Assembly: GCA_002401855.1 (NCBI GenBank) | Contig: NVUH01000005.1 | Span: 69,969 to 133,968, forward strand | From: Hyphomicrobiales bacterium | Lineage (GTDB): Bacteria > Pseudomonadota > Alphaproteobacteria > Rhizobiales > OSC116 | Length of the DNA stretch: 64,000 nt | Direction: 5' to 3' | In this document: positions 1-64,000 of the stretch, piece after piece | Layout: each line of letters starts with the position of its first letter | Numbering within the stretch: position 1 is the first letter of the stretch | Made by a program: the position numbers and the translations under genes | The notes under the pieces: generated by a model | The model's input: only the letters and a program-made list of their open reading frames with translations | Databases searched by the model: none | Told to the model about the DNA's origin: nothing

Positions 1-1188
1 GACTTGATTGCGCAACGCAGAGCGCGCCATTTCAAGCGTAATGATGCCATTTTGGGCACGTGATAAAACACTGACCAAGCCGCCCTCGAGCCCGCGGGCA
101 CAACGAGAGGCATTTTCAGCAATATATTGCAGCACATCAGCAGGCACGCTCAAAGTTGGGTTAACCCGCTGTGCTTCAGCCACTTTGGCTTTCAAAATAC
201 GTACCCGCAAATCAAAATCATTAGGGCATATATCAATCACCAAACCGCCAGACAAGCGCGAGCGCATGCGATCATTCAAACAACTAAGCTGCACTGGCGA
301 TTGATCCGCCGCCAACACCACCTGTTTGCCAGCTTCGACCAAGCTGGTAAAAGTATGATCAAACTCTTCTTGCACTTTATCACCTTGCAAGAATTGTAAA
401 TCGTCAATCAGCAATAAATCAACCGAGCGTAATTTTTCTTTAAATGCCATAGTATCGCGGGCTTTAAGCGCATTGACAAATTGCACGATAAATTCTTCAG
501 CGGTTAGATAGAGCATTCTACGCTCTGGATATTTGAACATAATTTGCTGGCGCACAGCATTAAGCAAATGGGTTTTACCAAGCCCTGGGCCGCCATAGAT
601 GAACAAAGGACGGTATCCGCCAAATTCATTTGGCATACCATCGGCCACGCGTTTTGCTGCTTGGAAGGCCAAAGCATTGCTATCGCCCACTACAAATGTA
701 TCAAAGCTCTGACGCGGGTCAACAATATGGCCGCGACGGCCAGACATAACATCGCCCATGGTGCGGCCACTGGTAACTTGGCCAGCCATACCATGCCCAG
801 GCGCGCCACCAAAACCTTTAAGCCCGCCCATTCTTTGGCCCCAGTCTTGCCCAGAGCTTTTGTCGCCCATTTCATTTTGTTGGGCAATCTGCAAATTAGT
901 ATTCTGTGTAGGGGCTTGGCGTGTGGAGCATGTGCGTACCAAAATATCAACACGTGATAGATTGCTAATTTCTTTTTTCCAACCTTCAAGCAAAGTATCG
1001 CGATAATGATTTTGAATCCATGACCGTAAAAACCGTGTCGGCACAGAGACGGTGAGGTTCGCACCATCAAATTTTTCGGGCATCATGCGGGTAAACCAGC
1101 TTGAATACACATCTTCGCCTAAATTTGTACGCAAACCTTCGCGAACAATTTCCCATTTGCTGTCTAGCTCAATGACTGCTGCTTCCAT
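1..1188 (-). CDS. dnaA: Chromosomal replication initiator DnaA (3' end lies beyond the left window edge)
   Basis: Absent from the ORF track because there is no stop in the window. Manual minus-strand translation from ATG (cat 1186-1188) gives MEAAVIELDSKWEIVREGL..., FDTFVVGDSN, Walker A GGPGLGKTHLL, DDLQFLQGDKVQEEF and ...ITLEMARSALRNQV at the edge. Confidence 0.9.
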   Translation of the reverse strand, partial: MEAAVIELDSKWEIVREGLRTNLGEDVYSSWFTRMMPEKFDGANLTVSVPTRFLRSWIQNHYRDTLLEGWKKEISNLSRVDILVRTCSTRQAPTQNTNLQIAQQNEMGDKSSGQDWGQRMGGLKGFGGAPGHGMAGQVTSGRTMGDVMSGRRGHIVDPRQSFDTFVVGDSNALAFQAAKRVADGMPNEFGGYRPLFIYGGPGLGKTHLLNAVRQQIMFKYPERRMLYLTAEEFIVQFVNALKARDTMAFKEKLRSVDLLLIDDLQFLQGDKVQEEFDHTFTSLVEAGKQVVLAADQSPVQLSCLNDRMRSRLSGGLVIDICPNDFDLRVRILKAKVAEAQRVNPTLSVPADVLQYIAENASRCARGLEGGLVSVLSRAQNGIITLEMARSALRNQV

Positions 1189-1237
1189 AATAACCGATCC
1201 TTAATAACCCAAAACCTAAGTGAGACATGTATATGTT

Positions 1238-1702
1238 TCACTGAGACCAAGGTAATCCCGTAAATTTCCAACCTGACAAATGCGAACGATGACCTCCATC
1301 ATTGACATCACCTTCAAAGCCACCAGATATATTATAACTTTTGTTGCAACCCATTTTTGTTGCAACATCAGCAGCATAAGCGCTGCGTACGCCTGAACGA
1401 CATAAGAATAGCAGAACTCGATCTGCCGCTTTAACACCATCATTACTTTGCCATTTATCCAATCGTGCGCTTAGCTCATCAACAAAACTATCATTGGTTT
1501 GCATAGACGGGAATAACTGCCATTCAATTAAGCAATATTTTTCCGACAAATCCACCCCGTCCTCAAGTTTTGACAATTGTGGTACACCGACAAAAATTGT
1601 CTCAGCTTTGGTTCTTACATCTATAAGATATGTTGATGAATCTTCAAGCAGACATTTGAAGGCAGCGCTTGGCGCTAAATCATCTGCATATATGAGTGAC
1701 AT
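1238..1702 (-). CDS. Rhodanese-like sulfurtransferase domain protein
   Basis: ORF 1238..1771 with active-site loop CRSGVRS. The internal ATG at 1702 (MSLIYADD...) follows AAGGA and is the likelier start. Confidence 0.7.
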   Translation of the reverse strand: MSLIYADDLAPSAAFKCLLEDSSTYLIDVRTKAETIFVGVPQLSKLEDGVDLSEKYCLIEWQLFPSMQTNDSFVDELSARLDKWQSNDGVKAADRVLLFLCRSGVRSAYAADVATKMGCNKSYNISGGFEGDVNDGGHRSHLSGWKFTGLPWSQ

Positions 1703-2078
1703 ATATAATCCTTGAAAACAACAACTTATCTTAAAATCAACACTATAGCATAAACAAACCCCAACAGCCAAATCATCAGGCCATTTGATCTATATCAACT
1801 AAGGATGATGCAGTCATAATAAACATAAATGCCATCACCTTGCAAGAGACACAGGCCGCAAAAGCTCTAAATAAATATAGATAATCTGCTTGACTTGAAA
1901 TTTACCTATAGATTCAGCCAGAGCTTTTTGTAAAACATCTAAACCCATATAAGAATCTGATTTGACTCTATTTTTGCCCCGCGGCATGTAAAACTTATCA
2001 TCATTTATGTATAAAATTAACTATATTATTGACTGTAATCTTATGGCAACAATTTTGCCAAATAGTTTCCATCAGCCA

Positions 2079-2113
2079 TAAAAAAAGGCCCCGCCAAAAT
2101 CATAGCGAGGCCT
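2079..2113 (-). terminator. Rho-independent terminator downstream of rpsT
   Basis: Minus strand reads GGCCTCGC...GGCGGGGCC followed by a T-run (plus-strand A-run 2079-2086). Confidence 0.7.
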
Positions 2114-2128
2114 TCTTATAAATTTCAA

Positions 2129-2395
2129 TTAAGCAGATAATGCTTTTACACGTTTTGACAAACGTGAAATTTTACGAGATGCTGTTTTCTTATGAAAAAT
2201 ACCTTTTTGAGCGGCACGCATCATTTCAGCTTGTACGCCGCGCAATGCTTCGGTTGCAGTTTCATAATTACCAGCCGTGATGGCTTCTTCTAATTTACGC
2301 ATAAATGTACGAACGCGAGAACGACGTGTTTTATTAATAGCTGTTTTACGGGCCATCACGCGGATGGCTTTTTTAGCTGATGTTGTATTTGCCAT
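2129..2395 (-). CDS. rpsT: 30S ribosomal protein S20
   Basis: 88-aa basic protein [13 protein letters not shown]...[15 protein letters not shown]. Size and sequence are typical of bS20. Confidence 0.95.
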
Positions 2396-2572
2396 TATAT
2401 AAGCTCTTTATCATTTCAGGATGACTATATTGGGCGATATGCTGGCAATAGAGGCATCAAATTAAACTCTGTATTGACGGGCTTATACAAGCACAATCGA
2501 TAAAGGTCAAGCAAAGATCGCTTTCAATGACTAATAATTTGACAAAATTTACAGGCCGTTTTCAGCGGGCAG

Positions 2573-3439
2573 TTATTTTTGGCATGACGGGCAATAAAAG
2601 GTCGAGCGGCCAGATTGCACAATGCGGATAATTTTGTCTTTACACTTATCCGTCACGCAATCCTTACCCTCACGGCCATAAGCCACAAAACGATGCTGAA
2701 AATAGCCCAAATTACCATCGGCTTGGCGGTAATCATTAAGTGTCGAGCCACCTGCTTCAATCGCCTCGGCCAGAATGTCTTTAATGATCGGCACAAGCTG
2801 TATGCAGGCTTTGGTCGGCTTGTCAGCTTTGCTCGCCAATATGCTGGCAGGGCGAGAGGGATCAACCTTGGCGCGAAACAAAGCTTCGCATACATATATA
2901 TTGCCCAAACCCGCTACAATTTTCTGGTTGAGCAGATGATTTTTTATATTGCCACTTTTTCCAGCTGACTTTTTGGCCAGATGCGCGGCATCAAAATCAT
3001 CAGTCAATGGCTCAGGGCCAATGTCGCGGATTAATTTATGAGCCTGCCACTCACCTTGCTCGGCCAGCACCAAAAACCCAAAGCGCCGTGGGTCATTATA
3101 AACAACTTCCGTGCCATCATCCAAATAGAACACTACATGATCATGCTTTTGTTTTTCCCGCATCTTGGCTTCGTTATGCGAGAAAATGGTGAATTTACCC
3201 GACATGCCCAAATGGCCAATAAGCGTTTGCTTGTTTTTGCTGCTGTGAAAATGCATCAACAGATATTTAGACCTGCGCTCAATGTCGGCAATCTGCTTGC
3301 CTTCTAGTGTTGCCGCCAAATCGCTATCAAACTCAAACCGCAGATTTTTACGGTTAAGCTCAAGCTTGACCAGTGTTTTGCCTTTCATAGCAGGCAGTAA
3401 GCCTCGGCGAACGGTTTCAACTTCGGGCAATTCGGGCAT
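2573..3439 (-). CDS. mutM: Formamidopyrimidine-DNA glycosylase (Fpg/MutM)
   Basis: N-terminus MPELPEVETVRRGL (catalytic Pro2) when started at ATG 3439. C-terminal zinc finger C..C...CPSC. Confidence 0.9.
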   Translation of the reverse strand: MPELPEVETVRRGLLPAMKGKTLVKLELNRKNLRFEFDSDLAATLEGKQIADIERRSKYLLMHFHSSKNKQTLIGHLGMSGKFTIFSHNEAKMREKQKHDHVVFYLDDGTEVVYNDPRRFGFLVLAEQGEWQAHKLIRDIGPEPLTDDFDAAHLAKKSAGKSGNIKNHLLNQKIVAGLGNIYVCEALFRAKVDPSRPASILASKADKPTKACIQLVPIIKDILAEAIEAGGSTLNDYRQADGNLGYFQHRFVAYGREGKDCVTDKCKDKIIRIVQSGRSTFYCPSCQK

Positions 3440-3559
3440 ATTTGTTCCATCAACATAAAAAATCAAGCTGCGACAAATTACCTTATATATATAAATAACT
3501 TTTCGCTGTTGCGCTTCTGCTATATAAACAGATAATAGTGAAATTGAGAAGAGTTAAAT

Positions 3560-4327
3560 ATGCCTGAAACGCAGCAAAAAACCACCCATTTTGGCTTTAA
3601 AACCGTGGCCGAAGACGAAAAACAGGGCATGGTTTACAATGTGTTTGAAAAAGTTGCCGAGCAATATGACTTGATGAATGACGTGATGACCGGCGGCATG
3701 CACCGCATTTGGAAAGACGCACTCATCGATTGGGCAGCCCCACCAAAACACGCAGGCGATTATAAACATTTAGATGTGGCAGGCGGCACTGCCGACATCG
3801 CCTTTAGAATGCTCGAAAAAGCTGGCAAAAACGCCCACTCCACAGTGTGTGATATTAATGAGCATATGCTCAAAGTCGGCGAAAAACGCGCATTGGCAAA
3901 ACCCTATAAAGATCGCATTGAATTCACCTGCGGTAATGCCGAAACCTTAAGCTTCGAAGACAATCATTTTGACATTTACACCATTGCCTTTGGCATTCGC
4001 AATGTCACCCGTATGGACGTGGCGTTAAAAGAAGCTTATCGCGTCCTCAAACCTGGTGGGCGGTTTCTATGTTTAGAAGTCAGTAAAATGCAAATTGCTG
4101 CTGTCGAGAAATTGTATGATAAAATCAGCCTCAATCTTGTGCCAAAAATCGGTGAAATGATTGTCGGGGATGGCACGCCTTATAAATATCTGGTCGAATC
4201 GACACGGCGCTTTCCTGACCAAGAAACATTCGCGCAAATGATCAGGGATACGGGCTTTAGCCATGTTGACCATCGTAATTATTTGGGTGGCGTGGCGGCC
4301 ATTCATTCTGGCTATAAGATCGGGTAA
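3560..4327 (+). CDS. ubiE: Ubiquinone/menaquinone biosynthesis C-methyltransferase UbiE
   Basis: HFGF...V..VF..VA..YDLMND signature, SAM motif LDVAGGTADIA, 255 aa. Confidence 0.9.
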   Translation: MPETQQKTTHFGFKTVAEDEKQGMVYNVFEKVAEQYDLMNDVMTGGMHRIWKDALIDWAAPPKHAGDYKHLDVAGGTADIAFRMLEKAGKNAHSTVCDINEHMLKVGEKRALAKPYKDRIEFTCGNAETLSFEDNHFDIYTIAFGIRNVTRMDVALKEAYRVLKPGGRFLCLEVSKMQIAAVEKLYDKISLNLVPKIGEMIVGDGTPYKYLVESTRRFPDQETFAQMIRDTGFSHVDHRNYLGGVAAIHSGYKIG

Positions 4328-4329
4328 TT

Positions 4330-5895
4330 ATGGGTCATATATTCAGATTATTACGCGCAGCGCACAGCATTGCCAAATACCGCATTATACCTGCTGCGGT
4401 AAAACAGGAAATGCCATTTACCGCCCGCTTCGGTTTGTTTTGCCTCGCGCCATTGACAGCCATTTTTGGCCTACGTAAAACCAACAATATAAACAAAAAC
4501 ATGGCTTTGGCCTTGGCCAAATTAGGCCCTTCTTACATTAAGTTCGGTCAATTTTTAGCCACACGGCCAGACTTAGTGGGCGAGGCGATTGCAGGCAGCC
4601 TGCAACAATTGCAAGACAATGTACCAGCCTTTGAGCATAAGCTAGCCGTGGCACAAGTTGAAAAAAGCTTCGGCAAAAAACTCGATCAGATTTTTAGCGA
4701 ATTCAGCCCCGCAGTAGCAGCAGCCTCAATTGCCCAAGTGCACAAAGCCACATTGGTCGATGGCGGCAAACAAGTGGCCGTAAAAATATTACGCCCCGAT
4801 GTTGAAAAACGCTTTGCCCGCGACCTGTCAGATTTTTTCTTCGCCGCCCGTTTGGCCGAGGGCTTTGACCCCCAAGCCAGACGGCTGCGTTTGGTGGATG
4901 TCGTGGCGACTCTAAAAAAATCAGTCGATGCCGAGATGAATTTACGCTTTGAAGCCGCTGCTATTTCTGAAATGACCGAGCTAAAAAAAGCTTTCGGCGA
5001 TAAATTATCCGCCAGTGCTGATTTCAGCCTGCCCACAGTAAACTGGGCGCTGACCGACAAAAATATCCTCACCACCGATTGGATTGACGGCACACCTTTA
5101 TCTGACTTAAAAGCCGTGCGCGCATTGGGCATTGACACGCCAAAATTGGCAATCAACATCGTCACCTGCTTTTTAACCCAAGCCCTAGAATTTGGCTTTT
5201 TTCATGCCGATATGCATCCAGGCAATATTTTCATCAAACCAGACGGCAAAATAGCCTTGGTTGATTTTGGCATAGTCGACCGCATGAGCAAAAACGAACG
5301 GCGCTTTTTGGCCGAAATCCTATACGGCTTCATCCGCCGCGATTATCTGCACAATGCAAAAATACATTTTGAAGCAGGCTACGTACCAAACCACCACAAT
5401 GTCGAAGATTTTGCTTTGGCTCTACGCGCCATTGGCGAGCCATTAATGAGCGCCGATGCCGAAGATATTTCAATGGGCTTGCTACTCGGCCAATTGCTAA
5501 AAACTACCGAAACCTTCGAAATGCAAACCCAGCTACAGCTTGTCATGCTACAAAAAAGCCTAGTGATTGTTGAAGGCGTGGCACGAATGATCGATCCAAA
5601 GTTCGATATGTTCAAAGCCATGGAACCCTTGCTGAAAAGCTGGTTGAAAAAAACTCTAGGCGCCGAAACAAAAGTAAAAGACGGCCTAGAAGCCATCTCA
5701 GAGCTAGCCAGCCACATACCACACCTACCAGCCTATATCGACCGCGTGAAAAGCAGCATCGAAAAGCTTGATGACATCGCAAAATCAGACGCAATAATGG
5801 CAGAGGCCGCAAAATCCACCCGCCGCCACAGCCGCCTGCAAACAGGCCTGCTGCTAATTGCAGTGACCGCTTTTTTATCAGCATTATATTTTTAG
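4330..5895 (+). CDS. ubiB: UbiB/ABC1 atypical kinase-like ubiquinone biosynthesis protein
   Basis: 521 aa. Starts 2 nt after ubiE. Has ALAKLGPSYIKFGQFLATRPDL, AAASIAQVH, HADMHPGNIF, and a C-terminal TM helix. Confidence 0.85.
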   Translation: MGHIFRLLRAAHSIAKYRIIPAAVKQEMPFTARFGLFCLAPLTAIFGLRKTNNINKNMALALAKLGPSYIKFGQFLATRPDLVGEAIAGSLQQLQDNVPAFEHKLAVAQVEKSFGKKLDQIFSEFSPAVAAASIAQVHKATLVDGGKQVAVKILRPDVEKRFARDLSDFFFAARLAEGFDPQARRLRLVDVVATLKKSVDAEMNLRFEAAAISEMTELKKAFGDKLSASADFSLPTVNWALTDKNILTTDWIDGTPLSDLKAVRALGIDTPKLAINIVTCFLTQALEFGFFHADMHPGNIFIKPDGKIALVDFGIVDRMSKNERRFLAEILYGFIRRDYLHNAKIHFEAGYVPNHHNVEDFALALRAIGEPLMSADAEDISMGLLLGQLLKTTETFEMQTQLQLVMLQKSLVIVEGVARMIDPKFDMFKAMEPLLKSWLKKTLGAETKVKDGLEAISELASHIPHLPAYIDRVKSSIEKLDDIAKSDAIMAEAAKSTRRHSRLQTGLLLIAVTAFLSALYF

Positions 5896-5897
5896 TT

Positions 5898-6500
5898 CCA
5901 AGCAGCCGCACCACCAACCTGCCTCACCCGAACCACCCGCCGCTTGTTCACACAACAAACTCAGAATTTCGTATGTCCTCGTTTCCACGCAAAGATCATT
6001 TCAGTGAGCGCGACAGCGGCCGTTCGAAGCCGCTGCCGTCTAACGCGCGGTCGGCTAGAGAGCGAAGCGAACGCACGCAAGTGTCAACAGCATGCCGAAA
6101 GGCGTGCGTATAAATGAAGTACCCGAGTACAGGCAGGACAGCTAACTTTCTTAGTGTCTTTGCGGCGGCAAATGCAGGTTCATTGTTTGAGATTCCTGCG
6201 CAAACTTTCTAGCTCACAACTTTTCAGCCATCATTGGGCAGTCTCATGCCTAAGCTCTGGAAGTCTGCATTTTCACGTTCGGCTTAAGCCTCTCTGTTAG
6301 CACTTGCGTGCGCTCCACATGCTTCGCATGCTGCGCTAGCCGACCGCGCGTTCGTCGGCAGCGGCTTCGAATGGCCGCTGTCGCGTTCACTGACATGTAT
6401 GGGAGTTGTGGAAACGAGGGCATACGAAATTCTGAGTTTGTTGTGTGAACAAGCGGCGGGTGGTTCGGGTGGGGCAGGTTAGTGGTGCGGCGGCTTTGGG
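5898..6500. repeat. Repeat-family locus A: ~600-bp long hairpin element filling the ubiB/recR convergent gap
   Basis: Perfect 51-nt inverted repeat 5925-5975 vs 6421-6471. The arms continue inward for roughly 190 nt each with few mismatches. Contains core-like GAGAGCGAAGCGAACGCACGCAAGTG (6057-6082) and junction CTCTGGAAGTCTGCA (6255-6269). Confidence 0.95.
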
Positions 6501-6526
6501 CTAGCTAGAAACTCAGAATTCGCTTC

Positions 6527-7132
6527 CTAAAACGGTTTCCGTGCCTTAACCGCCGCGCTCAACGTGCCTTCATCAAGATAATCCAGCTCACCACCGACAG
6601 GCACGCCATGCGCCAACATGGTCACTTCAACATCGCATAATTCAAGCGCATCAGTTAAATAATGGGCGGTGGTTTGCCCATCAATCGTAGCGTTCAGCGC
6701 CAACAAAACCTCTTTAACCTCAGGGTCAGCCGCACGCTCAACCAATTTACTAATATTCAATTGCTCAGGCCCAATGCCATCCAATGCCGATAATGTACCG
6801 CCCAGCACCAAATATGTACCCTTTATCGCATTCGCCCGCTCCAGCGCCCACAGGTCAGCCACATCCTCAACCACACAAATCACATCTTTGGTGCGTTTAG
6901 GGTTGATGCAAATGGCACAAGGATTATTGACATCCAAATTGCCGCATTCACTGCAAGTGTCAACACGCTCAGCAGCATCTTCGGCCGCACGTGCCAACGG
7001 CCGCAACAACTGTTCTTTTTTCTTTATCAAGTGTAAGGTGGCACGCCGCGCAGACCGCGGCCCAAGCCCAGGCAGTCTAGACAATATCTGTATCAGTCGT
7101 TCAATTTCAGCCCCTGCTTTATGCCCGCTCAT
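6527..7132 (-). CDS. recR: Recombination protein RecR
   Basis: 201 aa. LPGLGPRSA helix-hairpin-helix, Cys4 finger [16 protein letters not shown], Toprim region [10 protein letters not shown]. Confidence 0.95.
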
Positions 7133-7141
7133 ATATTTTCC

Positions 7142-7477
7142 CTAAAAACCCAGATTCATACCTTCAGGCAATTGCATATCACCCATAATTTCTTTGGTTT
7201 TTTCGGCCACCATAGCTTCGGCTTTGCCTTTGGCATCATTATGCGCCGCCATAATCAGGTCTTCCAAAACCTCGCCTTCGTCTGGCGAAAGCAAACTTGG
7301 GTCAATCGTCATGCCTTTAATCAACCCCTTGCCAGACAAGGTAATTTTAACCATGCCGCCGCCCGATACACCTTCGACCATCAACAATTCAATCTGGCTC
7401 TGCATTTCAGCCATTTTGGCCTGCATCTCTTGGGCTTGTTTCATCATCTTGCCCATATCACCCATTTTTCCAAACAT
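7142..7477 (-). CDS. ybaB: Nucleoid-associated protein YbaB/EbfC
   Basis: 111 aa, MMKQAQEMQAKM...VEGVSGGGMVKITLSGKG. Sits in the conserved dnaX-ybaB-recR order. Confidence 0.9.
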   Translation of the reverse strand: MFGKMGDMGKMMKQAQEMQAKMAEMQSQIELLMVEGVSGGGMVKITLSGKGLIKGMTIDPSLLSPDEGEVLEDLIMAAHNDAKGKAEAMVAEKTKEIMGDMQLPEGMNLGF

Positions 7478-7485
7478 AATATGTC

Positions 7486-9483
7486 CTAATCTAAATCATC
7501 AAATTTAATAATTTTCTCAATGCTCGCGCCATCAAATTGCGCCAATGTATATTTAATCAACTCTTCTTGGCTAAATTTCTGCACTTCAGCCGCAAACCGC
7601 GCCAATTCTTGCTCTTGCAAGGTCGAGCTAGCGGCACTTTGTGCTTTAACATCAAAAGTAACCAGCCAATCTTCACCCGTCCATTGTTCAAGCAATGTCA
7701 TCAATTGCTTGGGCAAGTTTTTATCGGCTTGTGGTAACGGTTTTAGATGTATTTCGCCAATTTTATAAGAAATCAGCAACACCTCATGGCGCAATATGCG
7801 GCGCAATAAAAGCTCGCGCTGCTTGCCCACCAACGCAACTAAATCTTCAAAATTGGTCGGGCTATATATATAATGGTCGCCATCACTGGCTGCCAGCTGG
7901 CTAACATCGGCTTCAGCATGACCAAATTCGGCCGCATCTTCGTCAGAAACATCGTAAAAAGCTGCATCATCGTCAGTTGCATCACCATGATCCATCGATA
8001 GGTTTTCAGCATATTGATCAAAACTATTGTCAAACCCATCTTCTTTAACATCTGGTTGCGGGTGCAAGGCCACAACATTATTTGCAGGCTTTTTTTCAAC
8101 AATTTCAATCTCTGGTGCAACTTGCATTTGCACAGCTGCATTCGAATTTTGCGGAAAGCTTAGCATATTGGTCGGCGCACCACTTGTTTGCGGCGCTATC
8201 GATTTTGTAGACTGTGCATTAGAATTGCCGCCATTTGGAGCCGCAGGCGCGGCTTGCGCAGCAGGTGCTGAATCCACAGTTGGCGCTGGCTGTCCCATTA
8301 ACTTCTTAATCACATCATCAGGGTTAGGCAATTGCGCACCATAACCCAAGCGAATCAACGCCATTTCTGCCGCAGCAAACGGTTTGGGCGCATTTTTCAC
8401 TTCTTCCATGCCTTTAAGCAGCATTTGCCAAGCTTTGGCCAAACTGCGCATCGATAATTTAGCAGCAAACTCATTGCCCTTATCATGCGCCTCTTTCGAC
8501 CAAACATTATCTTGTAAATTCGGAATGACTTTAAGCCGCGTGATCCAATGGCTAATCTCAGCCAATTCGGCCAAAATCCGCGAGGGGTCAGCACCTTCAT
8601 CATATTGGTTTTTAAACTCAGCCAACGCCTCAGGCAATTTGCCTTGCATTAAATTCTCAAACAGATCAAAAATCCGCATTCTATCGGCAATGCCCAGCAT
8701 TTGGCGGATATTCTCATCCGTCACACCATCTTTCGCCCCGCCAGACATAGCAATCGCTTGGTCAAGAATAGACAAACCATCACGCGCCGAACCTTCGGAA
8801 GCTTGCGCGATGATGCTCAGCGCATCATCAGACACTTTAACGCCTTCTTTGCCAGCAATTTTAGCAAACAAGTCTTTTAGCTGGTTGGCATCAATGCGCC
8901 GTAAATCAAACCGCTGGCAACGCGACAACACGGTCACAGGAATTTTTTGAATCTCAGTGGTGGCGAAAATAAACTTCACATGTTCAGGCGGCTCTTCCAG
9001 CGTTTTGAGCAAGCCATTAAACGCCGCCGTGGTCAGCATATGCACTTCGTCAATAATATAAACTTTATAGCGCGCGTTGACAGGCTTATAACGCACCGAT
9101 TCGATAATCTCGCGAATGTCGCCAATGCCTGTGCGCGATGCAGCATCCATCTCAAACACATCAATATGGCGGCTGTCCATAATGTCTTGGCAGTGAATGC
9201 CCAACTCGGGCATAATGGTGGTCGGTTTATCAATCTTGCCATCGGCAGTTTCATAATTTAGCGCCCGCGCCAAAATACGTGCCGTTGTGGTCTTACCAAT
9301 GCCCCGCACACCTGTGAGAATATAAGCTTGCGCAATACGCCCCGATTCAAACGCGTTTTGCAGCGTTTGCACCATAGAATCATGACCAATCATATCGTCA
9401 AAATTATGCGGCCGATATTTACGCGCCAAAACCTGATAGGCTTCAGTTTTTTTAGGCTCAGTTTTTGGCTTATCGTCGCTCAT
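7486..9483 (-). CDS. dnaX: DNA polymerase III subunits gamma/tau
   Basis: 665 aa. YRP..F.DMIGH, Walker A GVRGIGKTTTARILA, DEVHML, low-complexity A/P/Q linker, tau C-terminal domain. Confidence 0.95.
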   Translation of the reverse strand: MSDDKPKTEPKKTEAYQVLARKYRPHNFDDMIGHDSMVQTLQNAFESGRIAQAYILTGVRGIGKTTTARILARALNYETADGKIDKPTTIMPELGIHCQDIMDSRHIDVFEMDAASRTGIGDIREIIESVRYKPVNARYKVYIIDEVHMLTTAAFNGLLKTLEEPPEHVKFIFATTEIQKIPVTVLSRCQRFDLRRIDANQLKDLFAKIAGKEGVKVSDDALSIIAQASEGSARDGLSILDQAIAMSGGAKDGVTDENIRQMLGIADRMRIFDLFENLMQGKLPEALAEFKNQYDEGADPSRILAELAEISHWITRLKVIPNLQDNVWSKEAHDKGNEFAAKLSMRSLAKAWQMLLKGMEEVKNAPKPFAAAEMALIRLGYGAQLPNPDDVIKKLMGQPAPTVDSAPAAQAAPAAPNGGNSNAQSTKSIAPQTSGAPTNMLSFPQNSNAAVQMQVAPEIEIVEKKPANNVVALHPQPDVKEDGFDNSFDQYAENLSMDHGDATDDDAAFYDVSDEDAAEFGHAEADVSQLAASDGDHYIYSPTNFEDLVALVGKQRELLLRRILRHEVLLISYKIGEIHLKPLPQADKNLPKQLMTLLEQWTGEDWLVTFDVKAQSAASSTLQEQELARFAAEVQKFSQEELIKYTLAQFDGASIEKIIKFDDLD

Positions 9484-9591
9484 TTAATTTCCAGATATTT
9501 TGGCTGCATTCCATATAGTAAACGGGACGCAGAAAATACGCAAAAGGATAATGCCTATATAAGGAACAAATATAGGAAAAAAAGGAAAAAA

Positions 9592-9685
9592 GGAAACTGG
9601 ACAATAACCCATGAAAGATTCGTTGTGGCTGCTTCCTTCCGGATCTGACCAGATTGGCGAAAGACACGTCCATCGCCAGCTTCCC
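9592..9685 (-). ncRNA. ffs: Signal recognition particle RNA (4.5S, small bacterial type)
   Basis: Minus strand reads CUGGUCAGAUCCGGAAGGAAGCAGCCACAACG, the conserved SRP domain IV motif. 5' GGAAGCUGG pairs with 3' CCAGUUUCC (one G-U). UUCG/CGAA and CGUG/CAUG inner pairings. A U-rich tract follows. Classic position just upstream of dnaX. Ends are approximate. Confidence 0.85.
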
Positions 9686-9727
9686 ATTGCCTATATGATA
9701 CATTGAACACTAAAATACAAGTATTTT

Positions 9728-10594
9728 TTAAACAGAAGTAAAGTTATTACGGTAATCATTACGCCTATAAGTGCCAAAAATCTTGATATTGGTGGTAAAA
9801 AACTCAAGTTCTTCCAGTGCCAAAGTCACGCTTTTCTGATCAGGGTGGCCTTCAATTTCGGCATAAAACTGCGTGGCGCTAAAATTACCTTCAACTTGGT
9901 AGCTTTCGAGCTTAATCATATTCACCCCATTGGTGGCAAAACCGCCCAAACCTTTATAAAGCGAGGCAGGCACATTGCGCACGCGGAATAAAAAACTGGT
10001 AATCATTGGTCCGTCATCGGCATTAAATTTGGCTGATTGGCGCGAGAAAACCACAAAACGCGTTGTATTATGCGCCGCATCTTCAATATTTTCGGCCAAT
10101 ATATTCAACCCATAAATATCAGCGGCAATCTTGGGCGCAATGGCAGCTTTTGTGCCGTCTTTCCATTCTGCAACCAACCGCGCACTACCAGCCGTATCGG
10201 CGGCGACATGAGTTTTAAAACCATGTTTTTGAATAAAATTACGGCATTGCGGCAGGCAAACAATATGGCTGTAAACATCGGTAATTTCTTCAAGCTTCAC
10301 TCCATCAAGCGCCATTAGATGAAAGCGGATCGGCAAAAAATATTCGGCAATCATTTTTAAATCACTATTCGGCAATAAATGGTGGATATCCGCCACCCGC
10401 CCTGCCAAGCTATTCTCAATCGCAATCATCGCCAAATCGGCTTTGCCATCTTCAACCGCTTTAAACGCCAAATCAAAACTATCGCAGGGCAATACCTCCA
10501 TATTGGGGTAGGCTTGTTGGCAAATAATGTGGGAATTTGCCCCAACTTCACCTTGAAACGCAATGATTCCTTTTTGGGTCTTACTCATAGTCAC
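9728..10594 (-). CDS. pheA: Prephenate dehydratase
   Basis: 288 aa. IAFQGEVGANS, NTTRFVVFS (TRF motif), C-terminal ACT-like regulatory domain. Confidence 0.85.
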   Translation of the reverse strand: MTMSKTQKGIIAFQGEVGANSHIICQQAYPNMEVLPCDSFDLAFKAVEDGKADLAMIAIENSLAGRVADIHHLLPNSDLKMIAEYFLPIRFHLMALDGVKLEEITDVYSHIVCLPQCRNFIQKHGFKTHVAADTAGSARLVAEWKDGTKAAIAPKIAADIYGLNILAENIEDAAHNTTRFVVFSRQSAKFNADDGPMITSFLFRVRNVPASLYKGLGGFATNGVNMIKLESYQVEGNFSATQFYAEIEGHPDQKSVTLALEELEFFTTNIKIFGTYRRNDYRNNFTSV

Positions 10595-10830
10595 TCTTTC
10601 ATAAAATCTACCAAAGGTATGAACATATTAAACCAAAATTCAAGTGATTTATGGCCAATATATGTTGATTTAGGTAAAATTATTTGGGTTATGCCATTTG
10701 CGGGCTGTTTTGATTTGCTTTCTAGTTTAAAAAATGTTTAATCTAGCAAAAAATAACCCATTGTTAGATATTGATTAAAGTCTTTAATATATACCAGAAT
10801 CTAACAAATTAATATGGTAAGGCGCGCCGC

Positions 10831-11421
10831 ATGAATTCTACCCAACTCACCAAAATTGCAGCAGCAGTTGTTATGTCTTTATTGGCACTGATTGTGATCG
10901 GTAAATTCACTAGCTTTTTATACGCCCCACATACACCTGAAAAGCCTGGCTTTGAAGTGGCGATTGAAGAAGCAGAACATAGCGGCGCAGCTGAAGAAGC
11001 CGCTCCCGTGGTTAATTTAGCAGCATTGATGCTAACTGCTGATGTGGCCAAAGGCGAAACAGTCGCTAAAAAATGTGCCTCATGTCATACATTTGAAAAT
11101 GGCGGTAAAAACGGCGCTGGCCCGAACCTGTTTGACATTCTAAACCGCGAAATTGCCAGCACAGACGGCTTTAAATATTCTGGCGCATTTGGCGACAAAA
11201 AAGCCGAAGGCCTCGCATGGGGTTATGAAGAATTGTTCGAATTCATCAAAAAGCCAAAAGCCTTCATCAAAGGCACAGCCATGGGCTTTGGCGGCATCAA
11301 AAGAGACAGCCAACGCGCCGATCTAATCGCCTATCTACGTAGCCTCAGCGCTTCACCAGCCGATTTACCTGCATTAGCCGCAATCGAAGCAGAAACTGCA
11401 CCAGCTGCCGAAGCTGAATAG
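10831..11421 (+). CDS. Membrane-anchored class I cytochrome c (CycM-like)
   Basis: N-terminal TM helix, acidic linker, heme-binding CASCH, GPNLFDI, distal Met region KGTAMGFGG. Confidence 0.85.
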   Translation: MNSTQLTKIAAAVVMSLLALIVIGKFTSFLYAPHTPEKPGFEVAIEEAEHSGAAEEAAPVVNLAALMLTADVAKGETVAKKCASCHTFENGGKNGAGPNLFDILNREIASTDGFKYSGAFGDKKAEGLAWGYEELFEFIKKPKAFIKGTAMGFGGIKRDSQRADLIAYLRSLSASPADLPALAAIEAETAPAAEAE

Positions 11422-11499
11422 ATCAAATTAATGAATTTGAAAATTTTTAATGGTGCTGATATTAATTTATCAACGCCATTTTTATTATGAATATACAAT

Positions 11500-11635
11500 A
11501 TGGCACCTAGTTTACGGCATAGCGGCAAACTCGCGAAAGCTTTAGATGATGAAGCCAATTGGGGTGCCGAATTAGCACAATTAAGGCGGCTGAGTGGCTT
11601 AGCAAGCGATGCGGAGCATCGCGCACGCAGTGGCC
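11500..11635 (-). repeat. Repeat-family locus J (half element, inverted orientation)
   Basis: Contains GGGGTGCCGAATT and GCGGCTGAGTGGCTTAGC plus a degenerate core GATGCGGAGCATCGCGCACGCAGTG. These match the reverse complement of the left half of loci C, E and F. Confidence 0.8.
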
Positions 11636-11643
11636 AATATAAA

Positions 11644-12630
11644 GTGGCCCAATATAGAAAGAACAACACGATCAGCATTCTCATCGCATCATTAAAACAG
11701 TCCAACATCAGCTGGTATAACGGCTTCAAAGCCATAGCCCCCAAAGTCGGCATAGACCCCAATGAAATCGAATATTGGCCACATGTTGCCGACCCAAGCA
11801 AAGTCGAATATTTAGCCGTGTGGAAACCGCCATATGACATATGCGCCCAACTGCCCAATGTGAAAGTAATCTTTAACCTCGGCGCCGGCGTCGACCATTT
11901 ACTACTAGATGACAGCCTGCCGCCAAACATCCCGATTGTACGGGTGGTTGATGACAATTTAACCCGCCGTATGGGAGAATATGTTTTACTGCAAGTGCTT
12001 TATCACCTGCGTGAAATGCCAAAATTACGTGTGGCACAAGCCGCACATGAATGGCCAGAGCAATATGACCCCGATGCTGTCGATGTCAGTGTTGGCATTA
12101 TGGGCTTGGGCGAAATTGGCGGCCATTGCGCAGCACTTGTGCAGCAAATGGGGTTTAAAACCTTGGGTTGGAGCAATAGCGTTAAAAATATTACGGGCGT
12201 TAAATCTTATGCTGGTCTTGACCAATTGGATGAGTTTTTGGCTGAAACCGAGATTTTGATCAACATATTACCACATACTGATGCCACCAATAAATTGGTA
12301 GATTACCAACTATTGCAAAAACTAAAATCTGATGGCGGCTTGCAAGGCGCTACCTATGTTGCGGCAGGGCGCGGTAAAACTCATGTCGAAACTGATATTG
12401 TGCAGGCGCTTAAAGATGGTTGCCTGAAATCCGCCTCGATGGATGTGTTTGAGCAAGAGCCCCTTGCCGCCGATAGCCCCTTATGGGATTTGCCTAACGT
12501 GGTCATCACCCCGCATAATGCTGCCACTTCTGACCGACAAACAGTCAGCGAGCAAATATTGACGCAAATTGCCAACCATAGAAATGGTTTGCCCTTACAA
12601 AATATAGTGGATTTAACCAAAGGCTATTGA
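11644..12630 (+). CDS. D-isomer-specific 2-hydroxyacid dehydrogenase (glyoxylate/hydroxypyruvate reductase A-like)
   Basis: ORF 11500..12630. NAD fold GIMGLGEIGG, catalytic-domain motifs, ITPHNAA. The first 48 codons of the track ORF are repeat sequence, so GTG 11644 is the proposed start (uncertain). Confidence 0.75.
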   Translation: MAQYRKNNTISILIASLKQSNISWYNGFKAIAPKVGIDPNEIEYWPHVADPSKVEYLAVWKPPYDICAQLPNVKVIFNLGAGVDHLLLDDSLPPNIPIVRVVDDNLTRRMGEYVLLQVLYHLREMPKLRVAQAAHEWPEQYDPDAVDVSVGIMGLGEIGGHCAALVQQMGFKTLGWSNSVKNITGVKSYAGLDQLDEFLAETEILINILPHTDATNKLVDYQLLQKLKSDGGLQGATYVAAGRGKTHVETDIVQALKDGCLKSASMDVFEQEPLAADSPLWDLPNVVITPHNAATSDRQTVSEQILTQIANHRNGLPLQNIVDLTKGY

Positions 12631-12637
12631 ATTATAT

Positions 12638-12985
12638 CTAGTTTTTGGCGCTACGGATGATTAAATCTCCGTAATTTTCGACATATAATGCGCCCGCTAC
12701 AGTGCGCTGCACCAATACATTGCGTTTGTCATTTTGATCGCGCTTGCGGGCCAAAAGGTCGAGCTGGCTCATCGCGTCTAAGGCGCGGGTGATGACCGGT
12801 TTGGTGACACTCAATTTAGCAGCTAAGCCGCGCACTGTGTGCGGGCCAACCTCTAGATAAACCGTGAATAGGATGGCAAATTGGCGCATAGACAAATCAT
12901 GAGCGCCTTGGCTAACCTGATTCATAATCACATCATGCCATAATTCCAGCGCATCTCTATTACTCATTTCAGCCATATCACTCAC
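12638..12985 (-). CDS. MarR-family transcriptional regulator
   Basis: 115 aa. Winged-helix region LSMRQFAILFTVYLEVGPHTVRGLAAKLSVTKPVITRALD...RKRDQNDKRN. Confidence 0.8.
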   Translation of the reverse strand: MSDMAEMSNRDALELWHDVIMNQVSQGAHDLSMRQFAILFTVYLEVGPHTVRGLAAKLSVTKPVITRALDAMSQLDLLARKRDQNDKRNVLVQRTVAGALYVENYGDLIIRSAKN

Positions 12986-13100
12986 TCCAAACCAGACAAA
13001 AATCGTTTCGCAGCCGTATTATCACTTAAAATAATTGGGAACACAAGCAAGTTCTACTACCCAATTGATCTAAAACATGGCTCTTTGGGATGTAAAATGC

Positions 13101-13120
13101 GCCCCCTGCAAGCAGGGGGC
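13101..13120 (-). terminator. GC-rich hairpin downstream of the GntR gene
   Basis: GCCCCCTGC-AAG-CAGGGGGC perfect 8-9 bp stem. The T-run on the minus strand is weak (ATTTT). Confidence 0.5.
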
Positions 13121-13146
13121 ACCGTCGGTTGTTGGGTAAAATACGT

Positions 13147-13902
13147 TTAGGCAATGGCCGAAATCGGCAGGATATGACTGGTTTCAAAACCAATATTCAC
13201 CCGATTGCTGACATAATAGCGTTTAAAGCTCAGCACCACATTGCCATCGCCGCCATATTCAACTGAATGAACATAATTGGTTTCAGCCACCAATAGCGGA
13301 ATGGTGTGTTTGATGCCCAGCAAGTTTTTAAATTCATATTCTGGCAGCCCTGCTGAAACTTGTGTCGGTTGCGGTATGAATAAATGCTCATTTTGCCGTG
13401 CACTTTCTTCTAAGCTTATTGGGGTTAAAACATTGGTGCCTTTAAAGTAAATCAACATATTAGATTGAATCTCACAGCTATAAAGCGCAATCGGCTCATC
13501 GTCATTTTGAATTAGCGATTTTATCCGCCAAATTTTATCCGCCTCGTTTAGGTAAAGAATATTCTCACTCTTTACATCAGGAATGATCAATTCAGATGAG
13601 ACTAGTTTTTCCTCTAGTTTTGAAAAATCGATGAAATTTTGTTGCTTCTGACTGTTGTCGTTAATATTGATGCATGATGGCTTGTCCAATATATAAGTAC
13701 CACGGCCTTGTTCAACAGAAATAAGTCCTATATTCTGTAGATATAACAAAGCTTGTCGCGCCGTGTTTCGGTTCACCTCAAACTGTTTTGCCAGTCGGTT
13801 TAATGAAGGTAATTTACTACTGGCTTTGTAAATTCCAGCTTCGATATCTGCACGTAATGTGTTGGATATTGTAAGCCACATGGGTTGGTTAGTTTTCCGC
13901 AT
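13147..13902 (-). CDS. GntR-family regulator with UTRA-like effector domain (HutC subfamily-like)
   Basis: N-terminal KLPSLNRLAKQFEVNRNTARQALLYLQNIGLISVEQGRGTYI. ~170-aa C-terminal domain. The gene is visibly AT-rich. Confidence 0.8.
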   Translation of the reverse strand: MRKTNQPMWLTISNTLRADIEAGIYKASSKLPSLNRLAKQFEVNRNTARQALLYLQNIGLISVEQGRGTYILDKPSCININDNSQKQQNFIDFSKLEEKLVSSELIIPDVKSENILYLNEADKIWRIKSLIQNDDEPIALYSCEIQSNMLIYFKGTNVLTPISLEESARQNEHLFIPQPTQVSAGLPEYEFKNLLGIKHTIPLLVAETNYVHSVEYGGDGNVVLSFKRYYVSNRVNIGFETSHILPISAIA

Positions 13903-14207
13903 TTATTATCCTCTCTTCTTCTCTTCGCAAGGAAAAGTATGCATAAAGGTGAAAGTAATACAACTTTAAGGTGAGTTATAGTTCAAAACAACTAGATGTA
14001 TGTTGTGAAAGATCAGACCATAATTCAATGAAAACACAAACAACCGAATGAAATTACTAAGGAAAATAAATCAAAAAAATAAAATTACTTTTTGTTAATA
14101 ACTTCAGAATCTATAGTGAGTTAGTAAATTTTAACTATAAAAAAACAAAGACTTTGGTTGAAAGATGAAGTTTTAATAATGATTCGCCATCATCCTGAAT
14201 TTTTCAC

Positions 14208-14813
14208 CTAACTACATTTCGAGAGCTTATTGCCAGATTTATCGATTAATATGACAGTGGCCGAAGCGCGTGGGATGGCAATCATATTGTCTTCATATAC
14301 TGTCGGCCCACCGATATAATTTTTAAATAGTGAGTCATAGGTGAATTTAATATTCACAAAAATCACATCTTGGTTGGGTGGAAATTTTTTATTCCCAGCA
14401 TTTGTATACTCTTTACATTTGCCGTTGCCGCCCAAGGAGATTTTGCTGGTACTAGGGCTTTGCTTATGTTCCCAGATTAATTTAGGGGTTTTTATATCGT
14501 CAGCTTGACGTATGCTGGTAATTGTATAGGTCATTTCTTCGCTGTCTAACGGCTGCATTAAGCTTTTGGCGAGTGGGTTAAGCGCCTTAAGTTGCTCTTC
14601 GGTTATGCTGCGAGATTGTGCCACAATATCCGCAAGGCTGGCAGTAACTTTAGCGATCTTACGCACTGCGCTAAAATGACCATACAATTCTACGCAGGCA
14701 AACAAAATCAGAATAAGCAGAGGAAAGATAAGAGCAAATTCAATCGCTGCAACGCCAGATTTATTTGCAAAAAATCTCTTCAGATTTTGGGGTGAACGTG
14801 ATGTTTTACGCAT
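14208..14813 (-). CDS. TadE/TadG-like (Flp pilus pseudopilin-like) protein
   Basis: Track ORF 14208..15086 overlaps the upstream gene. Start moved to ATG 14813 (MRKTSRS...). TadE N-terminal signature GVAAIEFALIFPLLILILFACVE. Confidence 0.7.
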   Translation of the reverse strand: MRKTSRSPQNLKRFFANKSGVAAIEFALIFPLLILILFACVELYGHFSAVRKIAKVTASLADIVAQSRSITEEQLKALNPLAKSLMQPLDSEEMTYTITSIRQADDIKTPKLIWEHKQSPSTSKISLGGNGKCKEYTNAGNKKFPPNQDVIFVNIKFTYDSLFKNYIGGPTVYEDNMIAIPRASATVILIDKSGNKLSKCS

Positions 14814-14832
14814 TTTAAGCAATCCTAAAGCT

Positions 14833-15363
14833 TCAGCCGAACGGCTCATTTTTAAAGGCCACAATATGCACTTGTAAATACTTATTATCGCCATAATTTG
14901 AAAATTTAACAACTTCGCCAAATGGATTGATGATGTCATAAACATATGTTGTGCGCACCACGATGATCGAATCACTGTCGCCAATTTTAAACATAGAATT
15001 ATCTTGTAATTTGCCATCTTCATCAAACAGATCGGGCATTTTACTTGCACCATCGGCAAAACTATCAAAATCACCGACCACGACACTCAGGTTATCACAG
15101 TCGATCAGCCCATAAGCATTATCGCATATTATGTTTCTAAATTCTTCTTCGCTCGTCCCGCCTTTCTTACTTTGGCCTGTGCGAATGAGCCTGCTGGCGT
15201 TGGACAGTGCGGATTCCAAAGCCAAGTCACTTAAAAATACATAACCAACCTCAAAAATTGCAAAAACCACAACCAGAAAAAGTGGCGCGACCATAGCGAA
15301 TTCGATGGCGCTACCGGCTTTCGTGCAAGTTAGAAACTCGCGACATTTAGCGTATATTGACAT
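14833..15363 (-). CDS. TadE-like protein
   Basis: 176 aa. GSAIEFAMVAPLFLVVVFAIFEVGY TadE N-terminal motif. Lies 19 nt upstream of the next TadE-like gene. Confidence 0.7.
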   Translation of the reverse strand: MSIYAKCREFLTCTKAGSAIEFAMVAPLFLVVVFAIFEVGYVFLSDLALESALSNASRLIRTGQSKKGGTSEEEFRNIICDNAYGLIDCDNLSVVVGDFDSFADGASKMPDLFDEDGKLQDNSMFKIGDSDSIIVVRTTYVYDIINPFGEVVKFSNYGDNKYLQVHIVAFKNEPFG

Positions 15364-15494
15364 TTTTCCTCAAAACCAAAATGGGCTATTAGCCCCAAAA
15401 TAACGGGCTATCTGCCCCAATATATTGGATCAAATATACAATGAGAGTCTTAATATCCAATAAAGCCCGACAGCTGTTCTAGTTATAATTTAGT

Positions 15495-16811
15495 TTAAGC
15501 GTCATTAACATTGTCTTGTTGTAAATATTGGTCTATCGAGCCATCAAATTCAGGGTTTGGGGTTTCACTCTGCGCATTAATCTGCGGGTCTGGTACGTCC
15601 TCTGCCAGCTCCAAACTATCAATCCGCTGGCCTTTCTTAAAGATTTTGGTGGTCGAGGTTTGAATGGCCACCACATCTTTTTCAATCATTGCAAAATGTT
15701 TGGATAGGTTGGCCACTCTTGTATCCAACCGCCGCATGTCATCCATCATATTGGCCACTTCATTCTGAATTAAATGCGCTTGCTCTCGCATTTTGGCGTC
15801 TTTTAATATCGATTGAATGGTCTGGATGGCCAACATCAACATATTTGGTGAGGCGATAAACACCCGTTTGCGATGGCTTTCCTGAATCAAATCATCGAAA
15901 TTCTCATGAATTTCGACAAATATATATTCGCTCGGCACAAACATAATGGCATTGTCTTGTGTTTCGCCGGGGATAAAATATTTGTCCGCAATGTCTTGAA
16001 TGTGTTTTTTAACGCTGATCCGAACTTGGGCTTTGGCAGTTTTGGCTTCTTGCTCATTACGTGCCTCTTGCCAAGCCCGAAACCCTTCGAGCGGGAATTT
16101 GGCATCAACCACAATCGATGCCGATTGATTGGGCAGATGAATCAGGCAATCAGGCCGTTTGCCATTGCTTAATGTCGCCTGAAAATCATAAGCATTGCGC
16201 GGCAAACCATCGGCAATGATGGCTTCCATCTGGCCTTGACCAAACGCACCCCTTGCTTGCTTGTTGCGTAAAATATTTTGCAAATCAACCACATGTGAGG
16301 ATAAATCGGTGATATTTTTTTGCGCATTGTCGATCAATGACAAGCGTGAATTAATGTGAGTGAGGCTTTCAAAAGTGGTTTTTTGGTTTTGGGTCAGGCT
16401 TTGCCCAACTTTATGGCCCAAATTATCCATTCTTTCATTCAACACGCGTGCCAAGCCCGATTGTTGATTGGCTTGAACATCGCCTAAATTTTTAATTTTG
16501 CCCGACAATTCAGCATTGGCCTTGATCAAATCCAGCATGCGGTGTTCGAGTTGTTGATTTTTGTTTTTTTCGGCCTCGAATCGGCTGACATCATTTTCAT
16601 ACCGGTTACGTTCGGCCTCTAGCTGAAATTTTGCCGCGGTTTTTTGGCTGCGGCTAAAACTAAAAATCGCAAACACAATCAACAATGCCAGTAAAGCCAA
16701 GCCGAGCAGGGTATAAAATTCATAAGTTGATAACATCATAGTGCCAAAGCTGGATGATGGGTCTTGAAGCATATAGAGATTCCGATCAGTGATTTGAATC
16801 TTACTTACCAC
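15495..16811 (-). CDS. rmuC: DNA recombination protein RmuC
   Basis: N-terminal TM helix, long coiled-coil, C-terminal RmuC nuclease-like domain (RPDCLIHLP...VVDAKFPL...FVPSE). The start may be an internal Met. Confidence 0.85.
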   Translation of the reverse strand: MVSKIQITDRNLYMLQDPSSSFGTMMLSTYEFYTLLGLALLALLIVFAIFSFSRSQKTAAKFQLEAERNRYENDVSRFEAEKNKNQQLEHRMLDLIKANAELSGKIKNLGDVQANQQSGLARVLNERMDNLGHKVGQSLTQNQKTTFESLTHINSRLSLIDNAQKNITDLSSHVVDLQNILRNKQARGAFGQGQMEAIIADGLPRNAYDFQATLSNGKRPDCLIHLPNQSASIVVDAKFPLEGFRAWQEARNEQEAKTAKAQVRISVKKHIQDIADKYFIPGETQDNAIMFVPSEYIFVEIHENFDDLIQESHRKRVFIASPNMLMLAIQTIQSILKDAKMREQAHLIQNEVANMMDDMRRLDTRVANLSKHFAMIEKDVVAIQTSTTKIFKKGQRIDSLELAEDVPDPQINAQSETPNPEFDGSIDQYLQQDNVNDA

Positions 16812-16906
16812 AAAAAAGAGAACATAACCAGTACATTTATACTTAAAAGTTGACGAATTGCCATCAATTGCTTATTGAAACCTAATAAGAGTAAAAAGAG
16901 AAAAAA

Positions 16907-17425
16907 ATGACTATATTGCCAATTATAAAGCATGCCAACGAAATATTGCGCGTCACCTGTGAGCCAATTGCCGCAGTGACCGATCAAGTGCGCGCCTTTA
17001 TGGATAATATGCTCGACACTATGTATGACGCACCAGGCATAGGCCTTGCTGCCCCCCAAGTCGGCGATATGCGCCGCATTGTGGTATTAGATTGCATAAG
17101 AGATGCCGAAGAAGATGAAAAACAACCCATGTATTTTGCCAATCCAGAAATCACCTGGGTGAGTGAAGAATTGGCCGAATATGAAGAAGGCTGCTTATCA
17201 ATTCCCGGCATATATGAAAATGTAACCCGCCCTGCCGAATGTAAAGTCAGCTTTTTAAATTACGATGGTGATTTAGCCGAAATGCATTGCGCAGGCCTAC
17301 TGGCAACCTGCATTCAACACGAAGTCGATCACCTAAACGGCGTATTATTCATCGATCACATCTCCCGTCTAAAACGCGGCATCGCCATGAAAAAATATAA
17401 AAAACAACAAGCCGAAACCATGTAA
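16907..17425 (+). CDS. def: Peptide deformylase
   Basis: GIGLAAPQVG, EGCLSIPG and QHEVDHLNG motifs. 172 aa. Confidence 0.95.
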   Translation: MTILPIIKHANEILRVTCEPIAAVTDQVRAFMDNMLDTMYDAPGIGLAAPQVGDMRRIVVLDCIRDAEEDEKQPMYFANPEITWVSEELAEYEEGCLSIPGIYENVTRPAECKVSFLNYDGDLAEMHCAGLLATCIQHEVDHLNGVLFIDHISRLKRGIAMKKYKKQQAETM

Positions 17426-17444
17426 GCTACAAAGAGTTAAAATA

Positions 17445-17580
17445 AAGCACCACAATTCGGCACTTCTGGAGATCTCCTCTGAACCCGAAGGGTGAAGCAA
17501 GGCCAAGCGGCCGTCGCCGTTAGGCGCAGCAAGCAAACGGAGTTTGCGCACGCAGTGCTAAGCATAAGTGCAGAATTTCG
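17445..17580 (+). repeat. Repeat-family locus B (shortened right-half element) inside the def-fmt spacer
   Basis: AATTCGGCAC, ACCC-GAA-GGGT, GGCC-AAGC-GGCC, GTCGCCGTTAGGCG and a degenerate core ...GCGCACGCAGTGCTA match the right half of loci C, E and F. Also contains the palindrome GGAGATCTCC (17467-17476). Confidence 0.85.
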
Positions 17581-17599
17581 CAACGAAGTGGAGAAAGTT

Positions 17600-18526
17600 T
17601 TGCGTATTATTTTTATGGGCACGCCCGAAATATCAGTCAATACCTTAGGCGAGCTAATATCACAAGGCCACGACATTGTGGCGGTATACAGCCAACCACC
17701 ACGCCCAGCTGGTCGCGGCAAGAGCCTACGCAAAACCCCCGTGCATCAATTTGCCGAAGATATGGGGCTAGAAGTTTACACCCCGCTAAATTTTAAAGCC
17801 CAAGCCGACATTGATATCTTTGCCGCCCATCAGGCCGAAGTCGCCGTGGTCGTGGCATACGGCTTGCTACTGCCCAAAGCCATCCTAGATGCACCAGAGC
17901 ATGGCTGTCTAAACCTACACGCCTCACTATTGCCAAGGTGGCGTGGTGCAGCACCCATTCAACGCGCCATCATGGCAGGCGATGCCAAATCAGGCATGAT
18001 GGTGATGCAAATGGATGAAGGCTTAGACACTGGCGACATCTGCTTGGTAGATATGATACCCATCACCCCAAATATGACGGCAGGTGAGCTACACGACTTA
18101 ATGGCACCTTTAGGCGCAAACCTAATGGCACGCGCCATTTCGGCACTAGAATGGGGCGGCCACAGCGAAACCCCGCAGGCTGACGAGGGCGCAACCTACG
18201 CCAAAAAAATTGACAAAGCCGAAGCCAAAATCGACTGGTCATCAGACGCACAAAACTTGCACAACCACATACGCGGCCTATCACCATTCCCAGGCGCATG
18301 GTGTGAATTTGAAAAAGACGGCAAAACCACCCGAATTAAAATTCTAGGCACAGAAATGACGGATGGCAACGGAACAGCAGGTGAATTGCTAGATGATGAA
18401 CTAACCGTAGCCTGCGGTTCAGGCGCGCTACGCATAACCCGCTTGCAGCGCTCTGGCAAAGGCGTTAGCAGCATGGCCGATTTCCAACGCGGGTACTTTA
18501 TTGCCAAAGGTGAGCGGTTTATTTGA
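17600..18526 (+). CDS. fmt: Methionyl-tRNA formyltransferase
   Basis: Track ORF 17492..18526 begins in repeat sequence. TTG 17600 after GGAGAA gives the canonical (M)[13 protein letters not shown]-terminus. Also [15 protein letters not shown]. Confidence 0.9.
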
Positions 18527-18544
18527 TGTTTCGGCGACAGAAAA

Positions 18545-19130
18545 ACCCACTAACTGTTTTTTTGCGGCCTATACGGGGAAGCATCCTGCCAGCGCTCTGG
18601 AAGTTTGCATTTTTGTTTGGCACTGCGTGCGTTCGCTCCGCTCTCTAGCTAAGCCACTCAGCCGCTGGTCGGAGGCAAATTCGGCACCCCAATCAACTAC
18701 ATTACGCTTAGTGAGCTAGAGTTTGGAGAAGCTCCGAGTATAGGTGCTATATAATTTACTCATTGTGCTTTTCATGGAAAAAGAGTCCGAAGCCTTTGGC
18801 TGAGGCAAGCGCGACCGCGCGTCGCCGTTAGGCGTGGCAAGAGAGCGGAGCGAACGCACGCTAGTGCTAACAGAGAGGCGAAGCCGAATGAAAAAATGAG
18901 ACTTCCAGAGCTTAGGCAGGAGCGCTACCCGGTATAGGCTGTAAAAAGACAGTTGGCTGGTAGTTGAGGCTCTGGAAGTCTGCTCTTATTTCGTTCGCGG
19001 CTATTCTTCGCTTTGCTCAGGCCTACACGGGTGCGCCACATAAGTGGCGGCCTCCAGTTCGGCTGGCTCTAAAAACACATGAGTTTTTAGAGCAAGAGGT
19101 GTACTGAAAGGTTGCGGCTGGGGTGCCGAG
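18545..19130 (+). repeat. Repeat-family locus C (full mosaic element plus extra modules) between fmt and ftsK
   Basis: Junction CTCTGGAAGTTTGCA 18595-18609. Core GCACTGCGTGCGTTCGCTCCGCTCTC 18620-18645. Inverted core 18841-18867. Inverted junction 18897-18910. Second junction 18970-18983. Extra hairpin CTCTAAAAAC/GTTTTTAGAG 19067-19092. Confidence 0.95.
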
Positions 19131-19134
19131 TTTC

Positions 19135-22100
19135 TTAAAACTCGTCATTATTCCCAACAAGAATTTCACGCTTGCCAGCATGATTGGCCGCGCCAATCAC
19201 CCCGTCTTCTTCCATCCGCTCAATAATCGTTGCCGCGCGGTTATATCCGATCGACAATTTACGTTGAATATAGCTAGTCGAAGCTTTTTGATCCCGCGCC
19301 ACAATTGCTACCGCTTGGTCATATAAATCCAAAGCTTCACCATTTTCATCGGTGGTTGGCGCAGGGCCGCCATCTGGTGCAGCAACTTCAGTTTCGCCTT
19401 CAACATCAACCGTAATGTCTTCAATATATTCAGGCACACCTTGGCGTTTCAAATGGTTCACAACGCTTTCAACTTCTTCATCTGCCACAAACGCACCATG
19501 CACGCGGTTAATCCGCCCGCCGCCAGCCATATGCAGCATATCACCTTGGCCGAGCAATTGCTCAGCACCCATTTCATTCAAAATGGTGCGGCTGTCAATT
19601 TTACTGGTCACTTGGAACGAAATACGCGTCGGGAAGTTGGCCTTAATCGAACCGGTAATCACGTCAACACTAGGGCGTTGCGTGGCGGTAATCATATGAA
19701 TGCCCGCCGCCCGCGCCATTTGCGCCAAACGTTGAATCACCCCTTCAATTTCCTTGCCCGCCACCATCATCAGATCGGCCATTTCGTCAATCACAATCAC
19801 GATAAACGGCATCTCTTCATATTCCAAAGCTTCATGCTCATAAACTGGCTTACCAGTTTTGTGGTCAAAGCCAGTTTGCACCGTGCGCACCAGCGGCTCG
19901 CCTTTGTCTGCCGCAGCTTTAATCCGTTGGTTATAACCTTCAATGTTACGCACGCCCATTTTGGCCATCTTCTTATAGCGGTTTTCCATTTCCCGCACGC
20001 TCCATTTAAGCGCCACAATGGCCTTTTTAGGGTCAGTCACCACGGGGGTGAGCAAATGCGGAATGCCATCATAAACTGACAATTCAAGCATTTTCGGGTC
20101 AACCAAAATCAACTTACATTTGTCAGGCGGCATCTTATATAAGATCGACAAGATCATACTGTTAATGCCAACCGATTTACCCGAGCCTGTGGTGCCCGCA
20201 ATCAGCAAATGCGGCATGCGCGCAAGGTCGGCCACCACGGGGGTGCCATCAATGCTTTTGCCTAAGGCCATCGGCAATTTTAACTTGTTGCCTTTAAATT
20301 CTTCCGATGAAATAATCTCGTTCAAATAAACCGTATCACGATGTTCATTAGGCAATTCAATGCCGATAATGTTACGCCCCGGTATCACCGCAATACGTGC
20401 AGAAATAGCGCTCATGCTACGTGCAATGTCATCGGCCAAGCCAATAACCCGTGCCGATTTAACTCCAGGAGCTGGCTCTAATTCATAAAGCGTAACCACA
20501 GGCCCGGGGCGGACATTCATAATTTCGCCACTGATGCGAAACTCAGCCAGTACATTTTCCAAAATACGTGCATTGGCGGCCAATATCTTTTCAGACACTT
20601 TATTGTCCAGATCGCTGCTTATTGGCATGGATAAAAGGTCAATCGATGGCAATTCATAATCATCAGCGGAGGGTCCGCCATGGTTGAAACCAGTTCCCGC
20701 TTGGCTAACCTTGCGGCCTTTGCGCACATTAACTTGCGGAGCACTTAAATCAAACGGTTGTACATGAGGCGTTGGCGCTGGCTCGGCTGGCTCAATCACT
20801 GTAGTGGGTGCAGCAGCAATGGGTGCTGCGGCAATGGGTGCTGCGGCAATGGGTGCGGCTGCCACAGGAGCTGCTGGTGCCACAGGCGCTGGTTCGGCAA
20901 TAAATGGCTGCGCTGCTAAAGGCGCTGCTTGTTGTGGCGCATATTGTGGCGCGGCTGGTTGTGCAAAATTTTGCGGAGCTCCATTAAAAGCTGGCATATC
21001 ATTATACGCAGTCTCTTCAGCATGTGCAGGCGCGGCTTCATAATGTGGCGGTGTAGTAAACTCAGTAGTTTGATACGGTGTTTCAAAATATGTTTCTGGT
21101 GCGGCGTTAGGTGCAACATTCTGAGCAACATTTGGTGCAAAGGGTTGAATATAAGGTGCCGCATGTGCTTGCGCTGCATCATGGGCGCGTATCGCGGGCA
21201 TCTGCATATCAGGCGCAAACCGTCTATCTTGAGTGGGCGCACTATCAGCCCAATAATCTTCATAACTATTGGGGCCATCGTAAAAATCGCCCATTTCTGG
21301 CATGCCAACCACTTCAGAACGCACATTATTAGTCAATGATGCTGGGTTTGTTTGGGGCGCAGGATTTAATTGCGGTGCCATGTTAATCTTATATGGGTCG
21401 GCAACTTGTTGCTGATAATGCGTTTGCACATCTTGGTTGAGCGCCGGAATATGCGCCCCAGTTTGTGCATTGCGGATTGGTTCAAACGCATGCGGGTTAA
21501 AGTTTGGCTCGATATGGCGGTGCATATTAATATTGCCAGAATCGGCTTTAGGGGCGCTGAGGTTTGATATGATTTTAGAGAAAAATTGTTGGGTGCGCGC
21601 TTTTAACGGATTATAGACCTTGTTGCGCGTGCCGCCAAGACGGCCTGCTTCATCATCGTTATTTCTAGATAAGAATTCAGGAATGTTTTTCATATCAGTC
21701 TCATTCATAGCGGCTAAATTGGGGGATATATTTGTTAAATCTTCATATTCTAACGGGGCATGATCACTTCGTGTTTTCCACGGTTTTCTATCGCCTTGGA
21801 ACGGCTCTTTATTTTGGCTTCTTAGGCTGGCAATATGGTTAGCCAAGCTTAAAGATTTGCGGCCCAAAACATGTGATTTATTTTTAGCATTCTGCATGAT
21901 TTGTGCGCCAGAATCGATGCTGGCTTCATTTAAAAACGTAAGCGTGGCGAGCATTTCTTTAAACCGCAAACCACAAGCATATAACCCGAGCGCCAAGCCT
22001 ATAATGGCCAATAAAATAGCCGCAATGCTTTTGGCCACCATATGCACTGATGAGCCAAGCAAATCAGACATAATGGTGATGGTCACATCACCAGCAATGC

Positions 22101-22572
22101 CGCCCAAACCCACTTTAAGCGGCCAGCCAGCAAATGTGGGAATAGCCGACAAGCTACCGGCAATACAAAAACCTGCAAAAACCCACGCAATGACGCGTAA
22201 AATGGGGCGTTTTATTTGTTTGTGGCGGGTTAGGCTTAAGCCCGCCAAAGCAATTGGGATCAATAAAAATACGATGGCCAATCCAAAAGTTTGGATCAGA
22301 AAATCTGACATATAAGCACCAGTCAGACCAAGGTAATTTTGCACCATATCGGATGTCGCATGGTTAAGGCTTGGGTCTGTTGCAGACCAAGAAACGACGG
22401 CCACGGCAACAAATGCCACAAGGCTAATAATCAACAAGCCAACAATCTCTAAAAACCGATTGAGTAAAAATTGTTGCAATGATTTGGGCAAAATGCGGGT
22501 GCTTTCAATCGCCTCTTCAATGTCATCATGATGCAGAGCTTGATAACCTACTTCGTGTGAAAAATCACTCAT
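19135..22572 (-). CDS. ftsK: DNA translocase FtsK
   Basis: 1145 aa. N-terminal multi-TM domain, very long P/A/Q-rich linker, motor domain with Walker A GTTGSGKSVGIN, C-terminal gamma (winged-helix) domain. Confidence 0.95.
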   Translation of the reverse strand: MSDFSHEVGYQALHHDDIEEAIESTRILPKSLQQFLLNRFLEIVGLLIISLVAFVAVAVVSWSATDPSLNHATSDMVQNYLGLTGAYMSDFLIQTFGLAIVFLLIPIALAGLSLTRHKQIKRPILRVIAWVFAGFCIAGSLSAIPTFAGWPLKVGLGGIAGDVTITIMSDLLGSSVHMVAKSIAAILLAIIGLALGLYACGLRFKEMLATLTFLNEASIDSGAQIMQNAKNKSHVLGRKSLSLANHIASLRSQNKEPFQGDRKPWKTRSDHAPLEYEDLTNISPNLAAMNETDMKNIPEFLSRNNDDEAGRLGGTRNKVYNPLKARTQQFFSKIISNLSAPKADSGNINMHRHIEPNFNPHAFEPIRNAQTGAHIPALNQDVQTHYQQQVADPYKINMAPQLNPAPQTNPASLTNNVRSEVVGMPEMGDFYDGPNSYEDYWADSAPTQDRRFAPDMQMPAIRAHDAAQAHAAPYIQPFAPNVAQNVAPNAAPETYFETPYQTTEFTTPPHYEAAPAHAEETAYNDMPAFNGAPQNFAQPAAPQYAPQQAAPLAAQPFIAEPAPVAPAAPVAAAPIAAAPIAAAPIAAAPTTVIEPAEPAPTPHVQPFDLSAPQVNVRKGRKVSQAGTGFNHGGPSADDYELPSIDLLSMPISSDLDNKVSEKILAANARILENVLAEFRISGEIMNVRPGPVVTLYELEPAPGVKSARVIGLADDIARSMSAISARIAVIPGRNIIGIELPNEHRDTVYLNEIISSEEFKGNKLKLPMALGKSIDGTPVVADLARMPHLLIAGTTGSGKSVGINSMILSILYKMPPDKCKLILVDPKMLELSVYDGIPHLLTPVVTDPKKAIVALKWSVREMENRYKKMAKMGVRNIEGYNQRIKAAADKGEPLVRTVQTGFDHKTGKPVYEHEALEYEEMPFIVIVIDEMADLMMVAGKEIEGVIQRLAQMARAAGIHMITATQRPSVDVITGSIKANFPTRISFQVTSKIDSRTILNEMGAEQLLGQGDMLHMAGGGRINRVHGAFVADEEVESVVNHLKRQGVPEYIEDITVDVEGETEVAAPDGGPAPTTDENGEALDLYDQAVAIVARDQKASTSYIQRKLSIGYNRAATIIERMEEDGVIGAANHAGKREILVGNNDEF
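20811..20890. repeat. In-frame 15-nt tandem repeat inside the ftsK linker
   Basis: GC(A/T)GC(A/G)GCAATGGGT x3 at 20811-20855, then degenerate units. Encodes AAPIAAAPIAAAPIAAAP / VAPAAPVAAAP on the minus strand. Confidence 0.85.
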
Positions 22573-23780
22573 TGGCTTACCCCCATTTTTGAATAATATG
22601 TAACCAGTCTTTGTAAGGCGTTGCGTGTGTCATCCAAACTGCCAACCAAGGCCAAGCGTAGATAATCACTGGCGCTTTCTTCTGGGTCATTATGTGCCGC
22701 CAAATAAGACAGATAAGCACCCGGTAACGCCTTAATGCCGCAATGCGCCCACAAATCTTGCGTGGCTTTAACACCGCCGCCATGTGCACTCATATCTAAC
22801 CATAAGAAAAACCCGCCCCGTGGCCGTGTGTAACCAAAACGATCGCCTAAAATCTCGTCTGCAATGTCGAATTTTTGATTGTATAATTTGCGATTTTCTA
22901 TCACATGTTGTTCATCTGACCATGCCGCAACAGAAACCAATTGCAAGGGCAGTGGCACTTGCGCTGCAGCTATGTTGCGCATGGCTTTAAACCGAGCGAT
23001 GAAATCAGCATCACCTACGCAGAAACCCGAGCGCAAGCCTGGCAAGCTAGAGCGTTTAGACAAAGAGAAAAAGCTAATGACATTTTTAAAATCAGCTTGG
23101 TTGGCAGCAATTTCTAACGCACTTATTGGCGCTTCATCAGCATATATTTCGCTATAACATTCATCTGAAAAAATATAAAAATCATATTTACGTGCCATGG
23201 CAATCAGCATGGCAAAATAAGTGGCATCAGCAAATACACCCTGTGGATTGGCGGGAGAGCAGATAAAAAATGCGCTCATCCGTTGCCATTCATCTTCCCT
23301 GACTTTGGTGATATCGGGCAAAAAACCTGAGCTTTTGGGTGATGGCAAAAACAGTAATTCGGCCTGTGCCGCCATTGCACCCGCCGCATAAACCTGATAA
23401 AATGGGTCAGGCATCGCAATGACGGGTTTAGCAGTTGTATCAGATTTCACCGCCATTAAAGCCGCGTTAAATAGGCCTTCGCGTGTGCCGTTAAGTGCCA
23501 CGACATGCTTATCTTTATCGACCAATCCATTGAGTGAAAAACGTTTATTCACCCAATCGGCATTGGCGCTTCGTAGCTCATCTATGCCTAATGAATTAGG
23601 ATATTTACCAAAGCCAGCGATGTTTTGGTTAATGATGCTGGCAACAAAATCAGGGAAGGCATGTTTAGGTTCACCAATTGACATATCCAAAATAGTTTGG
23701 CTCGGCGTCACGCCCGCAATGAGCTGGCGAAGCTTGGAAAATGGCCCCTCGGGCAGATGATCAAATAAATATTGTTCCAT
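22569..23780 (-). CDS. Class I/II pyridoxal-phosphate-dependent aminotransferase
   Basis: PLP-lysine motif FSLSKRSSLPGLRSG. ~400 aa from ATG 23780 (MEQYLFDHLP). Stop overlaps the ftsK start (ATGA at 22569-22572). Confidence 0.8.
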   Translation of the reverse strand: MEQYLFDHLPEGPFSKLRQLIAGVTPSQTILDMSIGEPKHAFPDFVASIINQNIAGFGKYPNSLGIDELRSANADWVNKRFSLNGLVDKDKHVVALNGTREGLFNAALMAVKSDTTAKPVIAMPDPFYQVYAAGAMAAQAELLFLPSPKSSGFLPDITKVREDEWQRMSAFFICSPANPQGVFADATYFAMLIAMARKYDFYIFSDECYSEIYADEAPISALEIAANQADFKNVISFFSLSKRSSLPGLRSGFCVGDADFIARFKAMRNIAAAQVPLPLQLVSVAAWSDEQHVIENRKLYNQKFDIADEILGDRFGYTRPRGGFFLWLDMSAHGGGVKATQDLWAHCGIKALPGAYLSYLAAHNDPEESASDYLRLALVGSLDDTRNALQRLVTYYSKMGVSQ

Positions 23781-23951
23781 GGGCACTCTAAACAAAATGA
23801 AACGATTTTGAGCTACAACCACGCAACTCTCACGGTCTCAAGCTACCAAACTAGAGTTAAGAGCAGGTTAAAAAGACGAGCTAAACTTGCAGATATGTGA
23901 ATAAAATGATTAAAACTTGAGTGAAACGAGTTAAATAAATTAACTTTATAT

Positions 23952-24320
23952 GTTCGGCTTCGCCTCTCTTTTTATCGTTCGCGTTGCTCTCTATAAGCAC
24001 TAGCGTGCGTTCGCTCCGCTCTCTTGCCACGCCTAACGGCGACGCGCAGTCGCGCTTGCCTCAGCCCAAGGGCTTCGGACCCTTTTCCCATGATATGCAG
24101 TATAGTACCAAGCAGCAAACTCCGAATTTGTTGGGGCGCACCGAAATACGGAGTTTCACCAAACTCTAGCTAACTTAGCTTAATGAAGTCACGTTGGGTG
24201 GTGAATTCGCATCCGATCAGCGGCCGAGTGGCTTAGCTAGGGAGCGGAGCGAACGCACGCAGTGCCAAACATAATGCAAACTTCCAGAGCGTTGGCAGTA
24301 GCGCTATACTGCTTGCTCGG
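23952..24320 (-). repeat. Repeat-family locus D (full element, central module inverted relative to C, E and F)
   Basis: Core 23997-24023. Inverted core 24240-24265. Inverted junction TGCAAACTTCCAGAG 24275-24289. The central ~215 nt is the reverse complement of the C/E/F centre. Confidence 0.95.
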
Positions 24321-24822
24321 AATATAGCTGTTTGGCACGGCCTAAATCTATTTCGAGGCTGAATTCTAAAAAATAACCTAGCTGCCAATTCTGAGTTTTG
24401 ACGGCTTGTTTGTTGATGGCTTTGTCCCATGATGGGTAAACTCGTATGCCGTTTTTGCCGCGTTTTTGGGTGGTCGATATTATGCCGTGTTTGGCTAAGG
24501 CTGTTTTGGGGAAGACGAATTGTCCGAATTTATCGCCATTGGCGCAATTGATGACCAGTAGATCAAACTTGTCATCTATATGCTGTGGTTGGGTGATGCC
24601 TTGTTGATCGCGCTGCCAAATGGCGACAAATTGGCCGATTTTCTTTGGGGTGATTTTGGCGGTGCGGGTGATGATTGTGAGTTGGTTTAATTTATATGTG
24701 CCTGCGCCATATTCGTTGCTTTCTTTATCTTTAGTCGCATGTGAGATTGTGAAATTTAATGGTTGATAGAGCTGTTTCTGAATAAAACTGAGATTTTGGC
24801 TGAATATTGTTTGGTTGGACAT
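24304..24822 (-). CDS. Hypothetical protein, possibly MepB-like
   Basis: 172 aa. KKIGQFVAIWQRD... resembles my recollection of MepB-family proteins; not verifiable here. The last codons and the stop lie in repeat D sequence. Confidence 0.4.
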   Translation of the reverse strand: MSNQTIFSQNLSFIQKQLYQPLNFTISHATKDKESNEYGAGTYKLNQLTIITRTAKITPKKIGQFVAIWQRDQQGITQPQHIDDKFDLLVINCANGDKFGQFVFPKTALAKHGIISTTQKRGKNGIRVYPSWDKAINKQAVKTQNWQLGYFLEFSLEIDLGRAKQLYSEQAV

Positions 24823-24959
24823 CTGTAAAATTTACCTAAAATTTAATTAAAAAATAGTCTTAATAAATTGTAAAAAAAACGTTAAATTAACACTTTGATA
24901 ACTATATCAGCGTAAATATTAACCCAGTATAGGTGAACAAATCAAGACTGAGGTTTAGT

Positions 24960-26714
24960 ATGACAATCAATATTCAAATGCCCGAGTTAAGAGAATTGAA
25001 GCCACGCATCACTGTATTTGGTGTTGGCGGGGCTGGCGGTAACGCCGTTAATAACATGGCAGCACAGGGCCTTGAGGGTGTTGAATTTGTTGTTGCAAAT
25101 ACCGATGCGCAGGCATTGGCACAATCTAAAGTCGAGCGGCAAATACAGCTTGGCACAATGATTACAGAAGGTTTGGGCGCTGGCTCACGGCCTGAAATTG
25201 GCGCTGCGGCGGCCGAAGACAGCTTGCCAGACATTGCTGATTGCATGCATGGCTCGCATATGTGCTTTATCACGGCTGGTATGGGCGGCGGTACAGGCAC
25301 TGGTGCTGCACCGGTTATTGCGCGGGCTGCGCGTGAGCTTGATATTTTGACTGTTGGTGTGGTGACGAAGCCATTCCAATTTGAAGGTGCGCGCCGTATG
25401 GATATTGCTGAGCGCGGCATTACTGAGCTTGAGCAACATGTGGATACGCTGATTGTTATTCCGAATCAAAATCTATTCCGCATTGCTAATGAGAATACAA
25501 CATTCTCTGATGCCTTTGCGATGGCTGACCAAGTTCTTATGAGCGGCGTTTCTGGCATTACTGATTTGATGGTCAAAGAAGGCCTGATTAATTTGGACTT
25601 TGCTGACGTAAGATCAATTATGAAAGACATGGGCAAAGCCATGATGGGCACAGGCGAAGCAACTGGCGAAAAACGTGCTGTTGAAGCTGCTGAAGCGGCG
25701 ATTTCTAACCCATTGCTTGATGACGTATCTATGAAGGGCGCTAAAGGCCTGTTGATTAGCATCACTGGTGGTAGCGATTTAACGCTTTATGAAGTTGATG
25801 AAGCGGCATCGCGCATTCGCTCGGAAGTTGACCCTGAAGCTAACATTATTTTGGGTGCAACATTTGATGATAGTTTAGATGGCGCTATGCGCGTATCTGT
25901 TGTTGCAACTGGTATTGATAAAGAAGATATATTGGTGCTAGATAATGGTGCGCAATCGAGCGTTAGTGCTTATGGTCGTAGTGCGGTTGATAAAATATCT
26001 GCACCTCGCGCGCAGCAAGCTGCGCCTATTGCTCCTGCGCCACGTGTGGCTGTGGAAGCACCTAAAGCGACTATGCAACCACAGAATGAGAATGTTGAAG
26101 TTAGACGCATGAGTGCAACAGATGCTGCTGAAAAAGCAGGTCGGCGGTTGGAGCAACCCGGTTTGAATGCTGAACAGCCGCAAGTGACTAAAACCAATTC
26201 TGGTTTTGAAGCACAGCGCCCTGTGACTGCGCGACCAAACATGACTAGGCAAGCGCCACAACCGCAAGTGCGGCCTTTAACTGAGCAAGCACAAAGCCGA
26301 GTGGCGGCTAATGTTGGCAATAGCACGCCGCGGGCTAATTTGGCGCAGCAAAGCCCTGCACATGCTTTGCGCACTGATGATTTTCCACCAGTTGCCCAGC
26401 GTGAAATTCGTCAATCGCAAGAAATGCAGCAACGTGATGAGCAAGTGAGAGTGCAACCTCAGGCTCAAGCAGCAGAGACAGGTGTAAAGCGTAACGGTTT
26501 TTTTGACCGTTTGGCAAATGTTGGCCTAGGCCGCAAAGATACTGACTTGGTGGATGGAGTTCAACAACCTGCACAAGGGCAAACTGTTCGTCAAGAAACG
26601 CCGCAAATGCGAGCTGCTGAACCACAACCAGCTGTTGCTCCAGTTGATGAGAGCTCAATTGAAGCGGCTGAAAACTTGGAAATTCCAGCTTTCTTGAGAC
26701 GGCAAAACAATTAA
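24960..26714 (+). CDS. ftsZ: Cell division protein FtsZ (long-linker type)
   Basis: [15 protein letters not shown], tubulin signature [17 protein letters not shown], ~230-aa Q/P/A-rich linker, C-terminal peptide [13 protein letters not shown] 24960 after GAGG is preferred over track start 24933. Confidence 0.95.
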
Positions 26715-26737
26715 AAATCTTTAATTCTTAAAGTAAA

Positions 26738-26767
26738 AGCACCGAGTTTCTCGGTGCTTTTTTTTTG
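26738..26767 (+). terminator. Rho-independent terminator of ftsZ
   Basis: AGCACCGAG-TTTC-CTCGGTGCT followed by a 9-nt T-run. Confidence 0.85.
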
Positions 26768-26770
26768 GTT

Positions 26771-27345
26771 AATGTTTGGCACTGCCTCTTTATGTTTGGC
26801 ACTGCGTGCGTTCGCTCCGCTCTCTAGCTAAGCCACTCGGCCGCTGATCGGATGTGAATTCGGCACCTAAGTTGACCTCATTAAGCTAAGTTGGCTGGAA
26901 TATGCCGACATTCTGAGTTTCGGTGGTATCCTTGTTGATGCTCTGGAAGTTTGCATTATATTTGGCACTGCGTGCGTTCGCTCCGCTCTCTAGCTAAGCC
27001 ACTCAGCCGCTGATTGGATGTGAATTCGGCACCCCAATCAACTAAATTACGCTTAGTGAGCTAGAGTTTGGAGAAGCACCGAGTATGGGTGCTAAACTGC
27101 TACTCATTGTGCTTTTCTTGGAAAATATGCCCGACCCCGTAGGGTGAGGCAAGGCCGACTGGCCGTCGCCGTTAGGCGTGGCAAGAGAGTGGAGCGAACG
27201 CACGCAGTGCTACTAGCTCACCGATAGGTGGGCGAAAAAGAGAGGCGAAGCCGAACGAAAAAATGTAGACTTCCAGAGCTTAGGCAGGAGTGCGACCCTA
27301 GTATAGGCTGTAAAAAGACAGTTAGCTGGTAGTTAGGGCTCTGGA
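26771..27345 (+). repeat. Repeat-family locus E (truncated copy followed by a full copy, in tandem)
   Basis: Cores at 26799-26824 and 26965-26990. Inverted core 27185-27210. Junctions 26941-26955 and 27329-27343. Inverted junction 27264-27278. ATGTTTGGCACTGC is duplicated at 26772 and 26792. Confidence 0.95.
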
Positions 27346-27390
27346 AGTTTGTACTTTTCCTGATATGGTGCGGGTGGGAGACTTATATAG

Positions 27391-28122
27391 ATGCAGAATA
27401 TTTTGTATATAACGGGAGCGGGGGTTAGTGCTGAGAGTGGCATACCTACGTTTCGTGGGGTGGATGGTTATTGGACGATTGGGTCTAAAAATTATACACC
27501 GCAGCAAATGGCGACGCGGGCTATGTATCGGCAAAATCCTGCGCAATTTTTACTGTGGTATTATAAACGTTTTGCGACTTATCGTGACCATGGGGCTAAT
27601 GAGGTGCATTATTGGTTGGCCGATAAAAATTTGATTACGCAAAATATTGATGGGCTTGATGGCAAGGCGGGGAATGAGGATTATATATCCATCCATGGGC
27701 GCTTGGACAAGATGACGATATTTCATGAGCAGGGTGAGGATGTGGATGTGGTGACCGCGCCTTATGATGATTTGGACACAGATTTGAATGATGCGGAGTT
27801 TTCTAAGGCTTTGCTTGATATGTTTAGAATTGTAGATGAGACGCCGAAGTTAAATGTGAGCTTTAAGCCGTATGTTTTGTTATTTGATGAGGTTTATACG
27901 GAGCTTTACCGTATAAATGAAGCGCATGAGCGGATGTATGGCGCTGACAAAATTATATTTATGGGCACGAGTTTTAGCGTTAACATCACTCAGATGGCGC
28001 TGGATATTGCGGTGCAAAATAACATTCCGATTGAGATTGTTGACCCCAACCCGATCAATATGGGGCATATAAATGTTAAATATCATAAAATGACTGCGCT
28101 TGACTATATTCAAACTGTTTGA
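27391..28122 (+). CDS. Sir2-family NAD-dependent deacylase homologue lacking the zinc-binding cysteines
   Basis: GAGVSAESGIPTFRG, TQNIDGL, catalytic-type His in SIHGRL, FMGTSFSV. There is no Cys anywhere in the 243 aa. Confidence 0.8.
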   Translation: MQNILYITGAGVSAESGIPTFRGVDGYWTIGSKNYTPQQMATRAMYRQNPAQFLLWYYKRFATYRDHGANEVHYWLADKNLITQNIDGLDGKAGNEDYISIHGRLDKMTIFHEQGEDVDVVTAPYDDLDTDLNDAEFSKALLDMFRIVDETPKLNVSFKPYVLLFDEVYTELYRINEAHERMYGADKIIFMGTSFSVNITQMALDIAVQNNIPIEIVDPNPINMGHINVKYHKMTALDYIQTV

Positions 28123-28285
28123 AATGGGGTAAAAGACCATGAAAAAGCCGAATTTGAGGTTTATTTTGGGTGGAAACTGAGCAAGCTATAGATAATTCGT
28201 CTTTTGTTCACTTTTTGTTTTGATTGTTTGAGTATATATAGTATTTTGAGATTAAAATATCGACTCAATGTAATGAGGAAATTAA

Positions 28286-29032
28286 ATGAGTTTTTTAAGA
28301 GTTTCTGGCCTGTTTTTAGCCATAGCGATGCTAAGTTCTTGCGGTACAGTGGGTGGTATATTGCCTGCGGATGAGCCTGCCCATGTGATTAATGCAGATG
28401 CGCAAAATCTATTGGCTAACCATAATTATAAAAAAGCGGCCGATCGGTTTTTGGAACTTGAGCGCCAACATCCTTATTCTAAATTTACCCAAAAAGGCAT
28501 GATGTCGGCGATTGAGGCTTATTTCTTAATCCGTGATTATGATGATGTGGCTTATACTGCTGATCGTTATATTATTTTATACCCCAAAGCTCGTGATGTG
28601 AAACAGGCATATTATTTGCGTTCTGAAGCTTATTATATTCGCGTGGCGGATGTGAAGCGTGACCAACGTATTACCAAGCGAGCGCAAAAGGCGCTTAAAT
28701 CTTTGATCAGGCGTTTCCCAAGATCTGATGAAGGCATTGCGGCTAAAAATAAGCTATTGATTACTTATGATGTTTTGGCGGCAAAAGAGCTTGAAGTTGG
28801 GCGTTTTTACTTGAAAAAACATAATTTCCCAGCGGCGATTAATCGCTTTAAAGTGGTGGTTGATGACTATGAAACCACGAAACAAATTGAAGAAGCGTTG
28901 GCGCGTTTGGTTGAGGCTTATTTGGCGCTTGGTTTGCGTGATGAAGCTACGGCTAATGCCGCATTACTGGGGCGTAATTATCCATCTGGCGAATGGTATG
29001 GTTATGCGTTTAATTTGCTCAATAAAAATTAG
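28286..29032 (+). CDS. bamD: Outer membrane protein assembly factor BamD (ComL/YfiO lipoprotein)
   Basis: Lipobox LAIAMLSSCG, TPR-like repeats. Position upstream of recN-ligA is typical for alphaproteobacteria. Confidence 0.85.
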   Translation: MSFLRVSGLFLAIAMLSSCGTVGGILPADEPAHVINADAQNLLANHNYKKAADRFLELERQHPYSKFTQKGMMSAIEAYFLIRDYDDVAYTADRYIILYPKARDVKQAYYLRSEAYYIRVADVKRDQRITKRAQKALKSLIRRFPRSDEGIAAKNKLLITYDVLAAKELEVGRFYLKKHNFPAAINRFKVVVDDYETTKQIEEALARLVEAYLALGLRDEATANAALLGRNYPSGEWYGYAFNLLNKN

Positions 29033-29043
29033 GTGATTGGTCA

Positions 29044-30708
29044 ATGCTTGATAGCCTGTCTATTCAAAACATTGTTTTAATTGATAAATTAAATATAGAA
29101 TTTGCAGATGGCCTGAGTGCTTTAACGGGTGAAACGGGTGCAGGCAAATCTATATTATTGGATAGTTTAGGCTTGGCGTTGGGCGCGCGGGGTGATGCCT
29201 CTTTGGTGCGCCACGGCGTGGAAAAAGGCCAGGTGACTGCGAGTTTTAATTTGCCTGCTAGCCATTCGACTTTTGGGTTGTTGGATGCGAATGACATTAG
29301 CCATGATGGTGAGATGATTTTAAAGCGGGTACAAAATGCTGATGGGCGCAGTAAAGCGTTTATTAATGATCAGGTGGTTTCGACCCGTTTGCTCAAAAAA
29401 GTTGGTGAATTGCTGATTGAAATTCATGGTCAACATGACAATAGAGCCTTGGCTGATACCAGTGCTTATTTATCTTTGCTTGATGCTTTTGCGGGGCTGA
29501 GTGAAGCAGCTAAAACCATTAATAAATTGTGGGACATTTGGCAAAGTGCCCGCACAGAAGTTGCCACGCACGAGGAAAATTTGCGTAAAGCCCAAGCTGA
29601 TGAAGATTATACCCGACATGTGCTGGCGGAGCTTGAGCAGTTAAAACCATCAACCGAAGAAGAGCAGGCTTTGGCCGACGAGAGATCGATTTTGCAAGCG
29701 TCTGAAAAAGTGGCGAGTGATGTGCAAGGTGCCAAAAAATTGCTGCATAAAGACGGTGGGGTGGAAAAGCGAATTTATAGTGCGATGAGTGCATTGGAGC
29801 GCAATGATGCCGATATTGAAGCTTTGGTCAAACCGTCGGTCGAAGCATTGGATAGGGCTTTGATAGAGTTGCAGCTGGCTAGTGAAGAAATTGCGGAGCT
29901 TGAGCGTAATTTGGAGTTTGACCCTGCGCGGTTGGATGATGTTGAAGAAAGATTATTTGCCTTGCGTGGTGCCGCCCGCAAACATGGGGTGTTGGTTGAT
30001 GAATTGCCTGAATTGTTGGAAAAATTTCGCAATATGATTGCCAGCCTTGAGGGTGATCAGGTGCGTGCGGATGAGCTGTATAAGGCGATGAATGCGGCCA
30101 AGGCTGAATATGAACAAGCGGCGAAAATACAAAGCCAAAAGCGCCAATCTGCGGCGAAAGTGTTGGAAAAAGCGGTGACTAGTGAGTTGCCGCCACTTAA
30201 GCTTGAACGGGCGAAATTTTATTGCAAAGTTAAGAATTTAGGCGTTGATGGCGCGATGCGAAATGGATTTGACGCGGTGAGCTTTGAAGTGATGACCAAC
30301 CCTGGTACGGCTTCTGGGCCGTTGATGAAAGTGGCTTCGGGCGGTGAATTGGCGCGAATTATGCTTTCGCTTAAGGTGAGTTTGGCTGATAAGGGCAGTG
30401 CGCCGACTTTGGTATTTGATGAGATTGACACAGGTGTTGGTGGCGCGGTGGCCGAAGCCATCGGCACACGTTTGGCGCGGCTGGGCGATAAGGTGCAGGT
30501 GATTACTGTGACCCATTCGCCGCAAGTGGCGGCGGCGGCTGATCGGCAATTTGTTATCTCTAAATCCGAGCAGCGCAAAAACCGTATGGTGACAGATGTG
30601 CTGCTGTTAGACGATGCCGAGCGGCATGAAGAAATTGCCCGCATGTTGGCTGGTGCTGTGGTGAGTGATGAAGCGCGCGCGGCGGCACAAAAACTACTTA
30701 ACGTTTGA
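29044..30708 (+). CDS. recN: DNA repair protein RecN
   Basis: 554 aa. Walker A GETGAGKSILLD, long coiled-coil, signature SGGELARIML, Walker B LVFDEIDTGVGG. Confidence 0.95.
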   Translation: MLDSLSIQNIVLIDKLNIEFADGLSALTGETGAGKSILLDSLGLALGARGDASLVRHGVEKGQVTASFNLPASHSTFGLLDANDISHDGEMILKRVQNADGRSKAFINDQVVSTRLLKKVGELLIEIHGQHDNRALADTSAYLSLLDAFAGLSEAAKTINKLWDIWQSARTEVATHEENLRKAQADEDYTRHVLAELEQLKPSTEEEQALADERSILQASEKVASDVQGAKKLLHKDGGVEKRIYSAMSALERNDADIEALVKPSVEALDRALIELQLASEEIAELERNLEFDPARLDDVEERLFALRGAARKHGVLVDELPELLEKFRNMIASLEGDQVRADELYKAMNAAKAEYEQAAKIQSQKRQSAAKVLEKAVTSELPPLKLERAKFYCKVKNLGVDGAMRNGFDAVSFEVMTNPGTASGPLMKVASGGELARIMLSLKVSLADKGSAPTLVFDEIDTGVGGAVAEAIGTRLARLGDKVQVITVTHSPQVAAAADRQFVISKSEQRKNRMVTDVLLLDDAERHEEIARMLAGAVVSDEARAAAQKLLNV

Positions 30709-33352
<2,644 letters not shown>

Positions 33353-33374
33353 ACGACATGGTGGATGTGGGGAT

Positions 33375-33626
33375 TTATTTTATGGAATTGAAGACATAGG
33401 CTTCGACTTCTTTTTCAATCAAAGACATAAGCTCTTGCTCAATGAGGGCTAGACATCTGCCTTTGGCTTTATCTTTAATGAGTAGATAGATTTCAAAGCA
33501 CTCGCTGGTGTCAGAAGAAAAGCCGTCAGTGGAGTTTTCAAGGCGAAGATATTTTTGTTCGAGAGTTTCTTGGTTGAAGAGGTTTATAGTAGGATTCCTT
33601 GTGTTGTTAGCACTTCCCCCAAACAT
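33375..33626 (-). CDS. Hypothetical small acidic protein
   Basis: 83-aa ORF in an otherwise empty gap. I recognise no family. Confidence 0.35.
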   Translation of the reverse strand: MFGGSANNTRNPTINLFNQETLEQKYLRLENSTDGFSSDTSECFEIYLLIKDKAKGRCLALIEQELMSLIEKEVEAYVFNSIK

Positions 33627-33800
33627 AATTAGAGTAGCGGGAATTTGATATATATCAAGTTAAGGTTGTACTTTAGTTTTGTTTCAGAGGAAAATTAAAG
33701 TTAAAATAAACGCAATTTTTGGAGTGGGATGTGGAAACAATTAGATTCATTGTCTATATAAGCCCATTAGCAAAATATTTTCAAACGAGTGGATGATAGA

Positions 33801-34187
33801 ATGAATAAAATTGCGAGTGTGGCGTTATTGGTGGCTGATTATGATGAAGCTATTGAATATTATACTGAGATTTTGAATTTTGCGTTGCTTGAAGATAGCA
33901 AAATGAGTGAAACGAAACGTTGGGTGCGGGTTGCGCCAGATGTTGATTCCAGCTTTAGTTTTTTATTAGCCAAAGCCGCTAGTGATGAGCAAAGTAAATT
34001 TGTGGGTAATCAATCTGGCAGTCGGGTTTATATATTTTATCATGTTCGTGATTTTTGGGCGGAATATAAACGCATGCAGGCTTTGGGAGTGGACTTTACT
34101 GAACAGCCGCGTGAGGAAGATTATGCTACGGTTGTGGTGTTTAAAGATTTGTATGGCAATAAATGGGACATGATTCAGCCGCGGTAG
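33801..34187 (+). CDS. VOC/glyoxalase-bleomycin resistance family protein
   Basis: ~128 aa from ATG 33801 (MNKIASVALLVADYDEAIEYY...). Ends ...DLYGNKWDMIQP, typical of the VOC fold. Confidence 0.7.
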   Translation: MNKIASVALLVADYDEAIEYYTEILNFALLEDSKMSETKRWVRVAPDVDSSFSFLLAKAASDEQSKFVGNQSGSRVYIFYHVRDFWAEYKRMQALGVDFTEQPREEDYATVVVFKDLYGNKWDMIQPR

Positions 34188-34253
34188 GTATGTTTGCTGA
34201 GGGATGACTTGATTGTGATTAGACAGTTTTTTTTTGATATTTATACTGGCAGT

Positions 34254-34988
34254 ATGATGAAAAAAATATCTATAATTGTGATTTTATTATTGGTGCTGAT
34301 TGGTGCTGGCTATTGGGCGTATGGTTGGTGGCGGGGTGACGCGTTTGACACGGGCGCGCCTTTATTGGCTAGTGCGGCAAAAGAAGGTCGTATTGAACTG
34401 ATTGATGGTGAATTGGATGTTGATGATTTGCCGCAAGGTTGGGTGCATCGTACATTTTTTAATGTGACGCCGACTGATTATAAGCTGGTGGAAATTGATG
34501 GTCGGCGCGCCATGCAGTGTTCTACCAACAATAGCGGGTCTATTTTGGCGCGAGATGTGGACATTAAGTTGAGTGATTTCTCGCGGCTTAAATGGCAATG
34601 GAAAATTGAAAAAGCTTTAGACAGCGAGTTTGATGAAGATAGCGAAGACGGTGATGACCATCCTGCGCGGTTCTTTGTGATGTTTAAAAATGCTGATGGA
34701 GGCCGAAAAGCTGCTGAAATTATTTGGAGCAATCAAAAATATCAAGCGGGTGATTATAAAATCATTAATGGTTTTCATCATCTGGTGGCCAATGGGCTGG
34801 ATGAGAATGTTGGCATTTGGCATGAGCAGAGTGTTGACCTTGAGGCTTTATATAAACGCATCGGCGGTGTTGGTGGTGACCCGAGCTTGGGTTTATTGGG
34901 CTTTTTCTGCGATAGTGACAATACGGGTGGCAGCACATCGGCTTATTTTAGTGACGTGCGGCTTGAGGCTAAAATTCAGAATAATTGA
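34254..34988 (+). CDS. Secreted/periplasmic protein, DUF3047-like
   Basis: Signal/TM MMKKISIIVILLLVLIGAGYWAY. LKWQWKIEKAL and DHPARFFVMF resemble DUF3047 as I recall it. Confidence 0.5.
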   Translation: MMKKISIIVILLLVLIGAGYWAYGWWRGDAFDTGAPLLASAAKEGRIELIDGELDVDDLPQGWVHRTFFNVTPTDYKLVEIDGRRAMQCSTNNSGSILARDVDIKLSDFSRLKWQWKIEKALDSEFDEDSEDGDDHPARFFVMFKNADGGRKAAEIIWSNQKYQAGDYKIINGFHHLVANGLDENVGIWHEQSVDLEALYKRIGGVGGDPSLGLLGFFCDSDNTGGSTSAYFSDVRLEAKIQNN

Positions 34989-35085
34989 CATTATTTGAAC
35001 CGCTTGTTAGGCTGAATTGCCTTTGAAATATAGGTTTTGCTTTATTTGTGATTGGTTTTTTTAACTCATGACCAAAGGAGACAAT

Positions 35086-35523
35086 ATGAAATCCTATATT
35101 CCTATACTGATCGGCGGGGCGTTACCTGCATTATTGTGGGGCGTGACGGCAATATTTCAAAAATTAAGCGCAACTGCCTCATTGGGGCCTGGCCGATATT
35201 TAACATTGTTGGGGCTGGTTACTTTTGTTGGTGGGCTGCTATATTCTTATTTTACCAATGAAGTTGGGTTTAATTTAAAGGGTAGCTTGTACGCGTTATA
35301 TGCTGGGGCTTCGTTTGCCTTTGCGACGGGGCTTATGAGCTATGCTTTGTGGCATTATGGTGTGTCGATTTCTCGTATTACGCCTATTTTAAGCGCCAAT
35401 GTGCTTATTCCTGTTGCGGCGGGAATATGGTTATTTGGCGAGGGTGCGGGGGTGAATGTTTGGCAGCTATCAGTCGGGGTATTTATGGTGATTGCCGGGG
35501 TTATTGTGGTGACGAGTGCTTAA
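35086..35523 (+). CDS. Small multi-pass membrane protein (half-size DMT/EamA-like)
   Basis: ~145 aa, 4-5 hydrophobic helices. ATG 35086 is 7 nt after AGGAG. Confidence 0.5.
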   Translation: MKSYIPILIGGALPALLWGVTAIFQKLSATASLGPGRYLTLLGLVTFVGGLLYSYFTNEVGFNLKGSLYALYAGASFAFATGLMSYALWHYGVSISRITPILSANVLIPVAAGIWLFGEGAGVNVWQLSVGVFMVIAGVIVVTSA

Positions 35524-35737
35524 TCGGCATAGGCTATCCAGCCTGAATGGGCATTTGTAGGTGCCAGAATTTCTTGCCTGTCGCCTGTGCCTAAGACCAA
35601 AATACGGGCATCGGCTGGGGTGCCTCTTTGAGTAATTGCGACACTGTAGGAAAAAGAGTTGAATAGCCTGGCACTTGGCGCACGAGGCTATCTGCATAGG
35701 AGCTGGTTGCGTGTTTATCAAATGAGTTTTTGGCCAT
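35521..35737 (-). pseudogene. 5' remnant of a class I SAM-dependent methyltransferase (frameshifted and truncated)
   Basis: Strong RBS (TAGGAGTTACAT-ATG at 35737). Frame 1 gives MAKNSFDKHATSSYADSLVRQVPGYSTLFPTVSQLLKEAPQP, then a stop at 35591. A shifted frame continues ADARILVLGTGDRQEILAPTNAHSGWIAYAD (SAM motif I) and stops at the end of the convergent gene. The shift falls at a C-run. Confidence 0.55.
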
Positions 35738-35746
35738 ATGTAACTC

Positions 35747-36919
35747 CTAAACTAGAAAACTATTTACGTCTGCGCCTTGTGATATGATTTTATGCATTGG
35801 GCATTTGTTGGCAATGGCTAATATGCGTTCATGCTGTTCTGGGGTTAGATCGCCTTTGATCGTGATGGCGCGGTTGAAGCTGGTTTTGCCATCGGCCTTG
35901 GAATGGGTGACCACGCAATCTATATGCTCGACTGCCCATTTTTTGCGGGTGGTATACATGCTTAACGTGATGGTGGTGCAGGAAGCTAATGAGGCTTCGA
36001 GCAATTGCATGGGTGACGCGCCTAAATCTGTGCCGCCAATATCTTTTGGTTCATCGGCTAGGACTTGATGCCCTGCCATATTGATGCGGGTTAGATATGT
36101 GTTATCTATATTAAGTGAGGCGCTGACTTCGCCTGCTTTGGCGCTTGGATATTTGTAATTTGGCGTGGTTTTTATGTAGGTGCATGCCCAGTCATATATA
36201 ATGCCCGCGGCATATTTAGCATCGGCTTTTTTAGACAGTAGGTGATCGGCTTTGTTAAGACTGATAAAACTTTTGGGGTGATTGGCTAGTTGAAATAATG
36301 TGCCTGCATTGTCGATTGATACAATTTCATCAATTGGCGAATGCATGATGAGTAGGGCTTTGTTTAATTTTCGCAGTCTATCGGTTAAATGTTCGGCGCT
36401 TACATCATCGACAAATTGTTGATTGATGGTGATGTCATTGCCGTAGAATTTAATTTTATGTGTGCCGTCGGTGGTTATTTTTTGTTTGTCGGCACCTAAG
36501 GTTTGCAGTATATGCCCCGAACTGGCGGGGGCGCCAATGGTGGCGACGGCTTTGATGCTGGGTAATTCTAACGTGGCGGCCAATGCTGCGGTGCCGCCTA
36601 ATGAATGGCCTATCATGAGGCTGGGGGCGGTGTAATTGTCGCTTAGAAACGTGGCGGCATCTATAAGATCTTGGATGTTGGAGCTGAAATAAGCATCTTT
36701 AACCGCACCATCGCTGGCGCCAATGCCAGTGAAATCAAAGCGTAGAACGTTGATGCCTTCGCTGGCAAGTTGGGCGGCGATGTTGACCGCGGCATTTACA
36801 TTTTGCCCGCAGGTGAAGCAATGGGCAAAAATGGCATAGGTGTCACTTGGGCGTGCGCTTTGGTGCAGGTTGGCGGCTAATTTATGGCCTTTGCGGTTGG
36901 TGAATGTGAGTTTTATCAT
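35747..36919 (-). CDS. Fusion protein: alpha/beta hydrolase domain + OsmC/Ohr-like domain
   Basis: N-terminal hydrolase with nucleophile elbow GHSLGG. C-terminal ~140 aa with OsmC-like LLEASLASCTTITLSMY...CPMHK. Confidence 0.75.
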   Translation of the reverse strand: MIKLTFTNRKGHKLAANLHQSARPSDTYAIFAHCFTCGQNVNAAVNIAAQLASEGINVLRFDFTGIGASDGAVKDAYFSSNIQDLIDAATFLSDNYTAPSLMIGHSLGGTAALAATLELPSIKAVATIGAPASSGHILQTLGADKQKITTDGTHKIKFYGNDITINQQFVDDVSAEHLTDRLRKLNKALLIMHSPIDEIVSIDNAGTLFQLANHPKSFISLNKADHLLSKKADAKYAAGIIYDWACTYIKTTPNYKYPSAKAGEVSASLNIDNTYLTRINMAGHQVLADEPKDIGGTDLGASPMQLLEASLASCTTITLSMYTTRKKWAVEHIDCVVTHSKADGKTSFNRAITIKGDLTPEQHERILAIANKCPMHKIISQGADVNSFLV

Positions 36920-36925
36920 GTTAGA

Positions 36926-38737
36926 TTATAGCTTTGTTGTGGCTTGTTTGAGCCATTTTTTTTCATTGGCGTTGAGTTGCGGGCTGATTTTGCTCCATAC
37001 CTCGTGATGGTAGGCGTTTAGCCAATCTATTTCTATTTGGCTCATGAGTGAGGCATCAATTGGGCGTTTGTCGATGGGGGCTAATGTGATGGTTTCAAAA
37101 TACAGCATTGGTTTTTCGGTGTCGCCGCGTTTGTCCTCGCGTATAATCAGCAAGTTTTCTATGCGAATGCCATATTCGCCTTGTTTATAATAGCCCGGCT
37201 CGTTGGATAATATCATGCCCGGTTGCAGCGGAATGTTGGAGATTTTGGAGATGCGGGCGGGGCCTTCATGCACATCTAAAAACACGCCGACGCCATGGCC
37301 TGTGCCGTGGTCGTAATCTTTGCCATCCGCCCAAAGGAATTGGCGGGCCAAAGCGTCTAATTGTGCGCCACTGGTGCCGACGGGGAATTTGGTCAGGCTG
37401 ACGGCAATCATGCCTTTGAGCACCAAGGTATAATTGCGTTTGGCTTCATCGGCAATTTCGCCAACGGCAATAGTGCGGGTGATGTCGGTGGTGCCGTCTA
37501 GGTATTGGCCGCCACTATCGACTAGATATAGCCGATCTTGCGGGATGGTGATGTTGCTGTCTTCGTTCACCCGATAATGGCAGATGGCGCCATTTTCGCC
37601 TGCGCCAGAAATGGTGTCAAAGCTGATGTCTTTTAGCTTGCCTGTTTTGGTGCGGTAGTCTTCCAGTTTTTTAGCGGCGCTGATTTCAGTCTCGTTGCCG
37701 GTTGGTAGCTGGGCATCGCACCATTGTAGGAATTGTGCCATTGGCATGCCGTCTCTTATATGAGCTGCGCGGGTGGCGTTTAGCTCTGCATCGTTTTTGC
37801 AGGCTTTGGGCATAATGGTTGGGTCTTGCCCTGCGATGATGGTGCCGCCTGATTTTTCTAGTTTTTGGGTGAACCAGTGTGGGGTTTTTTGTTTGTCGAT
37901 TAGCAATTTGCCTTTTTTATTACCAAGGCTTTTGATTGCTTTTTCTAAATCTTGTGGCGCGTGAATTTCGGTTAAATCTTCGAAATATTTGCGGGTTTTT
38001 TGATTGAGTTTTTTGTCTGAGATGAATATTTTATGCGGGCCATTGGCAAAAATCATGGCAAAAGAATGAACGACGGGAATGCGGTTTATATCGGCACCCC
38101 TTATGTTGAACGCCCATGCGATGCCATCGCATAATGATAATAATGCGGCATCGGCGCCTTGGTGTTTTACCTCTAATGCTAGGGAAGCTAGTTTTTCTTT
38201 GGCGCTGATGCCTGCGAATTTTTCTGGGTAAATTTCGACCATGCCTTGGGGCAATTCGGGTTGATCTTCCCAGGCCAAATCTATGTAATTTAAGTCACTT
38301 AGCAATAGGGTGGCGCCTGTTGTGGAAAGGGCTTTGCGGTAGCTTTCAATTTCGGCGGTGGTGTGTAGCCATGGGTCGAGCGCGATGATGTCATTATTAT
38401 TGCAATATTTGCTGAGCCATTCAGTGGGTGGCTCATCGATGAGATGTTTGGGTTCGAAGCGCGAAGTATCAACTTGTTGACGCACTTGAATGGTGTAGCG
38501 GCCATCAACAAAAATGGCGGCTCTGTCCATTTTTACAATTGCCACGCCCCAAGAACCGCCAAAGCCTGTTAGCCATTTTAGGCGCTCGGCTGCGGGGGCT
38601 ACATTTTCGCCCATATGAGCATCGACCCGTGGGATGATAAAGCCAGTGATTTCTTTTTTCATCATTTCCCGTCTTAGGGCTGCAATGTTGCGCCTGCCAC
38701 TCGTGGGATTGTTATTTTCGCTATAATTTTGAAACAT
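36926..38737 (-). CDS. M24B-family Xaa-Pro aminopeptidase (aminopeptidase P-like)
   Basis: 603 aa. Metal-binding motifs DSGGQY, DITRT, HGTGHGVG, SNEPGYY, IRIENL. Confidence 0.85.
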   Translation of the reverse strand: MFQNYSENNNPTSGRRNIAALRREMMKKEITGFIIPRVDAHMGENVAPAAERLKWLTGFGGSWGVAIVKMDRAAIFVDGRYTIQVRQQVDTSRFEPKHLIDEPPTEWLSKYCNNNDIIALDPWLHTTAEIESYRKALSTTGATLLLSDLNYIDLAWEDQPELPQGMVEIYPEKFAGISAKEKLASLALEVKHQGADAALLSLCDGIAWAFNIRGADINRIPVVHSFAMIFANGPHKIFISDKKLNQKTRKYFEDLTEIHAPQDLEKAIKSLGNKKGKLLIDKQKTPHWFTQKLEKSGGTIIAGQDPTIMPKACKNDAELNATRAAHIRDGMPMAQFLQWCDAQLPTGNETEISAAKKLEDYRTKTGKLKDISFDTISGAGENGAICHYRVNEDSNITIPQDRLYLVDSGGQYLDGTTDITRTIAVGEIADEAKRNYTLVLKGMIAVSLTKFPVGTSGAQLDALARQFLWADGKDYDHGTGHGVGVFLDVHEGPARISKISNIPLQPGMILSNEPGYYKQGEYGIRIENLLIIREDKRGDTEKPMLYFETITLAPIDKRPIDASLMSQIEIDWLNAYHHEVWSKISPQLNANEKKWLKQATTKL

Positions 38738-38861
38738 ATCTAAGACTTAGCGTGGTTGAGTGATAAAAACAAGCCTAACAAATTGATCCATCTATTTACA
38801 ATTGGTGCAAAATGGCTAGTTTAGACTTTGGTGCTATACTAATATATATGAGGGAAAATAA

Positions 38862-39656
38862 ATGACTAAAAAAACTGCCATTATTACAGGTGCTGGCACT
38901 GGCATTGGTGCTGCAACAGCAGAATTGTTAGCGGCTGAGGGCTGGAAGGTTGTTCTGGCTGGACGGAGTAAAGATAGTTTGGATATAGTGGCAGGCAAAA
39001 TTAATGCTGCTGGTGGTGAAGCCATTGCGCAAGTGTGCGATGTGCTTAATGAAGATGATGTGAAGGCGCTGGTTGTGGCGGCGGGCGATAGATTGGATGC
39101 CTTGATACATAGTGCGGGCCAAGGCCATTGTTTGACCATTGATGAGTTGAGCTTGGAAGAATGGCAACAGACTTTGGATGTATCGGTAACCGGGGCGTTT
39201 TTAACGGCTAAATATGCTTTGCCATTGATGCGGGCGACTAAAGATGGCGAAGGGCATATCATTCAAATTGGGTCTCTTGCCAGTGGTGGCACATGGTATT
39301 TGGAAGTGGGTTATGGCACGGCCAAAGGTGCGCAGATTAAATTTGCGTTGCATTTGGAATCGCAAATGAAGGTGGATTTTGAAGCTGGCGGGCGTAAGAT
39401 TAATGTATTTTCGGTTTGCCCTGGCACAACGGATACGCCGTTTTGGGATCGGATTCCGCAGCGTGAGGCTGTGCCTGAATTGACACTTGCTGCCAGTGAG
39501 ATTGCTTGGATGGTTGGTGAGGTGATTAAAAAACCTGATACAAATGCTGAAGAGTTGAAGGCGATTAAGCCGCGGGATGAGATTGTTATTCAGCGCCAAG
39601 CGCCGTTTGAGCGATGGGACAATGTGGTGGCGATCAAACATGAAAGCCATGGTTAG
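38862..39656 (+). CDS. Short-chain dehydrogenase/reductase (SDR)
   Basis: TGAGTGIGAA cofactor motif, YGTAK catalytic motif. Confidence 0.85.
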   Translation: MTKKTAIITGAGTGIGAATAELLAAEGWKVVLAGRSKDSLDIVAGKINAAGGEAIAQVCDVLNEDDVKALVVAAGDRLDALIHSAGQGHCLTIDELSLEEWQQTLDVSVTGAFLTAKYALPLMRATKDGEGHIIQIGSLASGGTWYLEVGYGTAKGAQIKFALHLESQMKVDFEAGGRKINVFSVCPGTTDTPFWDRIPQREAVPELTLAASEIAWMVGEVIKKPDTNAEELKAIKPRDEIVIQRQAPFERWDNVVAIKHESHG

Positions 39657-39669
39657 AGTTTAAGGATTA

Positions 39670-39696
39670 GGGAGGCTTTTTGGCCTCCCTTTTTTG
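39670..39696. terminator. Bidirectional-type terminator between the SDR and permease genes
   Basis: GGGAGGC-TTTTTG-GCCTCCC followed by TTTTTT. Lies between convergent genes. Confidence 0.75.
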
Positions 39697-39699
39697 TGT

Positions 39700-40701
39700 C
39701 TACATGTTGAGATAGGCTTGGAAGAGGAGCGCTGATGAAAATGCGCCGATTAATGCCAACATAATGTAGGCGGCGAATACTGGTTTTTTGACCAGAGCAA
39801 AAACCGCTATGGCAGCGGGCATGGATGATACGGCACCGCCCAACATAAAGCCTAAAGCAGCGCCATGGCTCATGCCTTGGTCGATCATGCTTTTGATTAA
39901 CGGCAAAGCGGCAAAACCATTTAGATAGGCTGGAATGCCAACTAATGTGGCGGTGGCGATTGGTACAATGCCTTCACCGCCGACATAATGGATGATTAGC
40001 TCATTCGGCACATAGGCAATCATGAGGCTTTCGAGTAGAAATGCGAGGCTCATCCATTTTAGTAGGAATAGGAGTGTGGTTTTAAACTCAGCGATAAAAC
40101 TGGCGCGGCGGGTTTCATCTTGCCAGAATTTCCAAATGATTTTGCGGTCATCTAGCGGGGTGATGGTTGATTTGGCGGCGATTTCGGGTTTTAGCGGGTT
40201 ATTGAATAAGCCATTTTTGTTGAGGATGTAGATGGTTGTGCCACCAAAGACACCAATGGCGACGGCGGCAATGGTGCGGGCCACGGCGAAATCTAGGTCT
40301 ATCACGCTATAGGTGAGGGCGAAGACGGCTGGGTCGGTAATCGGGGAAGCGAGCCAGAAGGCCATGACGGTGCTGAGCGGCACGCCCATGCGTAATAACG
40401 CCGCGATGAGGGGAATAACGCCGCATGAGCAGAATGGCGACAGGCCACCAATGAGGGCTGCAATGACGATCGAATATTTGCCTTTGCTTTTAAGGGCAGT
40501 GGCGATGATGTTGTCGAGGCTTGAGGCGCTGGCATAGGCCATGAACAGAATGGCGAATAATAGGAATGGAATGATGCCAAGCAGTGCATCTACTAAGAAT
40601 TTTAAGCTATCGATTAGCTGGCTTTGGTCGGTGGCGAGCAAGACGAATAACAAAAGGCTTGATATGTGCCACGCGGTGATTTTATTGAGGAGGTTTTTCA
40701 T
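39700..40701 (-). CDS. COG0701-type permease with vicinal-cysteine motif (ArsP-like)
   Basis: Multi-TM protein with GGLSPFCSCGVIPL. ATG 40701 (MKNLLNK). Immediately downstream of an ArsR-family gene. Confidence 0.65.
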   Translation of the reverse strand: MKNLLNKITAWHISSLLLFVLLATDQSQLIDSLKFLVDALLGIIPFLLFAILFMAYASASSLDNIIATALKSKGKYSIVIAALIGGLSPFCSCGVIPLIAALLRMGVPLSTVMAFWLASPITDPAVFALTYSVIDLDFAVARTIAAVAIGVFGGTTIYILNKNGLFNNPLKPEIAAKSTITPLDDRKIIWKFWQDETRRASFIAEFKTTLLFLLKWMSLAFLLESLMIAYVPNELIIHYVGGEGIVPIATATLVGIPAYLNGFAALPLIKSMIDQGMSHGAALGFMLGGAVSSMPAAIAVFALVKKPVFAAYIMLALIGAFSSALLFQAYLNM

Positions 40702-40750
40702 AGTTATATACCTAGTTTTGTAGTTTATTGTTTGCAAATAAAAAGCTGAG

Positions 40751-41044
40751 TTAAGCCTCGACTCCTTTGCAGCAATCGTTAAATAAATAGTCGGCCATGC
40801 TTTGGACTAGTTTGAAATTGGCAATGTTTATGGTTTCGCGGCCATTTTGATGTTGGGTGATGACATTGGCTTTGACCAATGTGGATATGTGATGTGCCAA
40901 GGTGGAGGCCGGCATGTTGAGTTGTTTGCCGATTTGCCCAATATTTAAGCCTTCATCGCCCGCGCGCACCAGTAGACGGAAGAGTTCTAGGCGGGCATCA
41001 TGGCCTAAAGCATGTAATATTTGGGCGGCGTTTTGTTGTTTCAT
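40751..41044 (-). CDS. ArsR/SmtB-family transcriptional regulator
   Basis: 97 aa. LHALGHDARLELFRLL...PASTLAHHISTL HTH. C-terminal CC pair. Confidence 0.85.
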   Translation of the reverse strand: MKQQNAAQILHALGHDARLELFRLLVRAGDEGLNIGQIGKQLNMPASTLAHHISTLVKANVITQHQNGRETINIANFKLVQSMADYLFNDCCKGVEA

Positions 41045-41139
41045 GGGTTTAATGTAACTACAAAACTAGTTATGTCAATATTTATTTACAGGTTAAATGA
41101 TTACTGGTAGTTTAGACTCAAAATAATAAAGGCTAAAAA

Positions 41140-41796
41140 ATGCAATATACTTCTCTGCTCATCGCCTCGCTTGGCTTTTTTCTCATCCATTTTGTGTCGG
41201 CTACAAATCTGCGCGAAATGGTGATTAAAAAATGGGGTCAAAATGTGTGGATGATGTTGTTTTCAATCTTATCGCTAGGCTTTTTTGTTTGGATGGTGGT
41301 TGAGTATATGGGCGGCGGTCGTGTTGAAGATTTATGGGCTGTGCCGCGTTGGTGGTTGTGGGTTAATGCGGTTTTGATGTTTGTGGGGCTAGGTTTTATT
41401 GTTCTGGGTAATATACCTGATAAAGATGCGCGTTTGGGCAAGGGGATATTTGCCATTACTCGCCACCCGACCAATTGGGGTATGGCACTTTTTGCGTTTG
41501 CGCATATGGTTAGCAACCCCAATGTTGAGGCGCAATTGTTTTGGGGCTCGATTTTGGGCACGGGGGTGATCGGTTCTTATTTGCTGGATAGGCGCAAGCT
41601 TAAGACGGGTGGCGAACGTTGGGTAGATGCACCCCAACATTCGAGTTGGGTGCCCTTTTGGGCGATGATAAAAGGCCGTACCACGCTTGGGGCTGAGGAT
41701 TTTAAATTGTTGCCCGTGGCGGTGGCGGTGGCGGTGTTTTTTGTGGCGATGATTATACATGTGGCATTTTTTGGCACTTATATATTACCCTTGTGA
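41140..41796 (+). CDS. NnrU-family membrane protein
   Basis: 218 aa, 5-6 TM helices, ITRHPTNWG motif. Confidence 0.6.
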   Translation: MQYTSLLIASLGFFLIHFVSATNLREMVIKKWGQNVWMMLFSILSLGFFVWMVVEYMGGGRVEDLWAVPRWWLWVNAVLMFVGLGFIVLGNIPDKDARLGKGIFAITRHPTNWGMALFAFAHMVSNPNVEAQLFWGSILGTGVIGSYLLDRRKLKTGGERWVDAPQHSSWVPFWAMIKGRTTLGAEDFKLLPVAVAVAVFFVAMIIHVAFFGTYILPL

Positions 41797-41876
41797 GGGC
41801 GTGAAAATTCGGCTAGATTGTTAATAATGAATTGCAACAAATGAATTTTTAACCAAATTATTTTATGGGATGAATT

Positions 41877-43280
41877 ATGCCTGCTTTTACTCAAGATTGG
41901 ATTGACTGGATTGATGAAAATGTTAATTCGGGGATGAATAAAGATGGAATTTTTAAAATTCTGTTGGAAAATGGTTATGAACATGAGCAAATAAAGACGC
42001 AAATGAAGCATGAGCCTGCACAAAAAATACCTAGCCAGAGCGTGGGTAAATTTCATATTGGTAAGAAGGTGGTTGACGAAAAGCTATTGCCGCCGGTTAT
42101 AAGCATTGAAGGCGGGACGCGGCTTGATACAGATAAAGCCGAATTTTATCTGATTGAGAATTTTTTGAATGAAGAGGAATGTGCAACAATCATTGAAAAA
42201 ATTCAAGATCATTTGCGGCCTTCATTGATGGTTGACCATGATACCAAAAAAAGTTCATTTCGCACCAGTCGTACATGTGATATGGGGGCGTTGAATGACC
42301 CCTTTATCAATATGATTGATGAAAGAATTTGCCAAACTATCGGCATTGATGCGGCGTTTTCTGAAGCCATTCAAGGCCAATTTTATGAGGTTGGGCAAGA
42401 ATTTAAAGCTCATACTGATTTTTTCGAAAAAAATGAATTGCCTGATCATGACAATGGTTACGGTCAGCGGAGTTTTACGTTTTTTATCTATCTGAACGAG
42501 GTGGAAGAGGGCGGCCATACTGATTTTCCGATGCTTGGTGTGACCGGCGTTCCCAAGATTGGTGACGCGCTGATTTGGAATAGTCTTAACGCTGATGGCT
42601 CGTGCAATTATAACACTTTGCACCATGGCATGCCTGTGCGTAAGGGTTGGAAAGCGGTGATTACTAAATGGTTTAGGCTTAAATCACCGACAAAATCATT
42701 TGATCAACGCTTGACTAAAACTGACAATGAAAAGATTAAGCCGATTACTGATATTGGTTTTAAAGTGGAAAAATTGGATGAGTTGCTGCATGAGAAAATT
42801 CTGAATCATTATGAAATCAATGAGGTTTATAAAAAAGACGAAACCGTTGAAGGTGATTTTATCACCAATGATGAAGACAAGGCCAAGCAAGCGCCAAGCA
42901 CATTGACCAATTTATCGGCACGGTTGAAAAAAGAAATTCATGATTATCTGAAACCGAAATTGGAAGAATGGTCGGGCGTGGAATTGGAGCCTACCTTTGT
43001 ATATGGCATTCGTACTTATAATGAAGGCGCTAAATTGCGGGCGCATCGCGACCGTTTGGATACGCATATTATAAGCTGTATTATTAATATATATCAGGAT
43101 GTTGATGAAGATTGGCCGCTGCAAATTGATGACCATCATTACCGTACGCATGACATTGTTATGCAGCCTGGTGATATGGTGTTTTATGAGGGCGCGCGGT
43201 TGCAACATGGCCGTGAGATACCGTTAAAGGGGCGGGCTTTTGCCAATATCTTCTGCCATTTTAAGCCAGTTAATGCTTAA
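41877..43280 (+). CDS. Two-domain 2-oxoglutarate/Fe(II)-dependent oxygenase (prolyl 4-hydroxylase-like + second 2OG-like domain)
   Basis: Domain 1: HTDFF...GGHTDFP...HHGMPV..G.K (HxD...H...K/R). Domain 2: AHRDRLDTH...ARLQHGRE (HxD...H..R). Confidence 0.7.
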   Translation: MPAFTQDWIDWIDENVNSGMNKDGIFKILLENGYEHEQIKTQMKHEPAQKIPSQSVGKFHIGKKVVDEKLLPPVISIEGGTRLDTDKAEFYLIENFLNEEECATIIEKIQDHLRPSLMVDHDTKKSSFRTSRTCDMGALNDPFINMIDERICQTIGIDAAFSEAIQGQFYEVGQEFKAHTDFFEKNELPDHDNGYGQRSFTFFIYLNEVEEGGHTDFPMLGVTGVPKIGDALIWNSLNADGSCNYNTLHHGMPVRKGWKAVITKWFRLKSPTKSFDQRLTKTDNEKIKPITDIGFKVEKLDELLHEKILNHYEINEVYKKDETVEGDFITNDEDKAKQAPSTLTNLSARLKKEIHDYLKPKLEEWSGVELEPTFVYGIRTYNEGAKLRAHRDRLDTHIISCIINIYQDVDEDWPLQIDDHHYRTHDIVMQPGDMVFYEGARLQHGREIPLKGRAFANIFCHFKPVNA

Positions 43281-43323
43281 TTTGAGAGGTTATTAAGAGG
43301 CTAAATATCGGTTATTGGGGTAT

Positions 43324-43794
43324 TTAAATGAGCTTTTTACGCATGGTGATGTAAGTTGGGCGGGTATAGCCCGCGTGGCTATTTTGCGCGGTTGTGATGA
43401 AACCGATTCTTTCAAAGGCTTTGTGGTTATCGACTAGCTCTATACGGGTTTTAAGTTGGAGCCAGCCTTTGTTGTTTTCGTGGGCTAAATTATCGGCTAT
43501 TTTAAATATTTTATTGGCTATGCCTTGGCCGCGACGGTCTTGTGCTACAGCCACTTTACCAATATAGATTTGTTCTTTTTGTATATCAAAGAATGCGCAG
43601 GCGATGAGTGTTTCGTCATCATATACCACTAGTAGAATTTCTTTTTTGGCTTTTTTGCGCAGGTTGTCGGTGGTCATTTGATGTAGGGATGAGGGCGGAT
43701 TGATCAGCTCATCCATATAGGCGAAGCATTCGATTAATAATTTATGCAACTCTTGCCAATCAGTGAAGTCTGCAGGGTCTAGTATATATTTCAC
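43324..43794 (-). CDS. GNAT-family N-acetyltransferase
   Basis: 156 aa. VAQDRRGQGIANKIF acetyl-CoA motif. Overlaps the GST stop by 4 nt. Confidence 0.75.
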   Translation of the reverse strand: MKYILDPADFTDWQELHKLLIECFAYMDELINPPSSLHQMTTDNLRKKAKKEILLVVYDDETLIACAFFDIQKEQIYIGKVAVAQDRRGQGIANKIFKIADNLAHENNKGWLQLKTRIELVDNHKAFERIGFITTAQNSHAGYTRPTYITMRKKLI

Positions 43795-44384
43795 GACTTC
43801 GCCATTAGTATAGTCGGTGGTTGATAGTGCGGCAAGGCGTAGATGTTGTTTAACCAGCGTGCGATGTTGGGGAAGTCATTGATCTCGATGCCGACTTCAT
43901 CGAGCCAAAACATGTAGCCGCTGTTGCTTAAATCGGCAATGGTGAGGCTGTCGCCGACCAGATAATTTTTGCCGTCTAAATTTTTGTTGAGGATTTTTAG
44001 GTCAAACATGAGGCGACCCAACAGATAATCCATAACTTGTTGTGCGGGTTTTTGCCATATAAGGGCAAAGCGATAGTTGGGTAGACTGAAGCCAATGCGG
44101 TTGGCCTCCCAAGATAGCCATTCATCGACCTCGTGATTGCCGTTGTAAATGCCGGTTTTATCGGCTAAATGCTGCAATATGGCGTTAGATTGGCAGATCG
44201 TTAGGTCGCCATCGATTAGCACTGGCACTTCGCCATGCTTGGCGGCGGCCATAAAATCGGCAGGGCGGTCTTTGCGGCCTAACATTAAATCTACATATAT
44301 ATATTCATGTTCGATTTGGGCGAGGGCTAGGAAAAGACGCACTTTGTATGAGTGGCCAGATTGGTCGCTGCCATACAATTTCAT
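43791..44384 (-). CDS. Glutathione S-transferase family protein
   Basis: 197 aa. Thioredoxin-like N-domain (GEVPVLIDGDLTICQSNAILQHL) plus a helical C-domain. Confidence 0.8.
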   Translation of the reverse strand: MKLYGSDQSGHSYKVRLFLALAQIEHEYIYVDLMLGRKDRPADFMAAAKHGEVPVLIDGDLTICQSNAILQHLADKTGIYNGNHEVDEWLSWEANRIGFSLPNYRFALIWQKPAQQVMDYLLGRLMFDLKILNKNLDGKNYLVGDSLTIADLSNSGYMFWLDEVGIEINDFPNIARWLNNIYALPHYQPPTILMAKS

Positions 44385-44695
44385 TTTAGAAGCTCCGATA
44401 TGTTTGCTAAGGATTGATTAACTGCCGTATGGTCAGGTTTGTAAAAAACCCAGTTTTTAAGTTTTTTATGGGTGACTAAACCTGCATCGGCCAATATGCC
44501 CATATGTTTGGTGACGGTGGGTTGGCTGAGGCCAATTTTGGTGGCGATGGAACCCACACACACGCCATCATCGACCAAATCACCATCTGATTGCGGCGGA
44601 AAATGCGGCAGAGGGTCGGCAATCCACTGCATAATTTGCAGTCTATTCTCATTGGCTAGGGCGCTCAAAATTTTTAGGCTTGACTTGTTTTTCAT
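44381..44695 (-). CDS. ArsR-type helix-turn-helix regulator
   Basis: 104 aa. LSALANENRLQIMQWI...LSQPTVTKHMGIL. 4-nt overlap with the GST gene. Confidence 0.8.
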   Translation of the reverse strand: MKNKSSLKILSALANENRLQIMQWIADPLPHFPPQSDGDLVDDGVCVGSIATKIGLSQPTVTKHMGILADAGLVTHKKLKNWVFYKPDHTAVNQSLANISELLK

Positions 44696-44696
44696 A

Positions 44697-44753
44697 TCTA
44701 TATAGTTCTATAGCTATATAGCTTAAAGGCTATATTGTTAAATGTCTATATAC
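44697..44753. promoter_or_regulatory. Cluster of CTATAT(A/T)G palindromic boxes in the divergent ArsR/EamA promoter region
   Basis: TCTATATAG (44697-44705), perfect 10-bp palindrome GCTATATAGC (~44713-44722), GGCTATATTG, GTCTATATAC. Confidence 0.45.
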
Positions 44754-44799
44754 ATCATAAAATTTACCGACAATTTGTCAACATATAGGTAGGGAAGTT

Positions 44800-45681
44800 A
44801 TGCCAGTTAAAGATTTTATATATGCCGTTGTTATTATGGCGGTATGGGGAGTTAATTTCTCGGTCATTAAATTGGGCATGGCAAGTTTGGATAGTTTTAC
44901 GTTGAATGGTTTGCGGTTTTTGTTATGTGCTTTTCCGCTGGTGTTTTTTGTTAAGAAGCCAGACCTTGCATGGAAGTATATCGCGGCTTATGGCTTGCTG
45001 TTTGGTGTGGGTGTGTGGGGCATGGTCGGGTTGGGCATACATTTTGGTGCCTCGGCGGGCATTGCTTCGTTGATTATTCAGCTAAGTGCGTTTGCGGTGA
45101 TTGTTATGGGGGCGGTGATTTTTAAAGAGCGGCTGAATAAAGGCCATTATATTGGGCTTGGTTTGGCGCTTATTGGCTTGTTGTTGATTGCCAGTGTTGG
45201 CGATGGTAGCGTAACTTTGTTGGGCATGGCATTGGTTATGGTGGCGGCTTTATGCTTAAGCGCCTCGATTATTATGTTTAAATATTTAAAGGTTAAACAA
45301 ATGTTTGGCTTGCTGGTTTGGTCTAGTTTATTTTCGCCCATTCCGCTGTTTGCTATTGCATATTTTTTGCATGGCAGTGAGGTCTTTACCGATTTATGGG
45401 GCAATCTTACGGCGTTGACTATTTTTTCTTTATTGTTTCAAGCCTATCCGACGACTTTATTGGGGCGGTTGATATTTAACAATATGATTGTCAAATATCC
45501 AATGGCCATCACCATGTCTATCAGCTTTTTGGTGCCGATATTTGGCTTGCTGGGCTCTTACATTATTTTTGATGAGCAGATTGGTGCGATTAAAATTATC
45601 TCCTGTGCTTTGATTATATTGGGTTTGCTGATCAGCACGTTTTGGCAGCAGCTGCGCAAGTTTTTACCAGCCTCATCGTAG
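44800..45681 (+). CDS. EamA/DMT-family transporter
   Basis: 293 aa, ten predicted TM helices, two EamA-like halves. Confidence 0.8.
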   Translation: MPVKDFIYAVVIMAVWGVNFSVIKLGMASLDSFTLNGLRFLLCAFPLVFFVKKPDLAWKYIAAYGLLFGVGVWGMVGLGIHFGASAGIASLIIQLSAFAVIVMGAVIFKERLNKGHYIGLGLALIGLLLIASVGDGSVTLLGMALVMVAALCLSASIIMFKYLKVKQMFGLLVWSSLFSPIPLFAIAYFLHGSEVFTDLWGNLTALTIFSLLFQAYPTTLLGRLIFNNMIVKYPMAITMSISFLVPIFGLLGSYIIFDEQIGAIKIISCALIILGLLISTFWQQLRKFLPASS

Positions 45682-45766
45682 TTTTTAGCTGGTTTAGGGG
45701 TGTTTTTTTTGTGCTATTGGGGGCGTTATGTGGGGTACATTATTGTCAAAAAAACCAAAACGTAAT

Positions 45767-46342
45767 CTATAATTTGGCTTGGGCTATTTGATCTTCAATA
45801 TATGTGCCGGCAATTTTGCTAATGCGGGTGACTTCTTCTTCGGATAAATCTCGACTTGCCATGCCAATATAGGCGTTATAGATAATCTCGGCTAAAAAGC
45901 TGGCTAGGGCTGGTTCAACATTCATTTCATTTAGTAATTTATTTACAAATTTAACGCGTTCCAGATCTATCTGCTTTATTATATCTGCGGCTTTGGGGCT
46001 GGATTTGCTCCAAATGCGGATGGCCATTTCAGTGAATTTTCCGCCATATTTGGCGTCCACATCTTTGGCTGTGAGATTTAATAGCGCTGAAAGCTGATTG
46101 TTGGGATTGGTTTTCTCTTGCTCAATAAGCTCAATAATGTCGTTGGTGCTTTTTTGGTACCAAAGCTCTAACATGGCATCTAAAAGTTCGGCTCGATTTT
46201 TAAAATGCCAATAAAAACTACCACGGGTGAGGCCAATTTTTTTGGATATACGGTCAACCCGCACGCTGTCTATGCCGCCTTCTGATAGCATTTGAAAACC
46301 TGCTTCTATCCAAGCAATTTTATTCGAACCTTTATCAATCAT
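45767..46342 (-). CDS. TetR/AcrR-family transcriptional regulator
   Basis: N-terminal HTH VRVDRISKKIGLTRGSFYWHFKNRAELL. Confidence 0.85.
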   Translation of the reverse strand: MIDKGSNKIAWIEAGFQMLSEGGIDSVRVDRISKKIGLTRGSFYWHFKNRAELLDAMLELWYQKSTNDIIELIEQEKTNPNNQLSALLNLTAKDVDAKYGGKFTEMAIRIWSKSSPKAADIIKQIDLERVKFVNKLLNEMNVEPALASFLAEIIYNAYIGMASRDLSEEEVTRISKIAGTYIEDQIAQAKL

Positions 46343-46380
46343 GTTTGGCCATTTCGATTGTCGCTATATTCTTATATTAA

Positions 46381-46396
46381 AATACACATGTGTATT
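46381..46396. promoter_or_regulatory. Perfect 16-bp palindrome, candidate TetR operator
   Basis: AATACACATGTGTATT, 39 bp upstream of the tetR-family start codon. Confidence 0.5.
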
Positions 46397-46493
46397 GGTT
46401 TGTGTCAATATTCGAATTGTTTATTTTGCATGCACTTATGTATTTCAAATAAAGGAAGACATAAAATTAGAATAGAATTTAGGCGTATTTGCG

Positions 46494-46703
46494 GTGATTG
46501 CAATTTATGCCGTTTTCGCTCAAGACACTCGGCCTGAATATTCTGCGGTTTTTTATCTGTCTATTTGCCTGCTCAACGCGCTGTTTGCTATTGTTACGAC
46601 ATTTTACGGCAAACTGGTTTATGGTAAATTTCGTGTGTCGTCGCAATGGTTATTCTTCTGGCCGATAAGCATTACTTCGTTTTTGGCGTTTATAAGCATG
46701 TGA
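46494..46703 (+). CDS. Possible small membrane protein
   Basis: 69-aa ORF (GTG start) with two hydrophobic segments, divergent from the TetR gene. No family recognised. Confidence 0.25.
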   Translation: MIAIYAVFAQDTRPEYSAVFYLSICLLNALFAIVTTFYGKLVYGKFRVSSQWLFFWPISITSFLAFISM

Positions 46704-46753
46704 TTGGTTATTTAAACGTGGAAATTTGGCGCAAGCTCTGATATGAGAGCATT

Positions 46754-48559
46754 ATGACAGATTATGATATTGATAAAATCCGCAATTTTTCCATTGTTGC
46801 ACATATTGACCACGGTAAATCGACCCTTGCTGACCGCTTGATTCAGCTTACGGGCGGGCTAGAAGAGCGCGAAATGCAAGAGCAAGTGCTTGACAGTATG
46901 GACATTGAGCGTGAACGCGGCATTACCATTAAAGCCCAAACTGTGCGCTTGGATTATACGGCCAATGACGGTGAAACATATATCTTGAATTTAATTGACA
47001 CACCAGGCCATGTGGATTTTGCCTATGAGGTGAGCCGTTCATTGGCGGCGTGCGAAGGTTCGCTTTTGGTGGTGGATGCATCGCAAGGCGTTGAGGCGCA
47101 AACTCTGGCTAATGTTTATAAAGCCATCGAGAATGACCATGAATTGGTGACGGTGCTGAATAAGATTGATTTGCCAGCTGCAGAGCCTGAACGGATTAAG
47201 CTGCAAATCGAAGATGTGATTGGCATTGATACATCTGAAGCAGTTGAAGTTTCGGCCAAAACTGGCTTTGGCATTCCTGATGTTTTGGAAGCTATCGTAA
47301 AACAATTGCCTGCGCCAAAAGGTGACATTAATGCCCCGCTCAAAGCCTCGCTGGTTGACTCATGGTATGACCAATATCTTGGCGTTGTGGTGCTGGTGCG
47401 GATCATTGATGGGGTGATGAAAAAAGGCCAACGGGTTAAAATGATGGGCGCTGGTAGCACGCATTTGATTGATCGTTTGGGTGTGTTCCGCCCCAAGCAA
47501 GAAATGTTTGACGAGTTGAGACCTGGCGAAATTGGGTTTTTTACGGCAGCAATTAAAGAAGTGGCTGATACAAGGGTGGGTGATACAATCACTGACCTTA
47601 AAGAGCCATGTGCTGAGGCGATTACTGGCTTTAAACCTGCGCAACCTGTGGTGTTTTGTGGTCTCTTCCCGGTTGATAGCAGCGAGTTTGAAGCTCTGCG
47701 TGAAGCGATGGCGAGGCTGCGGCTTAATGATGCTAGCTTTGAATATGAGATGGAATCATCGGCGGCTTTGGGCTTTGGCTTTCGCTGTGGTTTTCTTGGC
47801 TTGTTGCATATGGAGATTATTCGCGATCGGTTGGAGCGTGAATTTAACATTGAGCTGATCACCACGGCGCCGAGCGTTATTTATGAATTGCATATGACTG
47901 ATGGCACCATGCAAATATTGCACAACCCTGCCGATATGCCCGATGTGATGAGCATTGACCATATTGAAGAGCCGTGGATTGAGGCGACAATATTGGTGCC
48001 TGATGAATATTTGGGTAGTGTTTTAAAACTTTGCCAAGACCGGCGCGGCATTCAGAAAGATCTGACTTATGTTGGCTCGCGCGCCATGCTGGTTTATGAA
48101 ATGCCGTTGAATGAGGTGGTGATTGATTTTTATGATCGGTTGAAATCTATCAGTCGTGGTTATGCGAGTTTTGATTATAGCTTAACTGGGTATCGGGAAG
48201 AAAATCTGGTTCGGATGAGCATTTTAATTAATGAAGAGCCTGTTGATGCGTTGGCGACTGTTGTGCATGCTGGCCGCGCCGAAAGCCGTGGCCGTGCAAT
48301 GTGTGAAAAACTAAAAGAAATGATACCGCGTCATTTGTTTAAAATACCGATTCAAGCGGCGCTTGGTGGTCGGATTATTGCGCGTGAAACCATTGCGGCT
48401 ATGCGTAAAGACGTGACCGCTAAATGTTATGGTGGTGATATTAGTCGTAAGCGTAAACTGCTTGATAAGCAGAAAAAAGGTAAGAAGAAAATGCGCCAAT
48501 TTGGGCGTGTGGAAATTCCGCAAGAGGCGTTTATTAATGCGCTTAAGATGGATGACTAA
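46754..48559 (+). CDS. lepA: Translation elongation factor 4 (LepA)
   Basis: 601 aa. [14 protein letters not shown] and NKID GTPase motifs. LepA C-terminal domain. Confidence 0.95.
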
Positions 48560-48564
48560 ACGAG

Positions 48565-48985
48565 ATTTTCTGAGTTGGTTGTAAATAGACAGTTGGCTGG
48601 TCGTTGAGGCTCTGGAAGTTTGCATTTTTTCGTTCGGCTTCGCCTCGCTTTTTATCGTTCGCGTTGCTCTCTATAAGCACTAGCGTGCGTTCGCTCCGCT
48701 CTCTAGCTAAGCCACTCAGCCGCTGGTCGGATGCGAATTCACCACCCCAATCAACTACATTACGCTTAGTAAGCTAGAGTTTGACGAAGCACCGAGTATA
48801 GGTGCCATATAATTTACTCATTGTGCTTTTCGTGGAAAAAAAGCCCGAACCCGTAGGGTGAGGCAAGCGCGACTGCGCGTCGCCGTTAGGCGTGGCAAGA
48901 GAGCGGAGTGAACGCACGCAGTGTTTATAGAGAGCAACGCGAACGACAAAAGAGAGGCGAAGCCGAACGTAAAAATGCAGAGACA
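48565..48985 (+). repeat. Repeat-family locus F (full element) between lepA and the LacI gene
   Basis: Junction 48610-48624. ~82-nt inverted arms (48621-48703 vs 48899-48980, ~90 percent complementary by eye) carry the core at 48677-48703 and the inverted core at 48899-48923. ~195-nt centre. Confidence 0.95.
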
Positions 48986-48987
48986 CA

Positions 48988-50058
48988 TCAGTGTCTCGAG
49001 CCGCCAAAGGCGAGGGCGCTGCGGCGGGGGGGTGAGCAGGAGTTTCGCACTACCAATTCGCCGTGCAATAAGGTTATTTCGGTATTTTGGCTGCGGTTGA
49101 CGATTGAATCTAGTAGACGGGTCATGGCGATTTTGCCGATCATGGCGCGGGGTTGGCGGATGGTGGTTATTGATGGGGTGAAATGGTTGGAGAAGGGGAT
49201 GTCATCGAAGCCGATGACTGAAAAATCTTTTGGCACATTGAAGCCGCGTGATTGTAGGGCGCTGATCACGCCGATGGCGGTGTCATCATTAAAACAGGCA
49301 AAGGCGGTGGGTAATGTATCGCGGATGAATAGGCGTTCGACGGCGGCGCGGCCGCCTTCGGCAGTGCCGTTGCTGCTGACATTCCAAAAGAATTTTTCGC
49401 CAAAACGTTGTAAAAGGGCGTTTTTATAGCCCGTATAGCGCAATTCTGAAATTACATCGCCTTGTGGGCCAGCGATATAGGCAATGTCTTGATGGCCTAG
49501 GGATATTAAATATTCAGTGGCCATTCTATAGCTGGTTAAATCGTCCACCCCAACATAGTTAATCTCGCTATGGTCTATAGGGCGCATGGCCGTCACCATA
49601 GGCGGAAAAGTGCTGACTTGGCTGCGTGGCCAACCTGCTACGGGCAGGTGACCTGTTAATAAAATCATGCCATCGGCTATACCTGTGGAGAGAAAACGTA
49701 AATATTTTGCCTCTAATTCTGCATCGGAATCGGTGTTGCCGATCAGCACGCCATAGCCGCGTTCGTTTGCGGCTTTTTCTAGGCCGATTAGAAGACCTGA
49801 AAAATTTGAATCTGCAATAGATTGGGTCAATACTAAAACCATTTGTGAGCGTTGTTTGCGCAGGTTTTGTGCCATGGCATTGGCGATGTAACCCGTGCGA
49901 GCTATGGCACTCATCACTTTTTTCTTGGTGGTTTCGGCAACTTTTTCGGGCTTGGAAATGGCACGGCTTACCGTGGCGATGGACACGCCAGCAATTTTGG
50001 CAACATCTTCGATTGTTGCGGTTTTTTTTGTAAACTCATCCACCAATTCTGCGTCCAA
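48988..50058 (-). CDS. LacI-family transcriptional regulator
   Basis: N-terminal HTH TIEDVAKIAGVSIATVSRAI. Periplasmic-binding-protein-like core. Confidence 0.9.
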   Translation of the reverse strand: MDAELVDEFTKKTATIEDVAKIAGVSIATVSRAISKPEKVAETTKKKVMSAIARTGYIANAMAQNLRKQRSQMVLVLTQSIADSNFSGLLIGLEKAANERGYGVLIGNTDSDAELEAKYLRFLSTGIADGMILLTGHLPVAGWPRSQVSTFPPMVTAMRPIDHSEINYVGVDDLTSYRMATEYLISLGHQDIAYIAGPQGDVISELRYTGYKNALLQRFGEKFFWNVSSNGTAEGGRAAVERLFIRDTLPTAFACFNDDTAIGVISALQSRGFNVPKDFSVIGFDDIPFSNHFTPSITTIRQPRAMIGKIAMTRLLDSIVNRSQNTEITLLHGELVVRNSCSPPRRSALAFGGSRH

Positions 50059-50134
50059 TTTATTGTGTGTGTATAGCCATTTAATATCAGTCTGTTGATT
50101 AGACTAGTAACGTAATTGCTATTTTTTTAAAAGA

Positions 50135-50170
50135 GTAAACGTTTACATTTTTGTTGTGTAAACCTTTACA
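50135..50170. promoter_or_regulatory. Two LacI-type operator palindromes
   Basis: Perfect GTAAACGTTTAC (50135-50146) and imperfect TGTAAACCTTTACA (50157-50170), 23 bp centre to centre, between lacI-family and ABC operon starts. They fit the TGnAAnCGnTTnCA-type consensus. Confidence 0.6.
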
Positions 50171-50237
50171 TTGTGCATAATTGACCTTAAATATTGCGAA
50201 GAGAATGAGAGATTAAGTAGCGTCTGGGGAGAGAAGC

Positions 50238-51758
50238 TTGGTGTTAGAGGGTCAAATAACCACTGAAGTTATATTGGCAGCGGAGGGAGTGAGTAAGTCA
50301 TTCGGCTCGGTTGCGGTGCTGTTTAGCGTGGGTTTTGACCTGCGTAAGGGCGAGGTGCACGCGTTGATTGGTGAGAATGGGGCTGGCAAATCTACCCTGA
50401 TGAAAATACTTTCTGGTTTGCATCAACCTACATCTGGCACGGTTAAATTAGATGGACAGAAAATAGATTTACCACCTTTTGGCCAAGCTGAAGATTTGGG
50501 CGTTGTGCTTATTCATCAAGAATTAAATTTAGCTGAGCAACTGACGGTTGAGGAAAATGTTTTTCTTGGCCGCGAAATGGTCAATGGGTTGTTGCTTAAC
50601 CGCAAGGAAATGGAAGAAAAAGTTCAATTTTATTTGGATGAGTTGGGCGCTGATATTTCACCAAGAGATCGGATTTGTGATTTATCGATTGCTGAAAAGC
50701 AAATGGTTGAGATTGTTAAAGCCATGAGCCGTGATGCGCGGGTGTTGATTATGGATGAGCCGACTGCGGTGTTGACGGATACGGAAACACAACTTTTGTT
50801 TAACCAGATTGAAAAGCTTAAAAATAAGGGCGTGGCGATTATTTTTTCATCGCATAAGTTATCGGAAATTAAGCAAATTGCTGACCGGGTGACAGTGATG
50901 CGTGATGGGCAATGGATTGCCACAAAACAAACCGAAGCATTAACCCTTGATGCCATGGCACAGCTTATGGTGGGGCGTGAATTGTCTAAATTATACCCGC
51001 CTAAGAATGAAGTTGATGTTGATGCCGAAGTGGTTTTGGAAGTTAAAAACCTATATACCGATTATGTGAAAAATATTTCATTTCAGCTTAGAAAAGGTCA
51101 AATACTGGGCTTTTCGGGCTTGGTTGGCTCGGGTCGTACTGCGGTTTTTGAGGCCATTTGTGGCTTGGGTGAGATTAGGTCTGGCGAAGTTTTTCTACAT
51201 GGTAAAAAAACGCGACTTCACAGTGTGGCGCAAGCGCGTGATGCGGGTGTGGCTTATCTGACCAAAGACAGAAAAGAAAAAGGCCTGCTGCTTAACCAAA
51301 AAATGCAGCCCAATTTAACCTTGCTAGCATTGCCCAATTTTGTCAAAAACTTCTTGATGGATGATAAAGCTGAACAGCGTGCGACGGCTCGCGGTATCAG
51401 GCGGTTTGACATCAGAGCGCGAGATCGAAACATTACGGCTGGCGATATGTCGGGCGGCAATCAGCAGAAATTACTGTTGGCCAAGATTATGGAGATTAAC
51501 CCCAAAATTGTGATTATTGACGAGCCAACACGCGGGATTGATGTGGGTACCAAACAACAGATTTATAGTTTTATTGCGGCTTTGGCAGCTGATGGGATGT
51601 CGGTGGTGGTTATATCATCTGAAATGCCTGAAATTATCGGCATCTGCCACGAGGTGGTGGTGATGTATAGCGGCAGAATACAAGGTATTTTGCAGGGTGC
51701 AGAAATTAATGAAAGTGAAATCGTTCGCTATGCGTCTGGTTTAAGAGAGGCGAGTTGA
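50238..51758 (+). CDS. Sugar ABC transporter ATP-binding protein (two fused NBDs, RbsA/MglA type)
   Basis: Walker A GENGAGKST, signature MSGGNQQK, two ATPase halves. Start (TTG 50238 or GTG 50241) is uncertain. Confidence 0.9.
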   Translation: MVLEGQITTEVILAAEGVSKSFGSVAVLFSVGFDLRKGEVHALIGENGAGKSTLMKILSGLHQPTSGTVKLDGQKIDLPPFGQAEDLGVVLIHQELNLAEQLTVEENVFLGREMVNGLLLNRKEMEEKVQFYLDELGADISPRDRICDLSIAEKQMVEIVKAMSRDARVLIMDEPTAVLTDTETQLLFNQIEKLKNKGVAIIFSSHKLSEIKQIADRVTVMRDGQWIATKQTEALTLDAMAQLMVGRELSKLYPPKNEVDVDAEVVLEVKNLYTDYVKNISFQLRKGQILGFSGLVGSGRTAVFEAICGLGEIRSGEVFLHGKKTRLHSVAQARDAGVAYLTKDRKEKGLLLNQKMQPNLTLLALPNFVKNFLMDDKAEQRATARGIRRFDIRARDRNITAGDMSGGNQQKLLLAKIMEINPKIVIIDEPTRGIDVGTKQQIYSFIAALAADGMSVVVISSEMPEIIGICHEVVVMYSGRIQGILQGAEINESEIVRYASGLREAS

Positions 51759-52778
51759 ATGGCTGAAATAGAATTAAATGAAGTGGATAAAAAATCCAAA
51801 AAAGGCATGCTTTCGAAGCTGGACTTTAAAACATTAGGGCCATTTATCGCCATGATTGTTTTGTTCATATTTGGCTATCTAATCAATGATGCGTTTATCA
51901 ATTCGGGTAATTTATCTAACATTCTCACCCGTTCATCTTTTATCGGCATCATTGCGGTGGGGGCAACATTTGTTATTACGGCGGGTGGTATTGACCTGTC
52001 GGTAGGGTCGATGGCGGCGTTTATTTCGGGCATTATGATTTTGGTGATGAATGAGCTGAAAACGGTGATGGAACCTGGCTTGATGATTATATTTGCTGGT
52101 GTGGCCATATCTGTTGTGTTGGGTGTTGTGGCTGGTTTTATCAATGGTTTTTTGACTACAAAGGGTAAAATTGAGGCGTTTATTGTGACGCTTGGTTCGA
52201 TGGGCATTTATCGTTCACTGGTCACTTATAGTGCCGATGGTGGTACAATTTCGCTCGATCGTGAAGTGCGGGCAATTTACCGCCCCGTCTATTATGAAGA
52301 TTTATTTGGCATTCCTATTCCTGTATTGGTGTTTGTTGCGGTGGCGATTATTGGCTATATATTGCTCAATAAAACCGTATTTGGGCGGCATTGTTTTGCC
52401 ATTGGCTCTAATGAGAATGTGGCAAAATATTCGGCGGTGAATGTGGATATAACCCGCATTAAAACTTATATTTTGCAGGGTATTTGTGTGTCGATTGCGA
52501 CCATTATTTATGTGCCACGCTTAGGTTCTGCCTCGGCGCAAACCGGTACATTGTGGGAGCTTGAAGCGATTGCTGCGGTGATTATTGGTGGCACCATGCT
52601 CAAAGGTGGTTATGGCCGCATTTGGGGCACGGTTATGGGTGCGCTTATCCTCACAATGATTGGCAATATTTTGAATTTAACCGATTTAATATCAAATTAT
52701 TTGAACGGAGCTGTACAAGGCGTGATCATCGTCGTGGCCGTTTATTTACAACGTGGTGATTGGAAGAAGAAAAAGTAA
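51759..52778 (+). CDS. Sugar ABC transporter permease (RbsC/branched type)
   Basis: 339 aa, ~10 TM helices. Starts directly after the ATPase stop. Confidence 0.9.
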   Translation: MAEIELNEVDKKSKKGMLSKLDFKTLGPFIAMIVLFIFGYLINDAFINSGNLSNILTRSSFIGIIAVGATFVITAGGIDLSVGSMAAFISGIMILVMNELKTVMEPGLMIIFAGVAISVVLGVVAGFINGFLTTKGKIEAFIVTLGSMGIYRSLVTYSADGGTISLDREVRAIYRPVYYEDLFGIPIPVLVFVAVAIIGYILLNKTVFGRHCFAIGSNENVAKYSAVNVDITRIKTYILQGICVSIATIIYVPRLGSASAQTGTLWELEAIAAVIIGGTMLKGGYGRIWGTVMGALILTMIGNILNLTDLISNYLNGAVQGVIIVVAVYLQRGDWKKKK

Positions 52779-52867
52779 TCACTCGTTTATAAAAGCGGGT
52801 TTGAGAAATCAAACCCATAATTGGCGTTATATTTATGCGCCGCGAAAATAAAACCTGGGAGGGAAAA

Positions 52868-53824
52868 ATGAAATTTTCGACTAAATTACTAGGGGCTGTT
52901 GCTGGCCTCGCAATGGCTGTATCATCAGGCGTTGCATCTGCTGAACCCCATACAATGGGTGTATCTATCCCGACTGCCGACCATGGTTGGACAGGTGGTG
53001 TAAACTATCATGCACAAGTGACTAAAGAGCGTTTGGAAGCACTTTATCCAGACCTTAAAATTGTGTTGGTAACCGCTGCTGACCCAACTTCACAAGCTAA
53101 TGACTTGGAAGACCTTGTGTCTATTCATAAAATTGAAGCTTTGGTTATTTTGCCAACAGACGGTGGCCCGCTTACTGAGCCTATCCGTGATGTTAAAGCT
53201 TCAGGTGCAACCATTACAGTGGTTGACCGTAGCTTGACTGATAATTCACTTGTTGACATTTATGTGGCTGGTAACAACCCTGAATTGGGCACAACATCGG
53301 CTAAATATATGGCTGAACATATGAATGGTACGGGTAACATTGTGATCTTGCGCGGCCTGCCTATTTCTATTGATGAAGAACGTTTTGACGCTTTCATGGC
53401 TGAAATTGGTAAGAGCAGTGGCATTACAGTGCTTGATAATAAGCATGCTAACTGGAACCGTGATGATGGCTTTACAGTGATGCAAGATTTCTTGGCGCGT
53501 TTCCCTAAAATTGATGGCGTATGGGCGCAAGATGATGACATCGCGCTAGGTGTGATTGAAGCGGTTAAAGAAGCTGGCCGTGAAGATGAGCTATTTATTG
53601 TTGGCGGTGCTGGCATGAAAGAAATGGTTAAACGGGTTATGGATGGTGATAAATTGGTGCCTGTTGATGTGCTATATCCGCCTGCGATGATTGCAACGGC
53701 TATGGAGATTACTGCATTGCAATTCGTTTCTGGTGCACCTGTTGAAGGTACGTTTATTGTGGGTTCGCCTTTGATTACACAAGAAAATGCTGCTAAATAT
53801 TATTTCCCAGACTCTTTGTTCTAG
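52868..53824 (+). CDS. Periplasmic sugar-binding protein (RbsB-like)
   Basis: Signal peptide MKFSTKLLGAVAGLAMAVSSGVASA after GGGAGGG. Type I periplasmic binding fold. Confidence 0.85.
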   Translation: MKFSTKLLGAVAGLAMAVSSGVASAEPHTMGVSIPTADHGWTGGVNYHAQVTKERLEALYPDLKIVLVTAADPTSQANDLEDLVSIHKIEALVILPTDGGPLTEPIRDVKASGATITVVDRSLTDNSLVDIYVAGNNPELGTTSAKYMAEHMNGTGNIVILRGLPISIDEERFDAFMAEIGKSSGITVLDNKHANWNRDDGFTVMQDFLARFPKIDGVWAQDDDIALGVIEAVKEAGREDELFIVGGAGMKEMVKRVMDGDKLVPVDVLYPPAMIATAMEITALQFVSGAPVEGTFIVGSPLITQENAAKYYFPDSLF

Positions 53825-53849
53825 GATTTAAGGTTAGTTACGAGTTTAG

Positions 53850-53882
53850 ATGCCTGAGGCGAAAGCCTTGGGCATTTTTTTT
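53850..53882 (+). terminator. Rho-independent terminator of the ABC operon
   Basis: ATGCCTGAGGC-GAAA-GCCTTGGGCAT followed by an 8-nt T-run. Confidence 0.8.
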
Positions 53883-53884
53883 GC

Positions 53885-54045
53885 GGCTAGCTCTGAACTT
53901 CAGTACAGCACTCGTATCCAAATAACGTGCCATACAGTGAGCGCGACAGCGGCCGTTCGAAGCCGCTGTCGTGCTCGCTGAAATGGCCTTTGTTTGGAAA
54001 CGAGGGGTAGATAGAAACTCTGAGTTTGCAGTTTTGGAAGTTTAT
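53885..54045. repeat. Repeat-family locus G (outer-arm module of locus A)
   Basis: 19-bp stem CAGTGAGCGCGACAGCGGC (53935-53953), loop CGTTCGAA, GCCGCTGTCGTGCTCGCTG (53962-53980). Flanks match the locus A arm (CCTCGTTTCC, AAACTC(A/T)GAGTTT). Confidence 0.85.
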
Positions 54046-54061
54046 TGTTGACTCTCGGTAT

Positions 54062-54093
54062 TTATCAATTATGTTAATTAACAATAATGATAA
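54062..54093. promoter_or_regulatory. AT-rich imperfect palindrome upstream of an ArsR-family gene
   Basis: Perfect 12-bp core TGTTAATTAACA (54072-54083) within TTATCAATTATGTTAATTAACAATAATGATAA. Confidence 0.4.
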
Positions 54094-54108
54094 ATAAGGT
54101 TTCGCATT

Positions 54109-54423
54109 ATGCAGCTCGCAAATACATTTTCAGCATTAGGTAACGCCACGCGCTTTGCTATTGTTGAGCGTTTGCTTAACGAAGGTGAATTGCCAGCTGG
54201 GGCATTTCTGGATATGAATGGTGTTTCGCCACCTGCTATGTCGCGCCACTTTAAAGTGTTGCGTGAGGCGGGGATTGTTAAGCAGCGGATTGATAAACAA
54301 CGGCGGATATATTCGGTGCGGCCGCAAGCGGTGCAGCAGATTAGTGACTGGTCGATAAGTTATCGGAAGTTCTGGGAAAGCGGGCTTGATCGGTTGGCGC
54401 TGGCTTTGAGTGAGGATGTTTGA
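54109..54423 (+). CDS. ArsR/SmtB-family transcriptional regulator
   Basis: 104 aa. FSALGNATRFAIVERLL...PPAMSRHFKVLREAG. Confidence 0.85.
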   Translation: MQLANTFSALGNATRFAIVERLLNEGELPAGAFLDMNGVSPPAMSRHFKVLREAGIVKQRIDKQRRIYSVRPQAVQQISDWSISYRKFWESGLDRLALALSEDV

Positions 54424-54863
54424 TGGAAGATGGTATTCTAATCTTGGAGCGTACTTTTGATGCGCCGCCTTATAAAGTGTTTGATTATGTGACGAAGAAA
54501 GAAAATCTACTTAAATGGTGGGGGCCAGAAAATTGTTATGTCGATGATAATGATTTGGACTTTACCATGGTTGGGCCGTATTTTTTTGTGATGGTGGCGC
54601 CTAATGGTGCTAAGGCCAAAGTGAGTGGCAAGGTGCTTGCCGTCAACCCGCCTTATATGGTTGAATTTAATATGTCGATGCCGGGTGATGAAGACTGTTT
54701 ACGCATGAGTGTGGTTAAATTTAAATTAGCTGCAAATGATGCGGGTGGGACAGATTTTACGCTTACACAAAGCGGGCTTACCAGTGAAGAGATTACCTTT
54801 AACCGTACTAATGGTTGGGTATCCACCCTTGCCCGTTTAGAAAAATTATTGAAAGAAACTTAA
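54420..54863 (+). CDS. SRPBCC/AHSA1-domain protein
   Basis: 147 aa. ERTFDAPPYKVFDYVT....LLKWWGP. 4-nt overlap with the arsR-type gene, which is the common ArsR-SRPBCC pairing. Confidence 0.75.
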   Translation: MMEDGILILERTFDAPPYKVFDYVTKKENLLKWWGPENCYVDDNDLDFTMVGPYFFVMVAPNGAKAKVSGKVLAVNPPYMVEFNMSMPGDEDCLRMSVVKFKLAANDAGGTDFTLTQSGLTSEEITFNRTNGWVSTLARLEKLLKET

Positions 54864-54895
54864 ACTAACCCCCAAAAGTAAAAAAGGATGAAAAA

Positions 54896-55225
54896 ATGGA
54901 CGAATTTGCAATTATATATGTGGGTCAAGGCACGCCTGACAAAATGCCAAAGACTAAAGAAGAAGGCATGGCGCACCGCCAGAAATGGATGGAATGGGTC
55001 GCAAGTCTTGGTGATGCTGTGGTTAGCCCCGGCCAGCCGATGATGGAGCATAAATTGGTTTCCTCTGAAGGCGTTTCAGACGTTGCCGAGGATGAGAAAT
55101 TTACTGGCTTTGCTGTGGTGAAAGCCGAAAATATTGAAGCGGCGATTAAAATTGCCAAATCTGACCCATTTTTAAACATGGGCGGCGGCGTGCAAGTGGC
55201 CAAAATGATGAAAATGCCAGGTTAG
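54896..55225 (+). CDS. Small cytoplasmic protein, possibly YciI-like
   Basis: 109 aa. ...FTGFAVVKAENIEAAIKIAKSDPFL..GGGVQV resembles the YciI-like fold C-terminus. Weak call. Confidence 0.4.
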   Translation: MDEFAIIYVGQGTPDKMPKTKEEGMAHRQKWMEWVASLGDAVVSPGQPMMEHKLVSSEGVSDVAEDEKFTGFAVVKAENIEAAIKIAKSDPFLNMGGGVQVAKMMKMPG

Positions 55226-55240
55226 GAAAAAGGTGGATTT

Positions 55241-55606
55241 ATGAAATTTATTAAAACCGAAAATATCCCCCTTTGGGTGACATTATTAGCGATGATTTTG
55301 GCACTTTCGGGCATGGGTCTGGGTATTATGAGCTTGCTTGGCCCTGTGCCAGACGCGCCGCAAATTACGCCTTATTTGGGTGGTAGATCGTTTGGTGTGG
55401 GTGTGGTATTTGGCTTTGCTGTGCTGCTTAAAAGCCCAGCCACTTATATTGCGGCTTTTGTTGCAGGTGCTGCACGTGAAATTGGCGATGTGTTTGGTGA
55501 GCTTACAACAGCTGTACCGAGTATGGGTACGGTTGCTGTAGAGCTTGTTATTGCAGTGATTTGCTTATTTGCAGCTTATTTGGCAAACAAGGCTAGAAAA
55601 GCCTAG
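55241..55606 (+). CDS. Hypothetical membrane protein
   Basis: 121 aa, four hydrophobic helices. No family recognised. Confidence 0.5.
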   Translation: MKFIKTENIPLWVTLLAMILALSGMGLGIMSLLGPVPDAPQITPYLGGRSFGVGVVFGFAVLLKSPATYIAAFVAGAAREIGDVFGELTTAVPSMGTVAVELVIAVICLFAAYLANKARKA

Positions 55607-55635
55607 CTAACAATTAAAACCCATATGAAGTTAGA

Positions 55636-55664
55636 ATGCCTAAGCTTGCTTAGGCATTTTTTTT
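55636..55664 (+). terminator. Terminator hairpin overlapping the 3' end of the convergent hydrolase gene
   Basis: AATGCCTAAGC-TT-GCTTAGGCATT followed by a T-run. The same bases encode ...YIKKNA-stop on the minus strand. Confidence 0.7.
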
Positions 55665-56474
55665 GATGTAGGCAGCGATGAATGCTGCCAGTGGTTCATC
55701 GCGCAAGATGCGTTTGTGGCCTAGGCCTTGGGTTGCATGAAACTCACCATTTGGCCAGTTTTTTTGCAAATTGGTAAATTCGGAAAATGGGATTTCTTTG
55801 TCATTTTCGTCATGGATAATTAGCGGCAATCTGGCTTTATATATATCACTATTGATTAGGCTAATAGAATCGACGGTGTGTTGGGTTAGTGCGTTTAACT
55901 TATCTAGCATCAGCTTTTGTGCTTTAAGTGATAAGTGAATGGTGGCAAAATATTTGTTAAATACGGTGCGTATATTGGTTGGCGCGGATATGAAGACCAG
56001 AATTTTAGGTAATGTTATATATTTATGTAATAAGCCGATGATGGCGCCACCCATAGAGTGGCCAATATAGGCTGCAGGCTTTAAGTCTTGTGATGCTAAA
56101 TCTTCGATTAAGGCCAAAGTCATGCTTAAAATTTGTGTTTTGGTGCCTGGTGAGGCGCCATGGGCAGGGGCGTTCCAGCCAATAACTTGATAATTTTGGG
56201 CTAATAATGCCCGAATGATGACATGAAATTGAGTGCCGCGTGATTCCCAGCCATGGCATAAGAATATAAGCGGGGCAGCTGGGTCACCCCAAAGGGTGGC
56301 GCGTCTGCCGCTGCTAAATGTGAGCTGTGTGCCTTCATTAAACAAAGCCAGCTCTTGCTCATTTCTGTCAAATTTACGCGGTCTGCTGAATAGGCTCAAC
56401 GCTAGGTTTGCTGCCATATTGGGCGAGGTGGTGGAGAGAATATTTATGAATGTGGGAATGTATTTTCTGAGCAT
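55650..56474 (-). CDS. Alpha/beta hydrolase
   Basis: 274 aa. HGWESRG, nucleophile elbow GHSMGG, C-terminal GLGHKRIL. Confidence 0.8.
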   Translation of the reverse strand: MLRKYIPTFINILSTTSPNMAANLALSLFSRPRKFDRNEQELALFNEGTQLTFSSGRRATLWGDPAAPLIFLCHGWESRGTQFHVIIRALLAQNYQVIGWNAPAHGASPGTKTQILSMTLALIEDLASQDLKPAAYIGHSMGGAIIGLLHKYITLPKILVFISAPTNIRTVFNKYFATIHLSLKAQKLMLDKLNALTQHTVDSISLINSDIYKARLPLIIHDENDKEIPFSEFTNLQKNWPNGEFHATQGLGHKRILRDEPLAAFIAAYIKKNA

Positions 56475-56552
56475 ATGTGTATCAATTATGGGGGGCCTGA
56501 TTGATTGGTTATTTTTGAATATAGTTATTAAATGCTTAAAACTTCAATAAAT

Positions 56553-56652
56553 TGCCATGCAATAACTGCATGGCAGGGTTTCGATAATGGTGCTTTTCAA
56601 TAAAAAAATATTATCTATATTGGCGTTAACAGGGAGCGATGCTCCACAATAT
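56553..56652 (+). promoter_or_regulatory. Leader/promoter module of DUF1127 cassette 1
   Basis: Palindrome GCCATGCA-N5-TGCATGGC (56553-56573). TTTTCA-N16-TATATT (56593-56620). Hairpin GGAGC-GAT-GCTCC (56632-56644). TATATT/AATATA complementarity. Confidence 0.45.
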
Positions 56653-56675
56653 AACACCATTTATGGAGAAGAAAC

Positions 56676-56861
56676 ATGGCTTTATTTACAGCGAATAAAA
56701 ATGCAAAATCAAAAAAATCAACTGGTCTATTGGCTAGATTTAATGAATCGGCTAAATTGCGCCGTGCTGAAAAAGCATTGCTTAAATTAGATGATCGCAT
56801 GCTTTCTGACATTGGTGTGTCTCGCGGTGATGTTCATGGTAAAGTTTGGGGCCAATTCTAA
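56676..56861 (+). CDS. DUF1127 small protein (paralog 1)
   Basis: 61 aa. KLRRAEKALLKLDDRMLSDIGVSRGDV matches the DUF1127 signature (R-rich helix + LSDRxLxDIGxxRxD). RBS GGAGA. Confidence 0.85.
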   Translation: MALFTANKNAKSKKSTGLLARFNESAKLRRAEKALLKLDDRMLSDIGVSRGDVHGKVWGQF

Positions 56862-56909
56862 ACCTAACCGCTAATAATTAGATGCGCAAATTTTTTATAG
56901 GATAAAAAC

Positions 56910-57074
56910 ATGGCTTATATTACACATACGGATGAACTAAAAACAACTTCATCTATCTTTGCTAAGATTTCTAAATTCTTGAAGAGTGTTGGAAATTCTT
57001 TTATACGGGCGCAAGAAGCTCGGGCGCGTCAACATGTTAAAAAATATATGACCAAAAGCTATAAACCTTTTTAG
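56910..57074 (+). CDS. Possible 54-aa basic peptide co-transcribed with DUF1127 paralog 1
   Basis: Manual ORF (below track cutoff): MAYITHTDELKTTSSIFAKISKFLKSVGNSFIRAQEARARQHVKKYMTKSYKPF. AGGA lies 8 nt upstream. The only terminator follows it. Confidence 0.3.
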   Translation: MAYITHTDELKTTSSIFAKISKFLKSVGNSFIRAQEARARQHVKKYMTKSYKPF

Positions 57075-57113
57075 GTTGTTGCTAAGAATTTTGGTTAAAG
57101 TGTATTTTAAAAA

Positions 57114-57143
57114 GCCTTTCACGATTGTGAGAGGCTTTTTGTT
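57114..57143 (+). terminator. Rho-independent terminator after cassette 1
   Basis: GCCTTTCAC-GATT-GTGAGAGGC followed by TTTTT. Confidence 0.75.
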
Positions 57144-57163
57144 TGTGAAGATATTATGACGCT

Positions 57164-57279
57164 AGCTATGCAATGAATGCATGGCTGGTGCGTTATAACT
57201 GTGCTTTTCATCATGGCTTAGAGTGCCTATATATAAGTTATTAGATGAGCAAGGGCTCTTCTTATTTGCCAAATATAGG
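57164..57279 (+). promoter_or_regulatory. Leader/promoter module of DUF1127 cassette 2
   Basis: Palindrome AGCTATGCA-N5-TGCATGGCT (57164-57186). TTTTCA-N17-TATATA (57205-57233). Hairpin GAGC-AAGG-GCTC (57247-57258). CCTATAT/ATATAGG (57226-57232 / 57273-57279) overlaps the AGGA RBS. Confidence 0.45.
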
Positions 57280-57288
57280 ATTAATATC

Positions 57289-57474
57289 ATGGCTTTATTT
57301 ACATTGACAAAAACAGACAAAACTAAAAAAACTACCGGCTTTATTGCAAAATATAGCGAAACTGCTAAATTGCGCCGCGCCGAAAGAGAATTGAATAAAA
57401 TGAGTGATCGTATGCTTGAAGATATTGGTGTATCTCGCGGCGATGTGCACGGTAAAATTTGGGGTGAGTTCTAA
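57289..57474 (+). CDS. DUF1127 small protein (paralog 2)
   Basis: Start moved to internal ATG 57289 (MALFTLTKTDKTKK...). KLRRAERELNKMSDRMLEDIGVSRGDV. Confidence 0.85.
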   Translation: MALFTLTKTDKTKKTTGFIAKYSETAKLRRAERELNKMSDRMLEDIGVSRGDVHGKIWGEF

Positions 57475-57510
57475 GAACTAACCTAACCAACAGCCGAATA
57501 TAGTTTCTGA

Positions 57511-57546
57511 AGCCTTCTGATATTTTTAATGTCAGAGGGCTTTTTT
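57511..57546 (+). terminator. Rho-independent terminator after cassette 2
   Basis: GCCTTCTGA-N11-TCAGAGGGC followed by TTTTTT. Confidence 0.75.
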
Positions 57547-57556
57547 GTTGGTTAGA

Positions 57557-57715
57557 TTTATGTTTGGCCCCTGCGGGCACAACACATCCGTGTTGCTTGC
57601 TAAGCCACTCAGCCGCTGGTCTTATTGTTTATTCACCACCCCATTTAGGCTCATTATTTTACGTTGAGTAGAGTTTGGCGAAATACCGCATGTTGGTGCT
57701 ATACGGATATTCGGG
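57557..57715 (+). repeat. Repeat-family locus H (left-half variant)
   Basis: ATGTTTGGCC..., variant core with hairpin GCACAACAC-ATCC-GTGTTGC, then GCTAAGCCACTCAGCCGCTGGTC, ATTCACCACCCC, GAGTAGAGTTTGG. Confidence 0.85.
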
Positions 57716-57746
57716 ACTGGTTAGGGTGTGTCGGTTAAATTTTGGG

Positions 57747-57861
57747 GTCATGTAATAAATGCATGGCTGGTGTGTTGTAACTGCGCTTTTCATTGTGGGG
57801 TGGATTGCCTATATATAGGTTGTTAGACGGAACAAGGGTTCCTCTTATTGCTACATATAGG
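57747..57861 (+). promoter_or_regulatory. Leader/promoter module of DUF1127 cassette 3
   Basis: Palindrome GTCATGTA-N5-TGCATGGC (57747-57767, two G-T positions). TTTTCA-N17-TATATA (57787-57815). Hairpin GGAAC-AAGG-GTTCC (57829-57842). CCTATAT/ATATAGG (57808-57814 / 57855-57861). Confidence 0.45.
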
Positions 57862-57870
57862 ATTAGTATT

Positions 57871-58056
57871 ATGGGTTTATTTACATTGACGAAAACAGAA
57901 ACAACTAAAAAATCAGCTGGCTTTATCGCAAAATATAGCGAAACTGCTAAATTGCGCCGCGCTGAAAAAGAATTGAATAAAATGAGCGATCGTATGCTTG
58001 AAGATATTGGTATATCTCGCGGTGATGTTCATGGTAAAGTTTGGGGTTCTTTTTAA
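57871..58056 (+). CDS. DUF1127 small protein (paralog 3)
   Basis: Start moved to ATG 57871 (MGLFTLTKTETTKK...). 52 of 61 residues identical to paralog 2 by my count. Confidence 0.85.
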   Translation: MGLFTLTKTETTKKSAGFIAKYSETAKLRRAEKELNKMSDRMLEDIGISRGDVHGKVWGSF

Positions 58057-58087
58057 GAATAACCAACAGCCGAATATAGTTTCTAAA

Positions 58088-58121
58088 GCCTTCTGATATT
58101 ATAATGTCAGAGGGCTTTTTT
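58088..58121 (+). terminator. Rho-independent terminator after cassette 3
   Basis: GCCTTCTGA-N9-TCAGAGGGC followed by TTTTTT. Confidence 0.75.
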
Positions 58122-58132
58122 GTTGGTTGGTT

Positions 58133-58270
58133 TTATGTTTGGCCACTGCGTGCGCAACACATCCGTGTTGCTTGCTACGCCTAACGGCGACGGCCAGTCG
58201 GCCTTGCCTCAGCCTAAAGGCTTCGGATTTTTTCCCTCGAATGGTTTTACTCATCGCATGGTGAATGAGA
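58133..58270 (-). repeat. Repeat-family locus I (variant core + inverted right-half module)
   Basis: ATGTTTGGCCACTGCGTGCG, hairpin GCAACAC-ATCC-GTGTTGC, then TACGCCTAACGGCGAC-GGCC-AGTC-GGCC-TTGCCTCAGCCTAAAGGCTTCGG, the reverse complement of the right half of C, E and F. Confidence 0.85.
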
Positions 58271-58277
58271 CGTAAAG

Positions 58278-59156
58278 TCAAACTCTAAGTATGAGTGTTG
58301 CCCAGTCGTCGATGATGTTGCGGTCTACTTCTTTGAAGCCTTGGGCTTTGAAGTAGGATGAGACCCAGTTGGCTTGGGTGGCTAGTAGGCCTGAGAGTAT
58401 TAGTGAGCCGTCATCTGTTATGTTGTTTTTGATCTCGACTGCCATTGTGGTGAGAGGTTTGGCTAAAATGTTGGCGATGATGAGGTCATAGGGGGCGTTG
58501 TCACGTAGCTCAAGGTGGTTGAAGCCCTTGGCCGTGATCGGGGTGATTAGGTTTTGGACGTTGTTGATTGTTGCGTTTTCGCGCGTGATTTGGGTGGCGA
58601 CGGGGTCTATGTCGGTGGCGATGACGCGGGTTTTTAGGACTTTGGCGGTGGCAATTGCGAGTAAGCCGGTGCCTGTGCCTAGGTCTATTGGCTTGTGGAA
58701 TGCACCGACTTTTAGCAATTTGTCTAGGGCGATTAAGCAGCCTTTAGTGGTGCCGTGATGGCCTGTGCCGAAGGCTAAATTGGCGTCAATTTCTAGGCCA
58801 ATGGCTGATTGGGGGCATTTGTGGGCATCGTGTTTGCCGTGCAGGAAAAAACGACCTGCTTGTATGGGGGCGAGGGCGGTGAGGCTCTCGGCGACCCAGT
58901 TTACATTTTCATCTAAGGTGATGATGTTGATGTCGAGTGGTGCAAGGTTCGCATCGGTGAATAGCTTGTTTAACTCATCGGCTTTGGGTTTGAATTCATA
59001 ATAGGCGCGCAAATCCCACTCTTGGCTTTCGTCATGGGTTTCGAACCAAGTGATGCTCATGGCTTCTGGCCATAGGGCTTGCTCTAGGGCATCGGCATAT
59101 TGGTTGGCGATTGATTTGCTCGCGATGCATTGCGCGTAAAAACGGGCTTCTTCCAT
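58278..59156 (-). CDS. prmA: Ribosomal protein L11 methyltransferase
   Basis: 292 aa. FGTGHHGTT, SAM motif IDLGTGTGLLAIA, ANIL. Confidence 0.9.
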   Translation of the reverse strand: MEEARFYAQCIASKSIANQYADALEQALWPEAMSITWFETHDESQEWDLRAYYEFKPKADELNKLFTDANLAPLDINIITLDENVNWVAESLTALAPIQAGRFFLHGKHDAHKCPQSAIGLEIDANLAFGTGHHGTTKGCLIALDKLLKVGAFHKPIDLGTGTGLLAIATAKVLKTRVIATDIDPVATQITRENATINNVQNLITPITAKGFNHLELRDNAPYDLIIANILAKPLTTMAVEIKNNITDDGSLILSGLLATQANWVSSYFKAQGFKEVDRNIIDDWATLILRV

Positions 59157-59168
59157 TGTATCATTCCA

Positions 59169-61847
59169 TTATGTTTGTTCTAGAAATGAAGCGACGACTT
59201 TTTTGCGTCCTGCTTCATCAAAATCGACTTCGACACGGCTGCCATCGGTGGCCAATACAAAGCCTAAGCCGAATTTTGTGTGATAAACCCGCTCGCCTGT
59301 GTAGAAATTATTTTCTATTTTGTGCGATTTCTGGGCGGTTTTATACTGTTGGTATCCCGTTGATTTTTGGGCTTTTTGGGCGCGTTGCCAACCTGGGGTT
59401 TGGAAACTGTCTTTGGTTTCTATATCTTCATTATCAAAATAGTTGCCAGACGGGGCGGCATAATTGCCATATTGAGTGTTGTTTTGTTCAATTTGTGCGG
59501 TTTCGACGGGGATTTCGTCAATGAAGCGCGAGGGCAAATTATTTTGCCATTGGCCGTGCACTTGGCGGTTGGCGGTAAAGCTGACCCAGCAATATTTTTT
59601 GGCGCGGGTGATGCCGACGTATGCCAGACGGCGTTCTTCTTCCAAGCCTGCCTGGCCTGATTCGTCTAACGCGCGTTGATGGGGAAATTGGCCTTCTTCC
59701 CATGCGGGTAGGAATACATACTCAAATTCTAAGCCTTTGACTGCATGTAGGGTCATTAGGCTGACCATTTCGGAATTGTATTTTTGCTCGTCAACATCCA
59801 TCACCAAACTGATATGTTCTAGAAATTCGCCTAATGAGGAAAATTGGCCAATTTGGCCGACTAATTCTTGTAGGTTTTCTAGTCTGCCAGGGGCATCGGC
59901 GGTGGTGGCTTCTTTCCACATATTGTTATAGCCGCTTTCTTCGAATATTAGTTTGGCTAATTCTGGGTGTGGCATTTCGGTGATGAGGCCTTGCCAGCGC
60001 TTAAAATTATCCATTAAGGTTTTAAGCTCATTTTTGGTTTTGCCTGCTAGTGGTTCATTGGCGGTTAAATCTTGAGCGGCGCTGTAGAGATTCATGGCTT
60101 TATTGTCGGCATATAGCTTGAATTGTTCAATCTCTTTGGGTTTTAATTTATGTTTGGGGTGAACCAATTCAGCATCGAAACTTAGGTTTTTATCCATGCC
60201 ATAAGGTAGGGCGAGGATTACTTTTTTGATTTTGCGGCGTAGAGCTGCGGGGAAATCATCGTCCTTGGTCATTTCGGCGGCGGCGCGGTATAGGGAAATG
60301 TTATTCATGCGGGCATAATGTTGCATTTTGGCTAATGATGATGCGCCAATGCCGCGTTTTGGCACGTTGATGATGCGCGAGAATTTAATGTCATTGTCGG
60401 CATTTTGCACCAATGATAGGTAGGCGATCGCGTCTCTGATCTCTGCGCGTTCGTAGAATTTGGGGCCGCCGACTAAGCGGTAAGGGATGCCTAAAATTGA
60501 CAGTCGATCTTCAAAGCTTCGCATCAATGCTGAGGTGCGCATTAAGATGGCAATCTCGTTGAGGTTGGCGCCTTCGTGTCTGAAATCTTCGATTTTTTCG
60601 CAGATGCTTTTGGCTTCTTCATCGCCATCCCAGACTGATTTGACGATTAGCTTATTGCCATCTTCGCTGTTGCAATAAAGGGTTTTGCCCAAGCGGTCGG
60701 TATTGTGAGCGATTACGCCAGATGCGGCGGCTAGGATGTGGCCTGTTGAGCGGTAATTTTGCTCTAACCGTACGGTTTTGGCGCCTTTGAAATCTTTTTC
60801 GAAGCGTAAGATGTTTTCGACTTCGGCACCGCGCCAACCATAGATAGACTGGTCGTCATCACCCACACAACAAACATTCTGTGGGCTGTCTTTGCCATTG
60901 CCTGCGAGGAGGCGCAGCCATAAATATTGTACGACATTGGTATCTTGATATTCGTCGATGAGGATATATTTAAAGCGGTCTTGATAGATTTTTAGAACAT
61001 CAGCATTTTCTTGGAATAGGCGTAAACATTCAATCAACATGTCGCCAAAATCGGCGGCATTGGCGATTTTTAAACGGTCTTGATAGGTTTGGTAAAGTGC
61101 GATGCCCTTGCCATCGGCGTAATCATGCGCTTCATTGGCTGGCACTTGGTTGGGTTGTAAGCCGCGGTTTTTCCAATTGTCTATGGCATTGGCTAATGCG
61201 CGGGCTGGCCATTTTTTTTCATCGACATTTTCGGCTCTTATGATGGTTTTGAGCAATCTAATTTGGTCATCTGGGTCGAGAATCGTGAAATCTGAACGCA
61301 GGCCGACAAGCTCGGCGTGGCGGCGTAATATTTTGGCGGTCACGGCATGGAAAGTGCCGAGCCATTGCATGCCTTCGACTGCGTCGCCAATTTGCAGACC
61401 TATGCGTTGGCGCATTTCGCGTGCCGCTTTGTTGGTGAATGTCACCACTAGCATTTGGCTCGGCCATGCTTTGCGCAGGGCTAAGATATGGGTGATGCGG
61501 GTGGTGAGAACGCGGGTTTTACCTGTGCCTGCGCCCGCTAATACGAGCAAGGGGCCATCTATGCATTCAACGGCTTCTTTTTGGGCTTCGTTTAGCCCTG
61601 CCATATAGTCGCCGTCAATTTCGTTGCTCGGGCTGGGTTTGGCTTGGTGGTTGGCGGCTTGTTGTGCCATTTGCGTGAGGCTCATGGTGGATGCATTTGG
61701 TTCAAAAATAGGTGGTTCATTATCGGCTGCAAATAAATCTTCTTTAGGCACGGCTTTGCCGCCTTCAAACCGTGGAAACGGGTCAAAATCATCCAGATCA
61801 AATGGATCGATATTTTCAGAATCACTCATTGTATTTTCGCCACACAT
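59169..61847 (-). CDS. uvrD: ATP-dependent DNA helicase, UvrD/PcrA/Rep family
   Basis: Walker A AGAGTGKTRVL, DEYQDTN, SF1 motifs through VGITRAK. C-terminal Tudor-like tail GERVYHTKFGLGFV. The start may be ATG 61829 (MSDSENID). Confidence 0.9.
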   Translation of the reverse strand: MCGENTMSDSENIDPFDLDDFDPFPRFEGGKAVPKEDLFAADNEPPIFEPNASTMSLTQMAQQAANHQAKPSPSNEIDGDYMAGLNEAQKEAVECIDGPLLVLAGAGTGKTRVLTTRITHILALRKAWPSQMLVVTFTNKAAREMRQRIGLQIGDAVEGMQWLGTFHAVTAKILRRHAELVGLRSDFTILDPDDQIRLLKTIIRAENVDEKKWPARALANAIDNWKNRGLQPNQVPANEAHDYADGKGIALYQTYQDRLKIANAADFGDMLIECLRLFQENADVLKIYQDRFKYILIDEYQDTNVVQYLWLRLLAGNGKDSPQNVCCVGDDDQSIYGWRGAEVENILRFEKDFKGAKTVRLEQNYRSTGHILAAASGVIAHNTDRLGKTLYCNSEDGNKLIVKSVWDGDEEAKSICEKIEDFRHEGANLNEIAILMRTSALMRSFEDRLSILGIPYRLVGGPKFYERAEIRDAIAYLSLVQNADNDIKFSRIINVPKRGIGASSLAKMQHYARMNNISLYRAAAEMTKDDDFPAALRRKIKKVILALPYGMDKNLSFDAELVHPKHKLKPKEIEQFKLYADNKAMNLYSAAQDLTANEPLAGKTKNELKTLMDNFKRWQGLITEMPHPELAKLIFEESGYNNMWKEATTADAPGRLENLQELVGQIGQFSSLGEFLEHISLVMDVDEQKYNSEMVSLMTLHAVKGLEFEYVFLPAWEEGQFPHQRALDESGQAGLEEERRLAYVGITRAKKYCWVSFTANRQVHGQWQNNLPSRFIDEIPVETAQIEQNNTQYGNYAAPSGNYFDNEDIETKDSFQTPGWQRAQKAQKSTGYQQYKTAQKSHKIENNFYTGERVYHTKFGLGFVLATDGSRVEVDFDEAGRKKVVASFLEQT

Positions 61848-61936
61848 ATTTTCGCCGCAAAGTATTTTTTGCCACTAAGTATTTTTCGCTACAAATTAAT
61901 GTTGTCAACATAACCATTTTTGCTCAGATTTAAAGC

Positions 61937-63577
61937 TTAATTATGCTCTTCAATATTGGTGGCAACCAACGCGTAATTATATATTTGCAGCGCCCGTACA
62001 TGTGATACGTAGCCGATGATGGTTTTCTCGCCAGTTTTTTGATGAGTTTCGATCACCGGCATTTTTTCACAATCGGTAAAAGCGCCAAATTTATTAATGG
62101 CATCTTCTAAGGTATTGTCGATGGTTAAAGTGTCGGTGATGGCAAATTTATCGGGGGTATAAGCGGTGGGCTCGCATCTATCAAGCAAATCTGTAACGGT
62201 GACATTGCGGGCGATTTGGCGGTGTGAGCCACGGTCGAGATAAATGCCTTTATTGGTAAGTTGCCAATGGAATATGCTTTGGCCTTGCACGGCTTGTGAT
62301 AGGCCAGTGGCGATGGAGACTGACAATAACAAGGCAATAGTGATGTGGTAATCGGCGGTTAGTTCAAACACGATTAAGACCGTTGATATGGGGGCGCCCA
62401 GCACTGCTGCTGTCACTGCGCCCATGCCGATGATGGCATAAACGCCTGTTTCGGATGCTAATTCGGGAATTGCCATGGATGCCATGAGGCCGAACGCGCC
62501 GCCCGTCATCGCGCCGATGTATAAAGCGGGCGAGAACACGCCGCCGACCAAGCGCGAGGCTAAAGTGACGGCCACGGCCACGGTTTTGGCAGCTAATAAC
62601 AAGAATAAAACTGCCAAGGTATAATCGCCTTGCAAGGCTTTGTTGGTGGCTTCATAGCCGATGCCGATAATTTCGGGCACAAAAAGTGACATAATGGCGA
62701 TGATAAAGCCGCCAATGGCAGGGCGGATGATGTCATGTATTTTGACCATTTGGGCGGCTTTATCAAATAGCCGTACGGTGGATTGAAAACCAACAGCGCT
62801 GATGGCGGCGACCACGCCCAATAAAGCAAAGGCGGGGAATTCCCAAAAAGACAATATGGTGTATTTGGCGATGGCAAAGCCCGGAAAATCGCCTAAATGA
62901 TGGCGCACAATTAAAGTGGCAACCACCGATGCGATGACGATGGGCACAAAGGCAGCCACGGCGAAATGGCCTAATACAACTTCGAGTGCAAATAGCACGC
63001 CAGCAATGGGGGCGTTAAAACTGGCGCTAACGGCTGCTGCCACGCCTGCACCAAATAATGAACGGCGTGATGAAGGCGGGATATTGATGAAATTTGCAAT
63101 GGCTGAAGCTAGTGACGCGCCAAAATGCACAATGGGGCCTTCGCGGCCAGCACTGCCACCCACGCCAAGGGTGAGGCCTGCGGCAATTATGTTGGCAAAA
63201 CCGCGTTTTAATGAGATGGAAGCCGTGCCTTCGGCGCGGGCGCCAATTACATCGGCGACGCCTTCGGGGCGTTTGGTGGGGGCAAAATAATAAACGATGA
63301 TTCCAACCAATAAACCGCCTAATGTTGGCACTAAAATGCGTAAATACAGGGGAACACTGGCTAGTTTATCGAAGAATATTTCGGAAGTTTCACCAATCCA
63401 TGCATATTGAATATACCCGATATATTTGCGAAAAATAATCGCCACATAAGCCACAGCGACGCCGATGATGACTGCAAATATCCACACCAAAGGTTGCTTT
63501 GTCGACCAAAAATGTGAAGCATTGGGTGCTAAATATTTTAAAATAAACTTGTGAATGTTGCGGGTTGGGTTGTTCAT
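61937..63577 (-). CDS. ClC-family voltage-gated chloride channel with C-terminal CBS region
   Basis: 546 aa. Selectivity motifs GSAGREGP, GVFSP/GAPI-type segments, ~10 TM helices. Confidence 0.85.
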   Translation of the reverse strand: MNNPTRNIHKFILKYLAPNASHFWSTKQPLVWIFAVIIGVAVAYVAIIFRKYIGYIQYAWIGETSEIFFDKLASVPLYLRILVPTLGGLLVGIIVYYFAPTKRPEGVADVIGARAEGTASISLKRGFANIIAAGLTLGVGGSAGREGPIVHFGASLASAIANFINIPPSSRRSLFGAGVAAAVSASFNAPIAGVLFALEVVLGHFAVAAFVPIVIASVVATLIVRHHLGDFPGFAIAKYTILSFWEFPAFALLGVVAAISAVGFQSTVRLFDKAAQMVKIHDIIRPAIGGFIIAIMSLFVPEIIGIGYEATNKALQGDYTLAVLFLLLAAKTVAVAVTLASRLVGGVFSPALYIGAMTGGAFGLMASMAIPELASETGVYAIIGMGAVTAAVLGAPISTVLIVFELTADYHITIALLLSVSIATGLSQAVQGQSIFHWQLTNKGIYLDRGSHRQIARNVTVTDLLDRCEPTAYTPDKFAITDTLTIDNTLEDAINKFGAFTDCEKMPVIETHQKTGEKTIIGYVSHVRALQIYNYALVATNIEEHN

Positions 63578-63709
63578 ATAAACGGCAATGGCTGTAATTT
63601 TATATTTAAATGTAAATTATTTTGTTTAAAATACAATAAGATTTGCCAAATTATGACATATGTCATTATAAATTCGGTATAAATGTTTAGTGTAGTTGGG
63701 GTGTGTGAA

Positions 63710-64000
63710 ATGACAATATTAAAATCTTATAATGATGAATATGGCGATGTGAATGCGGTTATTGAAGCGCTTGAGGTGTTGCTTGGCGATAAATTGGTGA
63801 CCTCTGCTGCGGTGCGTAAGCAACATGGTGGTGGTGAGTTGACTTATCATAAAGCCCAAAGCCCTGATGCAGTGGCTTTTGCCCAATCGACAGAACAAGT
63901 GGCTGAAATTGTTAAAATCTGTGCGCAGCATAAAGTGCCGATCGTTCCCTATGGTGCGGGCAGCTCGCTTGAAGGGCATATTGTGGCGCTTAAAGGCGGT
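63710..64000 (+). CDS. FAD-linked oxidase (GlcD/D-lactate dehydrogenase-like), 5' part only
   Basis: Manual translation from ATG 63710: MTILKSYNDEYGDV...AFAQSTEQVAEIVKICAQHKVPIVPYGAGSSLEGH (FAD-binding PCMH N-terminus). Runs off the right edge. Confidence 0.75.
   Translation, partial: MTILKSYNDEYGDVNAVIEALEVLLGDKLVTSAAVRKQHGGGELTYHKAQSPDAVAFAQSTEQVAEIVKICAQHKVPIVPYGAGSSLEGHIVALKGG

Follow-up and report, generated by a model that had tools for sequence, protein, structure and literature searches.

The window, the whole stretch of 64,000 nucleotides analysed here, carries a family of intergenic repeats that probably forms a dispersed REP/BIME-type (REPIN-like) superfamily, specific to its lineage, non-coding and non-autonomous, residing in an uncultured marine or subseafloor Hyphomicrobiales-like alphaproteobacterium near NORP194. 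The family is similar to the REP/BIME elements of E. coli and differs from them in its much larger, multi-hairpin units. An earlier note on this DNA had likened the repeats in concept to BIME, RIME or MITE elements, and its idea of a dispersed modular intergenic repeat is supported by the evidence below.

The ten intergenic loci described in that note are genuine copies, which have repeat modules in common where zero would be expected by chance. Using self-BLAST we found repeated DNA at 5900-6496, 11546-11648, 17481-17567, 18550-19014, 23945-24298, 26784-27358, 48577-48981 and 53911-54028, and inside 57168-57712 and 57750-58241, so that the family covers ~2.9 kb (~4.5% of the window), in agreement with the ~3 kb claimed. 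The motif count in the window gave six gap-free copies of the 26-nt core with at most 3 mismatches (0 expected), three more with a 1-nt insertion (GCACTAGCG..., at ~18855-, 23998+ and 48678+) and six degenerate ones (6072-, 6301+, 11622-, 17547-, 57568+ and 58144+), matching the earlier tally of nine plus about six. The junction 15-mer, for which ~9 copies in both orientations had been claimed, has eight occurrences in the window when no more than 1 mismatch is allowed, spread over both strands; chance predicts 0. Two other self-matches were observed in the window: a single 34-38-nt pair (19063-19096 and 54059-54096) and a DUF1127 gene duplication (56675-58241), the latter unrelated to the repeat family.

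The building block of the family is an 80-150-nt unit and not a long hairpin. Each unit has a conserved head, with the order ~TTATGTTTGG, hp1, hp2 and CT(T/A)GC, followed by one of three tails (X, Y or Z). The hp1 hairpin shows two compensated stem types (GCAC-TGC-GTGC or GCCC-CTGC-GGGC), and hp2 in its full form closes the loop (C)TCC with a perfect stem of 6-7 bp whose sequence is nearly unrestricted, at least eight different stems being present. Its commonest form, TTCGC-TCC-GCTCT, is a 2-bp remnant of the perfect stem; variant frequencies are biased, because the related loci were found through the canonical core. The X tail consists of a near-invariant 22-nt box (CTAGCTAAGCCACTCAGCCGCTG) and ~100 variable nt, the Z tail is a 9-bp stem-loop, and the Y tail adds three stem-loops of 3-6 bp, of which the first has the conserved loop TAAC and the second AGTC. 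Around TAAC, hp3 uses the stems CGCC/GGCG, CGGGC/GCCCG, CGCGC/GCGCG, CGCCC/GGGCG and CGTCC/GGACG, and hp4 alternates between GCGC/GCGC, GGCC/GGCC and GGCT/AGCC. What had been read as two complementary halves, X and Y', are instead two different unit tails: a full element is an X unit plus a Y unit, inverted and placed tail to tail. In 33 full elements, drawn from the window and from related genomes, the two cores are either 194-200 nt or 207-218 nt apart, and optional arm modules (the junction 15-mer and CGTTCG...CTC inserts) together with further units build composites of 350-850 nt. Among the copies compared, the element centre holds no conserved ORF, with indels shifting the frame from copy to copy, and the sole recurrent "protein" cluster at the loci corresponds to spurious ORFs running through the repeats; judged from these alignments, the family is non-coding. 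A covariance model (CM) search detected exactly 15 units in the window, with no further match at E <= 1, arranged as solos, X+Y inverted doublets and composites:

Locus A, 5898..6500, no strand assigned: ~600-nt composite palindrome between the 3' ends of a ubiB-like gene (+) and recR (-); Z-type units 5991-6085 (minus) and 6299-6380 (plus); junction module 6255-6269; inverted arms 5893-5988/6408-6503 (96 nt, 93%) and 5997-6071/6323-6397; CM 21.5 and 15.9 bits.
Locus J, 11553..11634, minus strand: solo X-type unit between genes for a cytochrome c (+) and a 2-hydroxyacid dehydrogenase (+); full hp2 hairpin GCGATGC-TCC-GCATCGC; CM 31.2 bits, E = 3.9e-6.
Locus B, 17481..17559, minus strand: solo Y-type unit within the def-fmt spacer; hp2 GCAAAC-TCC-GTTTGC; CM 83.8 bits.
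Locus C, 18550..19014, plus strand: full X+Y doublet with outer arms, behind which a second element begins but is truncated, flanked by the 3' ends of fmt (+) and ftsK (-); junctions 18595-18609 and 18970-18984; X unit 18619-18698 (+), Y unit 18789-18868 (-); CM 34.5 and 88.7 bits.
Locus D, 23945..24298, minus strand: full doublet in reverse orientation with a long (216-nt) centre, upstream of an aminotransferase gene and downstream of mepB; Y unit 23996-24075 (+), X unit 24187-24266 (-), junction 24275-24289; CM 91.8 and 35.4 bits.
Locus E, 26784..27358, plus strand: composite that combines a full doublet, X 26964-27043 (+) and Y 27133-27211 (-), with a solo X unit, 26798-26877 (+); it is located 3' of the ftsZ terminator (26735-26761) and upstream of a Sir2-family gene; junction modules 26941-26955, 27264-27278 (minus) and 27339-27353; CM 37.0, 33.4 and 93.4 bits.
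Locus F, 48577..48981, plus strand: full doublet, both arms with inserts, flanked by the 3' ends of lepA (+) and a lacI-family gene (-); X unit 48676-48756 (+) and Y unit 48847-48925 (-), with the junction at 48610-48624; CM 33.9 and 86.0 bits.
Locus G, 53911..54028, no strand assigned: stand-alone palindrome with the Z-tail module only, a stem-loop GACAGCGGC...GCCGCTGTC with outer arms and without head or core; 62 nt at 82% to A and an inverted match with 6356-6392.
Locus H, 57557..57712, plus strand: solo X-type unit downstream of the second DUF1127 copy; hp1 GCCC-CTGC-GGGC, hp2 CAACAC-ATCC-GTGTTG; CM 57567-57652, 18.6 bits, E = 0.004.
Locus I, 58133..58241, plus strand: solo Y-type unit downstream of the third DUF1127 copy and convergent with prmA; GCAC-type hp1, hp2 stem as in H, Y tail; CM 58142-58223, 85.2 bits.

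Locus G gave no match in the window CM search; its place in the family holds solely through the Z-tail module that it has in common with A, and the core is absent. The earlier note spoke of half copies at some loci; J, B, H and I are single units, with no obvious sign of half-palindromes that have lost a partner.

The hairpin-forming character of the repeats was borne out at the level of short local stem-loops, which covary strongly. Covariation over 41 Y units was 0.286, compared with 0.090 in shuffles (0/500), and slid controls did not exceed 0.151; over 76 Y units it was 0.241 against 0.065 (0/500), with 12 of 16 pairs varying on both sides; RNAalifold independently recovered hp1, hp3 and hp4. 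The long inter-arm stem showed 29 one-arm changes and 0 compensated ones; the 30-190-bp arm stems once proposed thus lack support from compensatory change, and the functional building block is the shorter unit. The folding z-score of element F is -17.6 for the top and -14.1 for the bottom strand, and the top (X-sense) strand folds better than the bottom one in 23 of 31 elements, a difference that does not separate RNA, DNA and compositional explanations because the better-folding strand is usually G+T-rich.

All ten window loci abut a gene 3' end, and of the 47 classifiable clusters 22 have convergent, 23 co-directional and 2 divergent neighbouring genes. The G-rich strand carries 39 of 50 X units (solo X, 20/24, p = 0.0015; solo Y, 2/10), and no orientation bias with respect to flanking-gene direction was found. 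Among the 9 cases in which skew and gene direction conflict, X sides with skew in 7, a proportion that does not reach significance by itself. Unit orientation thus tracks GC skew and not transcription, the bias being moderate (~78%). These data bear on a cis-acting or small-RNA function, in which selection would keep structured RNA modules (3'-UTR stabilisers, processing sites, attenuators or independent sRNAs) at fixed intergenic positions and their spread would be secondary, a proposal to which we assign a small but real chance. The strong covariation of short stem-loops with invariant loops, the adjoining gene 3' ends and the better folding of the X-sense strand agree with it, as does the sigma-70-like match formed by the junction module and TATRTT before some X units (e.g., 26935-26962). 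However, promoter- and terminator-like matches do not exceed shuffle frequency and are missing from most copies, orientation is independent of flanking-gene direction (solos J and B are antisense to their operons, H and I sense), and about half of the clusters lie between convergent genes. Moreover, the hp2 stem is gone in ~75% of units in the hairpin catalogue, and the consensus folding energy is negligible (-1.43 kcal/mol, RNAalifold), the short hairpins being thermodynamically marginal alone.

Outside the window, the family is present in at least five species-level MAGs (NORP194, NORP83 'OCS116 cluster', DT_99, tPB_Alph1 and binchicken_co53_175) and in two metagenome scaffolds. Dozens of loci at 70-87% identity come from at least seven other assemblies of related Hyphomicrobiales-like alphaproteobacteria; BLAST alignments within this range reach 642 nt over 65 loci in five GTDB MAGs, and 76 Y units were located within 518 kb of related DNA. 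This confirms a dispersed family as opposed to a local duplication, which its distribution over several genomes contradicts. That the repeats stem from noise in the assembly or from a segmental duplication confined to the region has a vanishing probability: elements C and D, where the synteny of the window breaks, may mark a mis-join or a rearrangement of it, but the family occurs in independent assemblies from different projects, samples and gene contexts. Rfam contained no match, which also counts against an RNA function, and neither did plasmid, phage or viral-contig collections; the family is apparently undescribed, as the earlier note had suspected.

Comparison with sister genomes shows that the same spacers are occupied, with modules swapped. 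Flanking genes of the window agree with those of NORP194 at 93-94.5% identity, and elements at the same site only at 70-79%, with differing modules. The sites orthologous to locus F in L058 and L061 have a different module make-up, and elements orthologous to locus D are present in L022, L018 and L002. The def-fmt spacer, with one Y unit in the window, contains two units in tandem in L093 (Fmt 96% identical), their hp2 stem being a different one, and a single unit in L094 (78%), with hp2 as in the window and hp3 and hp5 compensated; it is empty in L095 (79%) and L096 (68%), more distant relatives. Occupation across genera with compensated stems, as in the window and L094, would favour RNA modules; the filling of the same spacers in several genera fits a selected host function as well as old insertions homogenised by gene conversion. 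Resident copies have been reshuffled among one another via recombination or gene conversion, as seen in head/tail swaps (H and I have one hp2 stem in common, yet an X and a Y tail, respectively) and in the hybrid hp2 of L039, whose arms derive from two variants. Short direct repeats have also allowed slippage to alter these copies.

Contig ends and synteny breaks fall at this dispersed homology: many contigs of NORP83 and tPB_Alph1 terminate in elements, and L088 diverges from the window at 18901, inside locus C. Such broken contigs would also be expected of classical MITEs, that is, internally deleted derivatives of cut-and-paste IS elements whose core and arms are terminal inverted repeats for a transposase elsewhere, and so would the long inverted arms, sizes of 350-600 nt, lack of coding capacity and high copy number. 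We nevertheless regard this origin as improbable. The outermost ends vary by copy, with modules gained or missing on either arm, solo and tandem units are common, and no IS with such ends occurs in any of the 96 loci. Neither a target-site duplication nor a sharp element end could be defined, empty sites being found only in relatives too diverged to align across the junction. The stems also covary within each arm, which a double-stranded transposase-binding site would not need.

As claimed before, the window encodes no transposase, integrase or RAYT: Pfam scans of ~55 ORFs in it gave only housekeeping genes. Related loci totalling ~0.5 Mb likewise yielded no mobilising enzyme, and RAYTs are reported to be rare in Alphaproteobacteria (PMC5581495). 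For a REP/BIME-like superfamily, we propose that a trans-acting factor, encoded at another place in the genome, would recognise the units in folded single-stranded form. Since units are oriented with GC skew and not with gene direction, the strand in question would probably be DNA that the replication fork exposes. New copies would be tolerated solely in spacers abutting a gene 3' end, and effects on expression, for example through 3'-end RNA hairpins, may represent a side effect or a secondary co-option.

Between the inverted 26-nt cores lies a centre with a fixed length of 195 or 215 nt, and a Pin-like invertase gene of NORP194 lies inside an A-type palindrome, features compatible with an invertible DNA switch modelled on Hin/hix and the Mpi-controlled promoters of Bacteroides, in which a serine invertase acting in trans would use the cores for crossover and flip the ~200-nt centre. 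This is highly improbable, given that centre orientation is constant at the orthologous sites compared (F in three genomes, D in two) and that solo units are incapable of inverting. A switchable promoter would be left without a target, because the elements lie at gene 3' ends, half of them between convergent genes. Membership of the strict REP, MITE, attC or inverton classes was likewise rejected, the defining features of each being lacking. The Pin-like invertase possesses 22-bp inverted repeats of its own, and in L090 and L091 the invertase pairs with TbpB-like surface-protein genes, the whole cassette merely being flanked by repeats.

The repeats of the window belong to a dispersed, non-coding family built from units with covarying short hairpins, which lie at gene 3' ends, are biased with respect to GC skew and have had their modules shuffled. 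Self-BLAST of the window marked as repeated DNA all ten loci listed in the earlier note, every one of them intergenic (10/10 in 64 kb), which together cover about 2.9 kb (4.5% of the window); apart from these, self-matches were limited to one pair of 34-38 nt and an unrelated duplication of a DUF1127 gene. Repeat finding linked A, B, C, D, E, F, G and I through long matches, both direct and inverted. The count previously given for the 26-nt core was reproduced, with six gap-free copies at ≤3 mismatches, three more with a 1-nt insertion and six degenerate ones, and the 15-nt junction module had eight copies at ≤1 mismatch; shuffles gave 0 gap-free cores and 0 junctions at these thresholds. Compared with shuffles, element F folded with z = -17.6 and -14.1 on its two strands.

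Every locus except G is made of 80-150-nt units, anchored on CACTGCGTGCG, in which a head is followed by one of three tails. The head contains, in order, approximately TTATGTTTGG, the hairpin hp1 (GCAC-TGC-GTGC), the hairpin hp2 and CT(T/A)GC. The X tail comprises a nearly invariant 22-nt box and about 100 variable nt, the Y tail three more short stem-loops, and the Z tail a stem-loop of 9 bp. A covariance model, a check already proposed for these repeats, was trained on Y units and detected exactly 15 units in the window at E ≤ 1 (6 Y at 84-93 bits, 7 X at 19-37 bits and 2 Z at 16-22 bits) and none beyond these. The loci are composed as follows.

Composition of the repeat loci in the window
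A, 5898-6500: larger palindrome with two Z units
J, 11553-11634: solo unit
B, 17481-17559: solo unit
C, 18550-19014: full element, an X and a Y unit joined tail to tail
D, 23945-24298: full element
E, 26784-27358: solo unit (left part) and full element (right part)
F, 48577-48981: full element
G, 53911-54028: Z-tail hairpin without a head
H, 57557-57712: solo unit
I, 58133-58241: solo unit

The core-to-core spacing of full elements is 194-200 or 207-218 nt (33 doublets). Each locus has its own combination of X, Y and Z units with junction modules and arm inserts, and the combinations also change between orthologous sites. H and I are tandem duplicates which share hp2, carry tails X and Y, respectively, and differ in hp1 by one compensated pair. 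They lie in an array of three tandem DUF1127 paralogues of 61 aa (56676-56861, 57289-57474 and 57871-58056; period about 580-610 bp), where a terminator and a single repeat unit come after copy 2 (H) and after copy 3 (I), and an unassigned ORF of 54 aa (56910-57074) after copy 1. A small protein or type I toxin encoded in the element centre was rejected, as the short ORF is unconserved and its start codons and frame vary among copies.

The structure supported by covariation is one of short hairpins. Stems are 3-5 bp long in hp1, hp3 and hp4: those of hp1 alternate between GCAC/GTGC and GCCC/GGGC, hp3 has the loop TAAC and five stem types, and hp4 alternates among GCGC, GGCC and GGCT/AGCC. With the loop (C)TCC, hp2 forms a perfect 6-7-bp stem of at least eight unrelated sequences in only about a quarter of units, and is a 2-bp remnant in about three quarters. 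Standard pairs filled 81.9% of cells in 41 units, against 66.5% after shuffling (0/500 reached the observed value) and ≤52.9% in slid controls. The covariation score of the same units was 0.286 (shuffled 0.090, 0/500; slid controls ≤0.151), and that of 76 model-aligned units 0.241 (shuffled 0.065, 0/500; slid controls ≤0.108), with both-sided change in 12/16 pairs. RNAalifold independently recovered hp1, hp3 and hp4, at a negligible energy of -1.43 kcal/mol. The long pairing between inverted arms favoured in the earlier note shows the opposite pattern: 29 one-arm substitutions were found with 0 compensated, and the likeness of the arms comes from their being two copies of one head. No covariation-supported fold was obtained for the X tail, where all RNAalifold pairs are invariant; structure was therefore rejected for this tail, which is conserved as sequence and not as covarying structure. 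The idea that canonical hp2 arose by recombination between two true hairpins was also discarded, since the putative parents TTCGC-TCC-GCGAA and AGAGC-TCC-GCTCT are both absent from 96 loci.

Dispersal was assessed by an exact 19-mer scan with one genome per species. The matches listed included dozens of pieces of related genomes (tiles) from five MAGs, namely NORP194, NORP83 ('OCS116 cluster'), DT_99, tPB_Alph1 and binchicken_co53_175, and window elements aligned by BLAST in 65 of those tiles over up to 642 nt at 70-87% identity. The family is thus present in at least five other MAGs and is dispersed, as had been supposed, rather than a local duplication; 19-mer matches in unrelated phyla were single and had no further similarity. 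Element length in related tiles, ascertained via the canonical core, is 42-843 nt with a mode of about 350-450 nt. Plasmid, phage and viral-contig collections gave no match, the plasmid search being a BLAST of element F against 72,556 plasmids. A JGI metagenome scan with the pattern CACTGCGTGCG-N13-16-CTTGCTA, which covers a subset of units only, returned 24 contigs with 0 real units by covariance model. In the Rfam search suggested earlier, the repeats corresponded to no known RNA family, and locus C at E ≤ 10 gave noise (≤20 bits against thresholds of 66-184). The sole match of the window at the gathering threshold was a bacterial small SRP RNA gene adjoining dnaX (9588-9685, minus strand, 49.5 bits). 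Proteins of the window share 92-99.7% identity with those of NORP194, and an ENA scaffold from sample SAMN07571232 (L088) is 99.84% identical to the window over 5 kb, while the closest named relatives of Fmt are from Maritalea and Cohaesibacter (61-67% identity).

With gene contexts in related loci assigned by an ORF heuristic, 22 of 47 classifiable clusters were convergent, 23 co-directional and 2 divergent, and 45/47 adjoin the 3' end of a gene. The G-rich strand carries X units in 39/50 cases (solo X, 20/24), and solo Y units in only 2/10. Units have no preferred orientation relative to the genes that flank them; GC skew is independent of gene strand in this genome, and where skew and gene direction conflict X goes with the skew in 7/9. 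The better-folding strand is the X-sense one in 23/31 elements (p = 0.003), although a choice of strand by folding energy or G-U pairs is ambiguous because the X-sense strand is also G+T-rich. A promoter or terminator belonging to the element was rejected, consensus matches being no commoner than in shuffles and missing from most copies. A selected RNA function, to be weighed with covarying hairpins at gene 3' ends on one side and an orientation that ignores gene direction on the other, we consider unlikely.

The window, NORP194 and NORP83 all carry elements at sites F (lepA/lacI), D and E, with different module make-up: arm inserts have been gained or lost, the centre occurs in a short or a long form, NORP83 has nested Z modules, and a core is deleted between GAGAGC direct repeats. 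Flanking genes at these sites are 93-94.5% identical, against 70-79% for the elements. The site orthologous to D in binchicken_co53_175 (L002, about 1500-1990) has only a single 26-nt core, perfectly conserved, and after it about 500 nt of non-coding, AT-rich DNA with TATCCACA. The def-fmt spacer could be compared over a wider range of relatives.

The def-fmt spacer in the window and in four relatives (Fmt identity to the window in brackets)
Window: 177 nt, one Y unit
L093 (96%): 254 nt, two tandem Y units with another hp2 stem
L094 (78%): 149 nt, one Y unit with orientation and hp2 as in the window; hp3 and hp5 compensated
L095 (79%): 21 nt, empty
L096 (68%): 3 nt, empty

The differences between orthologous sites, the exchanged tails of H and I and a hybrid hp2 in the related locus L039 point, on sequence comparison, to frequent exchange between copies and not to slow drift in place.

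A Pfam scan of about 55 window ORFs returned chromosomal housekeeping genes throughout (ubiE, ubiB, recR, ybaB, dnaX, def, fmt, ftsK, ftsZ, recN-like, ligA, lepA, uvrD-like, prmA, ABC transporters and others) and no transposase, integrase or Y1/HUH protein, in agreement with the earlier note, which had seen no mobilising gene in the window. No Y1 (HUH) transposase was seen among repeat-bracketed genes of 87 related tiles, nor any transposase in the related loci compared, where the sole recombinase found is a Pin-like serine invertase with its own sites. A classical MITE would have fixed terminal inverted repeats with a target-site duplication and a parent IS with the same ends. Here element ends vary between copies and between orthologous sites, no such parent was found in the related loci compared, and no target duplication was visible between filled and empty def-fmt spacers, which are too diverged to decide the point; we regard a classical MITE as quite unlikely. 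An inverton, which should occur in both orientations next to a downstream target, is very improbable, as the centre has the same orientation at all orthologous sites compared and 22/47 clusters are convergent. The invertase genes (L047 1-1400 in NORP194, L090 700-3770 and L091) have a perfect 22-bp inverted repeat, ATCAAAAGGCTTCCCTTTTGTA, upstream; their products are ordinary Pin-like proteins with counterparts of about 70% identity in Roseibium, Phaeobacter and Cohaesibacter. In L090 and L091 the gene is paired with TbpB-like lipoprotein genes in what looks like a phase-variation cassette, and NORP194 lacks the surface-protein genes and has its invertase gene inside an A-type palindrome. The invertase was rejected as mobiliser or parent, given its own 22-bp repeats and adjacent TbpB-like genes; the family's repeats merely flank the cassette.

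REP and REPIN sequences have a single hairpin whose basal stem is fully paired over 7-20 nt and whose loop measures 2-5 nt, and their system includes a cognate Y1 (HUH) transposase gene flanked by repeats. The present family behaves most like the REP/BIME/REPIN sequences of Gammaproteobacteria yet departs from their definition in having no GTAG/CGTC tag and in stems that are too short and several per unit; no RAYT was found in the window or among repeat-bracketed genes of 87 related tiles. Like them it is extragenic, high-copy and placed after gene 3' ends, has several related unit subtypes (X/Y/Z here, Y/Z1/Z2 in E. coli) and occurs mainly as inverted doublets, plus solos and mosaic clusters with conserved linkers. 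Recognition of the structure as a single strand would be a further likeness, to which covariation and replication-strand bias point here. As in REPINs, there are inverted doublets that can fold as one hairpin (33 doublets; z -14 to -18 for element F), and as in BIMEs, at least two unit subtypes alternate in orientation with recurrent linkers. Whereas REP hairpins are defined by a tetranucleotide, GT(A/G)G or CGTC, that precedes them at a distance of 0-2 nt (PMC6006769, PMC3733652), the four bases 5' of hp1 in 141 units were GTAG 0, GTGG 3 and CGTC 0 times, and TTTG 27, CTTG 12, ATAA 12 and others. Units of 80-150 nt with 3-5 stem-loops of 3-7 bp also differ from a single 7-20-bp stem, as do whole elements of 350-850 nt, and RAYTs are reported to be rare in Alphaproteobacteria (PMC5581495). 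The CGTC-tagged REPs of Alphaproteobacteria, which have the tag, an 8-9-bp stem opening with A/T pairs, a 4-5-nt loop and a CCA tail, come from the same class, form mostly head-to-head dimers with spacers that sometimes hold small stem-loops, and likewise have no known associated transposase gene (Di Nocera et al., 2013, PMC3733652). Our heads show none of these tag, stem, loop and CCA features; only some Z tails have CGTC followed by a 9-bp stem, but with a 6-8-nt loop.

Other families are more distant. RIME1 and RIME2, reportedly described by Osteras and colleagues in 1995 as Rhizobium-specific intergenic mosaic elements of 109-183 bp, share with our repeats the Hyphomicrobiales hosts, intergenic position, mosaic make-up and large palindromes; they differ in size, and as an indirect comparison by sequence element F had no match in the plasmid collection, which should include the Sinorhizobium megaplasmids. 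BOX elements of Streptococcus pneumoniae consist of boxA, a variable number of boxB, and boxC, and both these and Correia/ERIC-type MITEs have fixed ends, the latter with TA target duplications. They resemble the family in being modular, in complementary ends that form long hairpins, in occupying transcribed intergenic DNA and in having no known mobiliser, but they have unrelated hosts and sequences, whereas here ends vary and the short hairpins inside the units covary. Integron attC sites (e.g. Vibrio cholerae repeats) similarly conserve structure with free stem sequence, contain GCCTAAC/GTTAGGC motifs and are expected to act single-stranded; in our repeats, however, TAAC is the loop of a 4-5-bp hairpin and takes no part in an R''/R' duplex. 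Nor do the copies form a cassette array: their neighbours are housekeeping genes (def, fmt, ftsZ, lepA and similar ones), and no integrase was found in the window. In keeping with the earlier view, the family appears to have no described counterpart, with no Rfam match and without the defining features of REP, MITE, attC or inverton.

On balance we think it probable that a trans-acting factor, encoded elsewhere, reads the units as folded single strands, most likely of DNA at the fork. Copies would persist only where insertion is harmless, and recombination among them would make the mosaics and could rearrange the chromosome. We also put forward, tentatively and at rather low probability, that an undiscovered, structure-specific system of Alphaproteobacteria recognises the units in single-stranded form. 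Its dedicated reader protein would be other than a RAYT and would read the row of short hairpins with conserved loops (TGC, TCC, TAAC, AGTC) and free stems, and the system would act at the replication fork or on the 3' ends of transcripts. Spacer occupancy across genera and covariation would then reflect host function and not selfish spread only. REP-type repeats are well understood only where the RAYT is known, and Alphaproteobacteria hold abundant repeats with no known mobiliser; the family is a tractable case, since it has many copies of three unit types in several genomes and its covariation clearly shows which parts are read as structure, so that a search for the partner protein is directly testable.

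Elements C and D bound a 5-kb ftsK-aminotransferase block. Its breakpoints lie at 18901, within C, and at about 23945, on the left edge of D, and relatives have other neighbours next to the block. In L088 and L093 fmt continues into dcd, and NORP194 has the order ddl-ftsQ-ftsA-element-mepB-ftsZ, whereas the dcw cluster of the window is cut at D. A MepB-like gene and a repeat element lie between ftsA and ftsZ, an otherwise very conserved adjacency (L022 2137-3060 in NORP194; window 23945-24822). GC skew turns from negative to positive at about 24 kb of the window; a replication origin there was rejected, as no cluster of DnaA boxes accompanies the switch. The breaks at C and D may reflect either repeat-mediated rearrangement or a chimeric assembly join. 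The window may be rearranged or mis-joined at these points; with the family present in independent assemblies and in different gene contexts, the probability that the repeats are an artefact is negligible.

The elements matter for assembly, since many short MAG contigs of the clade terminate in them and synteny breaks, possibly chimeric joins, coincide with them in the window. They also matter for annotation by misplacing start codons and creating spurious ORFs. The longest fmt ORF starts inside unit B (GTG 17492), as does the L088 gene call (GTG 17555); judged from L093-L096, the real start is the TTG near 17603, after GGAG. Elsewhere the repeats yield spurious ORFs of 90-130 aa. Downstream of fmt in L095, a relative without the family, there are five tandem copies of the 21-nt GACGATGTGAAGTAAAAATA (3460-3560).

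Follow-up and report, generated by a model that had tools for sequence, protein, structure and literature searches.

What fills the gap between the converging genes ubiB (4330-5895, + strand; ABC1 domain, kinase-like) and recR (6527-7132, - strand), and does it serve the cell or only itself? In the stretch of Hyphomicrobiales DNA analysed here (64,000 nt, hereafter the window), the two genes are separated by a spacer of 631 nt. An initial annotation, made from the sequence alone, proposed that a very long hairpin-forming palindrome built of modules of a repeat family occupies this convergent gap, and repeat search, blastn and folding confirmed the proposal.

Architecture of the palindrome

The gap contains an imperfect palindrome of 611 bp (5893-6503), the arms of which are approximately 245 nt each and about 80% complementary. 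Within it, 5925-5975 and 6421-6471 form an exact 51-nt inverted repeat with 445 nt between the copies, just as first described, and the repeat cannot be extended by even one base on either side. The repeat search resolved an outermost pair (5893-5988/6408-6503, 96 nt, 93%), a second pair (5997-6071/6323-6397, 75 nt, 85%) and an innermost pair (6069-6119/6265-6315, 51 nt, 71%). When the palindrome was compared with itself by blastn, 5900-6090 aligned against 6496-6294 with 84.7% identity over 203 nt. A gapped arm-to-arm alignment (207 matches, 38 mismatches and 16 gap columns) showed that the symmetry reaches approximately 5893-6139 / 6250-6503, leaving a centre of about 110 nt. Complementarity thus continues inward from the 51-nt repeat as claimed, but over more than the ~190 nt per arm originally estimated. 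The edges also required correction. Rather than starting 3 nt after the ubiB stop and ending ~26 nt before that of recR, the palindrome begins on the stop codon, whose TAG (5893-5895) pairs with CTA at 6501-6503, and its 3' edge lies 23 nt short of the recR stop. Folding predicted a strong hairpin both as RNA (-412.8 kcal/mol vs. -220 +/- 10 in shuffled sequences, z = -19.8) and as DNA (-247.4 kcal/mol, z = -30).

The 611-bp element is a nested composite, an outer palindrome that is specific to the locus and has arms of 59 bp enclosing a 493-bp foldback unit at its centre. Among the sequences compared, the outer arms ('O', 5893-5951 pairing with 6445-6503) were found only at the ubiB/recR locus of the window and of the related genome NORP194; in L199, the 87%-UbiB relative, an orthologous trace is weakly visible. 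The foldback unit ('A-type', 5952-6444) has the ends ACAACAAACTCAG... and ...CTGAGTTTGTTGT and is the dispersed repeat proper. Its bounds were set by homology to a copy in the ftsA/mepB gap of a relative (L205:8930-9340).

The A-type unit carries a 13-nt near-palindromic motif, AAAYTCNGARTTT, at its left end (5957-5969) and again at its right end (6427-6439). The left mid-arm module (5978-6039), which has a local tip hairpin CAGCGGC-CGTTCGAA-GCCGCTG at 6014-6035, is shared with a stand-alone hairpin of ~115 nt at 53911-54030 (locus G), a short form of the unit; the right mid-arm module (6356-6418) has its tip hairpin at 6359-6380. The locus G module had been placed in the outermost part of the arms. 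It is indeed present within them, but in mid-arm position (5956-6039 / 6356-6440). Further inward, the left arm (6053-6139) corresponds to the 'R arm' module of U-type family members and holds the core GCGAACGCACGC at 6067-6078; it is partly degenerate, a local hairpin taking the place of 6084-6110. The inner right arm (6250-6330) matches the 'L arm' module of the same type and contains GCTCTGGAAGT at 6254-6264. The loop between them (6140-6249) belongs to the dispersed unit and not to the local sequence; it shares 81% identity with NORP194 and 71% with the copy at the other locus, in L205, and it is conserved no better than the arms. A solo end motif, AAACTCAGAATTC (6509-6521), lies between the palindrome and the recR stop and is probably the remnant of an earlier family insertion. 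The nested build of the element from a dispersed unit was absent from the initial annotation.

Distribution and evolution of the repeat family

The family occupies at least nine intergenic gaps of the window, approximately 6% of its length. Self-BLAST located family repeats, all intergenic, at 11546-11648, 17481-17567, 18550-19014, 23945-24298, 26784-27358, 48577-48981, 53935-54028 and 56675-58241, and the inner arms of the 611-bp element match arm modules of these other loci. The family modules originally assigned to the inner part are real, the core GCGAACGCACGC occurring 10 times in the window (0.44 expected) and GCTCTGGAAGT nine times (0.62 expected). The end motif also occurs nine times, against 1.4 expected, and seven of these matches lie inside family repeat loci. 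The modules measure ~60-250 nt, with about 10 core copies per 64 kb, and the U-type elements have a central domain of ~190 nt that is 89% conserved between copies. When the ORF list was read by hand, three family loci were in convergent gaps, six in co-directional gaps and none in a divergent (promoter) gap; by the same reading, six of the window's nine convergent gaps were short and had no such element. Tandem Repeats Finder reported nothing in 56400-58300 because the period of ~580-610 nt is above its limit.

In NORP194, a metagenome-assembled genome that is 91% identical to the window over 6.6 kb, the element is present and collinear at the same place, and it was also found in two ENA re-assemblies. 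Indels particular to one or the other lineage, namely a tandem duplication of 33 nt and a deletion of 9 nt, set the window and NORP194 versions apart. A lone arm unit of ~200 nt, 80% identical, lies in the tetR/recF gap of NORP194 (L197:2640-2850). The L205 copy, from a relative 81-84% identical to the window, is the whole A-type unit including the centre, in the opposite orientation and with one arm decayed. An inversion of the centre alone between genomes was considered and rejected; the centre of the NORP194 element is collinear with that of the window, and the L205 copy is flipped as a whole unit.

The ubiB/recR spacer itself varies greatly. Searching through recR, the junction was found in one of 80 genomes (NORP194), and the other syntenic relatives were reached only via UbiB homologues. 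The spacer is 19 nt in L204, which has the same gene arrangement, and 371 nt in the 81%-UbiB lineage L201, where it holds other family modules and no large palindrome; in L203 a U-type element lies downstream of ubiB. A short, element-free spacer in relatives had been named at the outset as evidence against the importance of the element. L204 essentially provides it. Several short-read contigs of relatives end just after ubiB. A complete ~410-nt unit in the ftsZ/SIR2 gap of the window is absent from L205 and L207, and the lengths of this gap in three lineages are 676, 272 and 218 nt.

This distribution suggests that the family is probably mobile. Transposition is deduced from the distribution, as the 64-kb window contains no transposase or RAYT gene; none was seen in the loci for which called genes were listed. 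The presence/absence pattern could also arise by deletion and recombination. No target-site duplication was definable at the window unit, the L205 copy, the L204 empty site or ftsZ/SIR2. The window flanks are themselves palindromic, and the L205 flanks and the L204 empty site are too diverged for a direct repeat to show.

Outside the clade, blastn of the element against 72,556 plasmids, a collection that presumably includes rhizobial megaplasmids, gave no match. The 15-mer core had 112 single matches in viral contigs, at or below chance by a rough size estimate, and a scan of a public collection for the mid-arm hairpin gave none. A 22-mer core pattern matched three JGI metagenome sequences, which are high-GC, have no tie to the family and resemble chance hits, and these candidates were discarded. 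The exact-match patterns were too strict for diverged relatives, which emerged later via protein look-ups. No similarity outside the clade was detected in plasmids, viral contigs or JGI metagenomes, and the family is lineage-specific, confined to a small uncultured clade of marine-subsurface Hyphomicrobiales.

Arm complementarity has been kept by paired, compensatory changes since the window and NORP194 diverged. In this single pairwise comparison, the full element being present in two genomes only, six compensatory double changes were seen where 1.1-1.2 were expected (P ~0.0002-0.0008), and pair-breaking single changes were about half the expected number. Four-arm site patterns were concerted in seven cases and crossed in two. 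Since these changes preserve the pairing, some force must act on the structure, either selection for the hairpin or template switching from arm to arm; hairpins can be created and maintained by template switching (PMC8794818). Identity to NORP194 is 85.3% in the element, 78.3% at 4-fold degenerate sites and 92-100% in other intergenic regions. The element thus changes only a little more slowly than 4-fold sites, in keeping with weak constraint. Evolution slower than at 4-fold sites and preserved pairing would each also suit selection for a functional hairpin.

Origin and possible roles of the hairpin

Coding, RNA and regulatory signals were sought in the element. Rfam 15 gave no match even at E <= 10 (best E ~3, 10-18 bits) and none to a U-type relative; the sole gathering-level match in the window is the SRP RNA at 9588-9685. 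Internal ORFs of 46-57 aa had no Pfam match, and the internal reading frame is disrupted by indels in NORP194. A terminator scan of the element ends showed no U-tract after the hairpin on either strand. Past the stem, the + strand reads GCTAGAAACTCAG and the - strand CTAAAAATATAATG, and the T-rich run is on the wrong side. Inside the element there were no promoter-like sites and one weak terminator-like stem of 6 pairs (6120-6135), and promoter/terminator motif counts in the region were close to those of shuffled sequence. No convincing canonical terminator was found for either ubiB or recR. Canonical terminators occur at other places in this genome, for example at 26735-26761, and ftsZ has one upstream of its family element. 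The strand of a possible RNA was also sought from G.U against A.C pairs, which showed no asymmetry (9 vs. 6 and 8 vs. 5); the G.U-type pairs were likewise divided evenly between the strands, 11 vs. 10 in the window and 11 vs. 11 in NORP194, and this approach was abandoned.

The element is probably a set of non-coding palindromic repeats, selfish or neutral, that are nested in one another and lodged in a harmless gap between gene ends. The ancestral ubiB/recR spacer would have been short, about 19 nt. A gap between gene ends would tolerate insertions, and family elements may have entered it and replaced one another repeatedly. The outer palindrome (5893-5951 / 6445-6503) would be the older, locus-specific component, with the foldback unit (5952-6444) exactly at its symmetry centre. 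The unit itself can be described as two inverted arm units of ~200-250 nt around the ~110-nt centre, apparently put together from modules of this family, which occupies many 3'-end gaps in the genome. The present arrangement would have arisen after the L201 lineage split off and before the window and NORP194 separated. The main source of the paired changes would be template switching within the molecule or conversion between the arms, perhaps helped by weak selection, and patches of sequence may also have been traded with other family copies. Insertion of the unit into the outer palindrome and outward growth of the palindrome would both yield the same symmetric sequence.

Read-through from ubiB or recR would give a long, imperfectly paired dsRNA stem with as many as ~245 positions, which would slow polymerase and exonucleases and serve as a substrate for RNase III, an enzyme that binds Correia elements (PMC2649163). 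The stem would passively insulate ubiB and recR, in the manner described for Correia, ERIC and REP-type repeats. The hairpin is probably only such a passive RNA or DNA barrier. To judge from the sequences compared, it is not a canonical terminator and is probably dispensable to the cell; relatives manage without it.

The possibility was considered that the hairpin was instead recruited or kept by selection, as a barrier to transcription from both sides or a stabiliser of mRNA 3' ends, preventing collision of the converging transcripts and protecting their 3' ends. The hairpin does lie precisely between two converging stop codons that lack a convincing canonical terminator. However, 19 nt suffices for the same gene pair in L204, unrelated module sets occupy the same place in other relatives, and the ftsZ terminator indicates that this genome uses ordinary terminators. 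The fold is very stable on both strands, but the stem has no U-tract on either and its T-rich run is wrong-sided. The compensatory changes and slightly slower evolution argue for selection on the stem, whereas the equality of G.U pairs by strand gives no sign of strand-specific RNA selection and the L205 copy has one decayed arm. Finally, although family elements shun divergent promoter gaps, two-thirds of the window's convergent gaps are short and do without them. We regard a barrier of this kind as unlikely. Because of the missing U-tract, the 19-nt spacer, the differing modules elsewhere and the merely slight slowdown relative to 4-fold sites, the indirect evidence leans against any dedicated, selected function of the hairpin, be it the transcription barrier, the RNA-stabilising or processing site or the hotspot of recombination or replication that the initial annotation suggested.

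More unusual explanations were also weighed. A new kind of functional element, whether an ssDNA hairpin mobile element moved by a RAYT/IS200-IS605 or IS110-like enzyme or a locus for trans-acting dsRNA or structured ncRNA, would account for the palindromic motif marking the unit ends, for elements far longer than a typical REP or MITE, for the conserved U-type domain and for the lack of Rfam matches. Yet the window holds no candidate enzyme, the centre is no better conserved than the arms, module content turns over rapidly, and the element contains no promoter-like site and only the weak stem at 6120-6135; such an element is quite improbable. A further idea is that the giant hairpins (A- and U-type, 350-610 nt) form a new foldback class, moved or copied as hairpin DNA by an enzyme recognising AAAYTCNGARTTT, or are kept because their long dsRNA transcripts serve the cell. 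This we consider improbable; if true, apex-preferring insertion of such elements into existing palindromes would account for the nesting. A DNA-level role, with a cruciform or lagging-strand hairpin acting as a site of recombination, replication pausing or protein binding, is suggested by the very stable DNA fold, by the symmetry of G.T and A.C mismatches between strands and by the vicinity of dnaA, dnaN and recF, which in NORP194 lie ~3-7 kb beyond ubiE. The element and other family loci also coincide with synteny differences between relatives, and hairpins formed by long palindromes are known to be cut by SbcCD (PMC3315005). In the systems studied, however, such hairpins are a liability and not a function (PMC3315005). 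Moreover, the ~110-nt centre and poorly paired inner arms (71%) should make extrusion inefficient, a syntenic relative lacks the element, and the family is present at many unrelated sites, so that this role is very improbable. An assembly artefact, in which the assembler made a chimeric fold-back join, was a concern from the start since the source is a metagenome-assembled genome and contigs of several relatives break just after ubiB. It is scarcely credible, as the element is contig-internal and flanked on each side by unique genes, the match between its arms is imperfect, and the same architecture, 15% diverged and with private indels, is collinear in the independently assembled NORP194 and was recovered in the ENA re-assemblies too.

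Selfish or neutral repeats nested in a harmless gap therefore remain the preferred explanation, and the element by itself most likely opens no new mechanism, being an ordinary selfish repeat of unusual size. One repeat family accounts for the wide 'empty' gaps and for the contig breaks in these genomes of subseafloor Hyphomicrobiales. The locus offers a natural chromosomal palindrome of ~600 bp, longer than usually reported in bacteria, that has retained its foldability through paired changes over ~9% sequence divergence. It is a natural case for studying the tolerance of long hairpins despite SbcCD and RNase III, hairpin maintenance by template switching as against selection, and the nesting of mosaic repeats in each other.

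Comparison with known repeat systems

The element resembles a MITE in several respects. The ends ACAACAAACTCAG and CTGAGTTTGTTGT are inverted copies of each other and are common to the L205 copy, and the symmetry extends over the whole unit. The element is small (493-611 bp) and non-coding, its internal ORFs being without Pfam match, and copies are dispersed (L197:2640-2850, L205:8930-9340, window 53911-54030, and modules at nine loci). Orthologous sites are polymorphic for insertion, the ubiB/recR spacer ranging from 19 nt in L204 through 371 nt in L201 to 631 nt in the window. Correia/CREE of Neisseria and ERIC/IRU of enterobacteria are likewise non-coding, multi-copy and intergenic at 3' ends (PMC2649163, PMC3184786). 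Their inverted halves form one long stem-loop, they are present or absent between relatives, and internal insertions enlarge some variants. The effects on RNA to be expected of the present element, cleavage by RNase III and altered stability, are those known from CREE (PMC2649163, PMC3184786). However, they measure ~100-170 bp rather than 493 bp, or 611 bp with the outer palindrome. They also differ from the present element in its modular build, with modules that are also met in other combinations, and in that no target-site duplication, cognate IS or IHF site has been demonstrated here.

Folding of MITEs gives long stem-loops, and REPs show a preference for convergent gaps (PMC3184786). The inverted hairpin doublet seen here recalls the REPIN, and the mosaic clustering of units recalls the BIME; these RAYT-mobilised systems likewise lie preferentially in gaps that are convergent or co-directional (PMC3184786, PMC2817692). 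REP systems, however, comprise hundreds of REPs with units of 20-40 nt, and this very short unit at very high copy number is not found here, where tens of modules of ~100-250 nt occur in the window and no RAYT gene was seen in it.

Rho-independent bidirectional terminators are also hairpins between converging genes. Unlike them, the element has no flanking A and U tracts and a stem 10-20 times longer, and a short G+C-rich stem with a U-tract is absent from its ends. No known Rfam family scored near its gathering threshold in the element. The Leach laboratory's interrupted palindrome of 246 bp in E. coli was engineered, whereas the one described here is natural and imperfect, with a ~110-nt centre and weakly paired inner arms. 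Cleavage of palindromes at replication has been seen only for artificial palindromes longer than natural bacterial ones (PMC3315005), and for this reason a natural palindrome of 611 bp is of some interest.

RIME in rhizobia, NIME in Neisseria and BOX in pneumococcus are similarly intergenic mosaics that combine a small number of palindromic modules, although at ~100-200 bp they are shorter. RIMEs occur in Hyphomicrobiales, the order of the present genome. No sequence relation to them emerged from the blastn search of the plasmid collection. Taken together, the sequence features indicate that the element is best read as an undescribed MITE-/REPIN-like mosaic repeat of unusual length.

Structure of the ubiB/recR palindrome and its recurrence

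The gap between the convergent genes ubiB (4330-5895, + strand; ABC1 domain) and recR (6527-7132, - strand; then ybaB, dnaX and the SRP RNA gene) is occupied by a 611-bp imperfect palindrome, which starts at the ubiB stop codon (5893-5895) and ends at 6503, 23 nt short of the recR stop. The initial annotation described the sequence correctly. The exact 51-nt inverted repeat (5925-5975 vs. 6421-6471, spacing 445 nt) was recovered, and a repeat search found nested arm pairs at 5893-5988/6408-6503 (96 nt, 93%), 5997-6071/6323-6397 (75 nt, 85%) and 6069-6119/6265-6315 (51 nt, 71%). When the left half was aligned, with gaps, to the reverse complement of the right, the symmetry extended over ~245 nt per arm (5893-6139 vs. 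6250-6503) with 207 matches, 38 mismatches and 16 gap columns, leaving ~110 nt unpaired in the centre. The + strand forms a single long hairpin with an RNA folding energy of -412.8 kcal/mol, compared with -220 +/- 10 for dinucleotide shuffles (z = -19.8); the DNA fold gave -247.4 kcal/mol (z = -30). The small bacterial SRP RNA gene (9588-9685, - strand, 49.5 bits) is the sole Rfam match at gathering level in the window.

The closest genome by recR protein is the MAG 'Alphaproteobacteria bacterium NORP194', which comes from subseafloor crustal fluid at North Pond (background in PMC5739024). A NORP194 contig is collinear with the window across 11.9 kb at ~90-91% identity and carries the element at the same site. 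This copy is 85% identical to that of the window; its right inner arm contains a private tandem duplication of 33 nt, and its left outer arm has lost 9 nt by deletion. Furthermore, the window's version was found, identical over the element, in an ENA re-assembly of another sample, and the NORP194 version in a further one. No assembler error would reappear at 15% divergence and with arms that are imperfect and indels that are private; an assembly artefact, hardly conceivable on these grounds, was therefore rejected.

In NORP194 (L197:2842-6853), in sequence beyond window position 1, the genes dnaA and dnaN and a recF-like gene are found ~3-7 kb past ubiE, so that the element is close to the chromosomal dnaA region. 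Over 8.3 kb, the ENA contig L081 departs from the window at just 12 positions, all of them mismatches within 93 nt (10611-10703) of the divergent gap that separates the prephenate dehydratase gene from the cytochrome c gene. Such clustering resembles a recombination patch or a variant within the population.

Modules shared with a family of intergenic repeats

Self-comparison of the window identified further repeats of the same family at 11546-11648, 17481-17567, 53935-54028 and 56675-58241, and four U-type loci at 18550-19014, 23945-24298, 26784-27358 and 48577-48981. Together with the target element, these loci amount to ~3.9 kb, or 6% of the window, and every one is intergenic. Each U-type element is a giant hairpin of 350-575 nt in which 60-100-nt arms, L and R, flank a central domain of ~190 nt with copies up to 89% identical. 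The example at 48565-48990 has a folding energy of -213 kcal/mol (z = -17.6). An Rfam search with the U-type elements gave no match.

In the ubiB/recR element, the inner arm 6053-6139 corresponds to the R arm module of the U-type family and the inner arm 6250-6330 to the L arm module; their order is R-centre-L, the same arrangement as at junctions between U-type units. The counterpart of the mid-arm module (5956-6039/6356-6440) is a ~115-nt hairpin that stands by itself at 53911-54030. Module ends are marked by the near-palindromic 13-nt motif AAAYTCNGARTTT, which has 9 matches vs. 1.4 expected; 7 of these matches fall within repeat loci. Copies of the motif lie at 5957-5969 and 6427-6439, and a solo copy (6509-6521) adjoins recR. 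Homology to a copy at another locus, in the relative's contig L205, bounds a discrete 493-bp foldback, the A-type unit (5952-6444), with the ends ACAACAAACTCAG... and ...CTGAGTTTGTTGT. The 59 nt that flank the unit on either side (5893-5951 and 6445-6503) were seen at the ubiB/recR locus only and, without the unit, would join into a 118-bp palindrome. An older palindrome may have received the unit at its apex, or the palindrome may have grown outwards; the sequence is compatible with both.

Several other family loci were observed. The 1.8-kb gap from an alpha/beta hydrolase gene to prmA (56475-58277) contains a ~580-610-bp unit, with family modules inside, three times in tandem (57168-57606 and 57750-58181 are 87% identical), an array to which Tandem Repeats Finder is blind, the period being > 500. 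The module at 17481-17567 (within 17426-17600) separates def and fmt, which usually form one operon. Because the GTG at 17492, the start of the mechanical fmt ORF, falls within this repeat, the true start is probably further downstream. An rmuC homologue lies at 15495-16811 (- strand). RmuC has been described as restricting inversions at short inverted repeats, and its presence in an inverted-repeat-rich genome may be a coincidence worth a look.

Occupancy of the site and dispersal among relatives

A graded series of relatives was assembled from UbiB homologues, and the contigs were compared downstream of ubiB. In NORP194 (UbiB 97%) the gene is followed by the element and then recR. Contig L199 (87%) ends 119 nt past ubiB, and its tail aligns weakly to the outer arm and the left end of the unit, the score of 18 vs. 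5.7 +/- 2.3 exceeding all 500 shuffles. L200 (83%) has a different neighbour gene after a 35-nt gap. The genes are convergent in L201 (81%), with a 371-nt spacer that lacks a large palindrome and contains two different family modules, matching window 18987-19114 at 88% and 17517-17564 at 92%, and in L204 (77%), with a spacer of just 19 nt. L203 (75%) breaks 59 nt past ubiB within a U-type arm. On this comparison, the site downstream of ubiB is vacant in one lineage, and the others carry different members of the family there. Short-read contigs of relatives tend to stop ~35-120 nt past ubiB, as in L199 (end at 2353), L202 (end at 7598) and L203 (end at 6649), and all three tails match window family sequences; the repeats seem to break up assemblies within this clade.

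Parts of the element are also dispersed to other loci. In its tetR/recF gap, NORP194 has a lone arm unit of ~200 nt with 80% identity to window 6247-6439. L205 (81-84% identical to the window) carries an A-type unit in the convergent ftsA/mepB gap (L205:8900-9352), with the centre present, the orientation reversed and one mid-arm deleted. The gap at the mepB-like gene upstream of ftsZ thus holds an A-type unit in L205 and a U-type element in the window (23823-24303) and in L207:136-534. The synteny upstream of this gap differs, with ftsA in L205 vs. an aminotransferase gene and ftsK in the window; repeat loci therefore coincide with rearrangement breakpoints, at the mepB-like gap and at ubiB/recR alike. 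The ftsZ/SIR2 gap measures 676, 272 and 218 nt in three lineages, with a complete ~410-nt U-type unit only in the window. Family modules were absent from the other 78 Hyphomicrobiales recR loci examined and were not found in plasmids or, by exact-pattern scans, in viral and JGI metagenome contigs.

Evolution, possible function and relation to known repeats

Between the window and NORP194, identity was 78.3% at 4-fold degenerate sites of six flanking genes (n = 805), 85.3% for the whole element (88-93% in the outer arms, 81% in the centre, 75% in the left mid-arm) and 92-100% for neighbouring regulatory intergenic regions. Judged by these identities, the element is only weakly constrained overall. 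The changes are nevertheless non-random with respect to pairing. Among long-range pairs of the minimum-energy fold, 6 had changed on both sides with pairing kept, vs. 1.1-1.2 expected when substitutions were shuffled among same-base positions (P about 0.0002-0.0008), and single changes breaking pairs numbered 13-16 vs. about 28 expected. In a four-arm alignment, both arms of one genome had changed in concert at 7 sites, compared with 2 for the 'crossed' control pattern; a further 17 sites were old arm-specific differences and 45 were singletons. At the left mid-arm patch (5989-6000) the two genomes have different versions, and in the alignments each version resembles a different family copy, which suggests patchy conversion between dispersed copies.

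These comparisons show the structure itself, its make-up from parts of a dispersed family, the differences in site occupancy between relatives, the weak overall constraint and the preservation of pairing; as the explanation of the whole, a composite of dispersed repeats is probable. The gap between two gene ends would be a permissive landing place, where family elements may have piled up and replaced one another, and hairpin foldability may have been kept mostly via template switching, for which the creation and maintenance of hairpins are documented (PMC8794818), or arm-to-arm conversion. Any cellular effect would be passive: the long stem in read-through transcripts might block polymerase or exonuclease and be cleaved by RNase III, effects of the kind described for Correia elements (PMC2649163) and covered, for MITE and REP repeats, in a review (PMC3184786).

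The initial annotation had offered three possible functions; its account of structure and family membership holds, and a dedicated function is doubtful. A transcription barrier kept by selection is unlikely. The element lacks intrinsic-terminator U-tracts. After ftsZ, a canonical intrinsic terminator (26735-26761, AAAAGCACCGAG-TTT-CTCGGTGCTTTTTTTTT) precedes the family element, so the elements are additions downstream of ordinary terminators and do not substitute for them. Moreover, G.U-type mismatches are balanced between strands (11 vs. 10 in the window, 11 vs. 11 in NORP194) and thus give no sign of selection on one particular transcript. Such symmetry is expected from a DNA-level process, and also if both strands are transcribed. 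An element of a new kind, hairpin-mobilised or acting as double-stranded RNA, is quite improbable. In E. coli, SbcCD cuts lagging-strand hairpins formed by palindromes (PMC3315005), and a palindrome of this size could form them. They would probably be rare because of the ~110-nt centre and poorly paired inner arms, and a DNA-level function is very improbable.

The composite element differs from REP sequences in unit size and from rho-independent terminators in the U-tract, and no Rfam family matches it. From these comparisons and that with MITEs, it was filed as an undescribed family of a known kind, which would work like MITE and REPIN repeats and whose main distinctions are its length (493 bp, or 611 bp when the outer palindrome is included) and its nesting. 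No transposase was found in the 64-kb window. Nor was a target-site duplication found: the unit is flanked here by the outer palindrome, and the L205 flanks and the vacant L204 site have diverged too far for a direct repeat to be recognised. Among known repeats, the element comes closest to full-length palindromic MITEs (Correia, ERIC), REPIN doublets and the mosaics BIME, RIME and NIME; it has in common with MITEs its terminal inverted repeats, its small size without coding capacity, its occurrence in dispersed copies and its insertion polymorphism.

Follow-up and report, generated by a model that had tools for sequence, protein, structure and literature searches.

Coordinated changes preserve pairing in the local hairpins of a mosaic palindromic repeat family from marine Alphaproteobacteria

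The small hairpins of a repeat family of marine alphaproteobacteria, for which no earlier description exists, undergo coordinated changes that preserve their pairing. This pairing is kept above the copy-and-paste background, which argues for repeats that work as folded single strands and not as decaying junk. We put at roughly 0.45 the probability that they form a mosaic, non-autonomous, REP/BIME/REPIN-like palindromic family with hairpins working as single-stranded DNA (ssDNA), perhaps at replication forks; the chief competing explanation is a role in RNA. In an uncultured alphaproteobacterial lineage of subseafloor and marine habitats, the family occupies many intergenic regions, where its members can pass for sRNAs, terminators or attC sites during annotation. 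It also lets pairing-specific linkage, block copying and simple decay be told apart cleanly within one natural genome, since the elements carry a built-in neutral control in their own long-range arms.

Architecture of the repeat units

The window (the whole 64,000-nt stretch of DNA analysed) holds six long-form and at least five short-form units, every one of them intergenic. A unit of about 95 nt consists of five short serial hairpins on one strand, in the order CCGA, H2, GAGGCAA, H1 (GSSC-GACY-GSSC), GT, H3 (CGCC-GTTA-GGCG), YRGCAAG, H4 (a variable stem with a GGA(N) loop) and H5. Two of the five, H1 and H2, are the stem 1 and stem 2 of the initial annotation. The stems measure 4 bp in H1, H2, H3 and H5 and 5-6 bp in H4, and H2 carries a tandem G.A internal loop. 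Loops and spacers are conserved in sequence across copies, H3 and the spacers being invariant, and the foot 5' of H2 is CCGA or CTGA in 54 of 59 copies. Units are either solo or arranged as an inverted pair around a centre of about 110 nt, which yields a palindrome of about 370 nt; in these paired elements the 30-nt H1-GT-H3 module is found in one arm only. The units located in the window are as follows.

11590..11651, + strand: short-form unit, CTGAG-TGGCTTAGCAAG, H4 (CGATGC-GGA-GCATCG) and H5, without the 30-nt H1-GT-H3 module
17476..17566, + strand: copy B, solo unit between def and fmt; H2 17483-17493 (ACCC-GAA-GGGT), H1 17501-17512 (GGCC-AAGC-GGCC), H3 17515-17526 (CGCC-GTTA-GGCG), H4 17534-17546 (CAAAC-GGA-GTTTG), H5 17548-17558 (GCAC-GCA-GTGC)
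18566..18940, + strand: copy C, full palindromic element of about 375 nt between fmt and ftsK; right arm with H2 18791-18801, H1 18809-18820 (GCGC-GACC-GCGC), H3 18823-18834, H5 18856-18867
18600-18661, - strand: left arm of copy C, an inverted short-form unit
23945..24310 (approximate extent), - strand: copy D, full element with a beta-type centre; H2 24063-24074, H1 24044-24055, H3 24030-24041, H5 23997-24008
26789..27310, + strand: copy E, full element at about 26932-27310 with an extra partial left-arm copy upfront (26789-26929); H2 27135-27145, H1 27153-27164, H3 27167-27178, H5 27200-27210
48572..48980 (approximate extent), + strand: copy F, full element between lepA and a LacI-family gene; H2 48849-48859, H1 48867-48878, H3 48881-48892, H5 48914-48924 (GCAC-GCA-GTGT, with G.T at the base of the stem)
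57551..57612, - strand: short-form unit between the second and third DUF1127 genes; H4 CAACAC-GGAT-GTGTTG, H5 GCCC-GCA-GGGG (C-G variant of the covarying H5 pair)
58136..58232, - strand: copy I, solo unit between the third DUF1127 gene (+) and prmA (-); H2 58211-58222, H1 58192-58203, H3 58178-58189, H4 58155-58170 (CAACAC-GGAT-GTGTTG), H5 58143-58153

The short-form unit at 11590..11651 belongs to the same family and was absent from the initial annotation. The twelve stem sequences quoted there for copies B, C, D, E, F and I are exact, as are their coordinates. The AGTC and AA loops of copies D and I are the reverse complements of GACT and TT, and appear different because these two copies sit on the minus strand. 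Once all copies are read in a common orientation, the window contains two stem 1 states only, GCGC (C, D and F) and GGCC (B, E and I).

Folded as RNA, the full element of copy C forms a rod of about 370 nt with a minimum free energy (MFE) of -195 kcal/mol (z = -10.8), and the five-hairpin fold is the RNA MFE structure for some copies (L056 and L009). A single 4-bp hairpin is within chance, and single-unit folding gives z-scores of +0.1 to -1.9; stems of 4 bp are thermodynamically marginal. The signal sits in covariation, not in the folding stability of single units.

Covariation and linkage of paired positions

The suggestion that paired positions of stems 1 and 2 change together between copies was confirmed on an alignment of 59 copies from four genomes, 6 from the window and 53 from the MAGs NORP194, NORP83 and DT_99. 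Standard pairs occupy 97.5% of the pair cells, against 89.9% after shuffling and 22-46% when the partners are slid. The covariation score stands above its shuffled background (0.176 versus 0.052) and was reached by none of 500 shuffles; the six pairs changed on both sides and the 15 further pair types were matched by 3/500 and 2/500 shuffles, respectively.

Among these 59 copies, stem 1 is CG/GC (GCGC..GCGC) in 47 and GC/CG (GGCC..GGCC) in 11, with no mixed copy, and both states are present in three genomes. One or two origin events may suffice to account for this. Stem 1 is a long-standing dimorphism that module exchange has spread, and not the product of many fresh substitutions. The second pair of H2 is G-C in 36 copies, C-G in 21 and A-U in one, and single copies carry the compensated H2 variants AACC/GGTT, ACAC/GTGT and a U-A outer pair; the H2 stems stay paired despite loop lengths of 3-5 nt. 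The pattern reaches three hairpins beyond stems 1 and 2. The covarying pair of H5 is AU in 52 copies and CG in 6, and H4 exists in 15 variants with seven unrelated stems, all closed on the conserved GGA(N) loop.

Linkage between these sites is specific to pairing. The paired columns 19-29, 39-48, 40-47 and 100-107 are in complete linkage (r2 = 1.00, two gametes), and in this 60-nt core r2 is at most 0.44 for all remaining pairs of polymorphic sites, most of which show four gametes. Loop column 45, located between the arms of stem 1, gives an r2 of 0.01, and the 3' arm of stem 2 and the 5' arm of stem 1, 10 nt apart, an r2 of 0.05. A single centre subtype contains all four stem 1 × stem 2 haplotypes, and therefore the explanation that the initial annotation had set against its own reading, two subfamilies copied as blocks, fails. 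Its view of the repeats as folded RNA or ssDNA rather than neutrally decaying sequence gains support from both the covariation and the pair-specific linkage. Hairpin-templated mutation could yield concerted arm changes without selection.

The long-range arms behave differently from the local hairpins. The copies with C-G in H2 retain CTCAGCC in the left arm, so that the covarying partner is the local hairpin and not a long-range pairing. The 22-bp arms of the 38 full palindromes are 97% paired and contain no compensated change; their mismatches (7 G.T, 8 A.C and 7 other) are distributed otherwise than those of the local hairpins (15 G.T, 2 A.C and 4 other; Fisher p = 0.015). The G.T excess may partly stem from a C-to-T bias on the G-rich strand.

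Genomic context, exchange and spread

The repeats avoid divergent promoter regions and lie downstream of genes: the flanking genes are convergent for 27 copies, co-directional for 20 and divergent for one, in a classification made from ORFs of at least 100 aa, which misses small genes and thereby misclassifies copy I. The genes flanking the copies include def, fmt, ftsK, ftsZ, lepA and prmA, and both orientations are represented. The core strand is the locally G-rich strand in 34 cases versus 11 (p = 0.0008), with ratios of 17:6 in convergent and 10:4 in co-directional contexts. This orientation bias is independent of gene direction. In co-directional contexts 12 copies are sense and 8 antisense (8:6 among those with unambiguous skew), and genes show no preference of their own for the G-rich strand (92 kb versus 107 kb). 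If GC skew has its usual meaning on these MAG contigs, the G-rich strand would be the lagging-strand template.

Blocks of modules pass between copies. Orthologous genes of the window and NORP194 are about 92% identical, and the orthologs there of copies D (L018) and E (L037) carry the other variant of the block formed by the centre, H2 and H1, which makes two whole-block swaps at the two orthologous loci compared. At such loci the element arms have diverged by 0.02-0.13, versus about 0.18 at 4-fold sites, and the non-element spacer is unalignable. Recent mobility lacks support, as both comparable elements occupy the same sites in diverged genomes (4-fold divergence 0.07-0.25), with no empty site or target-site duplication seen. 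Of the traits by which a MITE would be recognised, the elements have long inverted arms; at the ends of copy C no target-site duplication is visible, and we found no parent IS sharing the ends of the repeat.

The distribution of the family is patchy. A search of 185,579 species genomes returned the core sequence from these MAGs and one Pontixanthobacter only (about five genomes), and searches of JGI metagenomes and of plasmids returned none. The Pontixanthobacter element has the same architecture and an identical 34-mer, with different H2, H4 and outer stems. This 34-nt identity spans the H1-GT-H3 module and is shared between OCS116-like MAGs (45% GC) and a member of the Sphingomonadales whose element has otherwise diverged.

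Competing explanations and related systems

Between RNA and ssDNA, the two forms of folded strand initially considered, the evidence leans towards ssDNA. HUH/Y1 enzymes such as the IS200/IS605 TnpA and RAYT recognise their substrates as folded single-stranded DNA. We propose that the hairpins fold on the G-rich strand, as exposed on a lagging-strand template if the skew is of the usual kind, and that such an enzyme, or a comparable ssDNA-processing protein, would recognise the folded form. Only copies with intact hairpins would then propagate or serve as conversion donors, and pairing would be maintained for this reason. A tblastn search of the roughly 0.6 Mb of available sequence with IS200, IS608 and E. 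coli RAYT queries found no HUH/Y1, RAYT or other transposase, and no tnpA gene adjoins any copy examined. The H1-GT-H3 module might be what an uncharacterised ssDNA-processing system that spreads horizontally recognises. A class 3-like HUH enzyme with a CnGA foot would be one example, using the lagging-strand template and arrays of 4-bp hairpins in place of one long REP stem; we consider this specific version unlikely.

The chain of hairpins could instead be transcribed in 3' UTRs or intercistronic RNA and there stabilise the message, signal its processing or termination, or bind a protein, mRNA-level roles of the kind that the REPs of E. coli have been shown to have. The downstream position of the copies fits this explanation, as do copy B, sense-oriented inside the def-fmt operon, the G.T (G.U) mismatches tolerated far more than A.C, the conserved loops and single-stranded spacers (the H4 GGA(N) loop, the H3 GTTA loop and the H2 tandem G.A internal loop being possible binding features) and the MFE structures of L056 and L009. 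However, orientation tracks GC skew and not the sense of co-directional genes, the short-form unit at 57551-57612 runs antisense to the DUF1127 genes on either side, and the units contain no intrinsic-terminator-like sites. Rfam covariance models applied to the whole window gave nothing at gathering score except the SRP RNA, and for copies B and C, even at E up to 5, only chance matches to eukaryotic models. Moreover, the site of a host RNA-binding protein would be expected to be widespread, not confined to so few genomes. We regard a function in RNA as rather unlikely. The same strand bias and the asymmetry between G.T and A.C would be meaningless if the repeats were duplex sites for a dimeric protein that recognises dyad symmetry and not a hairpin. 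Stem 1, with its two palindromic tetramers (GCGC or GGCC) 4 nt apart, and the invariant H3 and spacers would suit such a protein, yet a single one cannot read seven unrelated H4 stems or three H2 stems in one genome, where complementarity alone is conserved; we regard duplex recognition as highly improbable.

The repeats may also have no function, if quasi-palindrome correction through intrastrand template switching copies changes from one arm to the other and gene conversion among some 60 copies spreads the alleles. Stem 1 is well suited to this process, having two states only and arms that are self-palindromic 4-mers, and thus direct and inverted repeats 8 nt apart that are ideal for templated correction; the age of these states, common to three genomes, and the whole-block swaps at both orthologous loci agree with it. 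Nevertheless, templated correction should also reach the 22-bp long-range arms, and these decay symmetrically and uncorrected. Seven unrelated H4 stems and H2 loops of 3-5 nt on stems that stay paired are difficult to explain unless copies are filtered for pairing, the arms have diverged less than 4-fold sites next to an unalignable spacer, and the orientation bias relative to GC skew is left unexplained. We therefore judge an absence of function quite improbable.

The repeats resemble several known systems. Integron attC sites also act as folded single strands, and the GTTAGGC of H3 fits their R' core consensus GTTRRRY, but the repeats have no R'' partner on the same strand, whereas attC sites have an R''/L''...L'/R' layout and stand in arrays beside intI. 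We rejected an attC identity, the copies being scattered among housekeeping genes in both orientations and forming no co-oriented cassette arrays. RIME (Rhizobium-specific intergenic mosaic elements) and other alphaproteobacterial mosaic repeats are large intergenic palindromes with conserved modules and variable loops, and by this general description they resemble the present family; the repeat sequence strings themselves found no match in the papers searched. Like the subterminal hairpins of IS200/IS605 and the structures associated with class 3 TnpA-Y1 genes, the units are short, imperfect hairpins on one strand, of a kind recognised as ssDNA, with high copy number, patchy taxonomy and, as far as skew indicates, a coupling to the lagging-strand template; unlike them, the copies examined have no adjoining tnpA. 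The CCGA/CTGA before H2 agrees with the CnGA foot that Quentin et al. (2018, PMC6006769) reported in the structures on the flanks of class 3 TnpA-Y1 genes.

The likeness to REP, BIME and REPIN sequences with their RAYT (TnpA-REP) in E. coli and Pseudomonas is broader. These too are extragenic, multi-copy imperfect palindromes at the 3' ends of transcription units, single or in inverted doublets that form long hairpins, with alternative modules in mosaic, pairing kept in stem variants and persistence at orthologous sites. What defines a REP is a basal stem, fully paired over 7 bp or more, with GT[AG]G (or CGTC) on its 5' side at a distance of 0-2 nt (PMC6006769, PMC3733652), whereas the present units have no GT[AG]G foot, stems of 4-6 bp, five hairpins in place of one, a module restricted to one arm and no RAYT found in about 0.6 Mb; GTAG occurs in some copies only as the H2 loop GTA followed by the first G of the stem. 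Together with the neutral control in the long-range arms, the orientation bias, which is probably related to replication, makes it testable whether REP-like elements without a GTAG foot and a known RAYT, including the CGTC-tagged REPs of Alphaproteobacteria, are also substrates of ssDNA enzymes. The latter combine stems of 8-9 bp, in which A-T pairs fill the first two positions, with 4-5-nt loops and a CCA tail (Di Nocera et al. 2013, PMC3733652), features absent here; like the present repeats, they live in alphaproteobacterial hosts with no associated transposase known and occur mostly as head-to-head dimers, and a CGTC is found in our units at the H1/H3 junction (GCG-CGTC-GCC).

Repeat copies and unit architecture

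The conserved core GTCGCCGTTAGGCGYRGCAAG is found six times in the window, against 0.01 occurrences expected in shuffled sequence. Every copy is intergenic, with housekeeping genes on both sides:

17513, plus strand: core of copy B, in the gap def / fmt
18821, plus strand: core of copy C, in the gap fmt / ftsK
24023, minus strand: core of copy D, in the gap aminotransferase / MepB-like
27165, plus strand: core of copy E, in the gap ftsZ / Sir2
48879, plus strand: core of copy F, in the gap lepA / LacI
58171, minus strand: core of copy I, in the gap DUF1127 / prmA

On the strand that shows the core as GTCGCCGTTAGGCG, the unit consists of five serial mini-hairpins (H1 to H5) separated by conserved single-stranded joints:

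H2: preceded by CCGA and followed by GAGGCAA, with a tandem G.A internal loop and a CC/GG outer stem on its flanks
H1: loop GACY, then GT
H3: CGCC-GTTA-GGCG, invariant, then YRGCAAG
H4: stem of 5-6 bp with loop GGA(N), then C
H5: GCAC-GCA-GTGC or GCCC-GCA-GGGG

Copies B and I are solo units; in the others the unit is the right-hand arm of a roughly 370-nt imperfect palindrome, whose left arm is an inverted short-form unit devoid of the 30-nt H1-GT-H3 module. Lone short-form units also occur, at 11590-11651 and 57551-57612. The full palindromes carry AGAGCGGAGCGAAC at the H4 position, where it pairs with the left arm and not locally. At their centre lies a stretch of about 110 nt that, in copies C, D, E and F and in loci from other genomes, comes in at least two unrelated forms, alpha (...GGTGCTAWAYTGCTACTCATTGTGC...) and beta (...GGTGCGCCCCAACAAATTCGGAGTTTGCTGC...), which substitute for one another at orthologous loci. 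A small peptide encoded in the centre was considered and rejected, the candidate start codon differing among copies (CATGG, CGTGG, CTTGG, CAAGG). The whole element folds at -195 kcal/mol (z = -10.8), and single units fold no better than shuffles (z = +0.1 to -1.9). As 4-bp hairpins are moreover frequent by chance, significance must rest on the comparison of copies.

Pairing constraint and block exchange

The initial annotation had described H1 and H2 as two stems in which paired positions change together. Its sequences and coordinates for both stems proved exact when recomputed; its loop variants are correct as sequences, but 'AGTC' and 'AA' in copies D and I are simply the minus-strand reverse complements of GACT and TT. 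Once all copies are read in one orientation, H1 (stem 1) shows two forms in the window: GCGC..GCGC in C, D and F, and GGCC..GGCC in B, E and I. The concerted change was borne out in an alignment of 59 long-form copies, using the structure H2+H1+H3+H5: standard pairs fill 97.5% of cells, compared to 89.9% after shuffling and 22-46% when partners are slid, and the covariation score of 0.176, versus 0.052 in shuffles, is reached by none of 500 shuffles. Two-sided changes were found in six pairs (3/500 shuffles), together with 15 further pair types (2/500).

Of the H1 hairpins, 47 are CG/GC and 11 are GC/CG, and mixed hairpins were never found. The second pair of H2 is GC in 36 copies, CG in 21 and AU in one; single copies show the compensated variants AACC/GGTT (L004) and ACAC/GTGT (L035), and two copies from the MAG NORP83 have a U-A outer pair. 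The covarying pair of H5 is AU in 52 copies and CG in six, while H3, being invariant, is uninformative. The strongest case among the hairpins is H4: 23 copies show 15 variants, with seven stems unrelated to one another, all beneath the conserved GGA(N) loop (CGATRC, CAAAC, CAACAC, CTTGC, CACGC and TGGGAT; GAATGC and CGAGCC in Pontixanthobacter).

The long-range pairing of the palindrome arms provides an internal neutral control. In 38 full palindromes this 22-bp pairing is 97% Watson-Crick, with symmetric mismatches (7 G.T, 8 A.C, 7 other) and without a single compensated change. Those of the local hairpins are 15 G.T, 2 A.C and 4 other, which differs from the control (Fisher p = 0.015) and favors G.T over A.C (binomial p = 0.002). 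C-to-T bias on the G-rich strand could be the source of part of this G.T excess, and the control suggests that such a bias is mild. Furthermore, CTCAGCC is still present in the left arm where H2 has its C-G form, so the covarying object is the local hairpin and not the long-range pairing. The selected objects are the mini-hairpins on one particular strand.

Could the two variants simply be two subfamilies copied as blocks, as the initial annotation had itself proposed as a refutation? Block copying is real, but it leaves the pairing unexplained. Block exchange was seen at both loci orthologous in the MAG NORP194 (D with L018, E with L037), the orthologous genes of which are roughly 92% identical to those of the window, with a 4-fold-site divergence of 0.07-0.25. 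In both locus pairs the arms are conserved (divergence 0.06-0.13, and 0.02-0.06 from H3 to H5), the centre+H2+H1 block has given way to the other variant (0.34 divergence, plus indels), the state of each of the two stems is switched, and the spacer outside the element cannot be aligned.

Base-paired sites are the only polymorphic positions in the 60-nt core that show complete linkage (r2 = 1.00, two gametes); the remaining site pairs reach at most r2 = 0.44, most of them with four gametes. Loop site 45, which lies between the arms of H1, gives an r2 of 0.01, and the H2 3' arm and H1 5' arm, 10 nt apart, give 0.05. All four H1 x H2 haplotypes occur inside the alpha centre type alone (10, 1, 9 and 4 copies), three genomes each have both H1 states, and the rare AAGC loop is found on both H1 backgrounds (copy B and L034). 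These results imply either that compensated switches recurred or that exchange was fine-grained and mixed arms were removed, and therefore, either way, a filter on pairing. There are two caveats: exchange breakpoints may be biased to the conserved spacers, and the H1 dimorphism may have arisen in as few as one or two separate events. The stem variation is an old dimorphism reshuffled through module exchange rather than the product of many recent substitutions. The data support the view that a folded single strand is under structural constraint, a reading that survived the block-copy test.

Relatives, strand bias and possible mechanism

Scanning one genome per species (185,579 species) for the core with its 12-nt gap retrieved three MAGs, namely Alphaproteobacteria NORP194 (about 44 copies), OCS116-cluster NORP83 and Hyphomicrobiales DT_99, and a single copy in Pontixanthobacter aquaemixtae, the other matches being chance. 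The Pontixanthobacter element is an intergenic palindrome of about 260 nt (L009 2535-2795, NZ_WTYX01000001.1) with the architecture of the family and the 34-mer GCAAGCGCGACCGCGCGTCGCCGTTAGGCGTAGC in identical form; H2, H4 and the outer stems are unlike those of the family, and both arms bear GGA(N)-loop hairpins, on opposite strands. The core gave four matches in JGI metagenomes, all devoid of the flanking modules and hairpins and taken as chance. Plasmid BLAST with the Pontixanthobacter element and copy I gave no match, Rfam, searched at the gathering score and with E values up to 5, returned nothing beyond SRP RNA and two eukaryotic models that matched by chance, and a literature search for the core string found nothing relevant. 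Two cyanobacterial MAGs, Okeania (L053 ~5930-5990) and Waterburya (L064 ~7490-7550), share CCGCGTCGCCGTTAGGCGCAAGGGAATGCTGACC around the family's 14-mer; this is probably an unrelated cyanobacterial repeat containing a GTCGCC-GTTA-GGCGAC hairpin by coincidence.

The family behaves like REP/BIME/REPIN elements: it is extragenic, multi-copy and mosaic, forms inverted doublets, is found at gene 3' ends, is kept at orthologous sites, and its stem variants retain pairing. Yet it falls outside the definitions of both canonical REPs (GT[AG]G foot, stem of at least 7 bp) and alphaproteobacterial CGTC REPs, which have 8-9 bp stems and a CCA tail (PMC3733652), failing each on stem length and foot. An integron attC site was also rejected, as the R'-like GTTAGGC is present but has no R'' partner or arrays, and orientations are mixed.

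Of 48 copies with ORFs called on both sides, 27 have convergent neighbours, 20 have co-directional ones (sense in 12 cases, antisense in 8) and one has divergent ones. The units thus sit at gene 3' ends, like REPs, without a transcription-sense rule; the idea that solo units are always sense to transcription was dropped when the DUF1127 genes turned out to be on the plus strand. The core-bearing strand is the locally G-rich one, as measured by GC skew over +/-4 kb, in 34 copies versus 11, with 12 ambiguous (p = 0.0008), and the bias holds in convergent (17:6) and co-directional (10:4) contexts. This is not a gene-strand effect: genes in the loci cover 92 kb of the G-rich strand and 107 kb of the C-rich one; in the window, skew remains positive over minus-strand genes.

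A G-rich strand is usually read as the lagging-strand template. When single-stranded, this template is the substrate of IS200/IS605 TnpA, as also proposed for RAYT/REP (PMC6006769). CCGA or CTGA precedes H2 in 54 of the 59 copies and matches the CnGA foot reported from structures around class 3 TnpA-Y1 genes (PMC6006769), which we regard as a lead only. Searches of the loci (about 0.6 Mb) by tblastn with approximate Y1 transposase and RAYT queries gave no match, so that no HUH gene was found in this sequence, and neither target duplication nor empty site was seen. We favor, at a probability of roughly 45%, a mechanism in which single-stranded DNA hairpins would be recognised in a replication-linked process.

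The main rival, an RNA role in 3' UTRs, appears less probable; the position at gene 3' ends is compatible with it, and a scan for promoters and terminators gave no site inside the units. A CsrA-type sponge made of the GGA loops would be conceivable; no CsrA was found in the loci searched. A purely mutational origin is unlikely. Protein sites in duplex DNA are very improbable.

Neighbouring features in the window

GC skew turns from negative to positive near 24 kb, where the main gene strand changes from minus to plus (22000-26000). The switch adjoins copy D of the repeat as well as ftsZ, and has the look of a replication origin or of a breakpoint, be it from rearrangement or from assembly. Other features are:

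56676-56861, 57289-57474 and 57871-58056, plus strand: three tandem DUF1127 genes, 61 aa each (Pfam E = 2e-8 to 4e-10)
9588-9685, minus strand: bacterial small SRP RNA (Rfam RF00169, 49.5 bits)
20805-20879: 15-nt tandem repeat TGGGTGCWGCRGCAA, about 5 copies, inside the ftsK ORF
18897-18983, 27265-27352 and 48572-48627: further module GTATAGGCTGTAAAAAGACAGTTGGCTGGTAGTTGAGGCTCTGGAAG

The DUF1127 genes have a period of about 582-613 bp and are separated or followed by units of the family; an unrelated 54-aa ORF lies at 56910-57074. The ftsK repeat falls in the linker between membrane and motor domains. Module GTATAGGCTGTAAAAAGACAGTTGGCTGGTAGTTGAGGCTCTGGAAG pairs with the element's outer CTTCCAGAGC to form an extra hairpin; its weak miRNA-like score in Rfam arose by chance. 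At 5893-6503 lies a separate composite palindrome (about 600 bp, arms 93% complementary). It has modules AGAGAGCGAAGCGAACGCACGC and GCTCTGGAAGTCTGC in common with the family and a different hairpin, CAGCGGC-CGTTCGAA-GCCGCTG, replacing H1-H3; a related copy is found at 53911-54005.

Follow-up and report, generated by a model that had tools for sequence, protein, structure and literature searches.

What can a sirtuin do once its zinc ribbon has gone? The question is raised by a gene within a 64,000-nucleotide stretch of DNA from a Hyphomicrobiales bacterium (referred to here as the window), which encodes a sirtuin without a single cysteine. One review presents the four-cysteine (Cys4) zinc module as an invariable feature of CobB-type and eukaryotic sirtuins (PMC8556138), and canonical sirtuins are reported to need the zinc module in order to deacetylate (PMC12700824). 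The gene is a complete coding sequence on the + strand (27391..28122, ATG to TGA with the stop codon included, as given by the open reading frame list and the sequence) and specifies 243 amino acids. An exact-sequence look-up returned the identical protein from GenBank, PCI87976.1, "MAG: sirtuin [Hyphomicrobiales bacterium]". Its sole Pfam match was to PF02146 (SIR2), scoring 79.2 bits (E=4.7e-22; gathering score 24) and spanning residues 9-197, or profile positions 1-178 of 180. This match and an alignment to Sir2Af1 bear out the description in an earlier note of a Sir2-family protein with an intact NAD pocket and catalytic histidine, and the translation is indeed free of cysteine throughout (0/243). 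At an assumed cysteine frequency of 0.9% the chance of this is ~0.11, which alone is not improbable. What goes beyond chance, judging from the sequence comparisons, is that all four zinc-ligand positions are lost where relatives keep them and that the absence of cysteine is conserved. From the sequence and a predicted structure, the protein would be a zinc-free deacylase of the class III type, functional on its own and acting on protein lysines with NAD+, a reading to which we give a probability of roughly two in three.

The sirtuin motifs quoted in the earlier note are all present, namely GAGVSAESGIPTFRG at residues 9-23, TQNIDGL at 83-89, SIHGRL at 100-105 and FMGTSFSV at 190-197. The first comprises the GAGVS NAD-binding motif and the cofactor-binding loop AESGIPTFRG (27415..27459, + strand) and is invariant, or nearly so, in two alignments. 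It matches residues 20-34 of Sir2Af1 residue for residue (G9-S13 = G20-S24; F21/R22 = F32/R33), and F21 and R22 of the loop are invariant. Downstream lies a four-residue insertion (residues 29-32, 27475..27486, + strand) in the cofactor-binding loop, visible as a gap against Sir2Af1, which is present in the proteobacterial family, absent from a Bacteroidota sister family, and predicted by AlphaFold2 (AF2) to sit within a small beta-hairpin formed by strands 28-30 and 33-35. The nicotinamide-ribose pocket motif Q84-N85-I86-D87 (27640..27651, + strand) is invariant and equivalent to Q98-N99-V100-D101 of Sir2Af1, so that N85/D87 = N99/D101. The catalytic histidine motif H102-G103 (27694..27699, + strand) is conserved at 100% in both families. 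With H102 falling on H116 and N85 on N99 of Sir2Af1, the misalignment of the catalytic His and Asn for which the earlier note had allowed did not materialise. The NAD ribose/phosphate-binding motif G192-T193-S194 (27964..27972, + strand) is likewise invariant. The counterpart of the (R/K)PxVVxFGE substrate-binding loop is KPYVLLFDE (residues 159-167, 27865..27891, + strand), recognised by its conservation and by alignment to Sir2Af1, which has RPGVVWFGE there. F165, D166 and E167 are 100% conserved, Asp166 standing where the FGE loop has Gly, and the FDE form of the loop also occurs in zinc-containing relatives. Overall, the NAD-pocket and catalytic residues are invariant in 238 homologues from two families that are ~40% identical to each other.

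A class III acyl-carboxylate recognition pair, Y57-x-x-R60 (27559..27570, + strand), aligns to Y64/R67 of Sir2Af1, the offset having been checked by hand. Both zinc-free families keep R60 without exception and Y57 in at least 90% of sequences. The Sir2Af1 residues hydrogen-bond the succinyl carboxylate (PDB 4TWI), as do Y102/R105 of SIRT5 and R95 of CobB (PMC4253809). When PDB sequences were searched with phmmer, Sir2Af1 ranked first (1.4e-16), followed by Sir2Af2, SIRT5, PfSir2A and CobB; SIRT4, TmSir2, SIRT1, SIRT6 and SIRT3 came far below the class III sequences, with classes I, II and IV much weaker. The alignments were confident only over the N-terminal 105 residues (about residues 4-106), and similarity to PDB sequences ends exactly where the zinc ribbon should start. 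An AF2 model, in which metals are not modelled, was built from a 122-sequence alignment spanning both zinc-free families and reached a mean pLDDT of 91.8 and a pTM of 0.87. Values were 95-98 across residues 100-160, and the lowest of the N-terminal half (68-81) were in blocks covering residues 11-30. The predicted fold is that of a sirtuin, with a Rossmann domain and a small domain. As the earlier note had proposed, this model was placed among the sirtuin classes with Foldseek, and the top PDB matches were SIRT5, Sir2Af1 and CobB (TM about 0.70-0.77), then TmSir2 and SIRT4. There were 266 matches at E<=1e-3, the best 50 of which were all sirtuins (query-normalised TM 0.66-0.77, 20-27% identity); neither a zinc-free canonical sirtuin structure nor a SirTM structure was among these 50.

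Both the sequence ranking and the model point to a class III-like protein that belongs with SIRT5, CobB and Sir2Af1. Scores against the NCBIfam CobB/deacylase equivalog models (NF040867, NF001752-5) were far under their cut-offs (111.7 vs 243, 102.9 vs 221, 99.4 vs 320) and it is therefore not a CobB equivalog. With the class III enzymes, represented by Sir2Af1 (PDB 1ICI/4TWI), human SIRT5 and CobB of E. coli and Salmonella, it shares GAGxSxESGIPTFRG, QNxD, HG and GTS, as well as the Y-x-x-R pair, a single domain of ~240 aa and a standalone gene. It differs from them in lacking the four zinc-ribbon cysteines, in having a predicted helix for the second half of the ribbon, in FDE for FGE and in the four-residue insertion of the cofactor loop.

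A closer inspection of the interval between the catalytic histidine and KPYVLLFDE, described in the earlier note as acidic, cysteine-free and without a zinc ribbon, upholds that description, with 14 Asp/Glu vs 4 Lys/Arg and no Cys over residues 105-158. Homologue alignments and the AF2 model delimit a putative metal-free replacement of the ribbon at residues 104-158 (27700..27864, + strand), and the zinc-ligand columns are without Cys in 120 homologues of the proteobacterial family and 118 of the Bacteroidota family. The predicted order of the module is a strand at 103-110, a strand at 120-122, an acidic surface loop, a helix at 134-144, short bridges and the Rossmann strand at 158-162. A hydrophobic core of W/Y125, L/F137, L141, F145 and I147, plus S157, is 80-100% conserved across both families. 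Position 125 is W in 94% of the proteobacterial and 100% of the Bacteroidota family (Y in the query), and the corresponding values are 93% and 80% for L at 137, 99% and 98% for L at 141, 100% and 100% for F at 145, 100% and 97% for I at 147, and 99% and 100% for S at 157. The acidic loop (about residues 127-133) is a length-variable insertion missing from 79% of family members and is therefore unlikely to be a functional site. In the model the canonical ribbon seems to have kept its first hairpin, and we infer that the second Cys knuckle and the third strand are replaced by the helix, whose conserved Leu, Phe and Ile would face W/Y125. A metal-free substitute for the zinc module is plausible.

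The cysteine-free state is not peculiar to this genome. Of 5230 homologues detected in a protein search, the top 120 are 66-88% identical to the query and come from Hyphomicrobiales and other alphaproteobacterial metagenome-assembled genomes (MAGs), Pseudoalteromonas, Kangiellaceae, Thalassotalea and Saccharobesus; where names were given they read "sirtuin" or "SIR2 family NAD-dependent protein deacylase". No Cys at all was found in 97/120 of these closest homologues, and the others have 1-2 Cys at scattered, non-homologous positions. In a scan of species-representative genomes at least 576 species carry the family (576 confirmed among the 599 pattern matches listed). The taxa among the matches listed include Pseudoalteromonas, Kangiella, Thalassotalea, SAR116, Rhodobacteraceae, Hyphomicrobiales MAGs, OCS116, Pelagibacterales, Kordiimonadaceae MAGs, Halieaceae and Oceanospirillaceae. 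The zinc-free variant is thus common to hundreds of species, mostly marine bacteria. Within Pseudoalteromonas the sirtuin is near-universal, at 66-72% identity to the query. Alpha- and gammaproteobacterial members are 66-88% identical, and the sequences indicate that the family is under strong purifying selection. The Bacteroidota sister family (Sediminibacterium, Chitinophagaceae) consists of proteins of ~240 aa that are ~40% identical and have the same Cys-less module.

More distant relatives speak to how the ribbon was lost. Among representatives of clusters at 50% identity, an exhaustive search yielded 4420 matches, of which just 33 fell below 1e-30. Full-length representatives above about 38% identity are all without Cys pairs, whereas relatives at about 27-36% identity mostly have 3-7 Cys in the module, typically as two ligand pairs/CxxC. 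All aligned representatives keep F21, R22, Q84, N85, D87, H102 and FDE, and nearly all keep Y57 and R60. The nearest relatives outside the zinc-free families, at ~30-36% identity, form a clade marked by the FDE loop (including P0147, P0151 and P0189) and share with the query F21/R22 of the cofactor loop, Y-x-x-R and RPH(V/I)LWFDExY; P0147 and P0151, its closest members, also share a GYW(T/Q)VGSxNYxPE(E/Q)M insertion. Most of this clade has 3-7 module Cys, whereas the query family, the Bacteroidota sister and a few scattered lineages have none. Since the distant relatives mostly have Cys pairs, the zinc ribbon was probably lost secondarily, a reading that rests on an identity-ranked alignment and not on a tree. 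Other Cys-less lineages of the clade (P0161, P0172, P0174, P0182, P0192, P0193 and P0243) have unrelated module sequences, and the comparison suggests that the ribbon was lost repeatedly. Repeated loss of a Cys4 zinc site with function kept has precedents among housekeeping proteins of bacteria, such as non-zinc ribosomal protein S4 and GluRS without the zinc motif (PMC3087516, PMC4381286); these are unrelated protein families, and the likeness is one of analogy, not homology.

If the protein is a class III-type deacylase, NAD+ would bind in the Rossmann domain through GAGVS, F21/R22, Q84-N85-x-D87 and G192-T193-S194, and the acyl-lysine peptide would be bound between the FDE loop and the Rossmann domain. 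Once NAD+ and acyl-lysine had entered the cleft, nicotinamide would leave, and an imidate formed with the assistance of H102, the putative general base, would lead to O-acyl-ADP-ribose. Y57 and R60 would allow carboxylate-bearing acyls (succinyl, malonyl, glutaryl) to be recognised beside acetyl, as in CobB and Sir2Af1. The three-stranded, four-Cys ribbon would have been swapped for a Cys-free beta-hairpin and helix with a hydrophobic core of W/Y125, L137, L141, F145 and I147. As the replacement is Cys-free and has a hydrophobic core, the enzyme should be able to fold and function with neither zinc nor oxidisable thiols. Its likely cellular role, the reversal of lysine acylation, is probably an ordinary one.

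The module could instead hold a structural metal on ligands other than Cys, with D106, H112 and acidic residues as candidates in the proteobacterial family. That family conserves D106 (99%), H112 (98%) and Q114 (100%) in a module rich in acidic residues, and for a Cys-less SIR2 of acetic acid bacteria an in-silico study has suggested a His close to a modelled Zn (PMC11820453). However, the Bacteroidota sister has N, N and E at the positions of D106, H112 and Q114 yet keeps the same module core, the residues conserved in both families, W, L, L, F and I, are hydrophobic and argue for a packed core and against a metal site, and the acidic loop differs in length between members and is missing from most of them; a deacylase with such a metal site is in our estimate unlikely. 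Loss of a module reported as needed for canonical activity (PMC12700824) might also point to a catalytically dead or decaying remnant, that is a pseudoenzyme or NAD sensor, and the NCBIfam equivalog cut-offs were missed. Set against this are catalytic and NAD-binding residues that are all invariant over hundreds of species and two phyla, an intact reading frame, strong conservation and a confident fold prediction, and we regard decay as highly improbable. The earlier note had left open whether the protein is a deacylase, an ADP-ribosyltransferase or an NADase; the first is favoured here and the other two are disfavoured.

The gene stands between ftsZ and bamD, with recN and ligA following and GNAT and glyoxalase genes also among its neighbours. 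That it is isolated, with a repeat upstream, bamD downstream and no partner of the defence type, was already stated in the earlier note and agrees with the window annotation and with a PADLOC search that came back empty. A terminator-like hairpin with a 12-bp stem (26735-26761), which together with its T-run covers 26735..26771 (+ strand), lies just after ftsZ and sets the sirtuin gene apart from ftsZ transcription; between the sirtuin gene and bamD no terminator-like site was found. The order ftsZ-sir2-bamD-recN-ligA recurs in the two nearest contigs from alphaproteobacteria (protein identity 88% and 79%), and the gammaproteobacterial neighbours all differ (a Kelch-repeat protein; miaE and a cold-shock gene; kefB and gltA; others). 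All-against-all clustering of genes <=2.5 kb away at 85 loci, together with seven contexts inspected by hand, revealed no conserved partner gene: no neighbour family was present at more than 11/85 loci, and those reflect within-genus synteny. A six-frame motif scan found no second, canonical sirtuin in the window. The spacer upstream of the gene is filled by the repeat element, and no Rfam family reached its gathering score there. The spacer was considered as a gene-specific regulatory RNA or retron-like element and this was rejected, the repeat being a dispersed intergenic element with copies across the window; it is unrelated to the sirtuin gene. A foreign island was also rejected, as the GC content of the gene (0.38-0.47) is inside the local range (0.34-0.55) and gives no compositional signal.

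The absence of a conserved partner, the lack of a match to a defence model and the retention of HG together disfavour both an NADase in defence and an enzyme of the SirTM type. An NAD+-depleting anti-phage or abortive-infection effector, like ThsA, DSR, SIR2-HerA or SIR2-pAgo, would fit the missing zinc module, which is absent from defence SIR2 domains as well (PMC12700824), and a repeat element does adjoin the gene. That repeat, however, is dispersed through the window and not specific to the gene, PADLOC defence models gave no match to the sirtuin even at E<=1, and the protein is of PF02146, not SIR2_2. It is a single domain of 243 aa without a sensor domain, and a ThsB/TIR, HerA or pAgo partner is likewise absent. 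It is flanked in the window by ftsZ, bamD, recN and ligA and at other loci by housekeeping genes unrelated to these, and unlike patchy defence genes it is near-universal in genera such as Pseudoalteromonas. A role as such an effector is thus very hard to credit. SIR2_2 and defence sirtuins (ThsA, DSR, FAM118) resemble the query in the absence of the zinc module (PMC12700824), but they make up a Pfam family of their own, whose members have a seven-stranded sheet, multimerise and carry partner domains; none of these traits is found in the query. A protein that is chiefly a mono-ADP-ribosyltransferase and not a deacylase, like SirTM or as reported for SIRT4 and SIRT6, is permitted by sirtuin chemistry, and the altered small domain and FDE loop could change binding at the acceptor site. 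SirTM is, however, defined by QG and macrodomain linkage (PMC4518038), whereas HG is invariant here. Macrodomain, GcvH-L and LplA2 genes are absent nearby, both in the window and at the 85 related loci, the conserved Y57/R60 make sense only for an acyl-lysine substrate, and SirTM is missing from the best 50 fold matches; we consider a chiefly ADP-ribosylating enzyme distinctly unlikely. SirTM further keeps zinc (PMC4518038), whereas the query has no zinc ribbon and no macrodomain. SIR2_2 proteins, SirTM and the query are nevertheless alike as NAD-processing Rossmann enzymes.

The class III-type deacylase favoured here would come from a sirtuin subfamily that has apparently never been studied before. 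Among papers on zinc-free or Cys-less sirtuins and on Pseudoalteromonas sirtuins no characterisation of a zinc-free subfamily was found; placement in a well-characterised zinc-free subclass, which the earlier note had kept in view, gave way to a subclass that is large and uncharacterised. The only published mention of Cys-less PF02146 sirtuins found was a survey of acetic acid bacteria, in which some PF02146-type sirtuins keep the NAD site and miss the zinc cysteines in silico (PMC11820453). These come from another taxon, the survey is purely computational and did not establish a function, and they are likened to the query by description. A paper on sirtuin activity profiling (PMC10652111) mentions neither zinc nor the taxa of the query family. 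The GenBank annotation "sirtuin" is already correct; the absent textbook feature is the zinc ribbon, and it is absent in a conserved and widespread way. We would go further only with considerable doubt, and propose the protein as the founding member of a widespread but so far unrecognised lineage of metal-free and thiol-free canonical sirtuins, in which a hydrophobic mini-domain has taken the place of the ribbon and lysine deacylation might be shielded from a shortage of zinc as well as from oxidative or thiol stress. In many bacteria of the surface ocean (SAR116, Rhodobacteraceae, Pseudoalteromonas and others) such an enzyme might then be the chief sirtuin or the only one. If this is true, canonical sirtuins could catalyse without zinc, and a minimal scaffold that is redox-inert would be at hand. 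The Cys4 module is a hallmark of canonical sirtuins in reviews (PMC8556138; PMC12700824), and a natural zinc-free class III sirtuin offers a test of whether zinc has a role beyond scaffolding. A small redox-inert sirtuin would be of use in structural work and enzyme engineering, and the family may exemplify metal-sparing evolution among bacteria of the ocean. In practical terms the stakes are modest, since the annotation as a sirtuin already exists and the probable cellular job is an ordinary one.

The distribution of identities within the proteobacterial family bears on how the gene has spread. Among the matches listed the query is 63-70% identical to gammaproteobacterial members and 53-63% identical to most other alphaproteobacterial members. 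As the query is nearer to gammaproteobacterial than to most alphaproteobacterial members, the sequences, though not the local GC content, hint at horizontal transfer of the sirtuin gene between the two classes.

The window sirtuin gene (27391-28122, +) lies between ftsZ on one side and bamD-recN-ligA on the other (24933-32865). The same ftsZ-sirtuin-bamD-recN-ligA order is kept in L001 and L003, the two closest alphaproteobacterial MAG contigs, and in all three (3/3) a MepB-like gene on the opposite strand is found directly 5′ of ftsZ. The slot between ftsZ and bamD-recN-ligA is occupied by lpxC in many alphaproteobacteria.

A comparison of neighbouring genes at 85 loci carrying sirtuin relatives revealed other upstream neighbours. 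At 11 of these, including L002 (Pseudoalteromonas shioyasakiensis CP077771, 4982-6720), the gene directly 5′ of the sirtuin encodes a Kelch-repeat beta-propeller protein, which appears to be secreted. The two genes of the L002 pair share a 4-nt overlap, suggesting that they are co-transcribed. Another 11 loci have a gene for a multi-pass membrane protein at this position in place of the Kelch-repeat gene. Both pairings are limited to these subsets of loci.

Among loci L009-L088, the window sirtuin shares 63-70% identity with gammaproteobacterial orthologues, but only 53-63% with most other alphaproteobacterial orthologues (SAR116, Rhodobacteraceae). This closer similarity to gammaproteobacterial than to most alphaproteobacterial sequences hints that the family may have moved horizontally between classes. 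The copy at L053 is carried on a 456-kb Catenovulum plasmid.

Immediately upstream of the window sirtuin gene (26790-27351) is a copy of a dispersed intergenic repeat element of ~340-410 nt. Further copies were found at 18594-18982 (+), 23952-24290 (-) and 48677-48981 (+), with fragments at 6054-6298, 11549-11648, 17481-17560, 57596-57712 and 58171-58235. Within the window, copies are 76-86% identical to one another, and a core 20-mer occurs six times against an expectation of zero. The sequence 5′ of the sirtuin gene comprises one full copy and a partial tandem duplicate, with a spacing of 166 nt. The element has an internal 36-nt inverted repeat (26965-27000 / 27175-27210) as well as outer inverted repeats (GCTCTGGAAGTTTG, 26940-26957 / 27262-27279). 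In appearance it resembles MITEs or REP sequences, or else a repeated structured RNA; an Rfam scan of the window returned no family match to it. The sole Rfam family reaching its gathering score anywhere in the window was the bacterial small SRP RNA (RF00169, 9588-9685, -, 49.5 bits).

Among the hits from the representative library were P0131 and P0122. In P0131 (287 aa), the sirtuin match is confined to the N-terminal part (residues 2-169), the remainder being, by eye, hydrophobic and dissimilar to the sirtuin family. A chimeric or frame-shifted gene call is suspected, and P0131 was excluded from the analysis. Where the acidic loop sits, P0122 has an extended Gly/Ala-rich insertion, giving a module (the zinc-ribbon replacement) of 91 residues, which confirms that this loop can tolerate large insertions.
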